A stretch of DNA of 63,468 nucleotides, the filler included, from a bacterium (GTDB taxonomy: Bacteria > UBA9089 > CG2-30-40-21 > SBAY01), in NCBI GenBank assembly GCA_040757115.1. It is 5 parts of 5 records of this genome, joined end to end, with 100 filler letters (N's around TTAATTAATTAA, not from the genome) between each part and the next. Parts side by side here need not be neighbours in the genome. Positions count along the whole stretch, not along the records: positions 1 to 31,731 come from JBFLYA010000017.1; 4 more parts are not named here. One strand, given 5' to 3'. Positions within the stretch are counted from its first letter, which is position 1; every line of letters begins with the position of its first letter. A program made the position numbers and the translations under genes. Below, piece after piece: positions 1 to 63,468 of this stretch. The notes under the pieces were generated by a model that was not told the origin of the DNA, searched no databases, and was given only the letters and a program-made list of their open reading frames with translations.

Positions 1-239
1 TAATAATTAATTTTTTAATTTTATTTTCAACCCCCACCCCCCAATCTTGGGGGCTTTAATAAGGAATTAGGATTGTGGCATTCAAAATGACCAACAATAT
101 ATATTATACGAGGACGATGAAAATGGGGGAAGAACACACCCCTGACCGAACACTGAGGCTGGGGGTGAAGGGAAAATTCGAGGTGTGTGAAGACTAATAA
201 AATCAACGCTCAATTTTATCCGAGTTCTAAATAAAAAAG

Positions 240-467
240 GTAACCGTTCAGGCTATATATCAAAAGTGTAAGAAAGGGGATAAGGAGATAAGAGTGATAT
301 GGAGATAAGATAATAGAAATAGATTGAAATTTATAGAAATTAGGTAGAAATTGATTGTGGAAAACAACAAATTTCCATAAATTTCTATTAATTTCAATTT
401 TTTTAATAATATCTCCCTATCTCCTTAATCTCCACATCTCCTTTTGTTACACCACCTGAACGCTTAC
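240..467. mobile_element. IS66-like non-autonomous miniature element (MITE) with 8-bp target duplication
   Basis: Terminal inverted repeats GTAACCGTTCAGG ... CCTGAACGCTTAC. TAAAAAAG flanks both sides (232-239 and 468-475). GTAA termini and 8-bp TSDs are typical of IS66. A near-identical reverse copy starts at 55531. Confidence 0.8.
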
Positions 468-491
468 TAAAAAAGGAGGTGTGAGGAAAAA

Positions 492-917
492 ATGATGGTA
501 ATAAGATGGATTGTATCAGGGGTAGTGGTAGCGATAATTTCGCAGGTTGTGGGATTTGTAATCTATGGGCTGATATTTGGTAAATTTTGTGCGATGAGTG
601 AAGGTATCTGGCGACCGATGACGGATATTTGCTGGAGTGTGGGGATGCCATTGACAGACCTTCTGGCAGGTCTAATGTTTGCCCTCGGTTATCTTTTACT
701 TTACAAAGGGATACCAGGTAAAGGGATAAATAAAGGTTTTACCTTTGGGCTAATCGTTTGGCTTATGGCAAGGGTGCCAGGTGAGTTGTATTTTTATACT
801 ATGATTCCAATTCATCGGATGCTTGTCTTTGCCGGTTGGTTGCAGGGACTTCTCTCTTTATGCCTGGGAGGATTGGTCATAGCCGCCCTCTACGGCAAGA
901 CATTGGAAGAAAAATAG
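492..917 (+). CDS. Small integral membrane protein with about 4 TM helices (DUF1761-like)
   Basis: 141-aa ORF with four hydrophobic segments and AGGAGG/GAGG upstream. Family assignment is from overall pattern only. Confidence 0.7.
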   Translation: MMVIRWIVSGVVVAIISQVVGFVIYGLIFGKFCAMSEGIWRPMTDICWSVGMPLTDLLAGLMFALGYLLLYKGIPGKGINKGFTFGLIVWLMARVPGELYFYTMIPIHRMLVFAGWLQGLLSLCLGGLVIAALYGKTLEEK

Positions 918-1174
918 TCATAAACCAGATAACACAGATTTTAAAGAAAAACCACTAAGGCACTAAGAACACGAAGAAGTAGTCATATCCCCGCGGGACA
1001 CAAACAGCAATGAAAATTTATCACACAAAGACACGGACATGCAGAGAGAGAAAGAGAAGTATTTTATAAAGTTCCTCACGCAAAGACGCAAAAGACGCAA
1101 AGAAAAATAAGGGGAAAATTACCTTGGCGACCTTTGCGAGAAAAAAAAGGGATATTTAAGCAAATAAGAGTAAA

Positions 1175-1531
1175 ATGACTAAGCAATTTTCAACATACTT
1201 GTTAGATGAAATACTTTTGAAAGAAAAAATAAAAAGGGAGAATTTGCGTCGCCAACTAATCGAGAAGGTGCTAGCTACACTAACAAAACTTTCTGATAAG
1301 GTTAGTTTTAAAGAGGCATATCTGTTTGGTTCTATTGTCAATCCAAACAGTTTCTCCGAAAAATCTGATGTGGATATTGGCTTTGTTGATTTAAGTGACC
1401 GGGATTTCTTTAAAACTATGGCATTTATTTCAAGAGAAATTGGAATAGATGTTGATGTCGTTCAATTAGAAGGTCATCGTTTGGAAGAGAAGATAAAGGA
1501 TAAAGGTATAAGATGGATAAAGAAGGTTTAG
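1175..1531 (+). CDS. mntA: Minimal nucleotidyltransferase (MNT) antitoxin
   Basis: YLFGS...SDVDI Pol-beta NTase motif and later VDVVQL Asp; 118 aa; overlaps the downstream HEPN gene. Confidence 0.85.
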   Translation: MTKQFSTYLLDEILLKEKIKRENLRRQLIEKVLATLTKLSDKVSFKEAYLFGSIVNPNSFSEKSDVDIGFVDLSDRDFFKTMAFISREIGIDVDVVQLEGHRLEEKIKDKGIRWIKKV

Positions 1532-2007
1532 TTGTTCTAAAAGCTACAGTATCAAGGCAAATTGAGGAGATTGAAAAACTCTATGTTAGGATTGAGGACC
1601 GTAAACAAAAAAGAGGTAAATCAGGAATAGAAAGTCTTGCTTATCAACTACATAATCTCTATTGTGCCTTTGAAGACCTTTTTAAGATTGTGACTGATAG
1701 TTTTGATAATCATATCCAGAACAAAACCCATTACCATATAGAATTGCTAAGACGGATGACGATGACTATTGAAGGTATTCGACCAGCACTAATTTCTCAA
1801 GAAAATTATGAGTTATTGGATAATCTCAGAGCATTTAGACATCTTTTTCGGCATGCTTATTCTTATGAATTGGATGAAAGAAAAATAAAGATAGTTTTAG
1901 CCGACGCCATAAAATTAAAAAAACGCTACCAAAATGATATTAACATCTTTTTGAAAAGTATTGAGGGGAGACGGTCATCCCCGTTGGGGCATAAAGGAAG
2001 AAGATGA
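1513..2007 (+). CDS. hepT: HEPN RNase toxin (HepT-like) of an MNT-HEPN toxin-antitoxin pair
   Basis: LHNLYCAFEDLF helix and RHLFRHAY, which fits the R-X4-H-X-Y motif; 19-nt overlap with the MNT gene. The last ~10 codons come from a repeat element starting at 1976. Confidence 0.85.
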   Translation: MDKEGLVVLKATVSRQIEEIEKLYVRIEDRKQKRGKSGIESLAYQLHNLYCAFEDLFKIVTDSFDNHIQNKTHYHIELLRRMTMTIEGIRPALISQENYELLDNLRAFRHLFRHAYSYELDERKIKIVLADAIKLKKRYQNDINIFLKSIEGRRSSPLGHKGRR

Positions 2008-2087
2008 AAATGGGTTTGATGGTTCAGGTGAAATCAGGCTAAAGCCTGTGGCTACCAGCCTTCCCGAGTCCCGATTTTTAGAAGAAC
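1976..2087 (+). repeat. Dispersed repeat family E (CAT-hairpin...TGAAAAT...ATTTTYAG(A/G)AGAA)
   Basis: Related copies at 50921-51066 (+), 43838-43933 and 43937-44005 (-); left end only at 984-1017. Confidence 0.6.
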
Positions 2088-2094
2088 CCTTCAG

Positions 2095-2182
2095 CCTTCA
2101 ACCTGATTACGGACACGGAAAACGGACACGATTTACGAATTTTCAGTGTTTCATCCGTGTCCATCTGTGGCTGAATAGTTAC
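2095..2182. repeat. Partial GTAA-ended MITE (right end GGCTGAATAGTTAC)
   Basis: Resembles the reverse complement of the inner element starting at 44885 (GTAACTATTCAGCC..GATGGACACGGATGAAACAC). Confidence 0.6.
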
Positions 2183-2273
2183 TTTAATTTTACTTATAAA
2201 TTTCAATCCTTATTCGTATTCATAAACGGTAGAATTTGAGGACAAGACATATCGAAAAAAGATTGGAGAAGAG

Positions 2274-5200
2274 ATGAGTGGTTATTTTAAAAGTAAATTA
2301 GTTAGTTTCATAGTCATAAGTGGTATTGGACTGTTTTTATTTAACTCCAATGTTTGGGCGGCTACAACATTGTCCGTAGATTATATTAGTGGACCTGAGG
2401 TTCTCTACGATTCTACTACTGCCGGTCCCTCTCTTTTCACTCTGGGAGTGGCGATAAGAAACACGGGTGGTGAATCTGCCAATAATGTTATAGCTGTTTT
2501 AGATTTTGCCCCATCGGGTTCCTGGACTTATGGTTATGGAGAGGCAACCAGTAGCGGAACGATTACCTCCGGAACTGCTAGCCGAAGTTTTCTCACTCCA
2601 TTATCTCCTAATGCTACCTATACTGCCTTTTGGACAGTCAAATATCCTTGTCTCTCAGAGGGGGTTGTTCATACCTTTACCGTTACAGTAAGAGCTGATA
2701 ATGCCTCTCCCATAGTTTATAATGGCACACTTACGACTCACAATGTCGCAGCTACAGGTGTTGGTGGGACTCCAGTAGGAACATTACAAGGGATTGCAGG
2801 TGGAATTTTAGAGTTTGTGGTTACCTACGACTATGGTAATGTGGGAGCTAGTAATGCTGTTTATGTTCAACCTACAGGAAATAAAGTTGCAGTTGGTGCT
2901 ACTCCAGAGATAATTTTTGATGCCTCTATGTATCGGTTAACAGAAATATGGGGAACATATACCTATACAGATCTTTCTCCCTCTCCAGGGACATTTAGTG
3001 ATAAATTATACTTCCCAGCAGGTTTTCTTGGAAATGCTGCTTTTCTAACTGCCCATTATAAATTCCTTTGTCTGGCAGAAGGGCAAAACCGTGTAGTTCC
3101 GTATGGTGCGAAGGTAGGTGCGCAAAATCAATATAATAACTCATATAATGATGAGACTACTTATGTTACTTTACAGGGGAGCGTGACTTTGACATTAAAC
3201 AAATTTGTAGATTTTGGGACTATTACCCCAGGCGGGACACTTACCTATACCATTGTCTATAAAAATACCTCCGGCACTTATACGGCTAATTATGTTAGTA
3301 TTACGGATGTTATCCCAGCCAGCACTACTTATATCAGCCTTACCGGAAATGGTACTTATAATCCTACAACTAACAAGATTACCTGGGATATTGGGAGTAT
3401 TGGAACAAATACTCAAGGCACGGTAACTTTTAAGGTCAGGGTGAACAATGTTGAGGCGGGGACAATTACCAATATAGCTGAATTATACATTGCCGATAAT
3501 GCCAGCCCTACACTTGTTGCCAGTGTTACCACGACGGTTTATAATGTGCCGCCAGTAATTCAAGTTATCTCACCCAATGGTGGTGAATATTGGAGTGGAA
3601 CAAATACGATTAAATGGACATATTTTGATAGCAATGGCACAACGACTATTGGTTATGTGATAGCCTATTCTACGGCAGGAACTACCTGGATAGACATCAC
3701 TACCGGGACAGTAGCTGGCTTGGCACAAATAGGCACTTCAACTTATGACTGGAATGTTGGAACTCAGACAGATGGCACTTATACCATTCGTGTTGTTGGA
3801 ACTGATACCTATACAGGTGATTTAGGTCCTGCGCCTGGTAGAGGGACAGATACATCGGATGCCTATTTTACCATTGATAATACAGCACCACAAGTAACGA
3901 TTACTTCACCAACGATGAATAGTCCAGCGACAAAGTCAGCGGGACAAACAGTAAATATCTCCTTTAATTATACCGAATTTAGCCCTCAAACCTATACTGT
4001 CCGAATTTTTAATGGGGCGACGGTGATTGGAAGTAAGACAGTGAGTTCAGGATTAAACCCTGGAACGAATGTTGCTACCTCAACGGATGTATCTCTTTTG
4101 CTGACGGCTCAGAGTGGTTCCTACACCGTAGAGGTGGTAATGATAGATAACTTTGGTAGAACTGGCACAAGTAGTGAAGCAGGGGCGGTCCAGGTTAGAA
4201 ATCCAAAGGTAGAAATAGTCAGCACTGTCCCGACTAAAATTATTGATAATGAAAGCGATGATTTATTGAAAATAAGTATCTTCAATAACACCCCTACCTC
4301 ACCAATCGAATGGGCAAAGGTGGATATTAAATTTACTACCAATGGCACAACACCAATTACTGGAACTGAAGCGAGTAATTTATTCTCGCAGTTATGGATT
4401 GCCGTGGATAATGGTGATGGTATTTTTACTTATTTGGTTGACGATGTTCCGGCGACATCTACAACCGATTTTTCCTCTCTGGGCACAAGTGGGATTTTGT
4501 CTATAGTTTTCAATGATGGAGATTCAAATCTTCAAATAAGTTCTGGGGCAACAAAGACTTTCTTTGTCGTCCTCCAGGTAAAGCAGGATGCCAGTGCTCA
4601 AGGGACAAAGACATTTGTCGTCTCGATGGATGAAAACGGCACGCAAGGCACCAGTAGTAATTTAGAGTTCATTGTTGATGATGATGGGCTATCAGACAAT
4701 CCTCTGGTTTTAGAGCAAGAAGGGGCTGAGTTAGTTAGTTCTACTCAATGTGCCGCTGTACCAGAAGACCCAACTATAACCGTAACTGATACCGCCCCTA
4801 CTACCTTAAAAGATGGCAGTATTGATGATATTTTAAAGATAGCGGTTAAACATAATAGCAGTTCTCTGGCAGGAAATATCGAATTTGCCTACCTGACGAT
4901 GAAATTTACCTCAGATGGAATCCCTCTTACCGGCACAACCACACCTCAAGCACTATTCCAGAATATATTTGTCTTTCGTGATGGCACTACTACCGGTGTA
5001 GGGAATTATGGGTCAGAGGATATTTGTGTCGCCACAGTTACTCAGGGTAGTATTAGTTTAAGTTCAAACGGGACAATGACTATTAGTTTAGCAGACCCAA
5101 GTTCTTATACGGTTACCTCCTGGGGCACTACCTCTACATACTTTTTGGGGGTTGAACTGACTCAAGGGGCAAGTGGTTGGGCAACCAGGACCTTTGCGGT

Positions 5201-8200
5201 GACGGTGAATGCCATAGCAGGTGATGTAGTCATTGAGGATGAAACCACTGATACTCAACTTGGGATTAAAGATAATTCCTCAGGCTCAGTGCAATCTACT
5301 CAGGTAAAGGCTATCCCCAAAGATCCTGCTGTGGTTGGAACAAATACTGCTCCAGTTAATATCCCGGATGGTAGTGATGACGACCTTTTAAAGATAACCG
5401 TAACCAATACGGGTACTACAACTTCAGGAAGTATTGGGTTTGGGACTTCAACATTTAGATTTACCAAAGATGGCACTACTGCTTTATCTCCGCAGGATGC
5501 AAGTAGATTGTTTGCCTATTTCTATCTCTATCGGGATACAGGGGATGGTTCTTATAGTTCATCTACTGATAGTCGGGTGGCTACTTACACACCCTCCCTT
5601 GATACAAATGGTGAGCAGACCTTTGTTTTTGGCACAAGTGATACGAATTTCAAGACGGATGGAGGGACAGCCACTATCTATTTTCTTGTAGTCAAACTAT
5701 CTGGCACAGCGAGTGGTTATGCGACAGATACATTTGTTGCCGCGATAATTTTGGCAAAGACCTTTGATTGGCGGGATAAATTTGAATTATCCACGACATT
5801 TACCCCCGCGACATCTACCCAGGTTAAGGCAATTCCGGTTAAACCAGAGGTAGATGTAACCAATATTGCCCCTATCAAGATATGCGAAAATGAGAAAGAT
5901 GCACTTTTGAAGATAAAGTTAATTAATCCGGGTATGGGTGGGGCACAAGATATAAAGTTTGCCAGTGTAACGGTAAGGTTTGGAAGTCAGACGGATATGC
6001 AGTTGACCAGCTCACAGGCACAGGCTTTGTTTAAGAAATTGTATGTTTATTATGATGAAGATGGGAATGGGTTATTTGGGGCAGGTGATATAGTTGTTGG
6101 TAGTCTGACGCAATCAAATATCGCCGGGACAAATACCATTGAACTTGAGTCAGGCACGAGGACTACGGTTTCTGCCGGAGGCTCTGCTACCTATCTTTTA
6201 GTTGTAGAATTAACCGGCACGGCAAGTAGTACCTCACCACGCGTATTTATGGCCAAGATAAAGGAAGATACCGACCCGGTAGTCAGGGCAGGGGATACTA
6301 ATGAGCAACTTAGCCTAGCTACCTCTGACTTAGGGACATCCACACAGGTAACTGTGGTGTCGCCTAACCCTGATGTTGCGGCTACCTCTACCGCACCTTC
6401 CCCTTCAACGATGAGTGACTTACAAAAAGAGGATTTGCTGAGACTGACATTGACCCATAAAGGTATTTCAGGTTCACAGGATATAAGATTGGCTACCGTT
6501 ACTGTGAAACTTACCTCGAATGGTAGTTCGCCACTGGATACTCCGCAGGCAAAATCATTGTTTGACAAAATCATTATCTATTACGACACCAATGGCATCT
6601 TTGAAGAGAGTGATACGGTAGTTGGCAGTGTAACTAATGCCAATATCTCTCTGGATGGTGGTAAGCAGAAGATAGACCTTTACAATACCGCGGATGCAGT
6701 TGTTTCTGTAGGGAGTCCTAAATCATATTTTGTCGTGGTGGAGTTGAGGGGGACTGCCAGTGATTCTGGTGTTCGTACCTTTGCGGCAACCTTTGAGCCG
6801 GCTACTGATACTACGGTCAGGGATAATCTATCGAATATTATCCTGACGGTTAATCCGACCTCTTCGGTTACCACTGCCGTAATCACTGCTCAAGGCACAC
6901 CAACACCACCCAATGTTTATGTCTATGATTCAGCCCCGGCTTCAATTATTAGTGGTGAGAAGAATGACCTTCTGATGATAAAACTTGGGCATACGGGTGA
7001 TGCAAAGGATGCGGATATCGAGATGGCAAGTTTGAAAGTTAAATTTACTAATGGCACACCTACATTTACTGAATTGACTGATACTGAGGCGGCGAATTTA
7101 TTTCAAGCGGTCTATGTCTATCTTGACAGCGGCAATAATAACTATGATGAAAGTGATACCCAGGTTGGAGCAACGACTACTATTAAAGGGAGTACTACCT
7201 TTACCTTTACTGATGGAGATACAAATGTGCAGGTGCCTAAATCTGTTGGCACAAAGACTTATTTGTTAGTGGTGAAACTGACAGCCAATGCTAATGATTA
7301 TGGCACATTTTCCGCTACGATTGATGGCTCAAAGGTAGTTGCTCAGGATGCCAATACCGATGGCACACTTACCATCGGAGGTTATAATGTAGGCACATCT
7401 ACCTCATTGAAATCCGCATCAGCAGACCCGTCGATTGTAGTGGATAGCACCGGGCCCGGGACGACAACGATTGACCCAGACTTTGGCAGGATGCTCAATG
7501 ATGAAACCAATGATTTGCTGAGATTAAATGTGAGTCATCACGGCATTCCGGCAACGGTAGGACTTATATTTGCGACGGTTACAGTTAGATTTACTGATGG
7601 CAATAGTGATTTATCAACTCTCCAGGCAAAGGAATTGTTTGAGAATATCTTCATTTATCTGGATAATGGCGATTTTGAATTTGGTGGTACTGATACTCCG
7701 GTAGCCACAATTACTAATGCCCAGATAGACCTTTCTGGTGGCATTCAGAAGATAGACTTGCCCAATAATTCCTCTACTCAAATTGGCACAGGTGCAACCC
7801 AATATTACTTTTTAGTCATAGACCTGAAGGCAACCGCTACCCTGGGTGCGATAAACACATTTAATGCCATTATCGATGGTGAGGAATGCACCTTACGACG
7901 GCAGGATAACCTTGCTACACATACTATTAGTCCAACTACACCGGCGACATCTACCCCAACGACCAAAATCGTGATGAAAAATCCTACGGTAGATGTAGAT
8001 GATACTGCCCCATCACCGCCAACAATGACCGATGGTGAGCAGGAAGATTTGTTGCGAATTAAGGTATATCATGGAGAAACAGCTACTACTTTGCCCAATG
8101 TCCGATTTGCTACCCTAACTGTAACTTTCCTTGGTGGTAAGACAGGGGCAACTTTGACTACTACAGAGGCACAGAATTTATTCAGTAATGTCTGGATGTA

Positions 8201-11200
8201 TTTAGATTCTGGAAATGATGGCACATATAGTTTATCTTCAGACACTATTCGGGTAGGCACTGCTACAACCATAAATGGGGTAACTTCCATTTCTGTTGCC
8301 AGCAGCACAAATACCGTCATTGCCCCGGCGGGTTCAAAAACATACTTTCTCGTTGTCCAATTACGCAATGATGCCGTTAAGGCAAGTAAGCAAGGGACAA
8401 ATAGCTTTGCAGCCGTGATAAATAGCCTCTATGACCCATTCATAGTTGAGCAGGATAGTGGGTATCGATTGACTGTTTCTTCGCCAGATAGTCCGGTGAC
8501 TTCCGCTACGGTTACAGCACAGGGGGGCGTGCCCACAGCTACGGTTAATGTAATCAATACTGTGCCCAGCAATCCTTACAATATGCCAGATAGTGACATA
8601 GACGATTTGTTGCGGGTAGCAATTACTCATAATGGCACGACTACGGAGTCGTCAATGTGGCTATCACAGATGGAGGTAGTATTTGGCAGTTGGACTGCGG
8701 CTTTGACTACCGCACAGGCTAAATCGTTATTTAAGAATATCTACATTTACCTCGATACCGGGGATAACCAATTCCAAACAACAGATACCTTGGTGAAGAC
8801 AATCCCTAATGCTGAAATTCAAGGCACATTATCTATTGCCTTTACTAAGACGACAGAGACAACTATCGCTACAAATACTACCAAAACCTACTTTGTGGTG
8901 GTAGAATTGCAGGAAGATGCCAGTGGCACTTCGACACATACTTTTAATGCGGCAATTGATGGAGATACACAGGTCATTTTAAAGGATGTGAATTTAGAGG
9001 AAGGAGGAACGGTTACTATTTCTGCTACCAGCCCGGTGACTTCATCCAATGTGCGGGCAGTGCCAAAAAATCCGCAGGTAACAGTTTCTAATGTTGCACC
9101 TACAACTATAAAAGATGGGAATGAAAATGGTTTATTAAGAATACAAATAACTCATCCAGGAACTAAAACTGCTGGTAAGATAGAATTTGCTACATTGACT
9201 GTTAGATTTAAGAAACCAGATGGTACTCCTTTATTAGATACGGATGTGCAGGCATTATTTGGCACTGTAAGTGTTTATTATAACTCAGATACATTGGTAG
9301 GTAGTGCTACGGGTAATGCTATTTTAGGAACATTGGCTTTTACTTTTGATGAAAGTACATCAATGCAAATAGAAGGAGGAAGTTCATCTATCTATTTTGT
9401 AGTGGTTTCACTGACAGGTACTGCCAGCAGTTATGGTACAAAGACATTTATAGTAGAGGTGGGTAGTACTACAGATGTATTAATTGAGGCAGTTTCAGAT
9501 GATACCTTGTTAGATATTTCACTTACTCCCGGAAGTTCTACCTCAGTGACTGCTATACCTGAAAATCCAAAGGTAGAGGTATCCACGATTGCTCAAGCGG
9601 TGCTTCGAGACGATGGCCAGCCAAAGAATGGTTTACTGTCGGTGAAGATTACCAATACGGGTATTTCAGGTGCAGGGAAGGTGGAGTGGGGAACTTTGAC
9701 GCTGAGATTTACGCAAAGTGGAGGAAGTGCTTTGACCGGTGCTCTGGCAGAGAATTTATTTGAGAATATCTATGTCTATCTGGACGATAATCGTGATGGG
9801 ATATACACGGTAGCAAGTGATACAACTGTGGTAGGTAGTGCAAGTGATGTAAATAGTTTTATCAATAGCCAGGGTTATGGCACACTTACCTTCACCGAAG
9901 GCACAAGGACACAAATTACATCGGCATCTTATACGACATACTTTCTGGTGGTGGAACTGAAACCTACGGCAAGTGGTGCCTCACCTAAGACATTTGTTGG
10001 TAGTATTACCTCTACCTGGGTTAAGGTGCGGGATGAGCAGAGTAATATTGAGTTATCCTTAGATGGAGCCAGTTATGGCTCATCTACCCCGGCGGTAACC
10101 ATCATCCCAGTAGACCCGAGTGCTACCGTAACAGATACAGCTAAACTTATGTCCAATCTCCAGCAGAAGGATACGACCAAAGATGACCTGTTATCTATTT
10201 CCATTGGTAACAATGGCACATCAGGGACAGGGGCAGTGGAATTTGGGACTTTGGGTTTGAGATTTTTTGCTACTGCTACTACATCGTTATCTCCCACGGA
10301 GGCAGAGGCTCTATTTGAAAACCTCTTTATCTATCGGGATAACGGGGATGGTGTTTATTCTACCAGTACAGATACGACTGCTATTGCTACGATTACGGAT
10401 ATGACCAGCTTTTTAAATGGCCAGGGTTATGGCACAATGGCTATTTCAGAGAGCACAAATAGCCAGATTCAAGCAGGGACATCTAATACTTTCTTTATAG
10501 TGGTAGAATTAAAGAATGGTGCTAGTGGTCAAGGGACAAATACATATTTTGTTGAGGTTGGGACAGCAAATATTGGACTACGTGATGCGGTGAGTAATAT
10601 CCCGGTAGGGTTAACACCAAATAGCCGTGGGTCTGTTTCCACTAAGGTCATAGCCGTGCCATTAGAGCCGAGTATTCAAGTTATAGATACTGCACCCAAA
10701 AGATATTCAAGTGCAGAGCCGAGTATGACGGATAATGAAAAAGAGGATTTACTTCGTCTGAGAGTGACACATAACGGTGTTTCAACCAGTAGGCCGATAG
10801 AATTTGCCTCATTACGGGTGAAGTTCACGCAAGACCAAGCCTTGACCACGCCATTAACTGAGTCACAAATGGGAGGTTTATTTAAGAAGATATATGTCTA
10901 TTATAGCACAGACAATTCTTATGCCTCGCAGACAGATACAATAGCCATAGGCAGTGTGACTAACTTTACTAATTTTGTAGATACTGGTGGTTATGGAACG
11001 ATTACCTTCTCTGAAATTGCCGAGACAAAGGTTACTGGAGGAAATTCTAAATACTACTTCCTTGTGGTTGAGTTAACCGGGACAGCCAGTTTTCAGACTC
11101 CCAGGACATTTGTGACAACAGTAGATGCGGATGTAGATGCGGCAATCGAGTTGGCTACTTCTACTACAAGGATTGGTGTCCGACCTGTGGCTACGGTATC

Positions 11201-14200
11201 TTCAACTTTAGTTACGGCTCAATCCATTCCTGCTACTGCCAGTATCACTATTTCAAATACTGCCCCCAGTCCTCCGAACATCAAAGATACTAATGCAGAC
11301 GACTTACTCAGCGTTGTTGTCACACACACGGGTGATAGTTTAGATGCACCCATAGAACTGGCTACAGTTACAGTTTTATTTACTAAAGATGGGATGGTAA
11401 GTTTAACTACCGCAGAGGCACAAAGCTTAATTTCAGAGGTAGGCATTTATTATAGTGGTACCCGCATTGGTTATACCAGTATTACCAGTAATCCGCAGAC
11501 CATAAATATCTTTACTGGTAATTCCGACCCGCAGATAACTGCAGGTAATTCAAAGACATTCTTAGTGGTTGTGACTTTACAGTCAAGCGCCAGTGGTAAA
11601 GGGACAAGGACATTTGCGGTTTCATTAGGGCAGGCAGGAAATAATGTAGTCATTCAGGATGCTAATACCCAGATTGCTGTGCCTGGAACTTATACCCAGG
11701 TAGCCACTTCTACAGTTATTACTCCAATTCCTATTGACCCGGCTGTATCTGTATATGATTCCGCACCGGGTAGTGCTGGTCATCTTGACCCACCGACGAT
11801 GACGGATGGAGAGAAAGAGGATTTACTGAAATTAGTGGTTACTCATAGTGGGGTATCAGGTGCCGGAACGATTACCTTTGGCACACTCTCATTGAGATTT
11901 TTTGGCACGCAGTCTGCAGGATTGACTGATTCGCAAGTGCAATCACTGGTCAAAACAGTCTATCTGTTCTTAGACAACGGGAATAATAATTATGATAATG
12001 GGGGAGTGGATATAGATGTTGGCAGTTGCACAGAGACAAATGTGGGTAGTTTGACAATATTGGTTTTTGATACTACGAATCCGAATATGCAGTTTGCTGG
12101 TGCTGGCTCGCGGACATATCTGTTAGTGGTTGAATTAACCGGGACTGCAAGTTTTCAGGCAACGAAGACCTTTGGTGTAAAGGTAGATGGTGATACAGAT
12201 GCTAAAATTATGGATACCCGTGATAGCATACTATTGAGTATCGTTCAAGTAAATACAGTTAGCTCAACACTAGTCACTGCAGAGAAACCACTAACCGGAA
12301 CTTCGGCTACGGTAGTAGTAAGCGATGTGCCTGCACCTATCTATTTAAAAGATGGAAATACTGATGATATTTTGAGGTTAGAAATATCACATACCGGGAG
12401 TTCGACTGAAGCAACTTTGGAATTTGCTCGGTTACGGGTAAGGTTTAGTAATGGTGCTCCAACATTTACACCATTGACTACTCAGGAGGCACAGAATTTG
12501 TTTGATACAATCTGGGTTTATCGGGGGACTTATACTGCAGGAGGAGTAAAGATAGCGACGGTTACCTCAGGGAGCATAACCTTAACCAATGGTATCGGTA
12601 CCATTACCTTTACGGATAACGACCAGAATTGCTGGATAGAGCCAGGGGCAACGGCAACATTCTTCGTAGTAACAAATCTAAAAATTAATGCCAGTGGTTA
12701 TAACACACGCACATTTGCCTTCGCCGTGAATGTAAATAACGGTGGGACAGGCACAGATGTTTGTGTAGAAGATGCCAATATGGATAGAGAGGCAGCTATT
12801 GATTCTAATCCTACTTCCGCAACTTCAACCACTACGAAGGCTATTCCTGTTGACCCATCTGGCTCGGTAACCCTTCGGGACATACCTTATGGTTCGATTA
12901 AAGACAGGGCAAGGGATGATATTTTAAGGATAGATATTACACACAATGGCACCTCTACGGCCGAGAAGGTAGAGTTTGCTACGGTGACTGTCCGCTTCAA
13001 GCGGCAGGATACATTGGCTTTATTGAGTAATGCGGATGTGCAGGCATTATTTGGCACCGTGTCACTTTACTGTGATGCAGGTAAAGATGGGAGTTTTTCG
13101 GGTGATGAGATTGTGGGGTCGGCGACTGGTAGTGCGGTAATTAACCCATTGATATTGACACTGATAAAAGGGACATCGACCAGAGTTACTGGTGGTTCTT
13201 ATTCTACATATCTTTTGGTGGTGGAACTTACAGGGACTGCCAGTGGCTATTCTCCAAAGACCGTTCTTGCCTGTGTCAATGAATCTGGTGATATTAAGAT
13301 TGAAGACAGCCGTGATGATATTAACCTTTCAATGAGCCTTAGTCCTGGCACCTCTAATTCTCTAACTGCCGTGCCGATTGACCCAACTGTAACGGCTACT
13401 AATACCAGCCCTTCTATCATTAAGGATGGGCAGAAGGATGATTTAATCAGTATTACCATCCAGAATACCGGTGAGGTATCAGCAGGAAAGGTAGAATTTG
13501 CCACTCTGACTGTATGGTTGGGGAGCAATGCAACTACCTATCTGACTACCACTCAGGCACAAAGTCTATTTAACAATATCTTTGTTTATTATGATTCTGA
13601 TAGCAATGGGGTTTATGGGACAAATACGGATGTCTATGCCATTGGCACGGTAACTAATGCCGGGCTTTCTGCTTTAAATAATGGCACTTTGACCATTGTA
13701 TTGGATACGGCTAACCAGTATAGCAAGGTTTCTGCTGGTTCGTCAAATACATATTTTCTTGTTTTTGAACTGAAAACCACTGCCTCTACTCATACCACCA
13801 AAAGTTTTATGACCAGATTTGGTCCGGAGTCATACACCTGTGTGCGTGATGAAGCCTCTGATATTGGGCTACCGATTGCCAGTGCCAGTCAAGGGACGCA
13901 GTCAAGTATTGTTTGGGCAATTCCAGTTGACCCGAGTGCTACGGTAACCTCAAGTTCCTCGGTTTATCAGAAAGATACTTCGGTAGATGACTTACTCAAG
14001 GTAGTGATTACCAACAATGGTGTTATTGGTGCAGGCAAGATACGGTTTGCCACCTTGACTGTGCGATTTGGCAGTGAAGCCACAACAGGATTTACCAATG
14101 ACCAGGCACAAAGCCTGTTTGAGCGGGTAAATGTTTATTGGGATTCGTCAAATAATGGTTTTTCTCAGGCGGCAGATGATTATTCTGTAGGCACGACAAC

Positions 14201-17200
14201 AGGTAGTTCTGTTTCAGGCACGACGACCATTGTCTTAGCGGATAATTCCAATGCCTGGATAAATGGTGGTGGGACAAAGACATTCTATTTAACCATCAAA
14301 TTAAAACCAGATGCCAGTGGAACTGCCAGCCGAAATTTTGTCGCCAAAGTAAATGCCCAGGCAGGTGAGATAAAGATTGAGGATGTGATATGCGATATTG
14401 GGTTGCCATTAGTAGGAAGCACAGGTGAGGCAACTTCCACTCCAACTAAGGCTCTTCCAGTTGACCCATCAACCACAATCACTCCTTCTGCCCCTGCGAC
14501 CATCAAGGATTTGGCGGAGGATGACTTGTTAAAGATGGTGATAACGCATAACGGTGTGTCAACTGCTGGAAAGATAGAACTTGCTACCGTGACCGTTAGT
14601 TTCTATAGGTCTAATATGTCTTATATGTCTAATACCGACGCCCAAAGCCTCTTTGGCACAGTAAGTATTTATTGGGATAATAACAAGGATGGGGTAGTAG
14701 ATGACCTGGTCAAGATGGCTACCGGCACAGATGTGCTGGCTAACCTGACATTTACTCTTCCAGAAGGGGCTTCTACACAGATACAGGGTGGGACATCTTC
14801 ATGGTATTTCTTACAGGTGGCTTTAAAGAATAATGCCAGTGGTTATGAAGGCACACGAACATTTATGGCCGCAGTCAACGAGACTTCGGATGTAGGCATC
14901 GAGGATATGCGGGAGGATATTCCACTCAGCTTTGGTTTTTCTCCAGGCACTTCCAGTGAGGTCACAGCCATACCAATAAATCCAAAGGTAGAGGTAATTG
15001 ATGTCGCCACGCAAACCTCTACATTGAAGGATGGCACAAATACCGCCTTGCTTAAGGTTATCGTTACCCATCTGGGTGTGGCTACTGCTGGCAAGGTGGA
15101 ATTTAGCACCTTAACTGTGAGATTTTCTGAAGATAGTGCTGGGGCAAATGCGATTACTACCAGTGAGGCACAAAACCTGTTTGGCACAATCAGTGTCTAT
15201 TGGGATGAAGGAAATGATGGTTATGGTGTGGGGATGGATAGATTGATTGGGACACAGTCGCCGGCTAATGTCAGTTCTACAGGGTCTTTAACCTTTGTCT
15301 TCACGGATGGGACGGATTCAACACAAATTGCCGGTGCATCTGCAAGGAGTTATTTCTTAGTTGTAGATATTAAAGCAACGGCAAGTGCAGGTTCAGTAGA
15401 TACATTGGTAGCAAGTATTACCTCAAGTTGGGTTGGGGTTCGGGATGGAACGAGTAATATCAGCCTTTCTTTAGATACTGCTTCTTATGGCTCACGATCT
15501 ACCCTACAATCTATTATTGCTATTGACCCAGAGGTAGAGGTAACTGACAGCACAGCCAGTCCCTGGACATTAAAAGATGGTGCAATAGATGACTTACTTC
15601 AGATAGAGATAAAAAATAATGGCGTAGCAGGTGCAGGGCAGGTAGAATTGGGGACATTAACTGTGGTCTTTGGTAGCCAGACCGGGATGGTATTTAATGC
15701 GAATCAGATGAATTCTTTATTTGGTTCGGTAAGTGTGTATTATGACTCGACTAAGGATGGATTTAGTGAAGCAGACTTTGTAATTGGTAGCACGACTGAT
15801 TTTACTTCCGGTGGGACTTTGACCATTAGTTTTGGGGAAGAGGATAAGGCAGAGATAACTGCGGGCACATCTGGAGTCTATTACTTAGCGGTCAGACTTA
15901 AACAAGATGCCAGTGGCACACAAACACGGAATTTTAAGGCAACTATTGCCCCACTAAGTCAGGGAGATGTAAAGATACGGGATGAATCAACGAATATTGG
16001 TTTAACTTTGACTACCGGTTCTACTTTGGTTGCTTCTTCTACGGTATGCACGGCTATTCCTATTAACCCAATAGCTACGATTTCAGATACTGCCTACTTT
16101 CTCCCACCTTACCCAGGAACAGAAACAGACGATTTCCCACGCCTGATGAATGAAAGTCAACGGGAGGATTTACTCAAGATAGATATAACCAATCCTGGGA
16201 CTCTGACCGCAGGTAAGATAGAATTTGGGACGGTAACGGTTTGGTTTGGTAGTGTGACGACGACTGCAACGGGATTTACCGATGACCAGGCAAAGGCGTT
16301 GTTCGAATATATCTTCATCTGTCGTGATGATGGTGATGGCACATGGACAACTACTGATACAATCATTGCTACTGTGACGAAGACGGCTATTTCTTTGAGT
16401 AGTGGAAGTTTAACTATTGGTTTAACCGATAATGATGAGCGGACATGGGTTAATCCCGGTTCAACAACTACATTTTTCCTGGTTGTAGAGTTGACCTCTA
16501 ATGCCGGCACACAATCACCCAGATGTTTTGTGGCGAAGATTGATAATCCTGGGTCGGATATTATTTTAGAATCGGCTAAAGATGATATTCAACTAAATAT
16601 AATTCCATCAGCGGGCACAACTTCAACTCAGGTGAGGGCAGTAAGGATACCACCACCACCGCAGGTAGATATTACCAGTACTGCCCCAGCACCAAAGATG
16701 AAGGATGGAAGTAAAGATGATATTTTGAAGTTAAAGATAATACATACAGGGGATGACCCTCTAACATATAGCTGGCTGGAGCTGGATAAGGTTACCATTA
16801 AGTTCAGTTCAAATCAAGGCACATTAACTACTGCTGATGCCCAGGCATTATTTAGCGAGATTGCTATCTATCGGGATTTATCCCCTTATGATGAGTTTGG
16901 TGGTGGTGATTATCAATTGCAGAGTGATACCTCCATTGGAGTAGATAACAATGGAGAGGAGGTGTTTACGCTATCTGAATCTCCTTATGTGCGAATAAAG
17001 CCAGGAAGTAGCACTGCCTTAGGTAGTGGCACATTCTTCATCACTATAAAATTAAAGCAGGATGCCAGTGGCATGGGGACAGAAACCTTCTCGGCATACA
17101 TCTCTACGGCTACCACTAAATTAAGGATAGAGGATGCAAATACCGATAATCAGCTTAATATTGGGACGAGTAGCTCACAGATTTCTGCGACTATAACCGC

Positions 17201-20200
17201 AGTGCCTGTAGAGCCGACGGTAATAGTAGAGGATAGCCAGCCACCTATTAAACTAAAGGATGGGACAAAAGATGACCTATTGCGAATTTACCTGCATAAT
17301 AATGGTATAGCTACTGCCGGCAGGGTAGAATTGGCAACCTTGACTGTGCATATCACTACCTCCGGAACAATCACACCGATGGCAAGCCAGACAGCAACTA
17401 TGTTATTTAAGAATATCTTTGTTTATCTGGATAGCGGGGATAATGTCTATGCTACCAACACAGATACCATTGCGGTTGGAACAATCACTAATCAAGATTT
17501 AAGTAATGAATCTATCTTTGCTAACGGGACATTGACCATTGTTTTACCCAATGTAGGCACATATACAGAAGTTTCTGGTGGGGCGACAAAGACCTACTTT
17601 GTGGTGGTAGAATTGAATGAAAATGCCAGTGCAGTAGGTCCGGGGACTGAGAGTTTTGTGGCGACTATCAAGACAATGCAAGATGTTAGTGTGCGTGATG
17701 AGTCAAGTAAACTTCCACTTGATTTAAAAGCTGATTCTTCAGGCACAGTTTCCTCAAGTTTGACTACTGCCGTGCCACTTGACCCCAAGATAGAGGTAAC
17801 CGACATTGTGCCGTTGCAAAACTTGCGAGAAGGAAGTTATATGTTGCGGGATGGTGATGAGAATGCCTTGCTGCGAGTCAAGGTAATTCATACTGGCTCA
17901 TCGACCGCGGGCAGGATTGAACTTGGGACACTAACTATCTGGTTTGGTTCGGAGACGAATACGAATTTAACCAGCACACAACTGGATAAGTTATTTGAGT
18001 ATATCTGTATCCGCAAGGATGGGGATGGTAATGGGACATACAGTAGCAGTCAGGATACGGTTTCTGTTGGGACCCTGACACCTATTGTTTTGACCAATGG
18101 GTATGGCACGATTACCTTTATAGATAATAACAGCAATGCCCAGATTTTACCTGCGAGTTCTTCAACATATTTCTTAGTGGTCAAACTTCGTGGGACAGCC
18201 ACTGCAAACATACCCAAGACATTTGTGGCAAAGATTGGCACGCAAAATGTAGGTTTGCGAGATGAGTCAAGCAACCTACCACTGCCGCTGACCACAGATA
18301 GTTATGGTAGTCAATCGACCATTGTTTATGGCGTGCCGATTGACCCAGTAGTGATAGCCACAAATACGGTTTCATTCACCTATCCCTATCAGATGGATGG
18401 TAGCAGGACGAGTTTGTTGAAGATAGAGATAGGTAACAAGGGGACCTCTGGGGCAGGCTCGATAGAGTTTGCCACATTAACTGTTAGGTTCAGTTATGAC
18501 GGGGCGAATTTACTTACCGATGCCGAGGTAAGGGCGATTTTTGGGACAGTGAGTATTTGGGAGACATCAAGTATGATAACAGAGGTTACAGGCAATCAAA
18601 TTAAGGCTCAGATGAATATTGATTTACCCGAGGTAGCGGCTACCTGGATTTCTGCGGGTGCAACTAAAACCTATTACTTGCAGATAACACTGCTTGGCAC
18701 GGCATCGAGCAAGGCAACACGGACTTATTCTGCGACAGTAAATCCGTTAGCTGGCGATGTGCGCATAGAGGATAAGCCACATGACATTAAACTCTACCTG
18801 GGTGCAGGCAGTTCTGGAGCGGCGACATCTACGACAATGACGGCTATCCCGGTAGAGCCGAGTGGAACTGTCACCTCTACCTCACCTATTCAGATACGGG
18901 ATAAGATGCAGGATGATGTGCTTAAATTGGTCATTACCAACAACGGTCTCTCAGGGGCAGGGACGATTACACTGACTTATCTACGGCTACGATTTTTTGC
19001 TACTTCGACCCTTAATCAACAGCCTATACCACCGATGAGCACCCAGACAGCAGAGGCACTATTTGAGAATGTATTTATTTACAAAGAAACAGTTAATGAT
19101 GGCACATGGACGACTGGTGATACAATCGTGGGGACGGTAAGTGATTTATCTACTTTCCTTGATGCCCAGGGGCAGGGGACTGTAACATTGGCAACTTTAA
19201 CTACCTGGACACCTTCTGCAAGTTCTACTACCTACTTTGTTGTGGTTGAGTTAAAAGGTTCAGCAAGTGCCGTGGCTACAAAGACATTTAGTTTGGCAAT
19301 TGTTTCAAAGGAAGATGCCGCTATCTTTGATACGACCAAAACATCTATCAGATTAAACCTTACTGCTGCCAGCACTGTCGGGACATCAAATAAAACTACG
19401 GCCGTGCCTCAAGACCCACGGATAGAGATTACCAATATTGTGCCGTTGCAAAACTTCCGTCAGGGGAGTTATATGTTGCGGGATGGTGATGAGAATGCCT
19501 TGCTACGGCTTAAGGTTATTCATACCGGCTCATCTACCGCCGGCAAGATTGAACTTGGGACACTAACTATCTGGTTTGGGTCGGAGACGAATACGAGTTT
19601 AACCAGCACACAACTGGATAAGTTATTTGAGTATATCTGTATCCGCAAGGATGGGGATGGAAATGGGACATACAGTGCCAGTCAAGATGGGGTTTCTGTC
19701 GGGACGATGACGGCTGATTTGACCAATGGTTATGGCACGATTACTTTTACGGATGGCGATACAAATGCCCAGATTCCGCCAGCAGTTAATTTAGGTTCTT
19801 GCACCTATTTTCTGGTGGTTAAACTTCGTGGGACAGCCACTGCAAATCTACCCAAGACATTTGTGGCTAAGATTGGCACGCAAAATGTAGGTCTGCGCGA
19901 TGAATCAAGCAACCTACCCCTGCCGCTGACCACAGATAGTTATGGTAGCCAATCGACCATTGTTTATGCCGTGCCAGTTGACCCGGTAGTGATAGCCACA
20001 AATACAGTCTCATTCACCTATCCCTATCAAATGGATGGTAGTAGAACGAGTTTATTGAAGATAGAGATAGGAAACAAAGGGACTTCAGGTGCAGGCTCTA
20101 TAGAATTTGCCACATTAACTGTCAGATTTAGTTATGACGGGGCAAATTTACTTACCGATGATGAGGTCAGGGCGATTTTTGGCACAGTGAGTGTTTGGGG

Positions 20201-23200
20201 GACATCAAGTGTGATAACTGAGGTTTCAGGCAATCAAATTAAGGCTCAAATGAGTATTGATTTACCCGAGGTAGATGCTACCTGGATTTCTGCGGGTGCA
20301 ACTAAAACCTACTACTTGCAGATAACACTGCTTGGCACGGCATCGAGTAAGGCAACACGGACTTATTCTGCGACTGTAAATCCGTTAGCTGGCGATGTGC
20401 GCATAGAGGATAAACCACATGACATTAAACTCTACCTTGGTGCAGGCAGTTCTGGAGCGGCGACATCTACGACAATGACTGCTATTCCGGTAGAGCCAAC
20501 TGGAACTGTAACTTCTACCTCGCCAATTCAGATACGGGACGGGACGCAGGATGATTTACTTAAATTGGTCATTACCAACAACGGCATTTCAGGGGCAGGG
20601 ACGATTACACTGACTTATCTACGGCTACGATTTTTTGCTACTTCGACCCTTAATCAACAGCCCATACCACCGATGAGCACCCAGACAGCAGAGGCACTAT
20701 TTGAGAATGTATTTATTTACAAAGAAACAGTTAATGATGGCACCTGGACGACTGGTGATACAATCGTGGGGACGGTAAGTGATTTATCTACCTTCCTTGA
20801 TGCACAGGGGCAGGGGACTGTAACATTAGCCACTTCAACTACCTGGACACCAGCCGCTTCATCGACCACTTACTTTGTGGTGGTAGAGTTAAAGGGTTCA
20901 TCAAGTGCCGTAGCCACAAAGACATTTAGTCTAGCAATTGTTTCAAAGGAAGATGTTGCTGTCTTTGATACGACCAAAACATCTATCAGATTGAACCTTA
21001 CTGCTGATAGTACCAGCGGGACATCAAGTAAAACTACTGCCGTGCCTCAAGACCCACGGGTAGAGGTAACTGACATTGTGCCGTGGCAAAACTTAAGAGA
21101 GGGGAGTTATATGTTGCGGGATGGTGATGAGAATGCCCTTTTACGAATTAAGATTATCCATACAGGGTCATCTACTGCTGGGAGTATCGAATTTGGGACT
21201 TTAACAGTCTGGTTTGGGTCTGATACCAACACAGCGCTAACAGGCACTCGGTCGAGTGAATTATTTGAGTATGTCCGTATTCATTTAGATGGGGATAATA
21301 GTGGAACATACACCGCAGGCTCAGACCTAATTTCTGTTGGCACTATGCCACTTACCCTAACAAATGGTTATGGGACAATTACCTTTACTGAGACAAATGA
21401 TGTTCAAGTCTCAGGTGCTGGGTCAAAGACTTACTTCCTGGTAGTCAAGTTAAGAGGGATTTCTACCGCTAAATTACCAAAGACATTTTTTGCCAAAATA
21501 GGAACATCATCAGTTGGAATTCGTGATGCAACAAGTAACTTATCCTTACCATTAGACTCAGCCAGCTATGGTAGCCAATCGACCATAGTCTATGCAGTGC
21601 CGGTTGACCCGACCGTTAAGGTTTATAACACGATAAGTGCAAGCAGTCCGTATCAGATAGATGGCACTTTTGAGGATTTACTACGGATAGAAATACAGAA
21701 TAACGGTAGTCCCACGACTGAGGCAATTGAATTTGCCACCTTGACTGTGAAGTTCACGGATAAAGATGGTAATCCAGTAGCCAATTCCACGGCAAAGAAT
21801 TTATTCAAGAATATCTTTATCTACCTTGATAATGGAGATGGCGTGTATAACCAGGGTTCAGATATTGTGCCGATTGGCACGATTACTAACGCTCAATTAT
21901 CATTAGATGCCGCAGGTTACCAGATAATTAACTTTACTGATAATGACTTAAATGCGACTATTGCCAGTAGTACTACGCGGAGTTACTTTTTAGTAATTGA
22001 ATTGCGTGGCACGGCGTCTGGTTATGCCAGCAGGACATACAGCGCTGAGGTTGGAACGGCAAATGTAACTATCAAAGATACTATCCACAACATTAAATTA
22101 TATTTAGACCCGGCGAGTATTGGAGCAAAATCAGGCACTATGACCGCTATCCCGATTAGTGCTACGGTTACTATAACCAATATTATCTGGCGAACAGACC
22201 CACGAATACCAGGGACAGTTACCCCACCGGTGCAAATGACCGAAGGAGAAAAGGACGCCATCTTCTTGATTGAGATAACCAATAATGGTGGTTCTGGTGC
22301 AGGTGCGATTGAATTTGCAACATTGACCGTATGGTTTGGAAGTAATACCATGATGGCATTAACGCAGGCACAGGCCGCGGCTATCTTCGGCACATTCAAT
22401 GTCTATCTTGATGTGGATAATGATGGGACATACAGTTCAGGAATAGATACTGTGCCAATTGGCACCTTCACTCGAACGGAATTTACTGCAGATGGCACAA
22501 TGAGTATCAGATTGCAGGATAATAGTCCTTATGCTACGGTAACTCCAGGGGCGACAAAGAAATATTTCCTTGTCGTAGAATTAGTTGGCACTTCAAGTAG
22601 TGCCACTCCGAATACCTTTGTTGCCAGAGTAGATGCGGATGCAGATTGTTCGATAGAGTCGGCTTATGATGATATTCTTATTAGCGTTGGCTCTACGGAA
22701 GCAACCTATTCTACACAGGTGGTCATTACCGGCACAGCCTCACTACCTAAATTAATCGTTACGCCTATTACGATTAATACCGGTATTGCTGATACCAGGG
22801 ATAAAGAGATTTTAAAACTAACTTTAATCCATCAAGGCGATGCCAATGAGGCGGCAATAGAATTCAGTCAGGTGAATCTCAGATTTACATATTCAGATGG
22901 TAATTTGATGACTACTGACAAGGCACAAAGGCTATTTGACTACATAGCAATTTATTATGATGAGGGTAATAATGGGGTTTATGATAGGGGTGCGGATAGG
23001 AACATAAGTCAGCATTTACCGTCTTCGATGATTAATGGGTCATTGACATTTACCTTTGAAGATGGGTCGTATTCCACGCGGATTAAACCATCAGGTAGTA
23101 GTCTTCCTAATTCAATCAACGCTACTGCTACCTACTTTTTGGTCATAAAGTTAAAGCCAGATGCCAGTGGCACAAGTAATAAGCAGTTCTATGTGAATAT

Positions 23201-26200
23201 AGATACTGATAATGCACGAGTAGAGGATGCGGATACTGATGACAAATTATACCTGGCGATTGAAAGTCAGTCAGGGACATCCACTTTGATTACGCCAGTG
23301 CCAATTGACCCACGAGTAACGGTGATAAATCAAGCCCCTGTTCCAACGATGCGCGACCTGGATATGAACGATATTTTAAGTATTACCTTACATCATTTAG
23401 GCACACCAACTTCAGGTGATGGTTGGTTTGCTACCCTGACTGCTACTTTTAAAGCCTGGCAAGGTCCTCAAGGTACACCTATACCGATGGCAACTGAAAC
23501 ATTCTATGCCTTATTTGGAACGATTAGTGTGTATCTGGATGAGGGAACGCAGACTGAAGGCGGAACATGGACTCTAACTGATACACCTATTTTAACCATC
23601 CCTGCGGCAAATTTTACTACAACAGGAAGTTATACCATTACCTCCGGCGGCACAATGACCATATTTATACCTAAAGGAACGGATACTCGGTTATCACCGG
23701 TTGGCGGTAGTTATCCGGCTACAAGGACTTATTTTCTCGTTGTTTCAATTAAGGACACCGCCAGCGGGCATGGAAGTGATAGTTTTGTCGCCACAATACA
23801 AGAAGCCGGAACGGACACTGATTCGATTAGAGATGTTTTATGCCGTGAGTGGGAAACAGATTCAGCGATGTTGATGTCCTATGGCAGTAGCTCAGCCAGT
23901 CCCGGTTCTGTAACTATTAGTGGCACGATTACCTGCATCCCGGTTGACCCGGAGGTAGTGGTAACCGATACTGTGCCACTTTTGCCTCTGCAATCGCCTG
24001 CCCGAATGCGTGACCTGGTGGATATAGACGATGTCTTGCGGATAATGATTATTAACAAAGGCACACCCACGGCTGGGAAGGTAGAGTTTGGCACAGTGAC
24101 CGTCTGGTTTGGTAGTGATGCCAATACACCGTTGACCTCTGCCCAGGCAAAGGACTTGCTTGGCACAATTACAGTAGTCCGTGATGTAGATGGTAATGGT
24201 TCGTTCACGACGGCAGATGATACGGCTGTTATTGGCACATTAACTGCCAGCCAGATTACTACGGATGGCACCTGGACTATCCCGCTGTTAGAAAATAGTA
24301 GTGCAGTGGTGGAAGCAGGTACACAAAACGCCTTCTTTGTGGTTGTCCAGCTAAAGGATTCTGCCAGCGGGACACAGACCAGGACATTTGTGGCAAGGAT
24401 TGCAACGGCTACACTGATTGAAATACGGGATGAGGCAACTAACTACGCCTTACCAGTAAGTGGCACACCAGCGATCTCAGGTCAGGTAAAAGCTATTCCT
24501 GTTGACCCAACTGGACAAGCCTTTGATACCGCTCCTTTGTGGATGTTTGATAATCAAAAGGATGATTTACTTAGATTGAAGATAACCCATAATGGTGTTC
24601 AACGGGCAGGAACGATTAGTTTTGGGACATTGAGTATCGGATTTTTGAAAGACCCTGCAGTATTTTTATCATTGGCGGATATGCAGGCACTATTTGGGAC
24701 AGCCAGTATATATTGTGATAATGGTGATAATGTGTATGATAGTGCTTTAGATACTACTTCCATAAAGACTATACTTGCAGGAGACTATGGTAGTTCCTTC
24801 TTAGGAGGCACACTTACCTTTGTATTTAGTGATGCGGATGTAAATACGGAAATTGGTGGTGCGGGCTCCAGAACCTACTTTTTGGTTGTAACGATGCTGC
24901 ATGATGCCAGTGGCTATGCCACCAGGACATTTTTGGTGCAAGCAGATATGGACCAGGATGCAAAAGTAGAAGATGATAGAGATAACATACGCTTGAATTT
25001 AATAGCTACTCCATTAATCACATCAACACAGGTTATCCTTATCTTACCTGAAAATCCGACGGTATATGGTTCGGATACAGCACCCTCTACCCCAGCTACA
25101 ATGGAAGAAGGGGAAAAGAATGATTTGTTAACCATCCAGATTAAACATAACGGCACACCTGAAGCAAGACCGATTGAATTTGGCACATTGAGTTTGCATT
25201 GGACACGGGATGGTGGCGTAACACCACTTACTGATGCTCAGGCACAACGATTGTTTAAGAATATCTTTATCTATCGTGATGTGAATGATAATAAGGTATA
25301 TGAACCGTTGATAGATACAGTGGCTATAGGCACGGTGACTTCAGGGAGTATTACATTAACTAATGGGTCGATGACTATTGTTATGGCAGATTATTCAGTA
25401 GGGGGAACATACACAAGTTGGGTATCAGCAGGGTCAAAGACGGCATTTTTTGTAGTGGTAGAGTTGACCGATGATGCTCGAGGTGCACCGGTAACTACCT
25501 TTGATGTTGAGGTTTATGGTTCAACATCATTTGTAGGGACAGATACTACGGTGGGTATTCGGGATTCAGAGGCAAATGTGCCACTTTATATCTATTCTTC
25601 AGGACTACCCGTCAGGTCAAAGACGGTAAGTGTCTATGAAATTCCTGAAGCAATAACCATTATCTATCCTCATAGTGATGAGGTAATTGTTGGCACTATA
25701 ACTGCTGATGCAGTGGCTTATGGTGATGCGGATAAGGTGTATTTCTGGGTTGAACAGATAGGAACTACTACCTACTGGAATCTACAAGGTAGTAGTGGTT
25801 CGAAGACAATAGATAGTTATCGTGCAGATGGTTGGAATGCATATTGGACTACAAAGGCATTTTCAGATGGCACTTGGACACTCTGCGTAGAGTCATTCAA
25901 TCAGTATAATTCCTCAATGGCAACCGATTCTGTGAGGATATTCATTGATAATACCCCGCCAGTAGGCACAATTACCATAGAAGCAGGTGCAACTTATACC
26001 ACTACACAAGATGTGATATTAACACTTACCTATTACGATAATATTGCGGGTGTGGATTTGGTGAGATATGGGACAGATGGCACGAACTGGCTGGAATGGG
26101 AATCACCAACTTTGACAAAGATTTGGACACTATCGGCAGTTGAACGCACTCATACTATCTGGTATCAACAAAAGGATAAGGTAGGCAATATCGGCACAAA

Positions 26201-29200
26201 GACTTCTGATTCAATTTACTTAGACTTAACTGCACCTGTCGGCACTCTGACCATTAATCAAGATGCAGTCTATGCTACCACAACGGCGGTTTTACTCAGC
26301 TATACCGTAGAGTCAGATACAACAGGGATAAGATTTAGTAATGACCTGGTGGTCTTTAGTTCCTGGGGAACACCAACTATTCCTACGGGCACACAAGCCT
26401 GGACATTATCTTCTGGTGATGGGTTAAAGATAGTTTATATGCAATTACAGGATGCCGCAGGCACAATCACGACGGTGCGAGACTTGATTATCCTGGATAC
26501 GCAAGGACCTGGTTGCACAGTAGTTATTGATGAACACGACCTCTATACACGCAATGCTACCGTAACATTGACTATCTCTGCCTACGACCCGTTCTCAGGA
26601 CTGGGGAGTATGAGATTTTCCAATGACAATAATAGTTGGTCTTCATGGGAAACATACTATACAGGGACTAAGTCCTGGAGTTTAACTACCGATGCAGGAG
26701 GAACTGCAACTAACGGCACTCGACGGGTATATGCCCAATTTAGAGATAATGCAGGTAATATATCTGCTACCTATACCGATAAGATAGTTTATGATACCCA
26801 GCCACCTATTCCTGGTAGTGTAGTCATAAATGGTGGTGCGGCATATTCTACCAGCAAACGGCTTGAATTTGACTGGTCTGGTTTTACCGATGCCACTACA
26901 GAAATAAAAGGATACTACTATGCCTTTACCGATGGTGCTGGAACCACAACCGGGACATATACTACGGCTACCTCTGGCAGGCTTTATGGCGCAGCCGAAG
27001 GCACTGTCACTGTATATGTTTGGGCAGTAGATACGGTTGGCAATATTGGCTCTTCCTGTAGTGATTCTATCTTTGTAGATACTGTATCGCCAGTAGTCAG
27101 TAATGTCAGCATCAATGGTGGAGCGGTCTATGCTACAACTACTATTTTGACCTTTAGCTGGGCTGGCACAGATACAACCCCTGCCTCTGGAGTTAAAGGC
27201 TATTATTACTCATTTGAGAATAATGGTGGTAGTAAGAATGGTGTATTTACTACATTACTTACCGGCACACTAACGACGCCACTCCAAGGCACAGTTACTA
27301 TCTATGTTTGGGCAGAAGACAATGCGGGCAATATCGGGACATCTGCCGCTGATACAATTATCGTTGATGTCTCACCACCTGTTGGTCAATTGTCTGCTGA
27401 TAAGACTTATGTGAAACAAGGCGATACAGTTACCTTCTACTATAATCTTAAGGATTCACAGAATATTACCTCAGTTCAGATTTTAGCGGATGAGTTGAAG
27501 AAGATAGATGGTAGTGCCAGCTCAACACTTGACTTAAGAGACAATGGGCAAGGGGCGGATTTGGTTGCTGGCGACTATATCTTTACCGGCACTCATACTA
27601 TCACCGGGACGGCAAGTGATGGGTTAAAAGAAATCTATGCCACAGCCACAGATTCTGCTAATAATGTATTTACTTCAAAGGTAAAGATTACGGTTGATAT
27701 GACACGACCAGTGATTAATTGGGTGCAAATTAATCAAGGAGCAACCTATACCACAACCAACTTCTTAGATATAGTTTGGGTAGGTCAGGATACAACTTCA
27801 GGGATTGCCTGGTACTATTATTCATTCAGGGATGGTTCTGGGACTACACAGGGCTTGATGACTACAGGAACAGCAACACAACTGGGCACTACTACGCAAG
27901 GCACAATCACTGTTTATGTCTGGGCAATGGATAATGCCGGCAATATTGGCGGCTCAAATTATGATAGTATCATTATGGATACCCAGGGACCAGTGGTGAA
28001 TATTACTGCACCTGCGACCGGGGTAATTCGTCGGGGAACAGTATCAGTTATATTCACTGGTGTAGATTCAATTGTGAGTATTTCTGGGACACCGACCATT
28101 TATATTGATGGAGCGACTTACACTACACAATGGTGGCCACCTAATGGCACATATACCTGGCTAACTTCTAATTTTAGCGATGGCAGTCATATCTATAAGA
28201 TTCGGGCAATAGATACTTTAGGAAATATAGGGGAATCGGAACTGCAGGTATTAATTATTGATAATTCAGCACCTGGCGCACCCATTTTAGCTCAGCCGCC
28301 ATCTCCTACACGCTTTGCTACGATTACTATAAACGGGACAGCAGAAGGTTCATCTACCGTTACCCTTTACCTTAATAGTGTAGAATATGGGACGGTGAGT
28401 GCTTCTAATTTGGGGACATTTAGCCGTTATGTAGTTCTTTCACAACAAGGGTCAAATACCATCACGGCACGAGCCACAGACCTACTCGGTAACGGGCCAG
28501 GATTGGAGTCATTGCCAGTAGTGGTTGTCTATGATTCTGGCACACCGAGCCTTACCTTAGGAACTGTAGAGCCTGGCAGTTCCAATAATGTTGCTATTTT
28601 GGGGACAGCGACAGATTTAATTACTGCTGTGCGGGTGGAGTATCAACTCGATTCTAATCCTGCCTGGATTTCGGCTACGCCAAATGATGGCGTATTTGAT
28701 TCCGGCACAGAGGCATTTACCATATTCCTATATAATTTAGCCGATGGCACACATACCGTTGTGGCAAGGGCAATTGACCAGGCAGGGAATATTTCATCCA
28801 GCCAGACCTGGACATTCCAGATAGATACTACGGGTCCTGTGACGACCAATCTTAGTCTATCTGCCATTGTAACTAATAGCACGATTACTATTTCCGCCCA
28901 AATTACAGATAGCCTTAATCCCGTAGTTGAGGCACGATTCTATGTCGATACCTATCCGTCAACCGGGACATTAATGGTCGGCACAGGTAGTCTAAGCAGT
29001 CCTGTTTATGGCACACTAAATATTAGTAATTTAGCAGATGGCACGCATCTCCTCTATGTGCGTGGTAAGGATAGTCGTGGTAACTGGGGTAGTCCGCAGT
29101 CAACTATCTTCATTGTGGCAAAGGCAAATATTGTGGTGGTAGTTAATCCAGTGAGTCCTGACCCGCTGGGGACGACTACCTTGCGAAGTACGGGTTATGC

Positions 29201-31731
29201 CGCAGATTCAACCGCTAAGATTACCTCTTTGAATTGGACATTAATTAGTAGCACCGGGACGATATTAGCAAGTGATTCTATCTTGCCTAAAGATGGCACC
29301 TTTGATGAATTAGAGGAGGAGTTTGATTTTGGCACGGTGTCATTATGGCAGGGGACTTTGACAATGTCCGTGCGGGCAGGTGATGAGGCAGGAAATTACG
29401 GGACGGGCTCAGATACCTTTGTCATCGATATTGGCACGTCTACGATTGAATTAGGAACTATTCCGTCACCTGCAACAACTAATGATGTCTCCATTTTAGG
29501 CACGGCATCAGATACACTTACAACTATCACTACGGTAAAATATCGCCTGGATTCTGGTAATTGGTTAGTGGCATCTGCTAATGATGGTATTTTTGATGAG
29601 GCGATGGAAACCTTTACTATTTACCTCTACGAACTATCAGAAGGAACACATACCGTCAGGGTAATTGGTGTTGATTCAGCCGGGAATGAATCTATGGAGA
29701 AGACCTATTCATTCCAGATAGATACACGAGGACCTACCGTATCAAATATTCAAGTGAACTCTAACCCAACTAATGCTACGGCTACCTTAAGTGCTACTTT
29801 GACAGATTCGCTAAACAATGTTTCATCAGCAGAATTCTATATTGATACTTACCCAGGGACAGCAACAGCGATGGCAGGTGTGTTTGGTAGCCGCACAGTA
29901 AATGTAACAGGCACTATTTCAATTACAGACCTTGCTGAAGGTCAGCATCTGGCATATATTCGTGGTAAGGATAACCTTGGTAACTGGGGTGATGTAGGCT
30001 TTATTTTATTTACGGTAGATAAAGGCGGGTTATTTGTTTATGTTACGCCAGTATCCCCAGACCCGGCAGGGACCACTACCGTTACAGTGAAAGGTTATGT
30101 GCAGGATGGAAGTGTGGTGATTAGTGCCATTGCCTGGCGATTGGATAGTGGTACCTGGACTTCGCTACCAGGTCCATTTGGAGACCTTAAAGAGGATTTC
30201 TCTATTCAGGTTGGAGTTACTACTGATGGTCCTCATACGGTTACAGTGCGTGGGACAAATACTGCGGATAGTTCTGCCGAAGGATATGATACATTCGTTA
30301 TAGACCGAGGGACTCCGAGTATAACTTTAGTTTCATTGTCAGGTGTGGTAGGTAATGACATCAATCTAACAGGGACTGCAACGGACAGCACAACTAAGAT
30401 AGTTGATGTCCGATATAAGATTGATACTGGCGCCTGGAACTCTGCTTCTTCGATGGATGGTGCGTTTGATGAGGCAACGGAGACATTTACTATCGCCCTG
30501 GTTGAATTACCTGAAGGCACACATACACTTACTGCGCGGGCAGTAGATGAGGTGGGAAATTACAGTAGTGAGGTTGTTAGAATATTTTGTGTAGATACCA
30601 GAGCACCTGAGGTAAATATCTATGCAGTAGATGGTGCTACCCCTGGGTCAAAGGTATTGGCAGGCACGGTTGATGTGGCATTTATCGCTTATGATACCGT
30701 TACTTCGCTTATCGGCACTCCAACCATATTAGTTGATGGTAACAATTGGGGTTATGCACAGGTCTGGACTTCTACTACCGGCTATGGCACTTATTCCTGG
30801 AATACAACCTCCTTACCCGATGGTGCTCATACATTACAGGTGATGGCAACAGATACAGCGGGTAATGTTGGTTATTCTTCCTTAAGGACAGTCATTGTTG
30901 ATAATGTTGTTACCAGTGTTATTACGATTACCAACCCTGTGTCTGGCTCACGAGTCTCTGGGACAGTAACTATCAGGGTTTCAGCACCTGCAAATACCCA
31001 GTATGTTCGATTCCAGGTAGGGACGGAGGCTAACTGGTATAATCCAGTCAATGGCACAACTACGCCGCCGTGGGGAACAGATACAGATGGTAGTGATAAT
31101 TGGACATTCTACTGGCGGACGCCTCTATTCCCAGATGCCAGCAATTATAAAGTTAGAGCAATAGCTTATGCGACAGGGAGTGTGGTGCTTGGTACGGCAA
31201 CCAATACTGAGATTACGGTAGATAATACCCCAGGGACAGTAACTTTTGGCACTATACCCGCGGTTGTTTCCAGAACATTAGTAGGCACGGTAACTGCCGC
31301 TTCGGATGTTGACCAAGTATTATTTGAATATCGGAAAGAAGGAACAGTAGAATGGTATCCAATCTCTCTCGACATCTCCCCACCATTTGGTTTCTCATGG
31401 AATACACTTGGTGTAGAAGATGGGACTTATACCATAAAGGCTACACCTAAAGATACTATGGGTACAGGTACACCGAATATCAGTAATGCCTTTAAGGTGG
31501 ATAATACCGCCCCGGCATTGGTCATAACGAGTATAGATGGTGCAATAGTCGGGGCAAAGGTATTAGTTGGCACAGTAGCAGTAGTATTTACGGCACAGGA
31601 TACGACGAGCTGGATAGAAGGGACAGTGACGGTGTTGATAGATGGGAATGAGGTTGGTTCAGCGAGTTACTGGACAGCACCCAATGGCACATATACCTGG
31701 GTAACACAGAATTATCCGGATGGTGCCCATA
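2274..31731 (+). CDS. Giant secreted repetitive surface protein or adhesin (>9,800 aa, 3' truncated by contig end)
   Basis: Open frame of ~29.5 kb with GGAG RBS and Sec signal peptide (…FNSNVWA|AT). DUF11-like domain ~3190-3530; 39 repeats of ~183 aa (~4200-25630); then ~95-aa Ig-like (Big) domains with D-x-T-x-P linkers and a choice-of-anchor-X-like motif LRDNGQGADLVAGDYIFTG (~27535-27590). The stop at 31787 is inside the artificial linker. Confidence 0.92.
17769..21680 (+). repeat. Recent tandem duplication of a three-domain block inside the giant gene
   Basis: Equivalent GCCGTGCC starts at 17769, 19401 and 21039 (periods 1632 and 1638 nt). The first two copies are nearly identical in protein; the third is partial and more diverged. 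Confidence 0.9.
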
Positions 31732-31831
31732 NNNNNNNNNNNNNNNNNNNNNNNNNNNNNNNNNNNNNNNNNNNNTTAATTAATTAANNNNNNNNNNNNN
31801 NNNNNNNNNNNNNNNNNNNNNNNNNNNNNNN
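31732..31831. other. Artificial contig linker
   Basis: 44 N + TTAATTAATTAA (stops in all six frames) + 44 N. Confidence 0.97.
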
Positions 31832-31865
31832 TTGAAATGCACTCAACAGGTGCAAGGAGGAACGG

Positions 31866-32043
31866 CATTTACCCTGTTTCTCTTTATCCTATAGAGATAA
31901 TAATAAAGGATCCGGTCATAAAAGTCAAGTTTCTTTTTGTTCACAATCAAAGATTTCACAAACTCTCCCATGAGGAGAGAAATATTATTAAATATTAATT
32001 ATAAATTAATTAATAACTATATTAAACATATTATACGAGGAGG
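31866..32043 (+). promoter_or_regulatory. 178-bp leader duplicated at the window end; carries an outward sigma70-like promoter and an inward Shine-Dalgarno
   Basis: Matches the reverse complement of 63121-63468 once a MITE is removed, with one mismatch seen. Ends in GAGGAGG, 7 nt before ATG 32051. TTGACT-N17-TATTAT lies on the minus strand. Confidence 0.85.
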
Positions 32044-32050
32044 AAAAGAG

Positions 32051-33494
32051 ATGAACCTACTATATTTATCGGCAAGTTTTTACCACATATTGAATACTTT
32101 TACAAGTTCTTTTAAAAACAAACAAAGTTTCAACAACTTTGTGACTCTAACTATTGGTTGGTTACTAACACCAGGACGAAAGACTATTACCCGCATAATT
32201 CAAACTATAGGTGCAGACAAAAGAAAACATCATAGTTGTTTCTACAATTTCTTTAAAAGGGCTAAATGGGACATTAACCATTTAGTCTATGGAGTATTGA
32301 AAATGATCGTTATCACCCTTATCCCAGAAGGAAGCATTGTTCATACTGTTGGTGATGATATCCTAATTCGCCAAGAGCGGGAAAAAGATTCCAGAAACAG
32401 GTATATTCAGAGACTCTGTTCTTTCTACCAAGAAAATCCATGTCTTTAGATGGGGACAAAACTGGGTTACTCTCGGTATCATCGTCAAACTCCCTTTCCT
32501 TAATAATAGATATATGTGTTTACCTATTATGGCTAAACTCTGTTCTAAAAAACAACCTTATTCCAAAAAAGAAAAGCTCCCTCAAACTCGTTACCAGATA
32601 ATGATTGAAATGCTTCAACTCCTTGCGTCCTGGCTGCCAAATCGACAAATCATTCATACCGTAGATGGTGCTTATGCTCATGAAACTATAGTTAATCATC
32701 TCCCTGCAAATGTTGAAATTGTTAGCCAAATTAGAGCTGATGCTGCCCTTTATGAAAAACCTTCTCTTGAAACTCTAAAGAGACGAGGTGCACCACACAA
32801 AAAAGGAAACCGATTACAAAAACCAAAAGATATAGCCAATGACCCTCAAATCCCCTATCAAACTATTCAAGCAAATACCTACGGAGAATCTTCTACCTTT
32901 TTGGTCAAACAAATAACTGCTCTCTGGTATAGAGTGGGTAAAAGTAAACCTTTGTCTATCCTTATTGTAAGAGACCCAGAAGGTAAACACCCAGATGCCT
33001 TCTTCTTTACCACCCTTCTTTCTTTATCTCCATCAATGATATTGGAACTTATTGCTGGTCGCTGGTCAATTGAAATTACTCACCGAGATAGTAAACAGTA
33101 TATGGGAATTAGTGAACCATAACTCCAGAATGAAAAATCAGTAAAAAGACAAATTCCTTTTACTTTCCTCATCATGAGTTTAGTAACCATTTGGTATGTG
33201 AAATTAACACACCACACTAATCTTAAACTCTTTTTACCATGTTCATGGTATTGACACAAACAGACTCCTTCATTCTTTGATATGTTAGTGGTTCTACGGC
33301 ACAGCCTCTGGACTAATCTATTTTTTGGTAACTCTACTTTTGAGGTTGAGATGCAAAAAATTTCCAGGTTATCTTGAACCATTTTTATCCACTCAAAAGT
33401 AGATAATCGCTTTAACAACGATAATAAAGGACTAAATCCTCTTAATTTTCTTGTTCAGGTGCTCGCGAGAGCATCATGAATGACGAAACTTCAG
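32051..33494 (+). pseudogene. Decayed IS701-family-like (DDE) transposase with probable right end
   Basis: Motifs F..L.IGWLL.PGRKTIT, DD.L.RKSGKKI, FRWGQNWV, VDGAY, RWSIE.THRD.KQ.MG and WY..K.TPSF.DML. +1 frameshift near 32372; in-frame stops at 33120 (TAA) and ~33252 (TGA); candidate terminus TGACGAAACTTCAG at ~33481-33494. Confidence 0.8.
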
Positions 33495-33500
33495 ATGCTA

Positions 33501-33764
33501 TTAGTTTGTATTCTTTAATTTGTTAATAATATATTTTGTTATTGATTCAATATTAACAAAGCTACCTGTGGAATTTAAATCATTATCAGAAACTTCAATA
33601 TCAAATGTGTTTTCGATTTCCACTATCACTTTAACAAACTTTAAGGAATCTATTCCATTTTCAGAAAACAACTTAAAATCTGTGTTAATAACAATATTGG
33701 AATCGATTTTTAATTTATGTACAAAGATATCTATTATCTTACTTTCGATCTCTTTTTCATCCAT
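33501..33764 (-). CDS. Acyl carrier protein (stand-alone)
   Basis: 87 aa, acidic, GIDSL phosphopantetheine attachment motif followed by IVEIENTFDIEV; GGAG RBS. Confidence 0.9.
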   Translation of the reverse strand: MDEKEIESKIIDIFVHKLKIDSNIVINTDFKLFSENGIDSLKFVKVIVEIENTFDIEVSDNDLNSTGSFVNIESITKYIINKLKNTN

Positions 33765-33797
33765 TATTTAACTCCTGCAATACCTAAATCCGCCGAA

Positions 33798-34721
33798 TCA
33801 CGTTTTTTTTAACAGTATTGCTGACCACTGTGTACCGATGCTCACGGCGTATAATACGATTAAATCGTCTTTTTTATAGATATTACTGTTAAGTGTATCG
33901 GTAATATTTCTAATCGCATCCACATTTCCAAAGTGTCCACCTTTTGGAATATTATCAAGAAAGATTTTACCTATTTCACAGTTTAGAAAATTACTGTAAT
34001 ATTCATAGGCTTCAATGTTTGTATTTACAGGTAAAATTCTCGAAATATCATTTATTCCATGATTATTATTTTTAAGTAATTTTAGAATTAAATTTGAACC
34101 GTTTTTAATTACTCTAACTGGGGTGCCTTCCGTCTTAAAAGTATTTTCGTTAATGCTCCCATTTGTGAAAGCACAGTAATCAATAATTTCAAATTCCCCC
34201 TTCTTTTCAGTCACTTCCATAATACCTAGCCCATCACTTATAATTGCAGGGGCTAAATAACGCTTTCTGTCATCTTCCAGGAATGAATTGGCTAATATTA
34301 AAATATTCTTTGCAGTATTATTTTTTATTAATGCATCTGCAACTTTAATACTAGCAAGCACACCAGAACAGCCTTGTGCAATACTCATAATATTGGCATT
34401 GACAAATTTGAACTCCTGATGTAAAGCATAAACAATATCTTCGTTGGCTTCCATTGTATTTGTATAGAATAAGTAATCGATACTATTTGCATCAATGCTT
34501 TTTTTGTTAAGATACTCTGTAAGCAAATCTTTATAAATGTTGTACTCATTTTCCCGTTTTTCTTTATATATAAATTCAGTCCCAATTCTAAGTTGGATTG
34601 ACTCTTTTATATGATCATATTCATTAGCTGAGCTAGCAATTTTAGAAACAATCTCTTCAATTTTGATTTTGGTTTTTGGTAAATAATAATTTGTATAACC
34701 AATATTTGAAAATGTATTCAT
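33798..34721 (-). CDS. KAS III (FabH)-like acyltransferase of the CerJ/ChlB6/CloN2 type
   Basis: Catalytic Cys in QGCSG. The FabH HQAN motif is replaced by VNTN, and GHFGNVD replaces GNTSAAS. C-terminal SIGTQWSAILL strand. Confidence 0.8.
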   Translation of the reverse strand: MNTFSNIGYTNYYLPKTKIKIEEIVSKIASSANEYDHIKESIQLRIGTEFIYKEKRENEYNIYKDLLTEYLNKKSIDANSIDYLFYTNTMEANEDIVYALHQEFKFVNANIMSIAQGCSGVLASIKVADALIKNNTAKNILILANSFLEDDRKRYLAPAIISDGLGIMEVTEKKGEFEIIDYCAFTNGSINENTFKTEGTPVRVIKNGSNLILKLLKNNNHGINDISRILPVNTNIEAYEYYSNFLNCEIGKIFLDNIPKGGHFGNVDAIRNITDTLNSNIYKKDDLIVLYAVSIGTQWSAILLKKT

Positions 34722-34731
34722 ACAATCTCCA

Positions 34732-36165
34732 TTATTCTATATGTTTTTGAAGTTCTAGATTAAATTCCTTTTCCAAAATAGAAAAGAAATAAATAAAACT
34801 CTCTTTAAGTATAGGATTTATTTTTAGTATTTTCTTAACAGTTTCTTGATAGTTTTCTGAACTATAAATTCTATAATATAGATCCTTTGCAAATTTATTT
34901 AGGTCTGTATAATGTTTTGTCTTTAAAACTTGGCACTCTATTGTCGCATAACTGGGATTCTTATATTTTTCTGCAAGCCATAAATTTTCTTCATCTACCC
35001 TCTTTCTTAATCTTGTACCTAAAAAAGGATAAGTAAAGGAAAGTGTAAACCGTGTAAATGGGATGGTCGGGAGTTCTCTATTAATGGCATCTAATACCTC
35101 CATTTCTTCATTGGCATATCCTACCATTAGTAAACAGGAAGATAGGATTCCGTTATTAATCGTGGTTTCAAACGCTTTCCTGATATGGTTAAGGTTAATG
35201 CCTTTTCTCATTGTTTTTAAAATATTGCTGTCTAGACTTTCAACTCCGTATGAAATCGCGACGACCCCTGCTTTTTTTAAATATATGAGCATTTCGTTAT
35301 CTACTTCATTTACCCTTCCGAATATAGTTATAGGAGTTTGTAATGAATGGAAGTGGATTTTATCGCATAATTCATACAACCATTCCTTATTACTGGTTAA
35401 GCATTCATCTGCAAATTGTATATGATTGACATTATATTTTATTTTTAGAATACGAATTTCATCAATAATATTATCAGGTGTTCTATAGGTAACTTTATTA
35501 CTCCAGGAAACTCTGTTTGTACAAAATTCACAATTATATTTGCACCCGCGAGATCCAAAAACGAGAGCAGATCTTTGCTTATTTGAAGGAGGATAGTTAA
35601 GTGCATGGACTGCATACTGCGAAAAATTAGTATGTTTCCTGTCAGGAAAGGATATTGAATCTATATTCATAATTCTTTCCCTGTTTTCTTCTTCAAAAAT
35701 TTGATTCCCAACCTTGTGAAAGATACCCTTGCACCTTTCTAGTGGTTTATGATTTTCTATTCTATCCAGCAATTCTGCAAAGGTGGCCTCACCTTCACCT
35801 TTAACTGCAATATCTACACATTTATGTGCGATCGCGTTTGGATCAGTCGTAACATGAATACCACCTATAATAGTAATAATCCGAGGGTTAATTTTTTTAA
35901 TTTCATTAAGCATCTCAATGGTTTGATTGAAATTTGCAGACCAGCATGAACAGCACAATATTTCTGGGGCAAATGTATTAATTTCTAAAAGCATTGTTGC
36001 AAAACTTTTATTTGCCTGCTGCAGGACTAATGTTGTATGACCTTGCTTCTCAGCAATAGCAGATAGATATTCTAAGGCCAAAGGTTCAGATATAATATAA
36101 CTATCATGATCTTCTTTGAACCCTTTTTTTAGGCTGCACGACATCTCAACAAAAATTATCTTCAT
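34732..36165 (-). CDS. Cobalamin-binding radical SAM enzyme (class B methyltransferase-like)
   Basis: N-terminal B12 domain (EPLALEYL, GGIHVT, GEGE), CxxxCxxC in GCKYNCEFC, FADE and YGVES. Confidence 0.9.
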   Translation of the reverse strand: MKIIFVEMSCSLKKGFKEDHDSYIISEPLALEYLSAIAEKQGHTTLVLQQANKSFATMLLEINTFAPEILCCSCWSANFNQTIEMLNEIKKINPRIITIIGGIHVTTDPNAIAHKCVDIAVKGEGEATFAELLDRIENHKPLERCKGIFHKVGNQIFEEENRERIMNIDSISFPDRKHTNFSQYAVHALNYPPSNKQRSALVFGSRGCKYNCEFCTNRVSWSNKVTYRTPDNIIDEIRILKIKYNVNHIQFADECLTSNKEWLYELCDKIHFHSLQTPITIFGRVNEVDNEMLIYLKKAGVVAISYGVESLDSNILKTMRKGINLNHIRKAFETTINNGILSSCLLMVGYANEEMEVLDAINRELPTIPFTRFTLSFTYPFLGTRLRKRVDEENLWLAEKYKNPSYATIECQVLKTKHYTDLNKFAKDLYYRIYSSENYQETVKKILKINPILKESFIYFFSILEKEFNLELQKHIE

Positions 36166-36340
36166 TTTTTATTCTTCCTTACAATATTATTTAGTGCCTA
36201 AACGGAAATTGATTTTTACTTTATATTCTTTTATTTTCTGATTAATTTGTTACCTCTTCAATCTGTAAGCTATATGAGCAGTGAGCATCTGCTGATATTG
36301 GATAATCAGGTAAATGATTTTTTCTCAAAATATTTCCCTT

Positions 36341-36575
36341 GTGGTCTACTCCCGTTGAATGGTAGATAGAGTGAAACAATCCCCAAGAGACCAGACTTTA
36401 TCGGTAAGGCCAGCAACCATCGCTGGTGTCCGACCCTGATATTCCCCTTCTACAACCTTTATTGGTAATGTCCTTTTTTGTGGGGAGAATTAATTGCTCC
36501 CTGCTTCAGTTATCGGCAAACATGTGTATACTTTAATTTAAGCACGTCACCAAACCCTCAACGGGAGTAGACCAC
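36341..36575 (-). mobile_element. Internally deleted IS1-like element (18-bp terminal inverted repeats, transposase C-terminal remnant)
   Basis: GTGGTCTACTCCCGTTGA (36341-36358) and its perfect reverse complement (36558-36575). The minus strand encodes ...GRTPAMVAGLTDKVWSL...* with the stop at 36346. Confidence 0.75.
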
Positions 36576-36739
36576 CAGGAATATTTGAAGATTAACTAAA
36601 TTAATTCCTGTTGCAATTAAAGAATTATGAATTTATTTGCCTCACAGCACACAGCTCACGGCAAGTTATCTTCAAGAGTTTATATTTGCTGAATAATCTC
36701 AATAATACTTACTTTCAATAAATTCCGTTCAAGCACAAC

Positions 36740-38119
36740 TTACTTATTATAATTTTCGTAATATTCATATGAGCTTTGAATTTTATTAATAAAGGAATCA
36801 AAACTAGAATTTTTCCCTTCATAAAAAATGGCGCCTTTGCTTTTCCTTTCCGCTGAATATTTAAATAAATTGGCAAATTCAAAATAAAATTCTTTTAAAG
36901 GTAATTCAGTTTTCAAAAAAGTATGAAAACAATCGAAAAACTCTAGTTTATTAATAATGAATTGATCTTTTAATCTAAAATAATCATCAGTACCAAAGAA
37001 TGGTGTTAATACAGCAAATGTAGGTCGGTCGATATTAAGACGTTTCACTTCTTTTAATAAATTTGCAAAATCTACTTTCGTATAATCCTGACGCACAATA
37101 AAATTGGCTCTGATTTCAATTCCGTAACTATGCAGGATTTCTACACATTGATAAGCCATGTTTAAGGAAATCTTCTTTCTATAGATTTTCAGTTCCTTTT
37201 CATATATGGATTCCAGACCAATTAATACGGAATCCAAACCAATTTCTGCCCATTTTTTAAAAAGATCAGGATTTCTTACAACACTATCCGATCGTACATA
37301 CATATGATATTTTTTCTGAATTTTTGCTTCATTAATCCTGTCTGCAAGAGCATGCATCTTCTTAACATCGATAAAAGCTTCATCGTCAACCACATAAATA
37401 TTCTTGTTGCTTATAGATTTAAGCTCTTCAATTATTTTTTCATTTTGTCGTGTTAAGTACCTGCGATTACATAGTTTCCAGAGTATACAAAAAGAACAAT
37501 TATATGGACAGCCATATGAAAACCGAATAAGGGACACCGGATCATAATGTGCATGAAAATAGAGATTACTATATTTCTTCAGAAGCTTTCTGTCTGGAGC
37601 AGGGAATACATCTATAGATTCAATATCTTTACTATAAGTAAACTGCAACTTACCATCATGATTATAATAATATAAGTTGGGAATATCTATTAACGGCTTA
37701 TTATCGCTTAAATTGTCCACTAAACTGTGAAAGGTTTCAACTGCTTCACCCGTAAGAATGTAATCCACATACTCAAGGTTTAAATGATATAGGGTCACAG
37801 TTGGATGGTGTCCGCCGATTACAATTTTAATTGCTGGAAAATCATTCTTAATTGCTTCCAATAATCTATTACAAGTATGAACAACAACACTGTACGGAAC
37901 TGAAAGACCGATTAAATTGGGATTTGTCTTTTTAATTATTGTTCTAATATCATCTTTTTCAAATCGCATATCGATGATATCTATATCATATTTATCCATA
38001 AGGGGAGCCCCCAGATATTCCAAAGGTAGCGGTTCACAACAACTAAAGTCTTCCGTTAAAACGCAGTAATCTGGTGATGGTGGCCAAATAAGAAGTATTT
38101 TCATATTACTTAATTCCAT
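36740..38119 (-). CDS. Cobalamin-binding radical SAM enzyme (HpnR-like subfamily by motif resemblance)
   Basis: EPLPLEYL, IDMRF, GGHHPT, GCPYNCSFC (CxxxCxxC), VVDDE, IGLES and TPFFGTD. Confidence 0.88.
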   Translation of the reverse strand: MELSNMKILLIWPPSPDYCVLTEDFSCCEPLPLEYLGAPLMDKYDIDIIDMRFEKDDIRTIIKKTNPNLIGLSVPYSVVVHTCNRLLEAIKNDFPAIKIVIGGHHPTVTLYHLNLEYVDYILTGEAVETFHSLVDNLSDNKPLIDIPNLYYYNHDGKLQFTYSKDIESIDVFPAPDRKLLKKYSNLYFHAHYDPVSLIRFSYGCPYNCSFCILWKLCNRRYLTRQNEKIIEELKSISNKNIYVVDDEAFIDVKKMHALADRINEAKIQKKYHMYVRSDSVVRNPDLFKKWAEIGLDSVLIGLESIYEKELKIYRKKISLNMAYQCVEILHSYGIEIRANFIVRQDYTKVDFANLLKEVKRLNIDRPTFAVLTPFFGTDDYFRLKDQFIINKLEFFDCFHTFLKTELPLKEFYFEFANLFKYSAERKSKGAIFYEGKNSSFDSFINKIQSSYEYYENYNK

Positions 38120-38134
38120 TAATTAATCAAATAT

Positions 38135-39340
38135 TTACGATAAATAATTTGCATTTATCTTTATATAGTCAATGGAATAATCACAAGTCCAAATTGTTTT
38201 AGATTTAGTACCTATGTTTAAATCCACTGTTATCGTTATTTCTTTTCCTTTTAAGGAATTCCTTACTTTTTCCAGGGTTTCTTTTTTAGCACAAGGTTCG
38301 CCCTTATCTACAATCAGATAATTATTCAAATGCAGCCTGAGTTTATCGTACTTTAATCCAGTCCTGGCTTTACCAATAGCCATTAATATACGACCGTAAT
38401 TTAACTGTTCACCAAATAAAGCAGTTTTGACCAAAGGTGAATTACCGATTGAATAAGCAATTTGTTCAGCGTTTTCGAAAGTCGGGCTATTGATTACATT
38501 AATTGTTATGTATTTTGTAGCCCCTTCTCCATCTCGGATCATTTCCTGAGCCAGCGTTAACAAAACATCTTTCAAGTTCTTGTAGAATAATGCGTACTCA
38601 TTATCTTTAGTAGTAATCATTTTATTATTGGCAATGCGGTTAGATAAAAAAAAGACTGAATCATTTGGGCTAGTATCTCCATCAATCGTGATACAATTAA
38701 ATGTCTCATTTACAACATCTTCCAGCATTGCTTTCATCATATCATATGAAATTTTAGCATCGGTAATCACAGTAGAGAGCATCGTTGCCATATTAGGCAT
38801 AATCATACCCGCACCTTTTACACAGGCACCGATCGTTACGGGAATACCGTTTAATGGGAAAGTAACTGAGGCTTGTTTTATTTTAGTATCTGTAGTCATG
38901 GTTGCTTTAATAAAATCTAATGCGCTATTTTCATCACTTTGCAGTTTTTCAACTACCTTAGGAAGTGCTGCAAGGATTTTTTCCATATCTAATTCAATAC
39001 CGATTACTCCAGTAGAACCAATATAACATTCTGATGTATTAATCCCTAACATTTTGGAAATGACTTGTAGACATTTTATTGAATCTTGGATTCCTTGTTT
39101 ACCTGTAAACGCATTTGCGTTACCACTATTAATAAGCACAGCTCGTTTTTTTTGAGATAATTTATCATTTTCTTTAGACACTATCACAGGAGAGGCAATG
39201 ATATCACTTCTGGTATACATAGCCACTCCATATGTATCATTTTGTTCTGAAAATAATAATCCAATATTATTTTTTTTATTTTCCAAAGCAATACCTGCAA
39301 ACTTGAATCCCTGAACGCTTGACAAACCTGTTTTACTCAT
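38135..39340 (-). CDS. argJ: Ornithine acetyltransferase (ArgJ/OAT)-family Ntn-type acyltransferase, divergent
   Basis: NSGNANA, STGVIG, MTTDT, KGAGMIMPNMATML (autoprocessing Thr), DGDTSPND, RDGEGATK, SPLVKTA and WTCD..DYIKINA. Confidence 0.88.
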   Translation of the reverse strand: MSKTGLSSVQGFKFAGIALENKKNNIGLLFSEQNDTYGVAMYTRSDIIASPVIVSKENDKLSQKKRAVLINSGNANAFTGKQGIQDSIKCLQVISKMLGINTSECYIGSTGVIGIELDMEKILAALPKVVEKLQSDENSALDFIKATMTTDTKIKQASVTFPLNGIPVTIGACVKGAGMIMPNMATMLSTVITDAKISYDMMKAMLEDVVNETFNCITIDGDTSPNDSVFFLSNRIANNKMITTKDNEYALFYKNLKDVLLTLAQEMIRDGEGATKYITINVINSPTFENAEQIAYSIGNSPLVKTALFGEQLNYGRILMAIGKARTGLKYDKLRLHLNNYLIVDKGEPCAKKETLEKVRNSLKGKEITITVDLNIGTKSKTIWTCDYSIDYIKINANYLS

Positions 39341-39358
39341 ATATTCTCCTTTCCAAAT

Positions 39359-39788
39359 TCATTTTAATAATACGGCTTTTTTGATATTTAAAAAATCCAT
39401 TAAAAAACCCTCATGAGGATCCAAATAATTATAACCACGTTCTAGATATTTATCACCAAATATTTTTAAAATCGTTTTATTATAACATAATTTATTAATT
39501 AATTCATTATTATTCGATACTATACTCAAAATTAAAGAATGGGCACAATAAGATTCAATTTCTGCTTCCGGCACCTCAATTACAGTAATGAAAGGGAAAA
39601 ATAACTGATAATTCCAAAATTGGCATATTACTACGAGATTGTTTAGGTTATGAAGGATGCGAAATGAAAATGCTCTTGGATAAGGGTTTGCAAGTTGCAT
39701 TCCCGATTTATTTTTCTTGTAATCTGAGTAATAGTGAATTTTGAAAAAGCCCTTTTGGTTTTTAGCTGTAATATTATCAAATAGGCTA
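39359..39788 (-). CDS. Hypothetical protein, 3' part only (5' end beyond contig edge)
   Basis: Frame stays open upstream of ATG 39700 to the contig edge (SLFDNITAKNQKGFFKIHYY...); ends 18 nt before argJ in the same orientation. Confidence 0.6.
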
Positions 39789-39888
39789 NNNNNNNNNNNN
39801 NNNNNNNNNNNNNNNNNNNNNNNNNNNNNNNNTTAATTAATTAANNNNNNNNNNNNNNNNNNNNNNNNNNNNNNNNNNNNNNNNNNNN
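39789..39888. other. Artificial contig linker
   Basis: N-run with central TTAATTAATTAA. Confidence 0.97.
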
Positions 39889-39964
39889 AATAACTCTAAT
39901 AGTGAAATCTATGCAGATTTGGTGTCCAAAAGGGATTTCCTCCAAAGAGCAAAATGCAAAACTC

Positions 39965-40250
39965 GTTTATAGTTTATGGTTTATAGTGTATAGTTTATAG
40001 TGTATAGTTTATAGTGTATAGTTTATAGTCCTTCAACTATAAACTATCAACTATAAACTATCAACTATCTTTGCCAAAGTTCAGTAAAATTATCTCTTTC
40101 CTTTCAGCGTTAAAATACTTGAAGCAAAGATATTACCAAATTCCTCCAACTCTTTGAGAAACCCTGCTACTTCCTCTTTGAAATTTGATTTGTAATTTTG
40201 CATTTTGATATTTGATATTTAATATTTGATATTTGATATTTGATATTTAT
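39965..40250. repeat. Heptamer tandem repeats: (GTTTATA/GTGTATA)n facing an inverted ACTATAA/ACTATCA arm, and (TTTGATA)n
   Basis: Directly visible 7-nt periodicity at 39965-40069 and ~40190-40250. Confidence 0.8.
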
Positions 40251-40383
40251 TTGTTGTCTCCCTCAAATCCTATTTTGCAGAACCCTATACACTATTTTAA
40301 CCTTTATGCTAGATTAAGACACCACCTAAATTTCCAAACTTTTAAAAAATCACAGTTTGTGAACTTTTAAAGTATAACTTCAT

Positions 40384-40459
40384 TGGGACGCAGATTAACG
40401 CAGATTTACAGGATTTTATATTTTAATATCCTGATAATCTGAGTAAATCTGCGTCCCAT
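40384..40459. repeat. Long imperfect palindrome downstream of flgJ (REP-like hairpin, possible terminator)
   Basis: TGGGACGCAGATT ... AATCTGCGTCCCA arms with inner CAGGAT/ATCCTG pairing. Confidence 0.6.
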
Positions 40460-40488
40460 TAACTTGAATCTTATTAAGCAAATTGCGT

Positions 40489-40839
40489 TCACAAATATTT
40501 ACTTAATTGGTCATAAATTTGCTTGGATAAACCAAATTGGTCTGATTTAGCCATTAATTTTGCATATTCATCATATAACATATCTTCAAAAACCTCTTCT
40601 GAAAAACCGGCATGAAAAAGGCTGGTTTTGTGAATAGATTTACGCATCTCTTTTAGTAATTGATTGATAAAAATAGACTCCATCTCATAACTTACTTCTT
40701 TTAATCTTGCCTTTGCCTTTTCTTTATCCTGAGTATTTTTAAGGGCAGTGGCAAAATCATTTGCTTGATTAGTCTTATTGATAAATTTATAATCAGGAAG
40801 ATTATTATTTAATAATTGTAGTGGTAATATATTAGGCAT
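40489..40839 (-). CDS. flgJ: Flagellar rod-binding protein FlgJ, short form without muramidase domain
   Basis: LKEVSYEMESIFINQLLKEMRKS...FEDMLYDEYA..MA...FGLSKQIYDQL; follows flgI. Confidence 0.88.
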   Translation of the reverse strand: MPNILPLQLLNNNLPDYKFINKTNQANDFATALKNTQDKEKAKARLKEVSYEMESIFINQLLKEMRKSIHKTSLFHAGFSEEVFEDMLYDEYAKLMAKSDQFGLSKQIYDQLSKYL

Positions 40840-40884
40840 TTTTACTCCTTAATCTACTCCACCACCTCGAAGGTGGAGTTACTT

Positions 40885-41925
40885 TTACATAATGATAATT
40901 TCCGCGTGTAAAGCACCAGCAGATTTAATAGCTTGAAGTATGGCAATTAAATCCTCTGGCGAGGCCCCAATTGAATTTAAGGCTGAAACGACATCTTCGA
41001 TAGTCACCGTTGGTGAAAATAGAATTACATTTTCTTCTTTTGCTTCTTTTGATTCAGTGGCAGTGCGACTTTTTACGACAACACTTATATTTCCATGTGC
41101 GACAGCCACTTGTGAAATGCGAATATCTTTGCCCATCACGATTGTTCCAGTTCGCTCGTTCACAATTACTTTAGATTGCATATCCGGAGTTAAGGTTAAA
41201 CCTTCTAATCCAGATATAAATTCAACTATCCTTTCTTTATAGTTTTCGGGTATTTTGACCAGGACTAAAGATGGGTCTAATGCTTTAGCGGTATTTGGGG
41301 TAAATTTAGTATTAATTGCGGTTGCAATTCTAAAGGCAGTCGTAAAATCACTTTCCTTAAGCACTAAAGAGACAGTATTTTCTTTGACAATCGGGCAGGT
41401 AACATCTTTTTCGATAATTGCTCCTTGCGAAATCTGGGCGACAGTAAGATGCTTTCTACCAGTGGGTTTGCCCCCAATTAAAATAGGTCCTTGAGCTACG
41501 GCATAAACCGCCCCATCTGGACCTAATAATGGTGTCTGAAGTAAAACGCCGCCTGCTAAACTTTCCGCATTACCTAAGGTTGCTACGACTATATCCACTT
41601 TATCTCCTGCTCTGGCAAATGAAGGTAATTGAGCTGTCACAATGACAGCCGCCACATTTTTTACCTCCATTTTCTCTTTATCCACCGAAATCCCTAATCG
41701 AGTCAGCATATTCACAATGGATTGAGCGGTAAAAAAAGTTCCTTTATCATCTCCGGTCCCGTTTAATCCTACAACCAGGCCATATCCCATTAATTGGTTA
41801 GGTCTTACCCCTTCTATTCGGCATAAATCTTTTACCCTGACAACCGTTTCCTGGGCATAAACTACGACACTTATAAAGATAAATATAAAAATGATAAGTC
41901 TTCGTAAGACAACCACGCTTGCCAT
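40885..41925 (-). CDS. flgI: Flagellar P-ring protein FlgI
   Basis: RVKDL..IEGVRPNQLMGYGLVVGLNGTGD, KNVAAVIVTA, NERTGTIV and ILQAIKSAGALHAE. True start is ATG 41925 or GTG 41916 after AGGAGG; the ORF-track extension to 42033 runs into a MITE. Confidence 0.95.
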   Translation of the reverse strand: MASVVVLRRLIIFIFIFISVVVYAQETVVRVKDLCRIEGVRPNQLMGYGLVVGLNGTGDDKGTFFTAQSIVNMLTRLGISVDKEKMEVKNVAAVIVTAQLPSFARAGDKVDIVVATLGNAESLAGGVLLQTPLLGPDGAVYAVAQGPILIGGKPTGRKHLTVAQISQGAIIEKDVTCPIVKENTVSLVLKESDFTTAFRIATAINTKFTPNTAKALDPSLVLVKIPENYKERIVEFISGLEGLTLTPDMQSKVIVNERTGTIVMGKDIRISQVAVAHGNISVVVKSRTATESKEAKEENVILFSPTVTIEDVVSALNSIGASPEDLIAILQAIKSAGALHAEIIIM

Positions 41926-41945
41926 CCTCCTTATCTGGTAATTGG

Positions 41946-42185
41946 GTAAGCGTTCAGCCACAGAGGCATAGAGTTCACAGAGAATTAAGGAAATTAGCCA
42001 CAAATGGATACGAATTAACCTCTGACATCCCATAAATGTAGTGCGAACCTTTAAGTTCGCCTTTTGGCTTGCCAGAAGCGAAGCTAACGCCTCGCACTAC
42101 AAATCTTTTTGTATTTATGTTCATTCCTGGTTATATATTCCCTCTGTGTTCTCTGTGACTCTGTGGCTATATCCTGAACGGTTAC
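41946..42185. mobile_element. GTAA-ended (IS66-like) MITE, family B
   Basis: TIRs GTAAGCGTTCAG ... CTGAACGGTTAC. An inverted homologue at 47898-48376 carries an extra insertion. Confidence 0.8.
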
Positions 42186-42211
42186 CCATTTTTTTTTACT
42201 TCAATACGACA

Positions 42212-42838
42212 TTAAAATAAAACATTAACTATTTTCGTCAATACCCTGGTGATAACTCCTCGTTTTTCCTTATCTGACAGGCTGGTTCCACCTTTATATT
42301 TAATTGAGGCATCTAAAATATAGGTTGAGAGAATAGAATTATCTGCCTCAATATCTTCTGGTCTAATTACTCCCGACACGGCTAATATTTGTTCTTCGTT
42401 ATTAATAAGTAATTTTTTACTTCCCTCTATGGCTAAATTTCCATTAGGTAGAACATTTACAACTTGAGCCGTCAGATTTGCCTTTAAAATGCCAGAGCGA
42501 CTTGTATCGGCATCGCCTTTATATTTACTTTTTCCTTTGGCGCCAAAGTAAGGTATAAAAGATAACAGATTCTTTTTACCCTTTTCCACAGTTGTTGGAC
42601 CGCCAGAAAGTTCGGCATCTTTAGATTTTTTAGTTGAGCTCTTCTGCATCGCTGAAGATGACTCAACTACAAGAACTGTGATTATATCTCCTATTTTTTT
42701 CGCCTTATGGTCAACATATAAACTTTCCTGGCTACTTTTTGCCCAGAGTGATTCTGCCTCAGTTTCATAAGCCCTAATCCAGGAAAAAATACCAATAAAG
42801 AGAATAAGAATGACATAAAATTTATCTTTTATTTTCAT
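42212..42838 (-). CDS. flgH: Flagellar L-ring protein FlgH
   Basis: SLW...LYVDHKAKKIGDIITVLVVE, VLPNGNLAIEGSK and SGVIRPEDI. No lipobox Cys is seen in the signal region. Confidence 0.93.
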   Translation of the reverse strand: MKIKDKFYVILILFIGIFSWIRAYETEAESLWAKSSQESLYVDHKAKKIGDIITVLVVESSSAMQKSSTKKSKDAELSGGPTTVEKGKKNLLSFIPYFGAKGKSKYKGDADTSRSGILKANLTAQVVNVLPNGNLAIEGSKKLLINNEEQILAVSGVIRPEDIEADNSILSTYILDASIKYKGGTSLSDKEKRGVITRVLTKIVNVLF

Positions 42839-42896
42839 TGAATTAAACCTCCTTATTTTTGGTAATTGGTAACTGGTGAATGGTAATTACTTAGCA

Positions 42897-43832
42897 CTAC
42901 CTCGCCACAACTGTTCTGCTATCCTCAACAATACTGTTAATTATCTTATCCGAATCCACATTTTTTACTTGAATTTCATCTCCTAATCTTCCATCTTCCT
43001 TTGCTATTCCTTTTGCCTGGACGATAAGTGCTCCAATTTCTTTTTTTATCATAACCACATCTCCTCGTTTAATTAAAGGAGGAATTTCGATCAAATTATA
43101 AGTTAATATTCCTCCTTGTGTCAGCGGGCTTTTCAATCTTTTTCCAATGACATCTTCTATCGGAGCAGGATTAATGTAAGTTATCTCTCTTTCCTGGATT
43201 TCTATGTCCACTGGCGTTAAAATATGATGTCGTGGCAATGGTTTAGCCGCTATCACAACATTTGTAAAGCGATGAATTTTGAACCCCAATCTAATCGTTT
43301 TATATTTTGTCCCATTTACCTTGATGGTCACTGGAAGATATACCTGATTTTTTAACATTGGGGTATTTTCAATCTCATATTCTACCTTTCCAGCAGGTAA
43401 AATAACATTTTTCCGAATGTTGAATGATTCTATTGCTATTCGAGCAGTCGTATTAAGATTAGTCAGGATATACTCTTGAGCTATTTTTGTTATCTCTTCA
43501 ACATCCAATTTTTGAGAAGAAGTTGTTATTTCTATCTTTGTCGCTCCAATGAGATTAAAATCTTCCTCTTTAATCTTTGCTTGCAAAATTTTTAACTTAA
43601 CATACTCCTGAGTAATATATCTTTTTCCAGCAGGCAAAGGTGCCTGACCAATATAGATGTTATCTACAGATGTATTGCTTAAGTTAGCAATGTCCTTTAA
43701 AAATATCTCCTTACCTGTCAGGCAAACATTTTCTTTCAATTCAATCGTAGTTAAGGCAGGCGAGATACTGGAAAACAAAAAGACAAATAGCCCGGTAAAA
43801 AAGAATATCTTCAATAACTTATTAATTATCAT
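42897..43832 (-). CDS. flgA: Flagellar P-ring assembly chaperone FlgA
   Basis: Signal peptide, SAF-like VVIAAKPLPRHHIL, and LIKRGDVV...GIAKEDGRLGDEIQVKNVDS; lies between flgG and flgH. Confidence 0.9.
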   Translation of the reverse strand: MIINKLLKIFFFTGLFVFLFSSISPALTTIELKENVCLTGKEIFLKDIANLSNTSVDNIYIGQAPLPAGKRYITQEYVKLKILQAKIKEEDFNLIGATKIEITTSSQKLDVEEITKIAQEYILTNLNTTARIAIESFNIRKNVILPAGKVEYEIENTPMLKNQVYLPVTIKVNGTKYKTIRLGFKIHRFTNVVIAAKPLPRHHILTPVDIEIQEREITYINPAPIEDVIGKRLKSPLTQGGILTYNLIEIPPLIKRGDVVMIKKEIGALIVQAKGIAKEDGRLGDEIQVKNVDSDKIINSIVEDSRTVVAR

Positions 43833-44013
43833 TTAACTTCTCCTGAAAATAGGAAGTAGAGAGTAGAGAGAAAATCCTTCCTCCACCTGTTTTTTCCTAT
43901 TTTCATTCTTCTGTTGTGAACCCACGGTTCATGAGCGTTCTTCTGAAAATCGGGGTTTGGGGATTCTTTTATTCCCGAATCCCGAATCCTCAATCCCGAA
44001 TCCCTTTATTCTT

Positions 44014-44805
44014 TTATCTCTTCAACCCACCGACGATGCCCAGCATTGCATCTCCAGTTTGAATTGCTTTTGAATTAAGTTCATAAGCCCGCTGGGCGAT
44101 AATCATATTGACCATCTCATCAACTATATTTACATTTGATAATTCTAAGAAGTTTTGCTCCAATCTACCAAACCCTTCCCTTCCGGGAGTACCGGTAATA
44201 GGGTCACCACTTGCGGCACTATCTTTAAATACATTCTTACCAATAGGATTTAGTCCCGCTGGACTGGCAAATCTAACTAATTGAATTGTACCTACTTCCT
44301 GAGGTGTTTTTGTTTCATTTCCGATAATGACTGAAACAGTCCCATCTTCAGTAATGGTAATTTGGGTAGTTCCAGGCGGGATAACTATTTCTGGTTGTAA
44401 AATATGTCCATTAGAAGTAACTAATTTACCCTCCTGGTCCATTTTAAAAGAACCATCTCGCGTATAACCTGTTGACCCATCCGGTAGAAGTAACTGAAAG
44501 AATCCTTCTCCTTCTATAGCTATATCCAGAGGATTTTGGGTCTCTTGCAAATTCCCTAAGGAATGAATTTTTTGAGTTCCCGCAATAGCTACTCCATGCC
44601 CAACATGAATACCTGTTGGTAAGACACTTCCTGTAGTTATTGGTGTGCCTGGTGATTTTAATACTTCATAGATTAAGTCTTCAAAATCTACTCGTGACTT
44701 CTTAAATCCAGCAGTATTAACATTAGCCAGATTATTGGCAATAGTGTCGAGATTAAATTGTTGTCCAGCCATACCTGTGGCCGCTGTCCATAATGAACGC
44801 ATCAT
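44014..44805 (-). CDS. flgG: Flagellar distal rod protein FlgG
   Basis: MMRSLWTAATGM, ANNLANVNTAGFKK, YTRDGSF and LELSNVNIVDEMVNMIIAQRAYELNSK; GGAGG RBS before ATG 44805. Confidence 0.96.
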   Translation of the reverse strand: MMRSLWTAATGMAGQQFNLDTIANNLANVNTAGFKKSRVDFEDLIYEVLKSPGTPITTGSVLPTGIHVGHGVAIAGTQKIHSLGNLQETQNPLDIAIEGEGFFQLLLPDGSTGYTRDGSFKMDQEGKLVTSNGHILQPEIVIPPGTTQITITEDGTVSVIIGNETKTPQEVGTIQLVRFASPAGLNPIGKNVFKDSAASGDPITGTPGREGFGRLEQNFLELSNVNIVDEMVNMIIAQRAYELNSKAIQTGDAMLGIVGGLKR

Positions 44806-44838
44806 TTTAATATACCTCCTCGTATTTAATTTTAGATT

Positions 44839-45240
44839 GTAACTGTTCACCGCACAGACACAGAGACGCAGAGAAAAAAATTAAGTAACTATTCAGCCTC
44901 AGATGGACACGGATGAAACACGGAAAATTCGTAATCCGTATCCGTTTTCCGTGTCCGTAATTAGGCTCAAGGTTTTTCCTCCTCTTGCCCTCTGCCCTCT
45001 GCCCTCTGCNNNNNNNNNNNNNNNNNNNNNNNNNNNNNNNNNNNNNNNNNNNNNNNNNNNNNNNNNNNNNNNNNNNNNNNNNNNNNNNNNNNNNNNNNNN
45101 NNNNNNNNNTGCCCTCTGCCCTCTGCCCTCTGCTATTTATCCGTGCTAATCCGTATTAATCAGTGGCTGAATAGTTGCTTTATTTCCATATCTTCTCTGT
45201 TGCTCTGCGTCTCTGCGGTAAATACCACTTGAACGGTTAC
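44839..45240. mobile_element. Nested GTAA-ended MITEs with (TGCCCTC)n heptamer tract spanning an assembly gap
   Basis: Outer GTAACTGTTCA...TGAACGGTTAC; inner GTAACTATTCAGCC (44885) ... GGCTGAATAGTTGC (45178); gap 45010-45109 lies inside the heptamer run. Confidence 0.75.
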
Positions 45241-45252
45241 CCAAAATTCTAC

Positions 45253-46053
45253 TTACTTCACCCTGCTGACTTCTGTCACGGCTGTTCGTAGTGTATCGTC
45301 AAAAGAGGTTACTGCTCGTTGATTAATTTCATATATTCGTTGAATTTCAATCATTTTTACCATTTCTTCGATTGGATTGGTATTTGACTTTTCAAGGTAA
45401 CCTTGCAAAATTTTAGGTTGAGCGACAACTTGAGGTTCACCTGCATACTGAGTCGCTTCAAATAAGGTATTACCTACTTTTTTCAATCCTCTTCTGTTTT
45501 CAAAATCAACTATTTTTAGTCCGTCTATTTCTTGTGGAGATTTCCAATCTCTCTCTCCTGTTATTACCTTGCCATTTTCTTGAACCTGGAAATTGCCTTG
45601 AGCAATTTGAATATATCCATTTACTCCTAAGACTCTATAACCTCCTTTCGTCACCAAATATCCTTCTGAATCGATAGTAAATGTGCCATTACGGGTATAA
45701 AAAATTTTATTTTGAGGTCCTTCAATCGTAAAAAAGCCTTTTCCGCCAATAGCCAGGTCAAAGTCATTATCGGTTTTTTGAATAGGTCCTTGTGAATATA
45801 AAGTGGCTATTTCACTTATTCCTACGCCTGTGCCTACAGGACCAACTTTTGGTCTTTGGTCAAGATAGCCTTCTCTGGTCATAATATAATTATCATAAAG
45901 GCGATGGAGAAAAATAGAATCAAATGGTGTAAATATAGTTTCATCCCTTTTATAGCCAGCGGTATCTATATTCGCCAGGTTATTTGCGACAACATCTAAA
46001 TCTGTCCATTGGGCAAGCATTCCTATTGCACCGGTGTATATTCCTTTAATCAT
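45253..46053 (-). CDS. flgF: Flagellar proximal rod protein FlgF (FlhO-like)
   Basis: MIKGIYTGAIGM, ANNLANIDTAGYK, YTRNGTF and GYLEKSNTNPIEEMVKMI. Start at ATG 46053 with GGAGG RBS inside the end of murA. Confidence 0.9.
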   Translation of the reverse strand: MIKGIYTGAIGMLAQWTDLDVVANNLANIDTAGYKRDETIFTPFDSIFLHRLYDNYIMTREGYLDQRPKVGPVGTGVGISEIATLYSQGPIQKTDNDFDLAIGGKGFFTIEGPQNKIFYTRNGTFTIDSEGYLVTKGGYRVLGVNGYIQIAQGNFQVQENGKVITGERDWKSPQEIDGLKIVDFENRRGLKKVGNTLFEATQYAGEPQVVAQPKILQGYLEKSNTNPIEEMVKMIEIQRIYEINQRAVTSFDDTLRTAVTEVSRVK

Positions 46054-47320
46054 AATCTTCTCCTCCAGCAATGCGTTTAATTTGTGCCCCCAGTTTAGAT
46101 AATTTTTCTTCCATACATTCATAGCCTCTATCCAGGTGATGTATGCCGGATAGTTGGGTTTCTCCTTTAGCCACCAGCCCGGCTAAAATCAATGCGGCAC
46201 TTGCTCTCAGATCTGTCGCATTAACCTGAGCTCCACTTAAAGTCTCGACACCACGTATTATTGCGGTATGTCCATCTACCTTAATATCTGCTCCCATACG
46301 ACATAATTCACTGACATGCATAAACCTATTCTCAAATACCGATTCTATAACCATACTCATTCCTTTAGTAATAGACATTAGCGTCATAAATTGTGCCTGA
46401 AGGTCTGTTGGAAATCCAGGGTAAGGCATAGTTCTTATATTTGCTGGCATAAGGTCTTTTTTTACATACACACGCATCTGAGAATCTTTTTTTTCAAATA
46501 TTACCCCTGCCTCTTCTAATTTAGTCATAACCGTATGGAGATGGTCAAAATCAGCCCCCTCAAGAGTAATATCTCCTTTAGTGATAGCGGCGGCAATGGC
46601 GTAAGTTCCTGTTTCTATTCTATCCGGGATAATTTGAAATGAAGTAGTTTTCAATTCTTTTACTCCGGTAACTTTTATTGTATCCGAACCCGCACCTTCA
46701 ATTTTGGCGCCGGCTTTATTTAAAAAATTAGCTAGTTCTACAATCTCTGGTTCTTTTGCGGCATTATCAATAATTGTTTCCCCGCAAGCCATTGAAGTCG
46801 CCATCATTAAATTTTCCGTCGCCCCAACTGAAGGAAAATCAAGATATATTTCTGTGCCAATTAATCTTTTAGCCGATAATTTCACATATCCTTCTTTCGT
46901 AACTATTTCCGCACCCAATTTGCTTAGTCCATCTAAGTGAAGATTAATCGGTCTCAATCCGATATTGCATCCGCCGGGTAAAGGAACATACGCCTTACCA
47001 AATCTGGCTAATAAAGCACCCATAACTAATGCTGAGGCACGCATCTTGCGCACCTGCTCATAAGGGGCTTCATATTGGTCTAAACTAACGGTATTTATAA
47101 CTGCTGACTCTTTTTTTCCCTCAACATTAGCCCCTAAAAGAGTTAATACCTCACACATCGTCTCTATGTCCAGAAGAGAGGGTAAGTTTGTTAATGTAAT
47201 TGGTTCTGGAATAAGAATAGTCGCGGCTAAAATAGGTAGCGCGGCATTTTTAGACCCTGAAATTTTAACTTTACCTGTAAGCCTCTTACCCCCTCTTATG
47301 ATAATCTTTGGTGAATCCAT
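46046..47320 (-). CDS. murA: UDP-N-acetylglucosamine 1-carboxyvinyltransferase
   Basis: SGSKNAALPI, MRAS, LPGGCNIGLRPINLH (active Cys), SVGATEN, PGFPTDLQAQ, FENRF, DLRA and DRGY. Confidence 0.97.
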   Translation of the reverse strand: MDSPKIIIRGGKRLTGKVKISGSKNAALPILAATILIPEPITLTNLPSLLDIETMCEVLTLLGANVEGKKESAVINTVSLDQYEAPYEQVRKMRASALVMGALLARFGKAYVPLPGGCNIGLRPINLHLDGLSKLGAEIVTKEGYVKLSAKRLIGTEIYLDFPSVGATENLMMATSMACGETIIDNAAKEPEIVELANFLNKAGAKIEGAGSDTIKVTGVKELKTTSFQIIPDRIETGTYAIAAAITKGDITLEGADFDHLHTVMTKLEEAGVIFEKKDSQMRVYVKKDLMPANIRTMPYPGFPTDLQAQFMTLMSITKGMSMVIESVFENRFMHVSELCRMGADIKVDGHTAIIRGVETLSGAQVNATDLRASAALILAGLVAKGETQLSGIHHLDRGYECMEEKLSKLGAQIKRIAGGEDYD

Positions 47321-47368
47321 ACATTATAATAATCGGTAAATTTAGCAAATTTCTTTAATAAAATTTGG

Positions 47369-47575
47369 GTAACTGTTCACCGCAGAGACACAGAGACGCA
47401 GAGAAAAACACACCCCTAACCCCTCTCAAGAGGGAAAAATCTATGGACGAGACGCTTAACATCCCTGATTTTCATCAGGGCAATTTCTTGAGTACAACAA
47501 CATTAAAATTGATTAACAAATCTGTCTTCTCTATTCCTCTGCGTCTCTGCGGTGAATTACTATCTGAATGGTTAC
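47369..47575. mobile_element. GTAA-ended MITE containing a CACACCCCTAACCCCTCTCAAGAGGG hairpin repeat
   Basis: GTAACTGTTCACCGCAGAGAC ... GTCTCTGCGGTGAATTACTATCTGAATGGTTAC; shares ends with the outer element at 44839. Confidence 0.75.
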
Positions 47576-47591
47576 GATAATTAGAATTGCT

Positions 47592-47797
47592 GGGAGGTCG
47601 CAAAAGTTTCTTGACAAAACGGCGAAATTTTGCGACCTGTGAAATAGGTTTTAAAAGAAAATGGAAAGATCTCCGATAATATATATATCCAGTAAAAACA
47701 AAGACTGGCTATGTAAAAAAGAGGGGGTTAGGTAAAATGAGAAACAAAATGAAGATTTTGGTATCGATCGAGGATGAATTTGGCAATGAAGAGATAC
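47592..47797 (+). mobile_element. Possible left end and first codons of an IS256-superfamily (ISKra4-like) element, cut by contig end
   Basis: GGGAGGTCGCAAAAGT start with an internal inverted repeat (47595-47605 and 47628-47638); ORF from 47737 reads MRNKMKILVSIEDEFGNEEI. Only 20 codons are visible. Confidence 0.35.
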
Positions 47798-47897
47798 NNN
47801 NNNNNNNNNNNNNNNNNNNNNNNNNNNNNNNNNNNNNNNNNTTAATTAATTAANNNNNNNNNNNNNNNNNNNNNNNNNNNNNNNNNNNNNNNNNNNN
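47798..47897. other. Artificial contig linker
   Basis: N-run with central TTAATTAATTAA. Confidence 0.97.
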
Positions 47898-48376
47898 GTA
47901 ACCGTTCAGGGATATAGCCACAGAGTCACAGAGAACACAGAGGGAATATATAACCACGAATGAACACGAATAATAAAAAGATTTGTAGTGCGAGGCTTAT
48001 GGTTTTTGCAAAATTAACTTCCACTTTTCTGGAATACCATAAAATAAATTAAAAATCAAACATCAAAATGTAAAATTACAAATCAAAAATCAAAATATTC
48101 TCCAGCTACTTTGTTAATTTACAAGTATTTTTGCATTTTGCATTGTAATTTTGATATTTGCATTTTGATATTTACATTAAAGTTCTTCTTGCTATCGCTC
48201 TCCCCAAAAGAGGAACCTATTTATGAAAAAGCAATTAGCCTCGCTTCTGGCAAGCAGGAAAGCGAACCTAAAGGTTCGTACTACATTTATCGAATGTCAC
48301 AGGTTAATTCGTGTCCATTTGTGGCTAATTTCTCTAATTCTCTGTGAACTCTGTGCCTCTGTGGCTGAACGGTTAC
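47898..48376. mobile_element. Family B MITE carrying a nested 235-bp element (48000-48234) with TTA target duplication
   Basis: Collinear with the reverse complement of 41946-42185 except for an insert bounded by imperfect IRs TGGTTTTTGCAAAATTA / TATTTATGAAAAAGCAA and flanked by TTA on both sides. Confidence 0.8.
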
Positions 48377-48392
48377 AATTATTTTCATATTT

Positions 48393-50591
48393 TTACCAGC
48401 ACTTAGAAAAACCACAGACTCTACATATCGCACAACCTTCTACCAATTCAAGTATCTCTCCACACTCCGGACATTCAGGATAGATACCTACCGCGGCTTT
48501 CGTCATTGTCATTTTCTTTAATGATTTTGGCTCTAATCCATTAGTCATATACTTTTCGATGGCTCTACCAATGGCATCCGGACAGGATAAAATCGTTCCT
48601 CCTTTTTGCCAGGAAGGAGCAGGACATCTAATCCCTTTTAATTGTTTAATTATTACCTCTGTATCTATTCCAGAGCGTAAGGCTAATGAAATTAACCTGC
48701 TTGTTGCCTCAGATTGTGAGGCGGCACAACCACCGGATTTACCCATTTGGGAAAAGACCTCACAGGGGCCTTTTTCATCTTCATTTATCGTTACATATAA
48801 ATTCCCACAGCCAGTCGTTATTTTCTGTGTAGTTCCTGTGGTTACAGATGGTCTTGGCCTTGGTGTTCGGGGTTCTTTTTCCTCTTTTTTCTTCAAACCA
48901 AGATAAAGCACCTGTTCTTCACGACTGCCATCACGATAAATGGTTACTCCTTTACAACCATTTTTATAGGCTAAGAGATAGACTTTTTTTACATCCTCGC
49001 GAGTGGCAGAATTTGGGAAATTAACTGTTTTTGAAACTGCATTATCGGTGTATTTCTGGAAGGCGGATTGCATTCTGATATGCCATTCTGGAGAAATATC
49101 GTGAGCCGTGCAAAATATCTTCTGGATTTTTACCGGAACTTCTTTTATGCCGTGTAGGGTGCCTTTTTCTGCAATTTTACGCATCAGTTCCTCACTATAA
49201 AACCCCTCTTTTTTAGCTATCTTCTCAAAATAAGCATTGACCTCAATCAATTCATTTTTATCCATTACCTTTCGGATGAAACAAACACCAAATAATGGCT
49301 CAATCCCACTTGAACAATGAGCGATAATTCCAATTGTGCCTGTTGGAGCAATCGTCGTCGTAGTCGCATTGCGGAGTCCTTCACATTGCCCATCATCATA
49401 GATACTACCTTTAAAGTTAGGGAATGCACCCCTTTCTTTTGCCAGTTGTGCGGATGATTCCCTTGCTTTTTGCTGAATAAATTTCATTACCTCTTCTGCG
49501 GTCTGAATGCCTTTTTCAGAATTATAAGGAATCCCAAGTTGAATAAGCATATCCGCAAAACCCATTATCCCTAATCCTATTTTCCTATTTGCTTTTGTCT
49601 TTTCTCCGATGATTTTAAGCGGATAATTATTCATATCAATAACATTATCTAAAAATCTAACCGATAATTCTACGACCCGACTTAATTTCTCATAATCAAT
49701 AGTATCTTCCTTGACCATTTTTGCCAGGTTAATAGAGCCTAAATTACAGGACTCATAAGGAAGTAACGGTTGTTCGCCGCAAGGATTAGTGCTTTCTATC
49801 TCACCGACTTTAGGTGTGGGGTTATGTTCGTTTATTCTATCTAAGAAGATAATTCCTGGCTCACCGTTTTTATGGCTATATTCAACGATAAGGTCAAATA
49901 CCTCATCTGCCAACAGTTTTTTTACACTTTTTTTAGTTCGTGGGTCGATTAAATCATATTCTTTGTTATTTTCTAATGCCTCCATAAATTCCCGAGTTAA
50001 GGCAACGGAGATATTAAAGTTATTCAATCTGTGTTCTTTTTCTTTGCACTTAATGAAATCCAGTATGTCCGGATGGTCAACTCGTAATATGCCCATATTT
50101 GCTCCTCGTCGAGTTCCACCCTGTTTAACGGTTTCGGTTGCGGCATCAAAGACGGTCATAAATGAAATAGGGCCACTTGAAACCCCTTTCGTTGTCTTAA
50201 CCGGGCTATCCTTTGGTCTAAGTCTTGAGAAGCTAAATCCTGTGCCACCGCCAGACTTGTGGATTAAAGCAGTATTTTTCACTGCATCAAAAATACTATC
50301 CATCGAATCTTCAATTGGTAAGACAAAACAAGCAGATAATTGTTGTAGGTCTCGGCCGGCATTCATTAAGGTAGGTGAATTAGGCAAGAATTCAAGCCTG
50401 GTCATCAATTCATAAAACTGTGTTGCTCTTTTTTGGACACTTGCTTTAGAATTATAATTTTTATCTGCCAAAGCTACATTTTCCGCCACACGCCAAAACA
50501 TCTCCTCTGGTGTCTCAATCGGCTTACCATCTTCATCCTTTTTTAAATACCTCTTTTCCAGCACTTTTCCTGCATTAGATGACAATTCCAT
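48393..50591 (-). CDS. nrdJ: Adenosylcobalamin-dependent (class II) ribonucleotide reductase with fused C-terminal TSCPD/Zn-ribbon region
   Basis: [59 protein letters not shown] and YRDGSR; C-terminal SCPD, CPEC and C..CGFSKC. Confidence 0.96.
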
Positions 50592-50721
50592 CTTAAAATC
50601 CCCTCCCTTTTTTATATTTTATCTATTTTACCTTATAACAGGTAAAATAAGGTAATTTCTTGAAAGCATTCAACCATACACCTGAAAACCTACAAAAATA
50701 GCCTATCTTGTAGTGTTGATT

Positions 50722-50750
50722 ATTATATACCACAAAGTATCGTATGTCAA
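50722..50750 (-). promoter_or_regulatory. Consensus sigma70 promoter for nrdJ, with a possible NrdR box in the spacer
   Basis: Minus strand reads TTGACA-N17-TATAAT exactly. CCACAAAGTATCGTAT (50730-50745) matches acaCwAtATaTwGtgt at 11 of 16 positions; a weaker half-site lies at 50701-50716. Confidence 0.75.
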
Positions 50751-50833
50751 GTAATTTTTTAATGTTTTTTTAACTTTTCATAAATTAATAAAAGGCTAAA
50801 GCCAAAACTTCAGTAATAGAAGGCAAAATTTGA

Positions 50834-50862
50834 TTGACATTAGATAAAACTTTTGGTAAAAT
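50834..50862 (+). promoter_or_regulatory. Sigma70 promoter for the glycosyltransferase gene
   Basis: TTGACA-N17-TAAAAT with a TGn extension; divergent from the nrdJ promoter. Confidence 0.7.
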
Positions 50863-50920
50863 ATCCAGCAGTGCCTCACGAAATTAAGAATAAGTAACTG
50901 GAACAATAAGGAGAAACGGA

Positions 50921-51066
50921 CATAAGCCAGGGCTCACAAAGGGCAATGAAAATGGGAGAAGGACAACCCCCTAACCCCCTTTATTAAGGGGGAATTGCTG
51001 AGAGTTTCTTTCTTCCCGAATCCCGAGTCCCGAACCCCGAGTCCCGAGTCCCGATTTTCAGGAGAA
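50921..51066 (+). repeat. Dispersed repeat family E with (CCCGAGT/CCCGAAT)n heptamers and a CCCCCTTTATTAAGGGGG hairpin
   Basis: Same CAT...CACAAAG...TGAAAATGGG left part and CCCGATTTTCAGGAGAA right part as 1976-2087. Confidence 0.65.
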
Positions 51067-51071
51067 TTACA

Positions 51072-53213
51072 GTGAATGAAAAGAAATTAAATATCCTCCA
51101 GGTCGTCAATAGTCCACATTGGCATGCCATTAGCAGTTACGCCTTAAATCTTTCAAAAGGATTGAAGGCAAAAGGACATAAGGTAATCATAGTTACTTTA
51201 CCAGGGAGTCTTTTGATTAAAAGAGCAGAGGCTGAAGGTGTGCCAGTTATCACTAATCTGCATTTAAACCATAACAACCCTATCTATTTTATTACAGACT
51301 TAAGAAAACTCATCTGTATTTTAGAAGAAGAAGAGATTGATGTTTTAAATGTGCATGAATCTTATGGTTTTGTTATTTCTTGTTTAGCGGCTAAATTAGC
51401 CAGGCGACCAATTGCCTTAATCCGAACACGAGGCACATTTATGACTCCCAAAGGGCATTCAATAAATAGATACCTGCATAATTCATTAGCCGATGAAGTA
51501 ATCGTTACCTCTAAATTTATGCTAAAAAAATGCCTCAAGCATCTTCGAGGCAAAGAAGACCACTATAAACTTATCTATTTTGGGATTGATGTGGATAAAT
51601 TTAAGGTTGAGACTCCAAAAGAGAAAATCAGAGCAGAATTAGGTATTGCCGAGACGGATTTTATAATTGGAATGACAGCCAGATTTGACCCGGTAAAAGG
51701 TTACCCATACTTTTTTGAAACAGCCGCAAAAGTAAAAAATAACATTGAAGGGTTAAAAGTGAAGTTTTTAATCATTGGCTATGAGGCAGAATTTTCTAAA
51801 GCTGATTTGATGAATATGGCTAAAAAACATAATATTGAAAAAGATGTAATTATCATTGATAAATGGAGCAATCTGCCAGAGATTTTATCTGTTATTGACA
51901 TTGGCGTTATAACATCTATTGGTTCAGAGGCAAATAGTCGAACCTGTCTCGAATTTATGGGTGCTGGAAAACCGGTTGTGGCTACTACGGTTGGCGTCCT
52001 TCCAGAAATTATAGAAAACGATAAAACAGGGTATTTAGTTCAACCAAAAGATATTCAAGCTATGGCAAATGTTTTGCTTGATTTATTAGAAAACAGGGAG
52101 AAACTTAAGATAATAGGAGATAATGGCAGAAAATTAGTCAATGAGAAATTCACACAGGATTTTTTAGTAACTCAAACAGAGGAAATTTATTATCAACAAT
52201 GGAGAAAAAAACTACCCAGGTCAATTAAAAAAATACTTGTTATAGATTTTAATTTAATCGGTGATTTATTATTTACAACTCCAACAATTAAGGCTATTAA
52301 ACAAAATTTCAATAATAGTCATTTAAGTATCGTTGTGAATTCTACTGGTGTAGATGTAGTCAGGAATAATCCATACATTGATGAAATTATTGTCTTTGAC
52401 CGCAAACATAAAAACATTATAAATCAGATTAAATTTATTTTGAAGATAAGGAAACAACGATTTGATTTAGTAGTTGATTTATATAATGGCACTCGCTCCG
52501 CTGTATTAGCCTGGCTATCAAGGGCTAAATACAGGGTTGGTAAAGGAACTGATTGGAACAAGATATTCTTTAATTTAAGATTTATACCTAAAAAAAACCT
52601 TACATATTGTATTGAAGAAGGGTTTGAGAAATTGGGGTTATTAGGGATTGATATAGAACATATTGATAAGAAATTAGTTATGGAAGTGTCAAATCAGGAT
52701 AGAGAATATATCAAGCAGTTATTTAAGATAAAAGAAGATGAATTAGTCATTGTCATTAATCCTGGTGCCGGTGCTCCTTCAAGGCGATGGAGTGTTGAGG
52801 GATATGCCCGGGTAGCAGATGTTTTAATTGAAAAATATAAGGCAAAGGTAATCTTAAGTCCAAATTTAGGTCAGGAAGAGTTTGCGTTTCAGATAAAGAG
52901 ATTGATGTCCCGGACGCCATTAGTTTCGCCTGTTCTAAATTTGAATCAAATAGCGGCGTTAGGGGAAATAGCAACGGTATTTATTGGGACAGATACAGGA
53001 CCATTACATATCGCCGCCGCGGCAGGTGCCCCTGTAGTCACGATATTTTTATCTACCAGTCCTTCAATGCATCACCATTTAATCAGGACAAAATATGTTT
53101 ATAAAAAGTTACCTTGCAATCCCTGTCAAAAAGGATGTGAATCATTAGAATGTGTTAAGGCAATCACCGCTATGGATGTTTTAGAAAAGGTTGAGGAATT
53201 ATTAAATCTGTAA
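51072..53213 (+). CDS. Fused GT4 glycosyltransferase and GT9 (heptosyltransferase-like) LPS core enzyme
   Basis: N-terminal half: RFDPVKG, SEANSRTCLEFMGAGKPVV (GT4 E-X7-E). C-terminal half: KILVI...IGDLLFTTP, NPYIDE, INPGA...RRWS and DTGPLHIAAA (GT9). Confidence 0.9.
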   Translation: MNEKKLNILQVVNSPHWHAISSYALNLSKGLKAKGHKVIIVTLPGSLLIKRAEAEGVPVITNLHLNHNNPIYFITDLRKLICILEEEEIDVLNVHESYGFVISCLAAKLARRPIALIRTRGTFMTPKGHSINRYLHNSLADEVIVTSKFMLKKCLKHLRGKEDHYKLIYFGIDVDKFKVETPKEKIRAELGIAETDFIIGMTARFDPVKGYPYFFETAAKVKNNIEGLKVKFLIIGYEAEFSKADLMNMAKKHNIEKDVIIIDKWSNLPEILSVIDIGVITSIGSEANSRTCLEFMGAGKPVVATTVGVLPEIIENDKTGYLVQPKDIQAMANVLLDLLENREKLKIIGDNGRKLVNEKFTQDFLVTQTEEIYYQQWRKKLPRSIKKILVIDFNLIGDLLFTTPTIKAIKQNFNNSHLSIVVNSTGVDVVRNNPYIDEIIVFDRKHKNIINQIKFILKIRKQRFDLVVDLYNGTRSAVLAWLSRAKYRVGKGTDWNKIFFNLRFIPKKNLTYCIEEGFEKLGLLGIDIEHIDKKLVMEVSNQDREYIKQLFKIKEDELVIVINPGAGAPSRRWSVEGYARVADVLIEKYKAKVILSPNLGQEEFAFQIKRLMSRTPLVSPVLNLNQIAALGEIATVFIGTDTGPLHIAAAAGAPVVTIFLSTSPSMHHHLIRTKYVYKKLPCNPCQKGCESLECVKAITAMDVLEKVEELLNL

Positions 53214-54446
53214 AATTGCCTCTTTGCTAATTAAATCCTCATAAGATTCTCTCTGACGGATAATATGATATTCTCCATTAATGACCATTACCTCAGCCAC
53301 CTTAGGACGCATATTATAATTAGATGACATTGTAACTCCATAAGCCCCAACATCTAAAATAACCAGTAGCTCTCCTGCCGTAGGTTTAGGTAACACTCTA
53401 TCATGGGCAAAAAAATCACCCTCTTCACATATTGGGCCAACTATATCTGCCGTTAATCCTTCTCGCTCTATATCTTCAATTACTGGTAGAATTTTATGAT
53501 ATGCCTTGTAGAATGCCGGTCTGATTAAATCATTCATCCCCGCATCAACGATAATAAAATGCTTATTATGTCCTTTTTTAATATGAAGTATTTTAGTTAC
53601 AAGAATTCCTGACTCGCCTACAATACTTCGTCCTGGTTCTAATATTAGTTTATAATTGGTATTAGCAATTTCTGGTAAGAGCATTTTGCCAAAATCCTGG
53701 ATGCTATGAATATCTTCATCATGATACCTGATACCTAAACCTCCACCAAGATTTATATACTCGATGTTAATATTTAACTCTTTAAGTTCCCGGGCTAATT
53801 TAAGAACCTTATGCATGCCTTCAAGGAATAGGTTACAATGAGTTATTTGCGAACCAATATGACAATGAATTCCTGCTACTTCAAGATTTTGTGACTTTGA
53901 TGCCCGGAGATAAACCTCTTTTACCATATGGTTGCTTATTCCAAATTTACTTTTAGCCAGGCCTGTAGCAATATAATGATGAGTAAGTGGATTAATATCA
54001 GGATTGACACGAATTGCAATACGGACTTTTTTATCTTTTGCACTGGCAATTTGGCTCAATAATGAAAGTTCCTCTATTGAATCCACATTAATCATTAACA
54101 AATCATTCTCTACGGCATATTCAAGTTCTTCTCTGGTTTTACCATTACCATTGAAAACGATTTTTTGCGGCGGAATTCCTGCCTTTAATACCTTAAATAG
54201 TTCACCGCCGGAGACAACATCTGCCCCTGCCCCTTTTTGGGCTAAAATATTAAGGATAGCCAGATTAGCGTTTGCCTTACAGGCATAACAAATTAAGGTA
54301 TTAGGGAAAGATTGGCGATAAGCCTCGTAATTAGAGGTTAAGACATCATAACTGTAAAGATAAAATGGTGTTTGCACCTGCCTGGCAATGGTTTCAATCT
54401 TAAGCCCATCACAATATAATTCTCTTTCTCGATATTCAAATCCCAT
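53202..54446 (-). CDS. lysA: Diaminopimelate decarboxylase
   Basis: YACKAN (PLP Lys), DVVSGGEL, SKFG, HCHIGSQ, NLGGG, EPGRSIV, GPICEEGD and GAYG..MSSNYN. Confidence 0.96.
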   Translation of the reverse strand: MGFEYRERELYCDGLKIETIARQVQTPFYLYSYDVLTSNYEAYRQSFPNTLICYACKANANLAILNILAQKGAGADVVSGGELFKVLKAGIPPQKIVFNGNGKTREELEYAVENDLLMINVDSIEELSLLSQIASAKDKKVRIAIRVNPDINPLTHHYIATGLAKSKFGISNHMVKEVYLRASKSQNLEVAGIHCHIGSQITHCNLFLEGMHKVLKLARELKELNINIEYINLGGGLGIRYHDEDIHSIQDFGKMLLPEIANTNYKLILEPGRSIVGESGILVTKILHIKKGHNKHFIIVDAGMNDLIRPAFYKAYHKILPVIEDIEREGLTADIVGPICEEGDFFAHDRVLPKPTAGELLVILDVGAYGVTMSSNYNMRPKVAEVMVINGEYHIIRQRESYEDLISKEAILQI

Positions 54447-54460
54447 AATTACACTCCTTT

Positions 54461-55003
54461 TTATTTCTTTTGACTCTTACGATAGATTTTCTCTGCTTGA
54501 CGATTGATTTTTTTAAACTCTTTACTTTGCGGGAATTTATTTGCAATCTCCTCTATCTTTTCTTTTGACTTTTTTGCCCAGACTGTTTTGGAATGTTCCT
54601 TAATGATAGAAAGATATATTTCAGTTGCCTTTTTAAATTTATTAGATGCCTGGTAGCATTCTCCGATTTGGTAAATTGCCTCAACTTTATAGTCAGAGTG
54701 TTTATATTTTTTAAGCAATAGCCGATAATTATTTATCGCCTCATTCCATTGTTCTAATGCCTGATAGCATTTACCGATATTAAGTTGAGCCTCATCGGCA
54801 TAATAAATCTTTGGATAATAGTCAATAAAATGTCGAAATTCAATAATGGCTAATTCATAATTTTTTTGGTCTTGATATGCCAGGGCACGGTCATAAAGTA
54901 ATTTTGCTAATTGATTTTCCTGATATTGATACGGGGTAATATAAGGTTTAGCCTGACTACAACCAATGATAAAGAGCAAAAGAAATAAGATATTATTTAT
55001 CAT
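54461..55003 (-). CDS. TPR-repeat lipoprotein (BamD/CpoB-like)
   Basis: Lipobox IIGC at residues 12-15; TPR pairs A...F..FI..YP...YADEAQL.IG.CY. Confidence 0.75.
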   Translation of the reverse strand: MINNILFLLLFIIGCSQAKPYITPYQYQENQLAKLLYDRALAYQDQKNYELAIIEFRHFIDYYPKIYYADEAQLNIGKCYQALEQWNEAINNYRLLLKKYKHSDYKVEAIYQIGECYQASNKFKKATEIYLSIIKEHSKTVWAKKSKEKIEEIANKFPQSKEFKKINRQAEKIYRKSQKK

Positions 55004-55450
55004 TTAATCAGCTCCTTTAGTAGATGCAAGTGCCTTTTTCATTTCGGTTATAAAATCTTTTGGTCCACGATAACCTACTACTTGATGAATTACCTGACTA
55101 TCCGTATCCATAAAGATAATCGTTGGCAAGCCTCGGACAGCATATTGGTTTGGTGTAGTTTTATCTACCTCACAATCAATCTTGACTGGAATAAATTTTT
55201 TAGAAAGTGCAATTACCTCTGGATTTTTATATGTCGTTGCATCTAATCTTTTACACCAGATACACCATTTTGCTTCAAAATCTACCATCAAAGGTTTATT
55301 CTTTTTTTTAGCCATCTTTAACCCTTTCTCAAAAGAATGATACCATTTAATCTCTTGTCTCTCTATTTTAGATTTAGCCAGTAGAACTTTTTGACCCCCC
55401 AGACACAAAACAGTAAATACAATCAGAAAAATACATAATTGTTTTAACAT
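55004..55450 (-). CDS. Exported thioredoxin-fold protein
   Basis: Signal peptide, KPLMVDFEAKWCIWCK (CxxC) and GLPTIIF cis-Pro loop. Confidence 0.88.
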   Translation of the reverse strand: MLKQLCIFLIVFTVLCLGGQKVLLAKSKIERQEIKWYHSFEKGLKMAKKKNKPLMVDFEAKWCIWCKRLDATTYKNPEVIALSKKFIPVKIDCEVDKTTPNQYAVRGLPTIIFMDTDSQVIHQVVGYRGPKDFITEMKKALASTKGAD

Positions 55451-55530
55451 AATTAATACCTCCTTAAAGATATTCGCCTAGAGTTCTGCAAAACCAGGAA
55501 ACTGTATTTTTAAGCGGGTATTTAAAACCT

Positions 55531-55654
55531 GTAAGCGTTCAGGTGGTGTAACAAAAGGAGATGTGGAGATTAAGGAGATAGGGAGATATTATTAAAAAAA
55601 TTGAAATTAATAGAAACTAATAGAAATTTATGGAAATTTGTTGTTTTCCACAAT
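55531..55654. mobile_element. Second copy of the 240-467 IS66-like MITE (inverted, cut by contig end)
   Basis: GTAAGCGTTCAGGTGGTGTAACAAAAGGAG... is the reverse complement of ~354-467 with small differences. Confidence 0.85.
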
Positions 55655-55754
55655 NNNNNNNNNNNNNNNNNNNNNNNNNNNNNNNNNNNNNNNNNNNNTT
55701 AATTAATTAANNNNNNNNNNNNNNNNNNNNNNNNNNNNNNNNNNNNNNNNNNNN
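55655..55754. other. Artificial contig linker
   Basis: N-run with central TTAATTAATTAA. Confidence 0.97.
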
Positions 55755-58700
55755 AACACTACCTTTATCGGCTCTTTACTGACTATCAGACTATACTCTC
55801 CTTTATTGCCACTATAACTCTTATTCTTGCGCATATCAATCAGATTATCTCTATCCTTTAAGTAGAGATAGTATTGGAGTGGCACAGTGGTAATATCCCA
55901 ACTTATCTTTACTTTCCCTGGCTCTCCTACCTGCTCTACCCTAAATTTCCATTCCTTGCTTGTTTCTACTTCACTGCGATAGTCAGAGCCATATTCATCT
56001 TCCGTCGGTGAAATAAAGTAACACGCAAGATAAACAGGAGCGAATTCTCCTTCCTCTGCTGGTAACATTGGAATTTCAGCAATATCATATCCATCATCAT
56101 AGGCATCACTCGCCTCAGAGCTAACGCCAGCAAAGTTGAATCTATCAGTCAGGCTACCAGCCTTAGCTGAAAGCTGGATTGCCCAACTATCCTTATGTTT
56201 GATTGGGTTAAACTCATCCACTTCACTCTCACTACGAACTTCATTTTCCACCACCCACTCCTCTATCGGACAGAAACTCTTCCCCTCTTGAGAGGGGTTA
56301 GGGGTGTGTTTCCTACCTATCTCCTCTGCTGGAACGAGCATCTCGCAATCCACTGTCACCGGGATAAAATATCCTATCCAGGGACGAAGGACGCCAGGAT
56401 ATGACACCATCTTAAATCCCATCCCATCATAATACCATAATGAACTCTTTATCCAGCCATTTACATAAGCCGTCACCGGGTCAACTACCTCTATTCCTTT
56501 GCGAAACTTTACCTGCGCATTTAAAGCCACCGGGTAAAGATATGGGTGTCCAATATGATTCCACCTTTCAGGCAAACCGCCTTTTAATGGAATAACATAA
56601 TAACCAGAAGGATTAGTCGAACTCCCATAAACAATAATTTCATTATCTTTATCTGCGGTAATCCCATAGCCTATCTCCGGGGCAAAGTTTGGGACAGTTG
56701 AGGCTGGCGGATTATGAATGACCCAATTACTCCCATCGAAATAGACCAATCTGACATTTTGCTCAAAATTACCCCAATTCCACAACACACCTGCCGGGTC
56801 AGGATTCACGGGATGAACAGGAACAGAGATGGATTTGTAAGTTGGATAAATAGCACCAATTTTACCTGAGCTAACTGTGCCATAAGTAATCGTCGTCCAG
56901 ATAGTTGATAAAGTGTCATTCTTGCCATCAGTTGCCCAGATAGCATAAAGTAGTCCTCGCATCGTTACATTAGAGGCAGGAATAGTTCCTCGATACAAAT
57001 CACCACCTACATTAGTCATCACTGTAGAAGAGATGGTTTTTGTGCCACCTATCTTCCAGTATAAAATCGCCTGTTCAACCTTAACATTATCGGTTATCGT
57101 CGCCCTGATTATCATTGGCAGACCTGCAGGTGCTTCAGTAATCGGGGTATGTCCAATAACAGGTGGTATCGTATCTTCAAGGATAAAGAAAAAGGCTATT
57201 GCATACGCCCCTGTTTGGAGACCTCTAACTACAACTGTAGTTGTGCCTGGTGGCTGTATATCTGCTACAAAATAACTAATGAATCTACCATTAGCATCAG
57301 TTGTAGTCGTCGTAATACTTATCGTCGTCCCAAAATCTATGCCTATCTGCTCGCTGGTGCCATAACCATTGCCTATCACACACACAAGTGTCCCTACTGT
57401 TCCTTCTGATGGACTATCTACTTTAATCTCTGGGTGGATAAAGAACAAAAATTGAGCCTGGCAACCTGATTTAATTCCAACAACTATTATACTTTTAGTC
57501 CCATACGGTTGGGTATCTACTATAAATGTCTGCCTAAAAGAACCTGTCTCATCAGTAGAACTAAGAGCAATACTGATGGTCGTCCCAAAATGAATATAAA
57601 TCTCCTCCTGTCCAGCAAAACCATTTCCAAAAACAGTTACAGATGTTCCTACCGTCCCAAACATAGGTGAGACTAAGATAATATTGCCTTTGATAACAAA
57701 CCAACCATAGGCAACACAACCAGAGATAAGTCCTCTACCACTTACACTTACAGTCCCACAGCCTGCCTGTGTATCTACTGTAAATGTAGTCTTAAACTGA
57801 CCTAAACTATCTGTCATCGCCAGAGTTATACTCGGATTGATACCAAAGTCAATGGCTATTTCTTCATAGGCATGATAGCCATTACCAGCAACAGTAACAA
57901 TACTCCCTACTGTGCCATAAATTGGTGTTACCATGGTAATCTGTGCCTGCATCACAAAATATGCCTCTGCCTCAGAGCCAGAGCTAAGTCCTTTAGCCCT
58001 GACAGTTAATGTCCCACATCCTGCCTGAATGTCCACAGTGAATGTAGCAACGAACCTACCAACCGCATCAGTTGTAGTCGTCGTAATACTTATCGTCCTC
58101 CCAAAATCTATGCCTATCTGTTCGCTGGTACCATAACCATTGCCTATCACACACACAAGTGTCCCTACTGTCCCTTCTGATGGACTATCTACTTTAATCT
58201 CTGGCTGGATAAAGAACAAAGATTGAGCATGGCAACCTGATTTAATTCCAACAACTATTATACTTTTAGTCCCATACGGTTGGGTATCCACTATAAATGT
58301 CTGCCTAAAAGAACCTGTCTCATCAGTAGAACTAAGAGCAATACTGATGGTCGTCCCAAAATGAATATAAATCTCCTCCTGCCCAGCAAAACCATTTCCA
58401 AAAACAGTTACAGATGTTCCTACCGTCCCAAACATAGGTGAGACTAAGATAATATTGCCTTTGATAACAAACCAACCATAGGCAACACAACCAGAGATAA
58501 GTCCTCTACCACTTACACTTACAGTCCCACAGCCTGCCTGTGTATCTACTGTAAATGTAGTCTTAAACTGACCTAAACTATCTGTCATCGCCAGAGTTAT
58601 ACTCGGATTGATACCAAAGTCAATGGCTATTTCTTCATAGGCATGATAGCCATTACCAGCAACAGTAACAATACTCCCTACTGTGCCATGAATTGGTGTT

Positions 58701-60100
58701 ACCATGGTAATCTGTGCCTGCATCACAAAATATGCCTCTGCCTCAGAGCCAGAGCTAAGTCCTTTAGCCCTGACAGTTAATGTCCCACATCCTGCCTGTA
58801 AATCTACTGTAAATGTGGCAGTAAAAGTCCCATTTTGATTAGTTTGTGCAGTAGCAATGGTCTTAGTTATCCCAAAATCTATGGCTACTTGTTCATTTTG
58901 CCCAAATCTATCACCTGTTATGGTAAGAATTGTTCCTACTGTCCCAGAAGTAGGCTCTATAAATATCTCTGCAGAAGGAACAGAAATTATCTTAAAGTAT
59001 GTATCAGCACTCAGGTCAGAATTAAGCCCAGTAGCTTTAATTGTAGTCATACCAGCTAATTGTATGTCAATCGTAAAAGTAGCAGTAAATGTCCCTTTTG
59101 CATTGGTAATTGAGGTAGTAATAGTCTCAGTTGTTCCAAAGTCTATGCTAATACTTTCTGTCTGACCAAATCCTTTACCTGCTATCTCTACTATCGTTCC
59201 TATAGTTCCTGATGTAGGGTTAACTATTACCCTTTGTTGAGTGAGTGATTTTAAAGCTATACCGGTATCGTAGGTTTTATCATTCCAGGAACCATTTGGT
59301 TGCTGATGATTACGAATATAATTTAATGCCTGTTTTAAATTTTGTGAGGTTCTCAATTCTGGTTGTCCTAAAAATGCTAATGCTACAATTGAGGTCTCAT
59401 AGATAGTGCTTCCATCCTTTCCAAAACCACCATCTTGATTTTGTTGTCCTTTTAACCAGTTAGTTCCCTTGTTAATAGCACCTTTTATCACTGCTATATC
59501 ATTTGGATGAGTAAATATCCCTGCGTCTAATACTTGAACTAAAGAAAGGATAACTTGTGAGGTACAATATATACTTCCGGAGGTTTCAAATGGGCTAAAT
59601 CGCCAATAGTCATAATTACCTTGACTATATAATAAAAAATTAACTATATCTACATAAACTTGAATTCCACTATAATTAGACGCTAATAATGCCATTAGAA
59701 CAAGTCCTGTATCCAACGGACTACCTAAATCATCCTTCTGATACCCAAAATTTTTATAATAACCATTTTTATACGAGACTAAAATATCTGTTAAAGTACC
59801 TACACCTATACCTGCTGAATTCAAAGCTACTATTTTCCGTGCTAAATAATCACAAACATCGAGTTCAGTTGCCTCGATATAATCTATTGCCCGCAAAAGA
59901 TTACTCTTAGTCCCTTCTAAATCTAATAATGTTTGCGTAACTACACAGGTATCTCTAAACCCGGTAGTATCAGGATTGCCCCACGAATAATCGATATTCT
60001 GGTTGTCATACAACCACTTAACACCATCATTTATCTCAGCATAGCAAAAACTGGAAATAAGGACTACACTTAGCATTAAAAACAATCGTGTCCTGAACAT
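55755..60100 (-). CDS. Large secreted protein: prenyltransferase/squalene-cyclase-like alpha-alpha toroid, eight ~86-aa Ig/IPT-like repeats and a C-terminal beta region; 3' truncated
   Basis: Signal peptide (…SFCYA); QW-like motifs WLYDNQNIDYSWG, WLKGQQNQDGGFG and YIRNHQQPNGSW; repeats P..GTVG..V.V.G.G...E.I.I.FG; no stop before the contig edge. Confidence 0.85.
57294..58798 (-). repeat. Near-identical intragenic tandem duplication, period 771 nt (257 aa, three Ig-like repeats)
   Basis: 57294-58027 matches 58065-58798 with only a few substitutions. Confidence 0.9.
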
Positions 60101-60327
60101 CTTTCACCACCCTTTGGTATATAGTAATCGGATTCAACTGATTAATCAGATTTTCATTAATTTTTATCCGTTTTATCCGCTAAATCCGTTTACTATAAAT
60201 TTCCACCAATTTCCATGAATTTCTATTGTATTTCTATTTGTCTTTTAGTAATCGAATCAAACTAATCTTTTCCTTTAGTTAAATTCGCTTAATTCGATTA
60301 CCATATCTAATTCACAATTCAAGATAC

Positions 60328-60547
60328 GACCCTAAACTCTACCCCTAAACTCTACCCCCTAAACTCTACCCCTAAACTCTACCCCTAAACTCTACCCCGA
60401 CCCTAAACTCTACGACCCTAAACTCTACGCGACCCTAAACTCTACGCGACCCTAAACTCTACGACCCTAAACTCTATACGACCCTAAACTCTATAAACTC
60501 TAAACTCCCCCCGACCTTAAACTACCCCCGCGACCCTAAGCTACCCT
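60328..60547. repeat. Minisatellite of ~15 degenerate (GA)CCCTAAACTCTAC units
   Basis: Directly visible; most units are 13-18 nt, a few shorter; abuts the stop codon of the 60548-61477 gene. Confidence 0.9.
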
Positions 60548-61477
60548 TTATTTTTTCTCTTCACGCTTTTTTAATACTTCCTTTATCTCTTTTATGAATC
60601 CTTTTATACGATACTCTTCATATTCTTTACCACCACATTCAGCTACAGGTATAGTAGGGTCTTTAAGATACTCTTTGAGATATATCTCGAATTCCTCAAT
60701 AGCCTTCTCTAACTCACCTGTTCCCCACCAATAGCTAAATGCTAAAGTAAGATGTGCTTGGTAGTATGTAGGATCAATTCTAAGTGTTTTTTTTGCCTTT
60801 TCTAAATCTCCATAATAATTAGCTTGTTCATGTAATACTATAGCTTTTTCTCTCTTAGTAACTGGTTTTTTTATATAAAAAGTGACTGGTTTAGCAATAA
60901 GTAATCCATGAAAGATGTCTTTATCAGATACAGAACGAGAGTCGTAGATACCAGTAATTTCATATTCCCCTGGTTCAAGTTTAGCAGTTATATCTGGTGG
61001 AATAACCCATCTCGTTCGTACATCTCCGCCTGAACCCACAAGTTCTATTTTATCTTCCTTATAATCGTGTATTTTGGAGTAATACCTACACCAATTAATA
61101 TCTTTCAATTTTTCCTCTCGACGAATAACTTCACCTGATGTTCTTGTAACCTTGTTCACTTTAATTTTCAGATTATCATCCCATCTCCATGTAGGAGTTG
61201 CTATCTTTACTTTAATAATCTTCTCTTTTACTTCTTTTCCATAAGATTTCTCATTTTGAATTCTGTTAAATTGCCTAATACCTGCATTATTAACCCAGTA
61301 AATTTCGAAGGATAGTGGTTTCCCCTGCAAGCATTTATCATGTCCAAGAGTAGAGAATTTGAGTTCCAGGTCTTCTTCCTTTATCGAAGAACTATAAACA
61401 GGAGATATTCCTCTACATATAATTAGGTTTATAGAAAAAATAAATAAATTTGTAAAAGATTTTCGTTTTCTTATCAT
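60548..61477 (-). CDS. Secreted protein, beta-sandwich plus TPR (candidate peptidase partner or immunity protein)
   Basis: AGGAGG RBS, signal-like N-terminus, LEPGEYEITGIY strand, TPR (IDPTYYQAHLTLA...EKAIEEFEIYL). Confidence 0.75.
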   Translation of the reverse strand: MIRKRKSFTNLFIFSINLIICRGISPVYSSSIKEEDLELKFSTLGHDKCLQGKPLSFEIYWVNNAGIRQFNRIQNEKSYGKEVKEKIIKVKIATPTWRWDDNLKIKVNKVTRTSGEVIRREEKLKDINWCRYYSKIHDYKEDKIELVGSGGDVRTRWVIPPDITAKLEPGEYEITGIYDSRSVSDKDIFHGLLIAKPVTFYIKKPVTKREKAIVLHEQANYYGDLEKAKKTLRIDPTYYQAHLTLAFSYWWGTGELEKAIEEFEIYLKEYLKDPTIPVAECGGKEYEEYRIKGFIKEIKEVLKKREEKK

Positions 61478-61515
61478 TGTATTTCCCTCCTTTTTGTGAA
61501 AGATTTAAATTTTCC

Positions 61516-62172
61516 TTATTTATCACTAACCTCAAACTGACTTTTACAATCTGAGCAAAAATCTACGCCAATTGGCATTGTATTCCATCCATCAGCATCA
61601 TTAGTGCCGGAGTGCTCTGGAAGATGAGGTTTTCGATATAGATTCCATTCATCCCACAAATATCTCATCGCACATGAAGTATCACCAGCAGTGGGTGGAT
61701 CATGATGAGCAATTGAGATACCATGTCCTAATTCATGAGTAATATTATGCATTACAGCATCAGCTGATCTATCGTTTGCTCCATCTGGACGATCCCACTT
61801 CTCATCCCATCTCACCTGTTCTACATCACATCTAATTTCGGGATGGTTTTTAGGAGGTCCATTCGGACCTAAGGATAGCCCCCAATGATGATACTCCTCC
61901 CGATCTGAACCTGGACCTGGAGGACCAAAATCAAAATCTATTAACCATAGCCCATGTTGCTCAACAATATGAGCAGTTTTATGGTTAAAATTGACTACTC
62001 TACTGGTAACCCCATTAAATTCATCAGCAGTTATTTGATAATGAACACTCATTCCTGATGCAGAGGTAAAGTTCCCTCGAAGATAAATATTATCCTCATC
62101 ATAAATGAACAAGTCCTTCGTATTTGGATTTGTTCTTACATGAGTACCACTTACAAGAAATCCCTGATACTG
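61516..62172 (-). pseudogene. Start-less C-terminal fragment of a zinc metallopeptidase-domain protein (orphan module)
   Basis: HELGHGISIAHH (HExxHxxxxxH), Met-turn-like CAM and terminal FCSDC. The frame is open upstream of TTG 62112 (QYQGFLVSGTHVRTNPNTKDLFI) to a stop at 62218-62220, with no ATG, RBS or signal peptide. Confidence 0.65.
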
Positions 62173-62204
62173 TGCCCTTAATCCTGACCTGCTTATTTTA
62201 CTTT

Positions 62205-63113
62205 TTACTTTAACAATTTATCCTCACATCTTTTAATCCACTGCTTTTTCTCATAACTATCTGGAAGTTTTTGATACGCAAGTCTTGCTCTTTTATAATC
62301 TTTCATCATATAATAACCCACAGCAATAAATTTCTGGCTATTTTCACTGTAATATGGATAATCAGGATATTTATTAATAAAATTTTTATATTCAACAATT
62401 ACTTGTTCAAAATCATGGAGTCTTAAAAAACATTTACCTGTATAATAATAAGCATGTATTGCATAATTACTGGTAGAATACTCTCTGACTATCTTTTTGA
62501 AGTACTTTAATGCTAATCTATTATCTTTATCCTTGCCATGTAAATTGAATTTTTCAAGAGCTTGTTTCCAAATTTCTAATGCTTTTTTATCTTTTCCGGC
62601 AGGAGGAATTATTCTAAAAGAAATAGTTTCATATTCAATATGTTGAGAGTATATCTCTGGATATTCTTTTTGATATCCTTCTGTAGTATAAATAAATTTA
62701 ATCTTGTAATCTCCTAAACTTAATCCAAAGGGGAAGTCTTCATTTAAATTCCAAGCACAACTGATTGATTGACCTGGTGTTAAATTTATCCCGTAATCCT
62801 TAGGAAAACCCACTATCATAGGCATGAGCCTTGGTTCTTTAGATATATCACCTCCAATTTTTATTATTTTATATTTAAGAAAATGATGTAACACCAATGG
62901 CTCTGCAACTTTTAACGATACTGAACCACCATTTGTCAAAGTGGCATTTACTATAATGGGTTCTCTTTCTAAATATTCATTTTTAGATAAAACTACATCT
63001 AATTTTAGTAGCAATGAAGTTTGATTATTAACAACTTCTCCTGCATTAATAGTGGATAAAGAAATGCTAATTATATACAGCGTTCCACATAACAGTTTTA
63101 GTAATTTCCTCAT
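62205..63113 (-). CDS. Secreted protein, beta-sandwich plus TPR (candidate peptidase partner or immunity protein)
   Basis: GAGGAGG RBS, signal peptide (…STINA), EPIIVNATLTN, LTPGQS, LGDYKIKFIY and TPR pairs (F..IVREYS...YA..AYYYTGKC). Confidence 0.8.
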   Translation of the reverse strand: MRKLLKLLCGTLYIISISLSTINAGEVVNNQTSLLLKLDVVLSKNEYLEREPIIVNATLTNGGSVSLKVAEPLVLHHFLKYKIIKIGGDISKEPRLMPMIVGFPKDYGINLTPGQSISCAWNLNEDFPFGLSLGDYKIKFIYTTEGYQKEYPEIYSQHIEYETISFRIIPPAGKDKKALEIWKQALEKFNLHGKDKDNRLALKYFKKIVREYSTSNYAIHAYYYTGKCFLRLHDFEQVIVEYKNFINKYPDYPYYSENSQKFIAVGYYMMKDYKRARLAYQKLPDSYEKKQWIKRCEDKLLK

Positions 63114-63175
63114 GGTAAGACCTCCTCGTATAATATGTTTAATATAGTTATTAATTAATTTATAATTAATATTTA

Positions 63176-63342
63176 ACCTGGAATCGGCAAGTGAAAGGGT
63201 GATTAATCAATTAACTCCTTACGGCATAAACAGATATATACGATTCAAAAGTGTAGATTTCTCACTTTGCTCGAAATGACAGAAAAAGACTTTTAACTCT
63301 CATTCCGAGCGTAGCGAGGAATCTTACTTGCCGATTTCAGGT
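63176..63342. mobile_element. 167-bp MITE with 17-bp TIRs and TTA target duplication, carrying two REP-like hairpins
   Basis: ACCTGGAATCGGCAAGT ... ACTTGCCGATTTCAGGT. The empty site is visible at ~31985-31995. Contains GATTTCTCACTTTGCTCGAAATGACA and TCATTCCGAGCGTAGCGAGGAATCT. Confidence 0.85.
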
Positions 63343-63405
63343 TTAATAATATTTCTCTCCTCATGGGAGAGTTTATGAAATCTTTGATTGTGAACAAAAA
63401 GAAAC

Positions 63406-63434
63406 TTGACTTTTATGACCGGATCCTTTATTAT
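63406..63434 (+). promoter_or_regulatory. Sigma70-like promoter pointing out of the window
   Basis: TTGACT-N17-TATTAT, followed by an ATG at the last three bases (63466-63468). Confidence 0.55.
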
Positions 63435-63468
63435 TATCTCTATAGGATAAAGAGAAACAGGGTAAATG

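Follow-up and report, generated by a model that had tools for sequence, protein, structure and literature searches.

A giant, probably adhesin-like surface protein with 39 CBM93-like repeats in a Candidatus Desantisbacteria-related bacterium

LapA, MpIBP and SiiE are giant adhesins built of Ig domains. Fibrillar adhesins carry tandem stalk domains (PMC8286594), and type B substrates of the T9SS show a cognate cargo-shuttle pairing (PMC12618676). A further point of reference is CBM93 (BNR_assoc_N, PF14873), the sugar-binding N-domain of GH33 sialidases from Bacteroidota of the gut and mouth (T. forsythia NanH, 7qxo; B. thetaiotaomicron, 4bbw; P. gingivalis PG0352, 8gn6), which in the solved proteins is single and sits beside a sialidase propeller; CBM93 domains bind sialoglycans and glycoproteins (PMC9472817; PMC10553830). 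The protein described here belongs to an uncultured groundwater diderm related to Candidatus Desantisbacteria, and we read it (probability roughly 0.65) as a giant surface protein of the fibrillar, adhesin-like kind that leaves the cell by a T9SS-like route. With the fibrillar adhesins it would share a single long polypeptide with a variable tip, a tandem, stalk-like beta-sandwich array and a putative anchor end. It departs from the giant Ig adhesins in a stalk unit that is twice the size of an Ig domain and has a predicted lectin-module fold, in lacking an RTX/T1SS signal and in having a dispensable tip. Size alone is not news, since giant repetitive surface proteins are known in uncultured bacteria and this genome has a larger one.

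The window, the whole 63,468-nucleotide stretch of DNA analysed, consists of five contigs joined by N-spacers, and positions 1-31731 are contig C79 of this genome (G000). All features located below lie on the plus strand. The ORF begins with an ATG at 2274, behind a likely ribosome-binding site recognized by inspection (GGAG, 2265..2268), and runs in a single frame for 9,819 codons (2274..31730) with no stop up to the 3′ end of the contig, as the sequence-only reading had reported. Residues 1-29 (2274..2360) have the basic N-region, hydrophobic core and VWA/A site of a Sec-type signal peptide; this judgment, made by inspection, agrees with the earlier one. The upstream neighbor, outside the fibre, is an MntA/HepT-type toxin-antitoxin pair (1175..2007; Pfam/NCBIfam). 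RTX/T1SS adhesins carry GGxGxDxL nonapeptides and no Sec signal, whereas this protein combines the apparent signal peptide with zero occurrences of GGxGxDx[LIVFY] in its 9,819 residues, bearing out the reported absence of RTX nonapeptides.

The bulk of the ORF is a tandem array at 4194..25646 (aa 641-7791). An iterated HMM converged on 39 repeats with a model length of 183 and a period of 165-213 (mean 183), reproducing exactly the count made from the sequence, and had no matches on 20 shuffles of the protein. The consensus and its inserted helix (model residues 59-65) are as first described. The repeats run head to tail via short Pro-rich junctions and have a mean pairwise identity of 33%. 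One three-repeat block is tandemly duplicated (repeats 26-28 and 29-31, 17775..21047), with copies that are 88-95% identical in protein (dS 0.33, dN/dS 0.14) and that both show single-copy depth in their unique pieces in sequencing run X1.

An ORF of this kind could in principle be an assembly artefact or a read-through of a non-coding repeat, and the bin is fragmented (462 contigs). The sequence-only reading had named read mapping as the check on a chimera. In X1, a single unitig covers ~2157-17864 and a second covers 21105-29801, each at ~340x, a flat depth on long unitigs. The assembly breaks first at the duplicated block (repeats 26-31) and again near 29.8-30.1 kb, where the tail has a short repeat. 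X1 is the only run with full cover and is not an independent one, because it may be the source sample. Repeats that average just 33% alike also speak against an artefact, as do colinear orthologues in G008, G009 and G010 and a dN/dS of 0.16-0.24 against relatives, in a set that leaves out the G000 versus G009 repeats. These sequence comparisons indicate that the array gene is under purifying selection (dN/dS 0.14-0.24 overall). The artefact explanation, to which we give almost no weight, appears largely refuted already by the orthologues.

The repeat had been described as one of no recognized kind, which holds for its sequence and fails for its fold. The single-repeat model is confident (pLDDT 96, pTM 0.92) and, as a predicted model, superimposes on NanH residues 34-198 with a Z score of 13.2 and an rmsd of 2.5 Å over 143 aligned residues. 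The top 16 rows of the structure comparison were all sialidase N-domains (Z 10.6-13.2; next row, 7.9), and a wide structure search again gave sialidase N-domains at 11.7 and 11.1 before dropping to 7.7. As a yardstick, two CBM93-type domains compared with each other give a Z score of 12.2 (PMC10553830). Atlas model neighbors of a homologue, P0008, are labeled PF14873 (TM 0.60-0.67). Because the confident model superimposes on CBM93, the repeat is predicted to have the fold of CBM93/BNR_assoc_N across the whole domain, and that fold is not new. The identity is 12-17%, the repeat is about 30 residues longer than CBM93, and there is no sequence match to PF14873. Pfam and NCBIfam run on the whole protein returned nothing for the repeat, Pfam likewise gave nothing for any of the 39 repeats taken singly (for PF14873, at E up to 1), and PF14873 was over its cut-off in 0/25 genomes of the phylum (the B. 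thetaiotaomicron control was positive). A PF14873 search of plasmids also gave nothing for the repeat, and two profiles, A1 and A3, run against the PDB sequences matched neither a sialidase nor any other named family for the repeat; A3 is contaminated with FG-GAP flanks and was left out of the family counts. Other folds were compared as well. A viral fold library gave weak matches alone (best TM 0.42), integrin alpha chains appeared among weak Foldseek rows (TM < 0.4), and cohesin reached a Z score of up to 7.9 with an rmsd above 4 Å, inside the background range, with no Pfam cohesin match among the 39 repeats. In contrast to the single CBM93 domains beside their propellers, the array has 39 tandem copies and no catalytic domain in its sequenced part; no glycoside hydrolase domain was found in C79 or in two further contigs discussed below, C309 and C48, part of the gene being unassembled.

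The repeat family numbers 902 representatives at E up to 1e-3. FG-GAP repeats accompany 54 of 58 scanned family matches, and 135 of 147 HMM re-detected hits, among the matches listed, have one or two copies per protein. These unnamed relatives behind FG-GAP beta-propellers mostly differ from the present protein in copy number, and their propeller-plus-sandwich layout recalls, by analogy, integrin alpha. Other lineages have unnamed arrays too. Atlas structural neighbors of P0008 occur in Zixibacteria and Patescibacteria (TM 0.71-0.74). Full-length long arrays of labeled origin come from this phylum, plus one NCBI record labeled Cyanobacteriota. Within the phylum, the array is present, with conserved repeat order, in 10 of 25 genomes and was not found in the other 15, which are fragmentary bins. 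The positional identity of the repeats holds from genus to genus and, in part, from family to family. Run X2 contains scattered pieces of relatives and was not counted as evidence on habitat.

The region before the array had been given as about 300 aa; it is present and measures about 610 aa. It comprises a variable head of two unnamed beta-domains (aa 30-303, 2361..3182), the first Ig/CARDB/DUF11-like in appearance and neither with a Pfam match, a DUF11 domain (3183..3545; PF01345, E 1e-12, aa 306-405; TIGR01451) and two Ig-like domains (aa 425-640, 3546..4193; boundaries by inspection) that resemble the Ig-rich proteins of this genome. The head model has a pLDDT of 47, with its second half below 50; Atlas leads, all under 0.9, point to DUF11/CARDB clusters, and Pfam finds no catalogued adhesive domain in the head. 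In relatives, the heads differ (DUF2341, beta-helix or the D1-D2 pair) or are missing altogether, and a quick tree shows recent exchange, including between genera. The tree took in G000, G010, G004, G019 and G021, with matches below 130 aa dropped, and left out G008, G009, G005, G006 and G023. Differing, missing and recently exchanged heads are as expected of adhesins. In G008, which is of the same genus, and in G019, G005 and G006, the first repeat follows directly after the signal peptide.

These headless forms bear on a version of the sequence-only reading in which the array is a passive calcium-stiffened spacer whose sole job is to project the N-terminal head. The strict motif Dx[DN]x[DN]G occurs in 8 of 39 repeats against 0.28 expected from shuffling, D/E74 is kept in 33 of 39, D18, D23 and D159 are conserved, and short Pro-rich junctions would suit a spacer as well. 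A shorter variant of the loop motif adds 11 repeats, so the motif is present in 19 repeats and not in the whole array: 20 match neither form, and repeats 10, 14, 27 and 30 have no acidic loop at all. Calcium stiffening through the loop of every repeat is contradicted by these counts. NF033510, the model of calcium-stabilized Ig repeat adhesins, does not fit the repeat, and its one weak match, in the tail, scores 16.6 bits against a cut-off of 50. With the head missing from four relatives, the closest one included, the notion of a stalk holding a head is incomplete, and we consider a mere spacer quite improbable.

A different role for the array follows from its fold. The array itself might be the working part, as a multivalent lectin rod. 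Most repeats would then have kept a CBM93-type cleft for glycans, perhaps with a preference that differs from position to position, and the head would be accessory. The predicted fold and the known binding by CBM93 domains favor this, as do the headless forms in four genomes, the positional identity between genera and partly between families, and the conserved polar columns K/R26 (30 of 39 repeats), H/N31 (39 of 39) and S177 (35 of 39). The cleft residues of PG0352 are Trp36, His40, Lys53, Arg95 and Ser169 (PMC10553830). When the ends of the aligned ranges are read without gaps, which gives a lead only, columns 26 and 177 fall near Lys53 and Ser169, and Trp36 and His40 have no counterparts; no Trp column is conserved among the 39 repeats. 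Furthermore, the PG0352 module bound glycan arrays weakly, its fructose site also draws on residues of the catalytic domain, and purely structural arrays show positional conservation too. We therefore hold the lectin rod to be possible but somewhat unlikely.

Ordinary Ig-like domains fill the ~2,000 aa behind the array (25647..31730); they number about 21 by an estimate from length and form blocks of one to three domains of the Big_13, Big_7 and OmpL47 types. The contig ends in the start of a probably collapsed, near-identical repeat (31496..31731), where depth rises to 1,312-3,416 from ~339 upstream; the other contigs of the bin contain none of its 25-mers, and a relative has a 3,040-nt, 99.4% duplication within a comparable Ig region. 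The sequence-only reading had placed the export signal in the missing C-terminus, and it can be traced through a relative. On scaffold C2 of G021, 29 repeats and an Ig tail precede an N gap, beyond which a frame of 901 aa adds further Ig domains and closes with a sorting domain; the best match of this end in G000 is on contig C48 (40.5%, E 7e-58; next, E 7e-16). The C48 end is over the cut-off of PF13860 (FlgD_ig), and scores 19.7 bits with TIGR04183 (T9SS type A; cut-off 23). The module gives a single match in each of 14 of the 25 genomes. These sequence matches make it probable that the C48 sorting domain, of the FlgD-Ig/T9SS type, is the end of the gene, which would then encode at least 11,792 aa. 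A full length of 11,800 aa or more is likely, and it would be longer with the collapsed repeat and with C309, a possible middle piece on the strength of 44% identical Ig blocks, for which no overlap was found. Several points weigh against the link to C48: no overlap in DNA joins it to C79, GC3 differs between the two (0.28 versus 0.37 in C79), the G021 link passes through a scaffold gap plus a frame change, and the array is missing from six genomes with a C48-type end, as is the end from G005 and G006, which do have arrays (all fragmentary bins). No contig end of the bin overlaps C79, and scanning metagenomes for the gene's end turned up no relative. C1 (28,375 aa) and C211 (8,268 aa) were rejected as continuations, being built of a different repeat of 86-90 aa.

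About 1 kb downstream of the C48 end lies a PorV-family gene (NF033709, 112 bits, cut-off 90), far below the cut-off of the stricter equivalog NF033710. Modeled together, the sorting domain and this barrel scored 0.86, against 0.00 for the best of three controls. Of 157 solved complexes 116 attain the mark that counts as a pass, as do 2 of 215 mismatched pairs; at least 95% of contacts recur between runs, with partner pLDDT of at least 86. This pass may stem from likeness to solved PorV-CTD complexes. An SprA-like gene, a frame of 2,011 aa in which three matches lie colinearly (best E 4e-31; 106 bits, cut-off 200), has matches in 25/25 genomes, and five C25-family genes are present. GldM and GldN were not found, by searches to which the control genomes were silent as well. 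In likeness to Bacteroidota T9SS type A cargo and its route, there is an FlgD-Ig-type sorting domain, with genes for a PorV-family barrel, an SprA-like protein, C25-family members and Omp85; the host lies outside Bacteroidota, and both the type A sorting match and the SprA match fall below cut-offs. Of 27 PorV-like loci, 12 sit no more than 1.5 kb behind an FlgD-Ig match, a layout resembling the pairing of type B substrates; in G021, G023 and G020, the sorting domain is followed by a gene that is recR-like by inspection and not PorV. It is tempting to see here a sialidase accessory lectin module amplified to a position-conserved glycan-binding rod of 22 to 39 units with an optional tip, the flagship cargo of a phylum-universal T9SS-like route with per-cargo PorV-family barrels and no known GldLM motor. 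We regard this combined picture as unlikely.

The same data can be read structurally, with the protein as an envelope or matrix component (a sheath, capsule-like coat or cell-cell tether) that has no specific ligand and whose repeats, probably O-glycosylated, provide length and stability. Several observations suit this: a Ser+Thr content of 24%, a TMEM260-like O-mannosyltransferase gene upstream of the array gene in G019, the single-copy sorting module widespread in the phylum, structural neighbors in Patescibacteria proteins that have a peptidoglycan-binding domain, and the headless forms. The exchangeable heads and their passage between genera point instead to outward-facing recognition, and 15 of 25 genomes lack a detected array, though the bins are fragmentary; a purely structural role is accordingly one we doubt.

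The adhesin-like reading retains the earlier proposal of a secreted beta-sandwich fibre, which the analysis supports. The sequence shows a signal peptide, an optional head, 39 beta-sandwiches in a row with the predicted CBM93 fold and a long Ig tail. Sec would carry the giant protein to the periplasm and the SprA-like pore would export it, while the PorV-family barrel encoded behind C48 would bind the sorting domain and hold or shuttle the protein at the outer membrane. The array would then project from the cell as a rod of a few hundred nm, a length based on the general estimate of about 4.5-5 nm per repeat; the model covers a single repeat, and rigidity of the chain is therefore a prediction. 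Calcium may bind the acidic loop in about half of the repeats. Contact with surfaces, matrix or other cells would be made via the exchangeable head where present, with the repeats themselves probably adding weak contacts. The analysis identified neither a ligand of the giant protein nor a known adhesive domain in it. The literature searched, with subscription papers mostly outside the search, has no paper about the repeat, about CBM93 arranged in tandem or about Desantisbacteria proteins that are giant or T9SS-like; preprint supplements, such as the tables of the one on giant genes, may list the gene.

The repeat defines an uncatalogued domain family tied to CBM93 by structure, and the models suggest a wider superfamily, of which CBM93 would be one branch and whose members serve both as modules next to propellers and as units of stalks. 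With a confident single-repeat fold and easy expression, glycan and calcium binding are directly testable. For a phylum without cell-surface papers in the literature searched, the locus supplies a concrete surface protein together with a putative export route.

The window consists of five contigs separated by N-spacers, and contig C79 makes up bases 1-31731. C79 carries a plus-strand frame that opens at an ATG at 2274 and stays free of stops through the last contig base, giving 9,819 aa and bearing out the sequence-only reading of a ~29.5-kb ORF left open by the contig end. The 39 tandem repeats of that reading were recovered with an iterated profile at aa 641-7791 (nt 4194-25646) with a mean period of 183 residues, and the profile found 0 repeats in 20 shuffles. 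Mean identity among the repeats is 33%, and repeats 26-28 and 29-31 form a duplicated block at 88-95% identity. The N-terminus looks like a signal peptide and is followed, ahead of the array, by two unnamed beta-domains, a DUF11 domain and two Ig-like domains; Ig domains of ordinary types fill ~2,000 aa behind the array. As had been noted, a motif search found no RTX nonapeptides in the giant protein. The genome (G000) holds 26 frames of at least 2,000 aa, covering 7.6% of its length. The whole of contig C1 (85,129 bp) is one 28,375-aa frame, open at both ends and composed mostly of IPT-like repeats of 86-90 aa, and an 8,268-aa frame (C211:2032-26835) carries the same repeat and a C-terminal FlgD-Ig-type domain.

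In X1, a sequencing run that is possibly the source sample, long unitigs at ~340x cover about 2157-17864 and 21105-29801, and their breaks fall at the duplicated repeat block and a short tail repeat. Relatives provide independent support: the array was found in 10 of the 25 genomes of the phylum (G000 counted) and in 4 of 8 families, and the repeats match those of G000 at the same position in G008 (23/23), G009 (12/12) and G010 (26/28). In a quick tree of repeats from G000, G010, G004, G019 and G021, same-position repeats cluster across genera and, at some positions, across families. The complete array of G004 has 22 repeats, so array length varies among relatives. Values of dN/dS were 0.16-0.19 for the repeats between G000 and G008, 0.24 for the head region between G000 and G009, and 0.14 within the duplicated block. 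A 1,614-aa fragment ~75% identical to the array (P0004) is labeled Cyanobacteriota bacterium at NCBI, reflecting either mis-binning or transfer.

Searches of Pfam, NCBIfam and the PDB returned zero sequence matches to the repeat. AlphaFold2 on the 39-row alignment gave a confident model (pLDDT 96, pTM 0.92) of the beta-sandwich with an inserted short helix (59-65) that had been proposed. Its fold is nevertheless not new. The best Foldseek matches were Bacteroidota GH33 sialidases (E 5e-6), and a wide VIA search of 48,161 chains placed two GH33 sialidases at Z 11.7 and 11.1, with the next at 7.7. In a second VIA look, residues 34-198 of T. forsythia NanH superimposed at Z 13.2 (rmsd 2.5 Å over 143 residues), and the top 16 rows were all sialidase N-domains, with the next row at 7.9. 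This N-domain is CBM93 (Pfam PF14873), a reported binder of sialoglycans (PMC9472817); for scale, the PG0352 module and Sialidase26 are reported at Z 12.2 with 16.9% identity (PMC10553830). No PF14873 match to the repeat was found by sequence. The repeat is thus predicted to have the CBM93 fold, yet by the curated sequence test it is not a member. In the ESM Atlas, the homologue P0008 retrieved unnamed Zixibacteria and Patescibacteria clusters at TM 0.71-0.74 and PF14873 proteins at TM 0.60-0.67.

Searching 1.84 billion representatives with a profile of the repeat gave 902 proteins at or below E 1e-3. Among the 58 proteins covered by a domain scan, drawn from the best 150 of the 902, FG-GAP repeats occurred in 54 and PF14873 in none. 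Among the matches listed, 112 of the 135 proteins with one or two copies have an FG-GAP-like motif ahead of the domain, at a median spacing of 22 residues. The domain is thus a module of wide occurrence, typically placed behind a propeller, and this phylum has amplified it. Among homologues P0013-P0150, many proteins from other lineages carry single copies directly behind FG-GAP beta-propellers. The thigh domain of integrin alpha chains takes the same position, and the resemblance may be read as an analogy. Neither this repeat nor tandem CBM93 arrays were found described in the literature searched.

The acidic loop that had been noted lies after the helix and carries its motif in only part of the array. 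Of the 39 repeats, 8 have the strict motif Dx[DN]x[DN]G, against 0.28 expected from shuffles and at most 2 in any of them, and 11 have a shorter variant; the remaining 20 match neither, several of them being near-misses and four having no loop. Part of the array may plausibly bind calcium; judged from these motif counts, calcium at this site cannot be a requirement for the fold. Other polar columns are conserved as well: D/E18 (37/39), K/R26 (30/39), H/N31 (39/39), D/E159 (33/39) and S177 (35/39). By a gap-free count from the aligned range ends, which gives a lead, columns 26 and 177 land on or beside the PG0352 cleft residues Lys53 and Ser169, and PG0352 Trp36 and His40 have no counterpart. 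The PG0352 module is reported to have bound glycan arrays no more than weakly, which counts against a strong lectin reading.

The array had been proposed to hold an N-terminal head away from the cell. This role does not fit four relatives (G008, G019, G005 and G006), in which repeat 1 directly follows the signal peptide. The present head is common to G000, G009, G010 and the homologue P0151; G004 has a DUF2341 head, and G023 and the homologue P0010 have heads of the parallel beta-helix type. Only one head homologue was found, labeled Candidatus Desantisbacteria, at 66% identity. G008 lacks the head, although two of its housekeeping proteins are 97-99% identical to those of G000. For G009 the identity is 79-87% in the same two proteins, but it reaches 92-96% across the first three domains of the head and is 62-74% for 11 of its 12 repeats; repeat 10 of G000 is 89% identical to G009 and 67% to G008. 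These identities point to recent exchange of head and single repeats between genera, measured against a thin baseline of two marker proteins.

An export or anchoring signal had been predicted in the missing C-terminus. No overlap of the C79 end with other contigs was found. In X1, depth over its last 200 bases climbs to 1,312-3,416, and the 25-mers of these bases are absent from all other contigs of the bin. On the simplest reading, the gene runs on into a repeat whose copies, roughly 4-10 in number, are near-identical and were collapsed in assembly, although the depth is possibly summed from other organisms; G004 has a 3,040-nt duplication, 99.4% identical, in a comparable Ig region. A dispersed AT-rich element of ~160 bp (240-399) has 247 matches on 185 contigs, 81 of them near full length at ≥90% identity, and it probably causes much of the bin fragmentation because 147 matches touch a contig end. 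A different multi-copy element lies at 1-135.

A candidate for this signal was traced through G021, where scaffold C2 has 29 repeats and an Ig tail and, across an N gap, a 901-aa frame with a FlgD-Ig-type C-terminal domain. The best G000 match of that frame is a 5'-open 1,973-aa frame on C48 (E 7e-58), whose Ig blocks resemble the C79 tail. This end module scores over the PF13860 cut-off, falls slightly short of that of the T9SS type A model, and has exactly one match per genome in 14 of 25 genomes. We put the probability that the C79 gene joins the C48 end, giving at least 11,792 aa, at about four in five. Against the join stand the GC3 values (0.37 versus 0.28), the gap crossed by the G021 link, a gene that by eye is recR-like, instead of a PorV gene, behind the end module in three relatives, and eight fragmentary bins in which array and end module do not occur together.

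On C48, a PorV-family gene follows ~1 kb behind the end module, beyond one short frame. A complex model of the end module and this barrel scored 0.86 against 0.00 for the best of three controls, with runs agreeing in ≥95% of contacts and partner pLDDT ≥86; of solved complexes, 116 of 157 attain the pass mark, as do 2 of 215 mismatched pairs, figures that are approximate for the alignments used here. Resemblance to solved PorV-sorting-domain complexes may account for the score. G000 has 42 FlgD-Ig matches, five C25 genes and 28 UPF0164/PorV-like matches at 27 loci. Twelve of these loci follow a FlgD-Ig match at a distance of no more than 1.5 kb, an arrangement that resembles the cognate cargo-shuttle pairs reported from Flavobacterium (PMC12618676). 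A 2,011-aa SprA-like frame lies at C435:177-6209, and SprA-like matches, all under cut-off, occur in all 25 genomes. A search for GldM and GldN found neither, and it was silent in the control genomes too. The combination of SprA-like, PorV-like and FlgD-Ig genes with no GldM or GldN detected is possibly a motor-less T9SS-like system outside Bacteroidota.

The G000 bin (4.3 Mb, 99.9% complete) represents a diderm, as its Omp85 and flagellar L- and P-ring genes indicate, and the runs containing this DNA are labeled groundwater metagenome. Ahead of the giant gene, 492-2007 encodes a membrane protein with a weak likeness to DUF1761 and a toxin-antitoxin pair of the MntA/HepT type; the array gene of G005 has, by eye, a nucleotidyltransferase/HepT region of this kind in front of it (L055:201-1049). 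Ser and Thr make up 24% of the giant protein, and its glycosylation is a prediction suggested by a TMEM260-like O-mannosyltransferase gene upstream of the array gene in G019 (L032:3855-5261). A G021 gene (L037:190-1470) resembles this transferase by eye only. The unlinked contigs at 31832-63468 carry a DDE transposase in two frames, two B12-binding radical SAM genes, argJ, flagellar P-ring, L-ring, FlgA and two rod genes, an EPSP-synthase-family gene, ribonucleotide reductase, a fused GT4-GT9 glycosyltransferase, a PLP-dependent decarboxylase and a 3'-open 1,448-aa protein with a weak squalene-cyclase-type match.

As a class, giant repetitive surface proteins are already known from uncultured bacteria (PMC11573180) and are also treated in bioRxiv 10.1101/2023.11.21.568195, whose main text, by term counts, does not mention Desantisbacteria. 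For this member, our work establishes the architecture, the selection, the predicted fold and the variable tip. The protein would be exported by Sec, pass through the SprA-like pore, have its sorting domain caught by the PorV-family barrel and be displayed as a rod with a length of a few hundred nm, as estimated from typical domain sizes. For fibrillar adhesins, the literature discusses tandem adhesive domains that also serve as stalks (PMC8286594). The most likely function here is attachment, through the tip where one is present and possibly also by many weak contacts along the array.

Follow-up and report, generated by a model that had tools for sequence, protein, structure and literature searches.

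A start-less gene fragment lying between two intact genes for exported proteins is confirmed, by sequence comparison with its relatives, as the C-terminal third of a long secreted protein, with a complete metzincin-like catalytic domain. The fragment is located in a 63,468-nucleotide stretch of bacterial DNA, here referred to as the window, and it starts at the junction where its relatives have exchanged domains. We regard it, with some reserve, as probably a silent orphan cassette: an exchangeable tip, here designated type A, that is kept with its cognate partner, an exported 309-aa beta/TPR protein.

Layout of the locus and the truncated peptidase

In transcription order on the minus strand, a gene for a 302-aa exported TPR protein (w302) is followed by a start-less frame of 233 codons and by a gene for a 309-aa exported TPR protein (w309). 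The features of the locus are as follows.

63121..63468, minus strand: multi-copy repeat abutting the start of the w302 gene, with inverted repeats I2 (99%) and I6 (100%)
63172..63341, no strand assigned: MITE-like insertion of 170 bp, ending in terminal inverted repeats of 16 nt and accompanied by a 5-nt duplication, TTAAA
62205..63113, minus strand: w302, 302-aa exported partner-type protein, ATG at 63113 with GAGGAGG 7 nt 5' of the ATG; signal-like N-terminal segment, beta-rich half, and TPR at the C-terminus
61516..62217, minus strand: middle frame, 233 codons from stop to stop; 5'-truncated version of the type-A C-terminal catalytic domain of a long secreted protein
~62187/62172 to 61519, minus strand: homologous part of the middle frame, aligned to P0003 residues 302-519
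62112..62187, minus strand: junction remnant, in which a degraded SGLRAQYQGF replaces GDGLSRYEEYRGF and is followed by an intact LVSGTHVRTNPNTKDL
61702..61737, minus strand: zinc-binding motif HELGHGISIAHH, by direct reading; alignments A1 and A4 show H, E, H, and H without variation
61666..61674, minus strand: C-A-M, the presumed Met-turn; C invariant and M nearly invariant in A1, M invariant in A4
60548..61477, minus strand: w309, 309-aa exported partner, presumed cognate type for the type-A catalytic domain, ATG at 61477 with AAGGAGGG upstream

The middle frame contains no ATG, GTG, or TTG ahead of a TTG at 62112, and the next start is an ATG at 62055. A spaced Shine-Dalgarno sequence is absent at both of these codons, and both neighbouring genes have one. 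The open frames, start codons, and ribosome sites bear out an earlier, sequence-only reading of this DNA, which had described a start-less fragment between two intact genes for secreted proteins. The motif strings quoted in that reading (QYQGFLVSGTHVRTNPNTKDLFI, HELGHGISIAHH, CAM, and FCSDC) are all found at the locus, and its assignment of the fragment as an orphan Zn-metallopeptidase C-terminus is upheld by the zinc motif, by the match to the relative P0003, and by the truncated extent of that match. In a promoter/terminator scan, no terminator was found between the 302-aa gene and the fragment; promoter-like sites numbered 21 against 15.2 expected, which is not telling.

The middle frame aligns with P0003 (519 aa, partial) at E=1.9e-120 and 79% identity over 94% of the frame, and in tblastn residues 302-519 of P0003 align to 62172..61519. 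Homology to P0003 and to a second relative, P0004, is limited to their final 218-227 residues; no other part of either protein, that is, the missing N-terminal region, was found by tblastn in the 63-kb window. A full-length relative, P0048 (704 aa), opens with a signal peptide. The fragment holds 223 codons free of any stop or frameshift and retains all invariant residues; its final 120 residues are ~93% identical to P0003, and the differences concentrate in one patch running from EQHGL to GPPKN. The family-invariant G-D-G..Y-E-E-Y-R-G has been lost and the part downstream of it retained, and the 20 codons upstream of TTG 62112 are still homologous, 13 of them being identical to P0003.

The third His of the zinc motif stands at metzincin spacing, and Ser takes the place of the usual Gly of HExxHxxGxxH. 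Downstream of this motif lies C-A-M-R-Y, the Met of which, judging from alignment and model, probably forms the Met-turn. The AF2 model of the fragment (pLDDT 75.3) returned metzincins as all of its top Foldseek hits, namely archaemetzincin (E 4.7e-4), snake-venom proteases, and snapalysin, at TM values of only 0.3-0.4. In the model of P0004, an Ig-like module occupies residues 232-374 and the catalytic fold runs from KDLF (residue ~429). Residues 415/429-637 of that model matched archaemetzincin (Z 8.8), snapalysin (Z 8.6), and snake-venom/adamalysin-type proteases (Z 8.4) in VIA-align, with 125-146 residues aligned. Sequence matches to solved structures were marginal (best E 0.0033), and no Pfam family scored above threshold. 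With zinc motif, Met-turn, and catalytic fold each found, the fragment is a predicted peptidase of the metzincin clan.

The two flanking proteins had been described from the sequence as very divergent but alike in layout. A weak but real likeness between them stands (BLASTP E=1e-4, 22% over 129 aa), and they share ESM-Atlas clusters both in the feature-based grouping (0.95, 0.96) and in the structural one (TM 0.56-0.63). Pfam detects TPR_6 in w302 (2.7e-9), TPR in w309 appears below the Pfam threshold only, and an Ig-like nature of the two N-terminal halves is a lead. A BsuPI-like fold for the beta half of the partners, at TM below 0.5, is likewise a lead.

The best relative of w302 is the gene directly downstream of the metzincin gene at the metagenome locus L047 (phmmer 6.1e-29; BLASTP 3e-31, 30% over 235 aa). 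By these matches, w302 is the partner type of an alternative catalytic domain (type C) that is carried by P0124 and L047. The other flanking protein, w309, shows an identity of 63-67% in BLASTP, and of 65-73% in local alignments, to P0014, P0016, and P0021, which in accession order adjoin P0001 and P0003, giving the pairs P0003-P0016 and P0001-P0014; L001 and many further loci also have a w309 homologue as their downstream gene. A predicted complex of the fragment with the 309-aa protein scored 0.01 in a run without controls, which says nothing for or against binding.

Exchange of catalytic domains in the protein family

The family to which the fragment belongs is absent from Pfam and comprises 3345 clusters with a typical length of 650-850 aa, not the ~200 aa of the stand-alone homologues that the sequence-only reading had named as evidence against itself. 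From the N-terminus, the family proteins comprise a signal peptide, a region that varies, an Ig-like module that is conserved, a linker, and the catalytic domain; a partner gene comes next. The linker, GDGLSxYEEYRGF..HxRTxP..KDLF, is conserved in the family. The 309-type partner gene, detected with an HMM, is the immediate downstream neighbour at 48 of 69 loci, and it accompanies 44 of 53 long C-domains compared with 4 of 17 short ones. The comparison supports a conserved downstream partner, as earlier expected, and further loci have other partner types.

Identity between relatives collapses right behind KDxFIxDEN. P0003 and P0124 are 79% identical up to the linker and 24% beyond it, and the corresponding values for L047 and L074 are 83% and 26%. 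These pairs come from a comparison in which 128 of 241 proteins passed the filters. The 11 pairs with 70-90% N-module identity have a median C-domain identity of 75%, and the two collapsed pairs among them stand at the level of random pairs (median 27%); three weaker swap cases occur among the 14 pairs with 60-70% N-module identity. P0124 joins an N-module like that of P0003 (79%) to a C-domain like that of L047 (63%), the N-modules of P0124 and L047 being 39% identical. The partners of L047 and L074 are unlike each other (306 aa vs 216 aa, 22% local identity). This comparison shows, in two strong pairs, a catalytic domain and partner gene that have been exchanged between lineages at the linker. 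A few close pairs, a handful of cases in all, suggest that the partner changes together with the tip. The segment YxGF...HxRTxP..KDLF, picked out as the junction in the sequence-only reading, is where the collapse is located in both strong pairs, and the C-terminal polymorphism that the same reading had proposed to look for among relatives is present at both levels of N-module identity (2 of 11 and 3 of 14 pairs).

An array of truncated paralogues with different tips, which had likewise been anticipated, exists at L047. Four genes there share N-terminal stretches that are 79-84% identical and differ in their C-terminal halves; the first gene alone has a signal peptide, and a small signal-peptide protein follows each gene. 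In the window itself, ~25 codons of the junction are left at the fragment, with the most conserved part degraded. Contigs of runs X1 and X2 follow the fragment to 62163 and then read DGLSRYEEYR on the minus strand; they are the full-length type within the same sample.

Copies resembling the fragment were sought at other loci. A second match to the catalytic-domain model occurs at only 2 of 86 loci (39 of the 86 have at least 3 kb downstream), and by this model none of the 86 contains a window-like headless metzincin copy. The two loci are L018, which holds two full-length cassettes in tandem, and L006. A short ORF at L006 begins MGKVKDMF and contains HELGH. Among the 9 matches listed for five MAGs, no window-like headless copy stood out; of the five matches not covered as loci, L091, the one that was read, is full length, C228 is cut by the start of its contig, and three are the full-length or contig-truncated genes at L001, L003, and L004. 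A contig scan with a generic HELGH pattern found at least six distant loci, and the 401 genomes in the phylum of G002 contain distant relatives only (at most 41% identity). At L083, a similar beta domain is naturally fused to the junction and a metzincin.

Origin of the fragment

Under the silent-cassette reading, a type-C catalytic domain and its partner, the 302-aa gene, would have entered a full-length gene by recombination at the linker; the type-A tip that this gene had carried, and the 309-aa partner of that tip, would thereby have been displaced downstream. Such an insertion would account for the scarred junction with which the fragment begins, 15-35 nt past the 302-aa stop codon, and for its lack of a start codon, a ribosome site, and a signal peptide. 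By analogy with known toxin systems, the partner may be exported to inhibit the peptidase specifically, as an 'immunity' protein, and the orphan could rejoin a full-length gene by recombination.

No full-length gene was seen beside the fragment; only 355 nt of contig precede the 302-aa gene, and both contig and window end inside an IS-linked repeat. This repeat (63121..63468) duplicates sequence found upstream of a split IS-type transposase at 31866-32043; the transposase ORFs match DDE_5 and DDE_Tnp_1, and the read depth of the repeat is ~2100-2200 compared with 231 in the unique part. The MITE-like insertion within the repeat is bridged in a high-depth contig by the joint 63171->63342, where 5 letters fit both sides, and the empty site is found at 31988-31992. 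We discarded the idea that a 47-aa open frame at 63324..63467 could be what is left of an upstream gene's end, as this frame lies in the repeat, which recurs behind a giant gene at 31866-31992.

A serious, if less likely, rival is that the fragment is the plain remnant of two tandem protease-partner cassettes, the second of which lost the first two-thirds of its protease gene by deletion or IS rearrangement, leaving a recent pseudogene without a role; IS/MITE-driven rearrangement alone could have produced the truncation without further meaning. This agrees with the IS-linked multi-copy repeat and MITE directly upstream, where the contig ends, with the missing start codon, ribosome site, and signal peptide, and with the degradation of the family's most conserved motif at the 5' end of the fragment. 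Tandem full-length cassettes are known at L018, and orphan metzincin copies are rare in the family. However, the break lies exactly where relatives have exchanged domains, and the upstream partner is that of the alternative tip type found on the P0124 N-module, not of a second type-A cassette. The 223 intact codons, with invariant residues kept and divergence in one patch, also speak against a role-less remnant, although all three points are compatible with recent loss. We consider it improbable that the frame encodes a stand-alone leaderless peptidase of 198 aa (from TTG 62112) or 179 aa (from ATG 62055). The catalytic fold begins at KDLF, so that a start at TTG 62112 would yield nearly the whole domain; P0001, in another MAG, is annotated as 179 aa from the equivalent Met and adjoins a 309-type partner, and the short ORF at L006 offers a further parallel. 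Against this, neither start has the spaced Shine-Dalgarno sequence that is strong in the neighbours, homology extends 20 codons upstream of TTG 62112, and the best 150 family representatives, in a ranking that favours long proteins, are all at least 375 aa; in addition, a protease of secreted type that lacks both signal peptide and pro-region would stay cytoplasmic.

Two further explanations concern the boundary with the 302-aa gene. The fragment frame opens at 62217, four codons ahead of the 302-aa stop and in the -1 frame, the two frames overlap by 13 nt, and the last sense codon of the 302-aa gene is AAG with an A before it; a -1 frameshift at A-AAG before the TAA would give an exported partner-metzincin fusion, for which the natural fusion at L083 is a precedent. 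A canonical X XXY YYZ heptamer is absent, the short overlap may be due to chance, and no such fusion was found among relatives at lengths up to 2000 aa, making this a very improbable account. An assembly artefact joining two unrelated pieces is scarcely credible, even with N-runs in the window and strain variants in the region, because 62028..63149, where the 302-aa gene meets the fragment, is covered by an independent Logan contig from run X1 (1122 nt, 0 mismatches); window-type contigs also have similar depths (231-334).

Relation to known toxin and metzincin systems

CDI, Rhs, and MAF loci keep silent C-terminal tips, each with a cognate immunity gene, that recombine onto a full-length gene through a conserved junction. 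The genes described here have in common with such orphan modules a small downstream gene that varies with the tip, a shared N-part followed by sharp divergence after the junction, and arrays of truncated paralogues (here at L047). A start-less tip that begins at a conserved junction is a further likeness, to the orphan cdiA-CT/cdiI, Rhs-CT, and MafB-CT modules of polymorphic toxin systems, the subject of a survey by Zhang et al. 2012 (PMC3482391). Unlike in those systems, the tip is a ~200-aa peptidase that resembles metzincins, the GDGLSxYEEYRGF..KDLF linker stands at the junction instead of VENN, PxxxxDPxGL, or similar, and the partner is an exported 300-aa beta/TPR protein, whereas theirs are small and cytoplasmic. 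In place of a T5SS, T6SS, T7SS, or Rhs shell there is a Sec signal only, and no full-length gene is visible in this window. The search for a dedicated delivery domain or system gave Sec signal peptides only (on P0048 and the first L047 gene), and Pfam found no trafficking domain on P0003, P0004, P0005, P0007, or P0009. Polymorphic toxins do include a Sec-dependent class, according to that survey (PMC3482391). The polymorphic-toxin-like system suggested by the sequence-only reading is therefore partly supported by the comparison with relatives, through the swap, the partner linkage, and the L047 array; the absence of a visible full-length gene, the rarity of extra truncated copies, and the Sec signal as sole export feature count against it.

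Pfam should contain models of the Tox-MPTase1-5, HopH1, and ALF toxin families, and no such family was among the hits of the fragment or of nine relatives with E cut-offs of 1 or 0.1. In the survey (PMC3482391), Tox-MPTase1-5, HopH1-like, ALF-MPTase, and PVC-metallopeptidase are small zincin-like toxin domains carried mostly on RHS proteins, and metallopeptidase toxin domains mostly have no listed immunity protein. The present tips resemble them in being predicted HExxH zinc peptidases at a variable C-terminus and differ in having HExxHxxxxxH, a Met-turn, and a metzincin fold. In the literature, 'EEYRGF' was not found and nothing on the protein family was located; the supplements of Zhang et al. 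2012 may list further toxin/immunity families.

The catalytic domain shares its fold and zinc site with metzincins such as archaemetzincin, snapalysin, and adamalysin/ADAM (Z 8.4-8.8) and differs from known members in the Ser for Gly in HExxHxxGxxH, in its own Ig-like module and linker, and in its marginal sequence matches. Serralysin or alkaline protease with Inh/AprI, and snapalysin with sermetstatin, are secreted metzincins encoded next to an exported inhibitor; the PDB titles 4hx3 and 1smp, which bear on this comparison, are among the structure matches. By analogy, these pairs may provide a working model in which a secreted metzincin is accompanied by a specific inhibitor exported by the producer. 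The 302-aa and 309-aa proteins have no sequence or fold link to Inh/AprI or sermetstatin, and neither system is known for cassette swapping.

As a tentative extension, the family might represent undescribed, Sec-exported polymorphic effectors that are widespread in uncultivated environmental bacteria, in which a metzincin and its beta/TPR inhibitor are traded as a cassette at the linker, held in a headless reservoir, and used in extracytoplasmic kin discrimination. Should this reading fail, the locus would still be a clean case of a protease gene and a partner gene conserved as a pair, one copy of which has decayed. If it is true, a family with thousands of public metagenome clusters and with no Pfam model or trace in the literature gains a working hypothesis: an exported protease effector and its cognate exported neutraliser, diversified through cassette exchange at a defined junction. 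The junction motif is a simple handle for finding more tips, and the type A/309-aa and type C/302-aa combinations would constitute natural matched and mismatched protease-partner sets for the study of specificity. The logic of polymorphic toxins would then cover metzincins whose site of action is the envelope or the extracellular space, as well as partners that are large and of TPR type.

Three frames on the minus strand

The minus strand has three frames that follow one another head to tail, in the order 302-aa ORF, middle frame and 309-aa ORF:

62205..63113, minus strand: 302-aa ORF, ATG start, Shine-Dalgarno GAGGAGG
61516..62217, minus strand: middle frame of 233 codons, open from stop to stop
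60548..61477, minus strand: 309-aa ORF, ATG start, Shine-Dalgarno AAGGAGGG

Both outer genes have a strong, well-spaced Shine-Dalgarno sequence ahead of the ATG, and the N-termini of their proteins, basic and then hydrophobic, read as putative signal peptides. The sequence-only reading had called these two proteins divergent yet alike, and this holds: their sequence likeness is weak, yet they fall into the same Atlas clusters. The middle frame carries the strings which that reading had quoted, HELGHGISIAHH, C-A-M and FCSDC, and was rightly described as start-less, with no ATG, GTG or TTG upstream of TTG 62112.

Near-length searches with the fragment returned only P0001 (a 179-aa ORF, 79%) and a 375-aa protein. 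A search for longer proteins gave P0003 (partial, 519 aa) at 79% across 94% of the frame (E=1.9e-120), P0004 (637 aa) at 51%, and five more of 693-1141 aa. By tblastn, 62172..61519 is covered by residues 302-519 of P0003 and 481-703 of P0048, and none of the remaining parts of these two proteins was found in the window. P0048 is a 704-aa form from the same 90% cluster as P0004, contains all of P0004 and has a signal peptide at its N-terminus. The middle fragment is thus the C-terminal tail of a long secreted protein, as had been claimed, since P0003 and P0048 match it by C-terminal residues only.

The fragment has 223 codons without stop or frameshift, and every family-invariant residue is kept in the alignments. 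Identity to P0003 is ~93% over the last 120 residues; the differences gather in the N-terminal third and in a single patch, between EQHGL and GPPKN, where P0001 differs as well. This pattern would fit either recent displacement or selection on coding capacity. Variant contigs from sequencing runs X1 and X2 match the fragment to 62163 and then read DGLSRYEEYR on the minus strand, and have a change giving KDV, as P0003 does; a relative with an intact junction is therefore present in the same samples.

Elsewhere in the window, one 9837-codon ORF (2274-31787, plus strand) has a signal-like start and many repeat units (D1-D15) and ends just before an N-run. A 1465-aa secreted protein (55703-60100, minus strand) has an N-terminal part resembling squalene-hopene-cyclase-C (Pfam 2.4e-8) and many repeated units, including a 300-nt duplicate, 96% identical, 771 nt apart; its gene has an N-run near the 3' end.

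A metzincin-like family and its exported partners

Searched by profile, 1.84 billion representatives yielded 3345 clusters with E<=1e-3, of which 1596 reach E<=1e-30; members are mostly of 650-850 aa and are conserved over approximately the C-terminal 450 residues. Neither the fragment nor nine relatives had a Pfam match above threshold, and the family seems undescribed, having no Pfam model and no paper in a literature search. A model of the fragment built from a 40-row alignment has pLDDT 75.3; its Foldseek matches are all metzincins at low TM (0.3-0.4), and a profile search of PDB sequences gave marginal matches only (best E 0.0033), nearly all metzincins. The model of P0004, confident from residue 195 onward, has an Ig-like or cohesin-like sandwich predicted at residues 232-374, and its residues 415/429-637 resemble archaemetzincin at Z 8.8, snapalysin at 8.6 and adamalysin-type chains at 8.4. 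In this model the catalytic fold begins at KDLF, and GDGLSRYEEYRGF..H.RT.P is the predicted linker joining the Ig-like module and the catalytic domain. In the window copy, SGLRAQYQGF replaces the family-invariant G-D-G..Y-E-E-Y-R-G-F; since the fold starts at KDLF and the motif is the linker, this copy comprises a complete catalytic domain and a damaged linker.

A metagenome-contig scan with the linker motif found 343 relatives among the 600 pattern matches listed, and 80 loci were kept. At L083 (547-3718) a minimal member of 373 aa combines a signal peptide with a single beta domain, the linker and the metzincin; the gene upstream encodes a 362-aa secreted protein carrying two copies of that beta domain, and the one downstream a TPR plus Cu_amine_oxidN1 protein. 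L091 (430-2262), which may be an inactive peptidase, has HELGN in place of a motif with the second zinc-binding His, and its linker has additional Asp-rich repeats of calcium type on both sides.

At four loci (L001, L003, L004, L005) the gene directly behind the family gene encodes a C-terminal-TPR protein of signal-peptide or lipoprotein type. An iterated HMM found a 309-type partner within -200 to +400 nt downstream of 48 of 69 family genes, counting genes with at least 900 nt downstream and excluding C-domain-model matches of <150 positions; the rate was 44/53 for long C-domains vs 4/17 for short ones. An Ig-TPR gene had been expected always to stand behind the family gene: the partner is conserved, but several genes lacking it have another exported neighbour, either a TPR protein with a copper-amine-oxidase-N1-like domain (L083 by Pfam; L002, L006, L019, L038, L041 and L067 by reading) or, in L047, a 302-type protein. 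By accession order, P0016 adjoins P0003 on a 4333-bp contig, with P0021 two genes past on the P0016 side (one intervening gene), and P0014 adjoins P0001 on a 2252-bp contig; these three partners share 63-67% identity with the 309-aa protein. Among all locus ORFs the 302-aa protein has just one strong relative, the product of the gene that comes immediately after the family gene in L047 (phmmer 6.1e-29; BLASTP 3e-31, 30% over 235 aa), which makes it a partner of another tip type.

Exchange at the linker

Family proteins were split at the linker into an N-module (150 residues before it) and a C-domain (after KDLF). Of 241 proteins, 128 were used, namely those free of X that had the motif, an HExxH and 120 residues or more to either side. 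Among 11 pairs with N-module identity of 70-90%, median C-domain identity is 75%, with two pairs at 24% and 26%; among 14 pairs at 60-70%, three have C-domains at or below 32%. The median for random pairs (n=400) is 27%. The two outlying pairs are P0003/P0124 (79%, then 24%) and the loci L047/L074 (83%, then 26%), whose partners are unlike; both alignments keep identity through the linker and lose it past KDxF, at the segment that had been named as the junction. The C-domain of P0124 is of the L047 type (63% identity) and their N-modules share only 39%, so the catalytic domain has been transferred between lineages, the linker being the breakpoint. One N-module thus carries the window fragment's type A tip in P0003 and the alternative type C in P0124.

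In the metagenome contig L047 (1-12933) four or more genes form an array; four consecutive ones have N-terminal stretches 79-84% identical over 128-217 residues and different C-terminal halves without Pfam match, one of which is the family Ig-like module plus metzincin. The first gene alone has a signal peptide, the starts of the later ones lie within the common N-terminal part, and behind each gene comes one for a small protein with a signal peptide (248, 152, 306 or 226 aa). Polymorphic toxin loci in the definition of Zhang et al. (PMC3482391) are laid out in this way, and L047 gives the proposed array of alternative tips a family-level precedent.

The window locus and its mobile surroundings

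Mobile DNA lies next to the locus and has a counterpart elsewhere in the window:

63121-63468 (348 nt), minus strand: IS-linked repeat, 99-100% identical to sequence fronting a transposase (31866-32043)
31866-33122, plus strand: split DDE transposase, ORFs 32051-32449 and 32514-33122 (Pfam DDE_5, DDE_Tnp_1)
63172-63341 (170 bp): MITE-like insertion, 16-nt terminal inverted repeats, duplicated TTAAA

The repeat, in which the MITE-like insertion lies, has ~9x the depth of the unique part in run X1, and the contig ends there. The 178-nt 5' flank of the transposase, through its ribosome site, recurs directly before the 302-aa start codon, and both 31988-31992 and a high-depth Logan contig show the uninterrupted site of the MITE-like element. 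Downstream of the 309-aa gene, the 448-nt spacer before the following gene holds a tandem array (60398-60493) of ~6 units of 15-17 nt (CGACCCTAAACTCTA) with strongly negative GC skew. Further long inverted repeat pairs scattered over the window, all 89-97% complementary (369-467/55531-55629, 41946-42087/48235-48376 and 2095-2191/44876-44972), are probably other multi-copy elements.

From upstream, the locus order would be type-C partner (302 aa), headless type-A tip and type-A partner (309 aa). We lean towards a displaced orphan cassette, the best but not the sole reading. Against a working orphan, the upstream flank is repeat-bound with no full-length gene visible before the contig end, the junction is short with its best-conserved part degraded, and a second C-domain-model match occurs in only 2 of 86 loci (L018 and L006, even with E up to 1), L018 being two full-length cassettes. 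A partial check of nine matches from five whole MAGs, in which one of five new places was read (L091, full-length), saw no window-like headless copy; matches at L001, L003 and L004 were full-length or contig-cut genes seen earlier, and the match at C228 is truncated where its contig begins.

Disruption by mobile DNA may be all that happened here, and a meaningless remnant, though less likely, is a serious rival. A short stand-alone enzyme is improbable; no spaced ribosome site precedes either TTG 62112 or ATG 62055. A frameshift fusion is more improbable again. An assembly artefact is scarcely credible: run X1 yields an independent 1122-nt Logan contig that covers 62028..63149 with 0 mismatches, so the join of the 302-aa gene and the fragment is real DNA and a scaffolding error is excluded.

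The orphan cassette is thus preferred for this locus, and at the family level the polymorphic-type interpretation is largely borne out by the conserved partner, the exchange at the junction and the array precedent.
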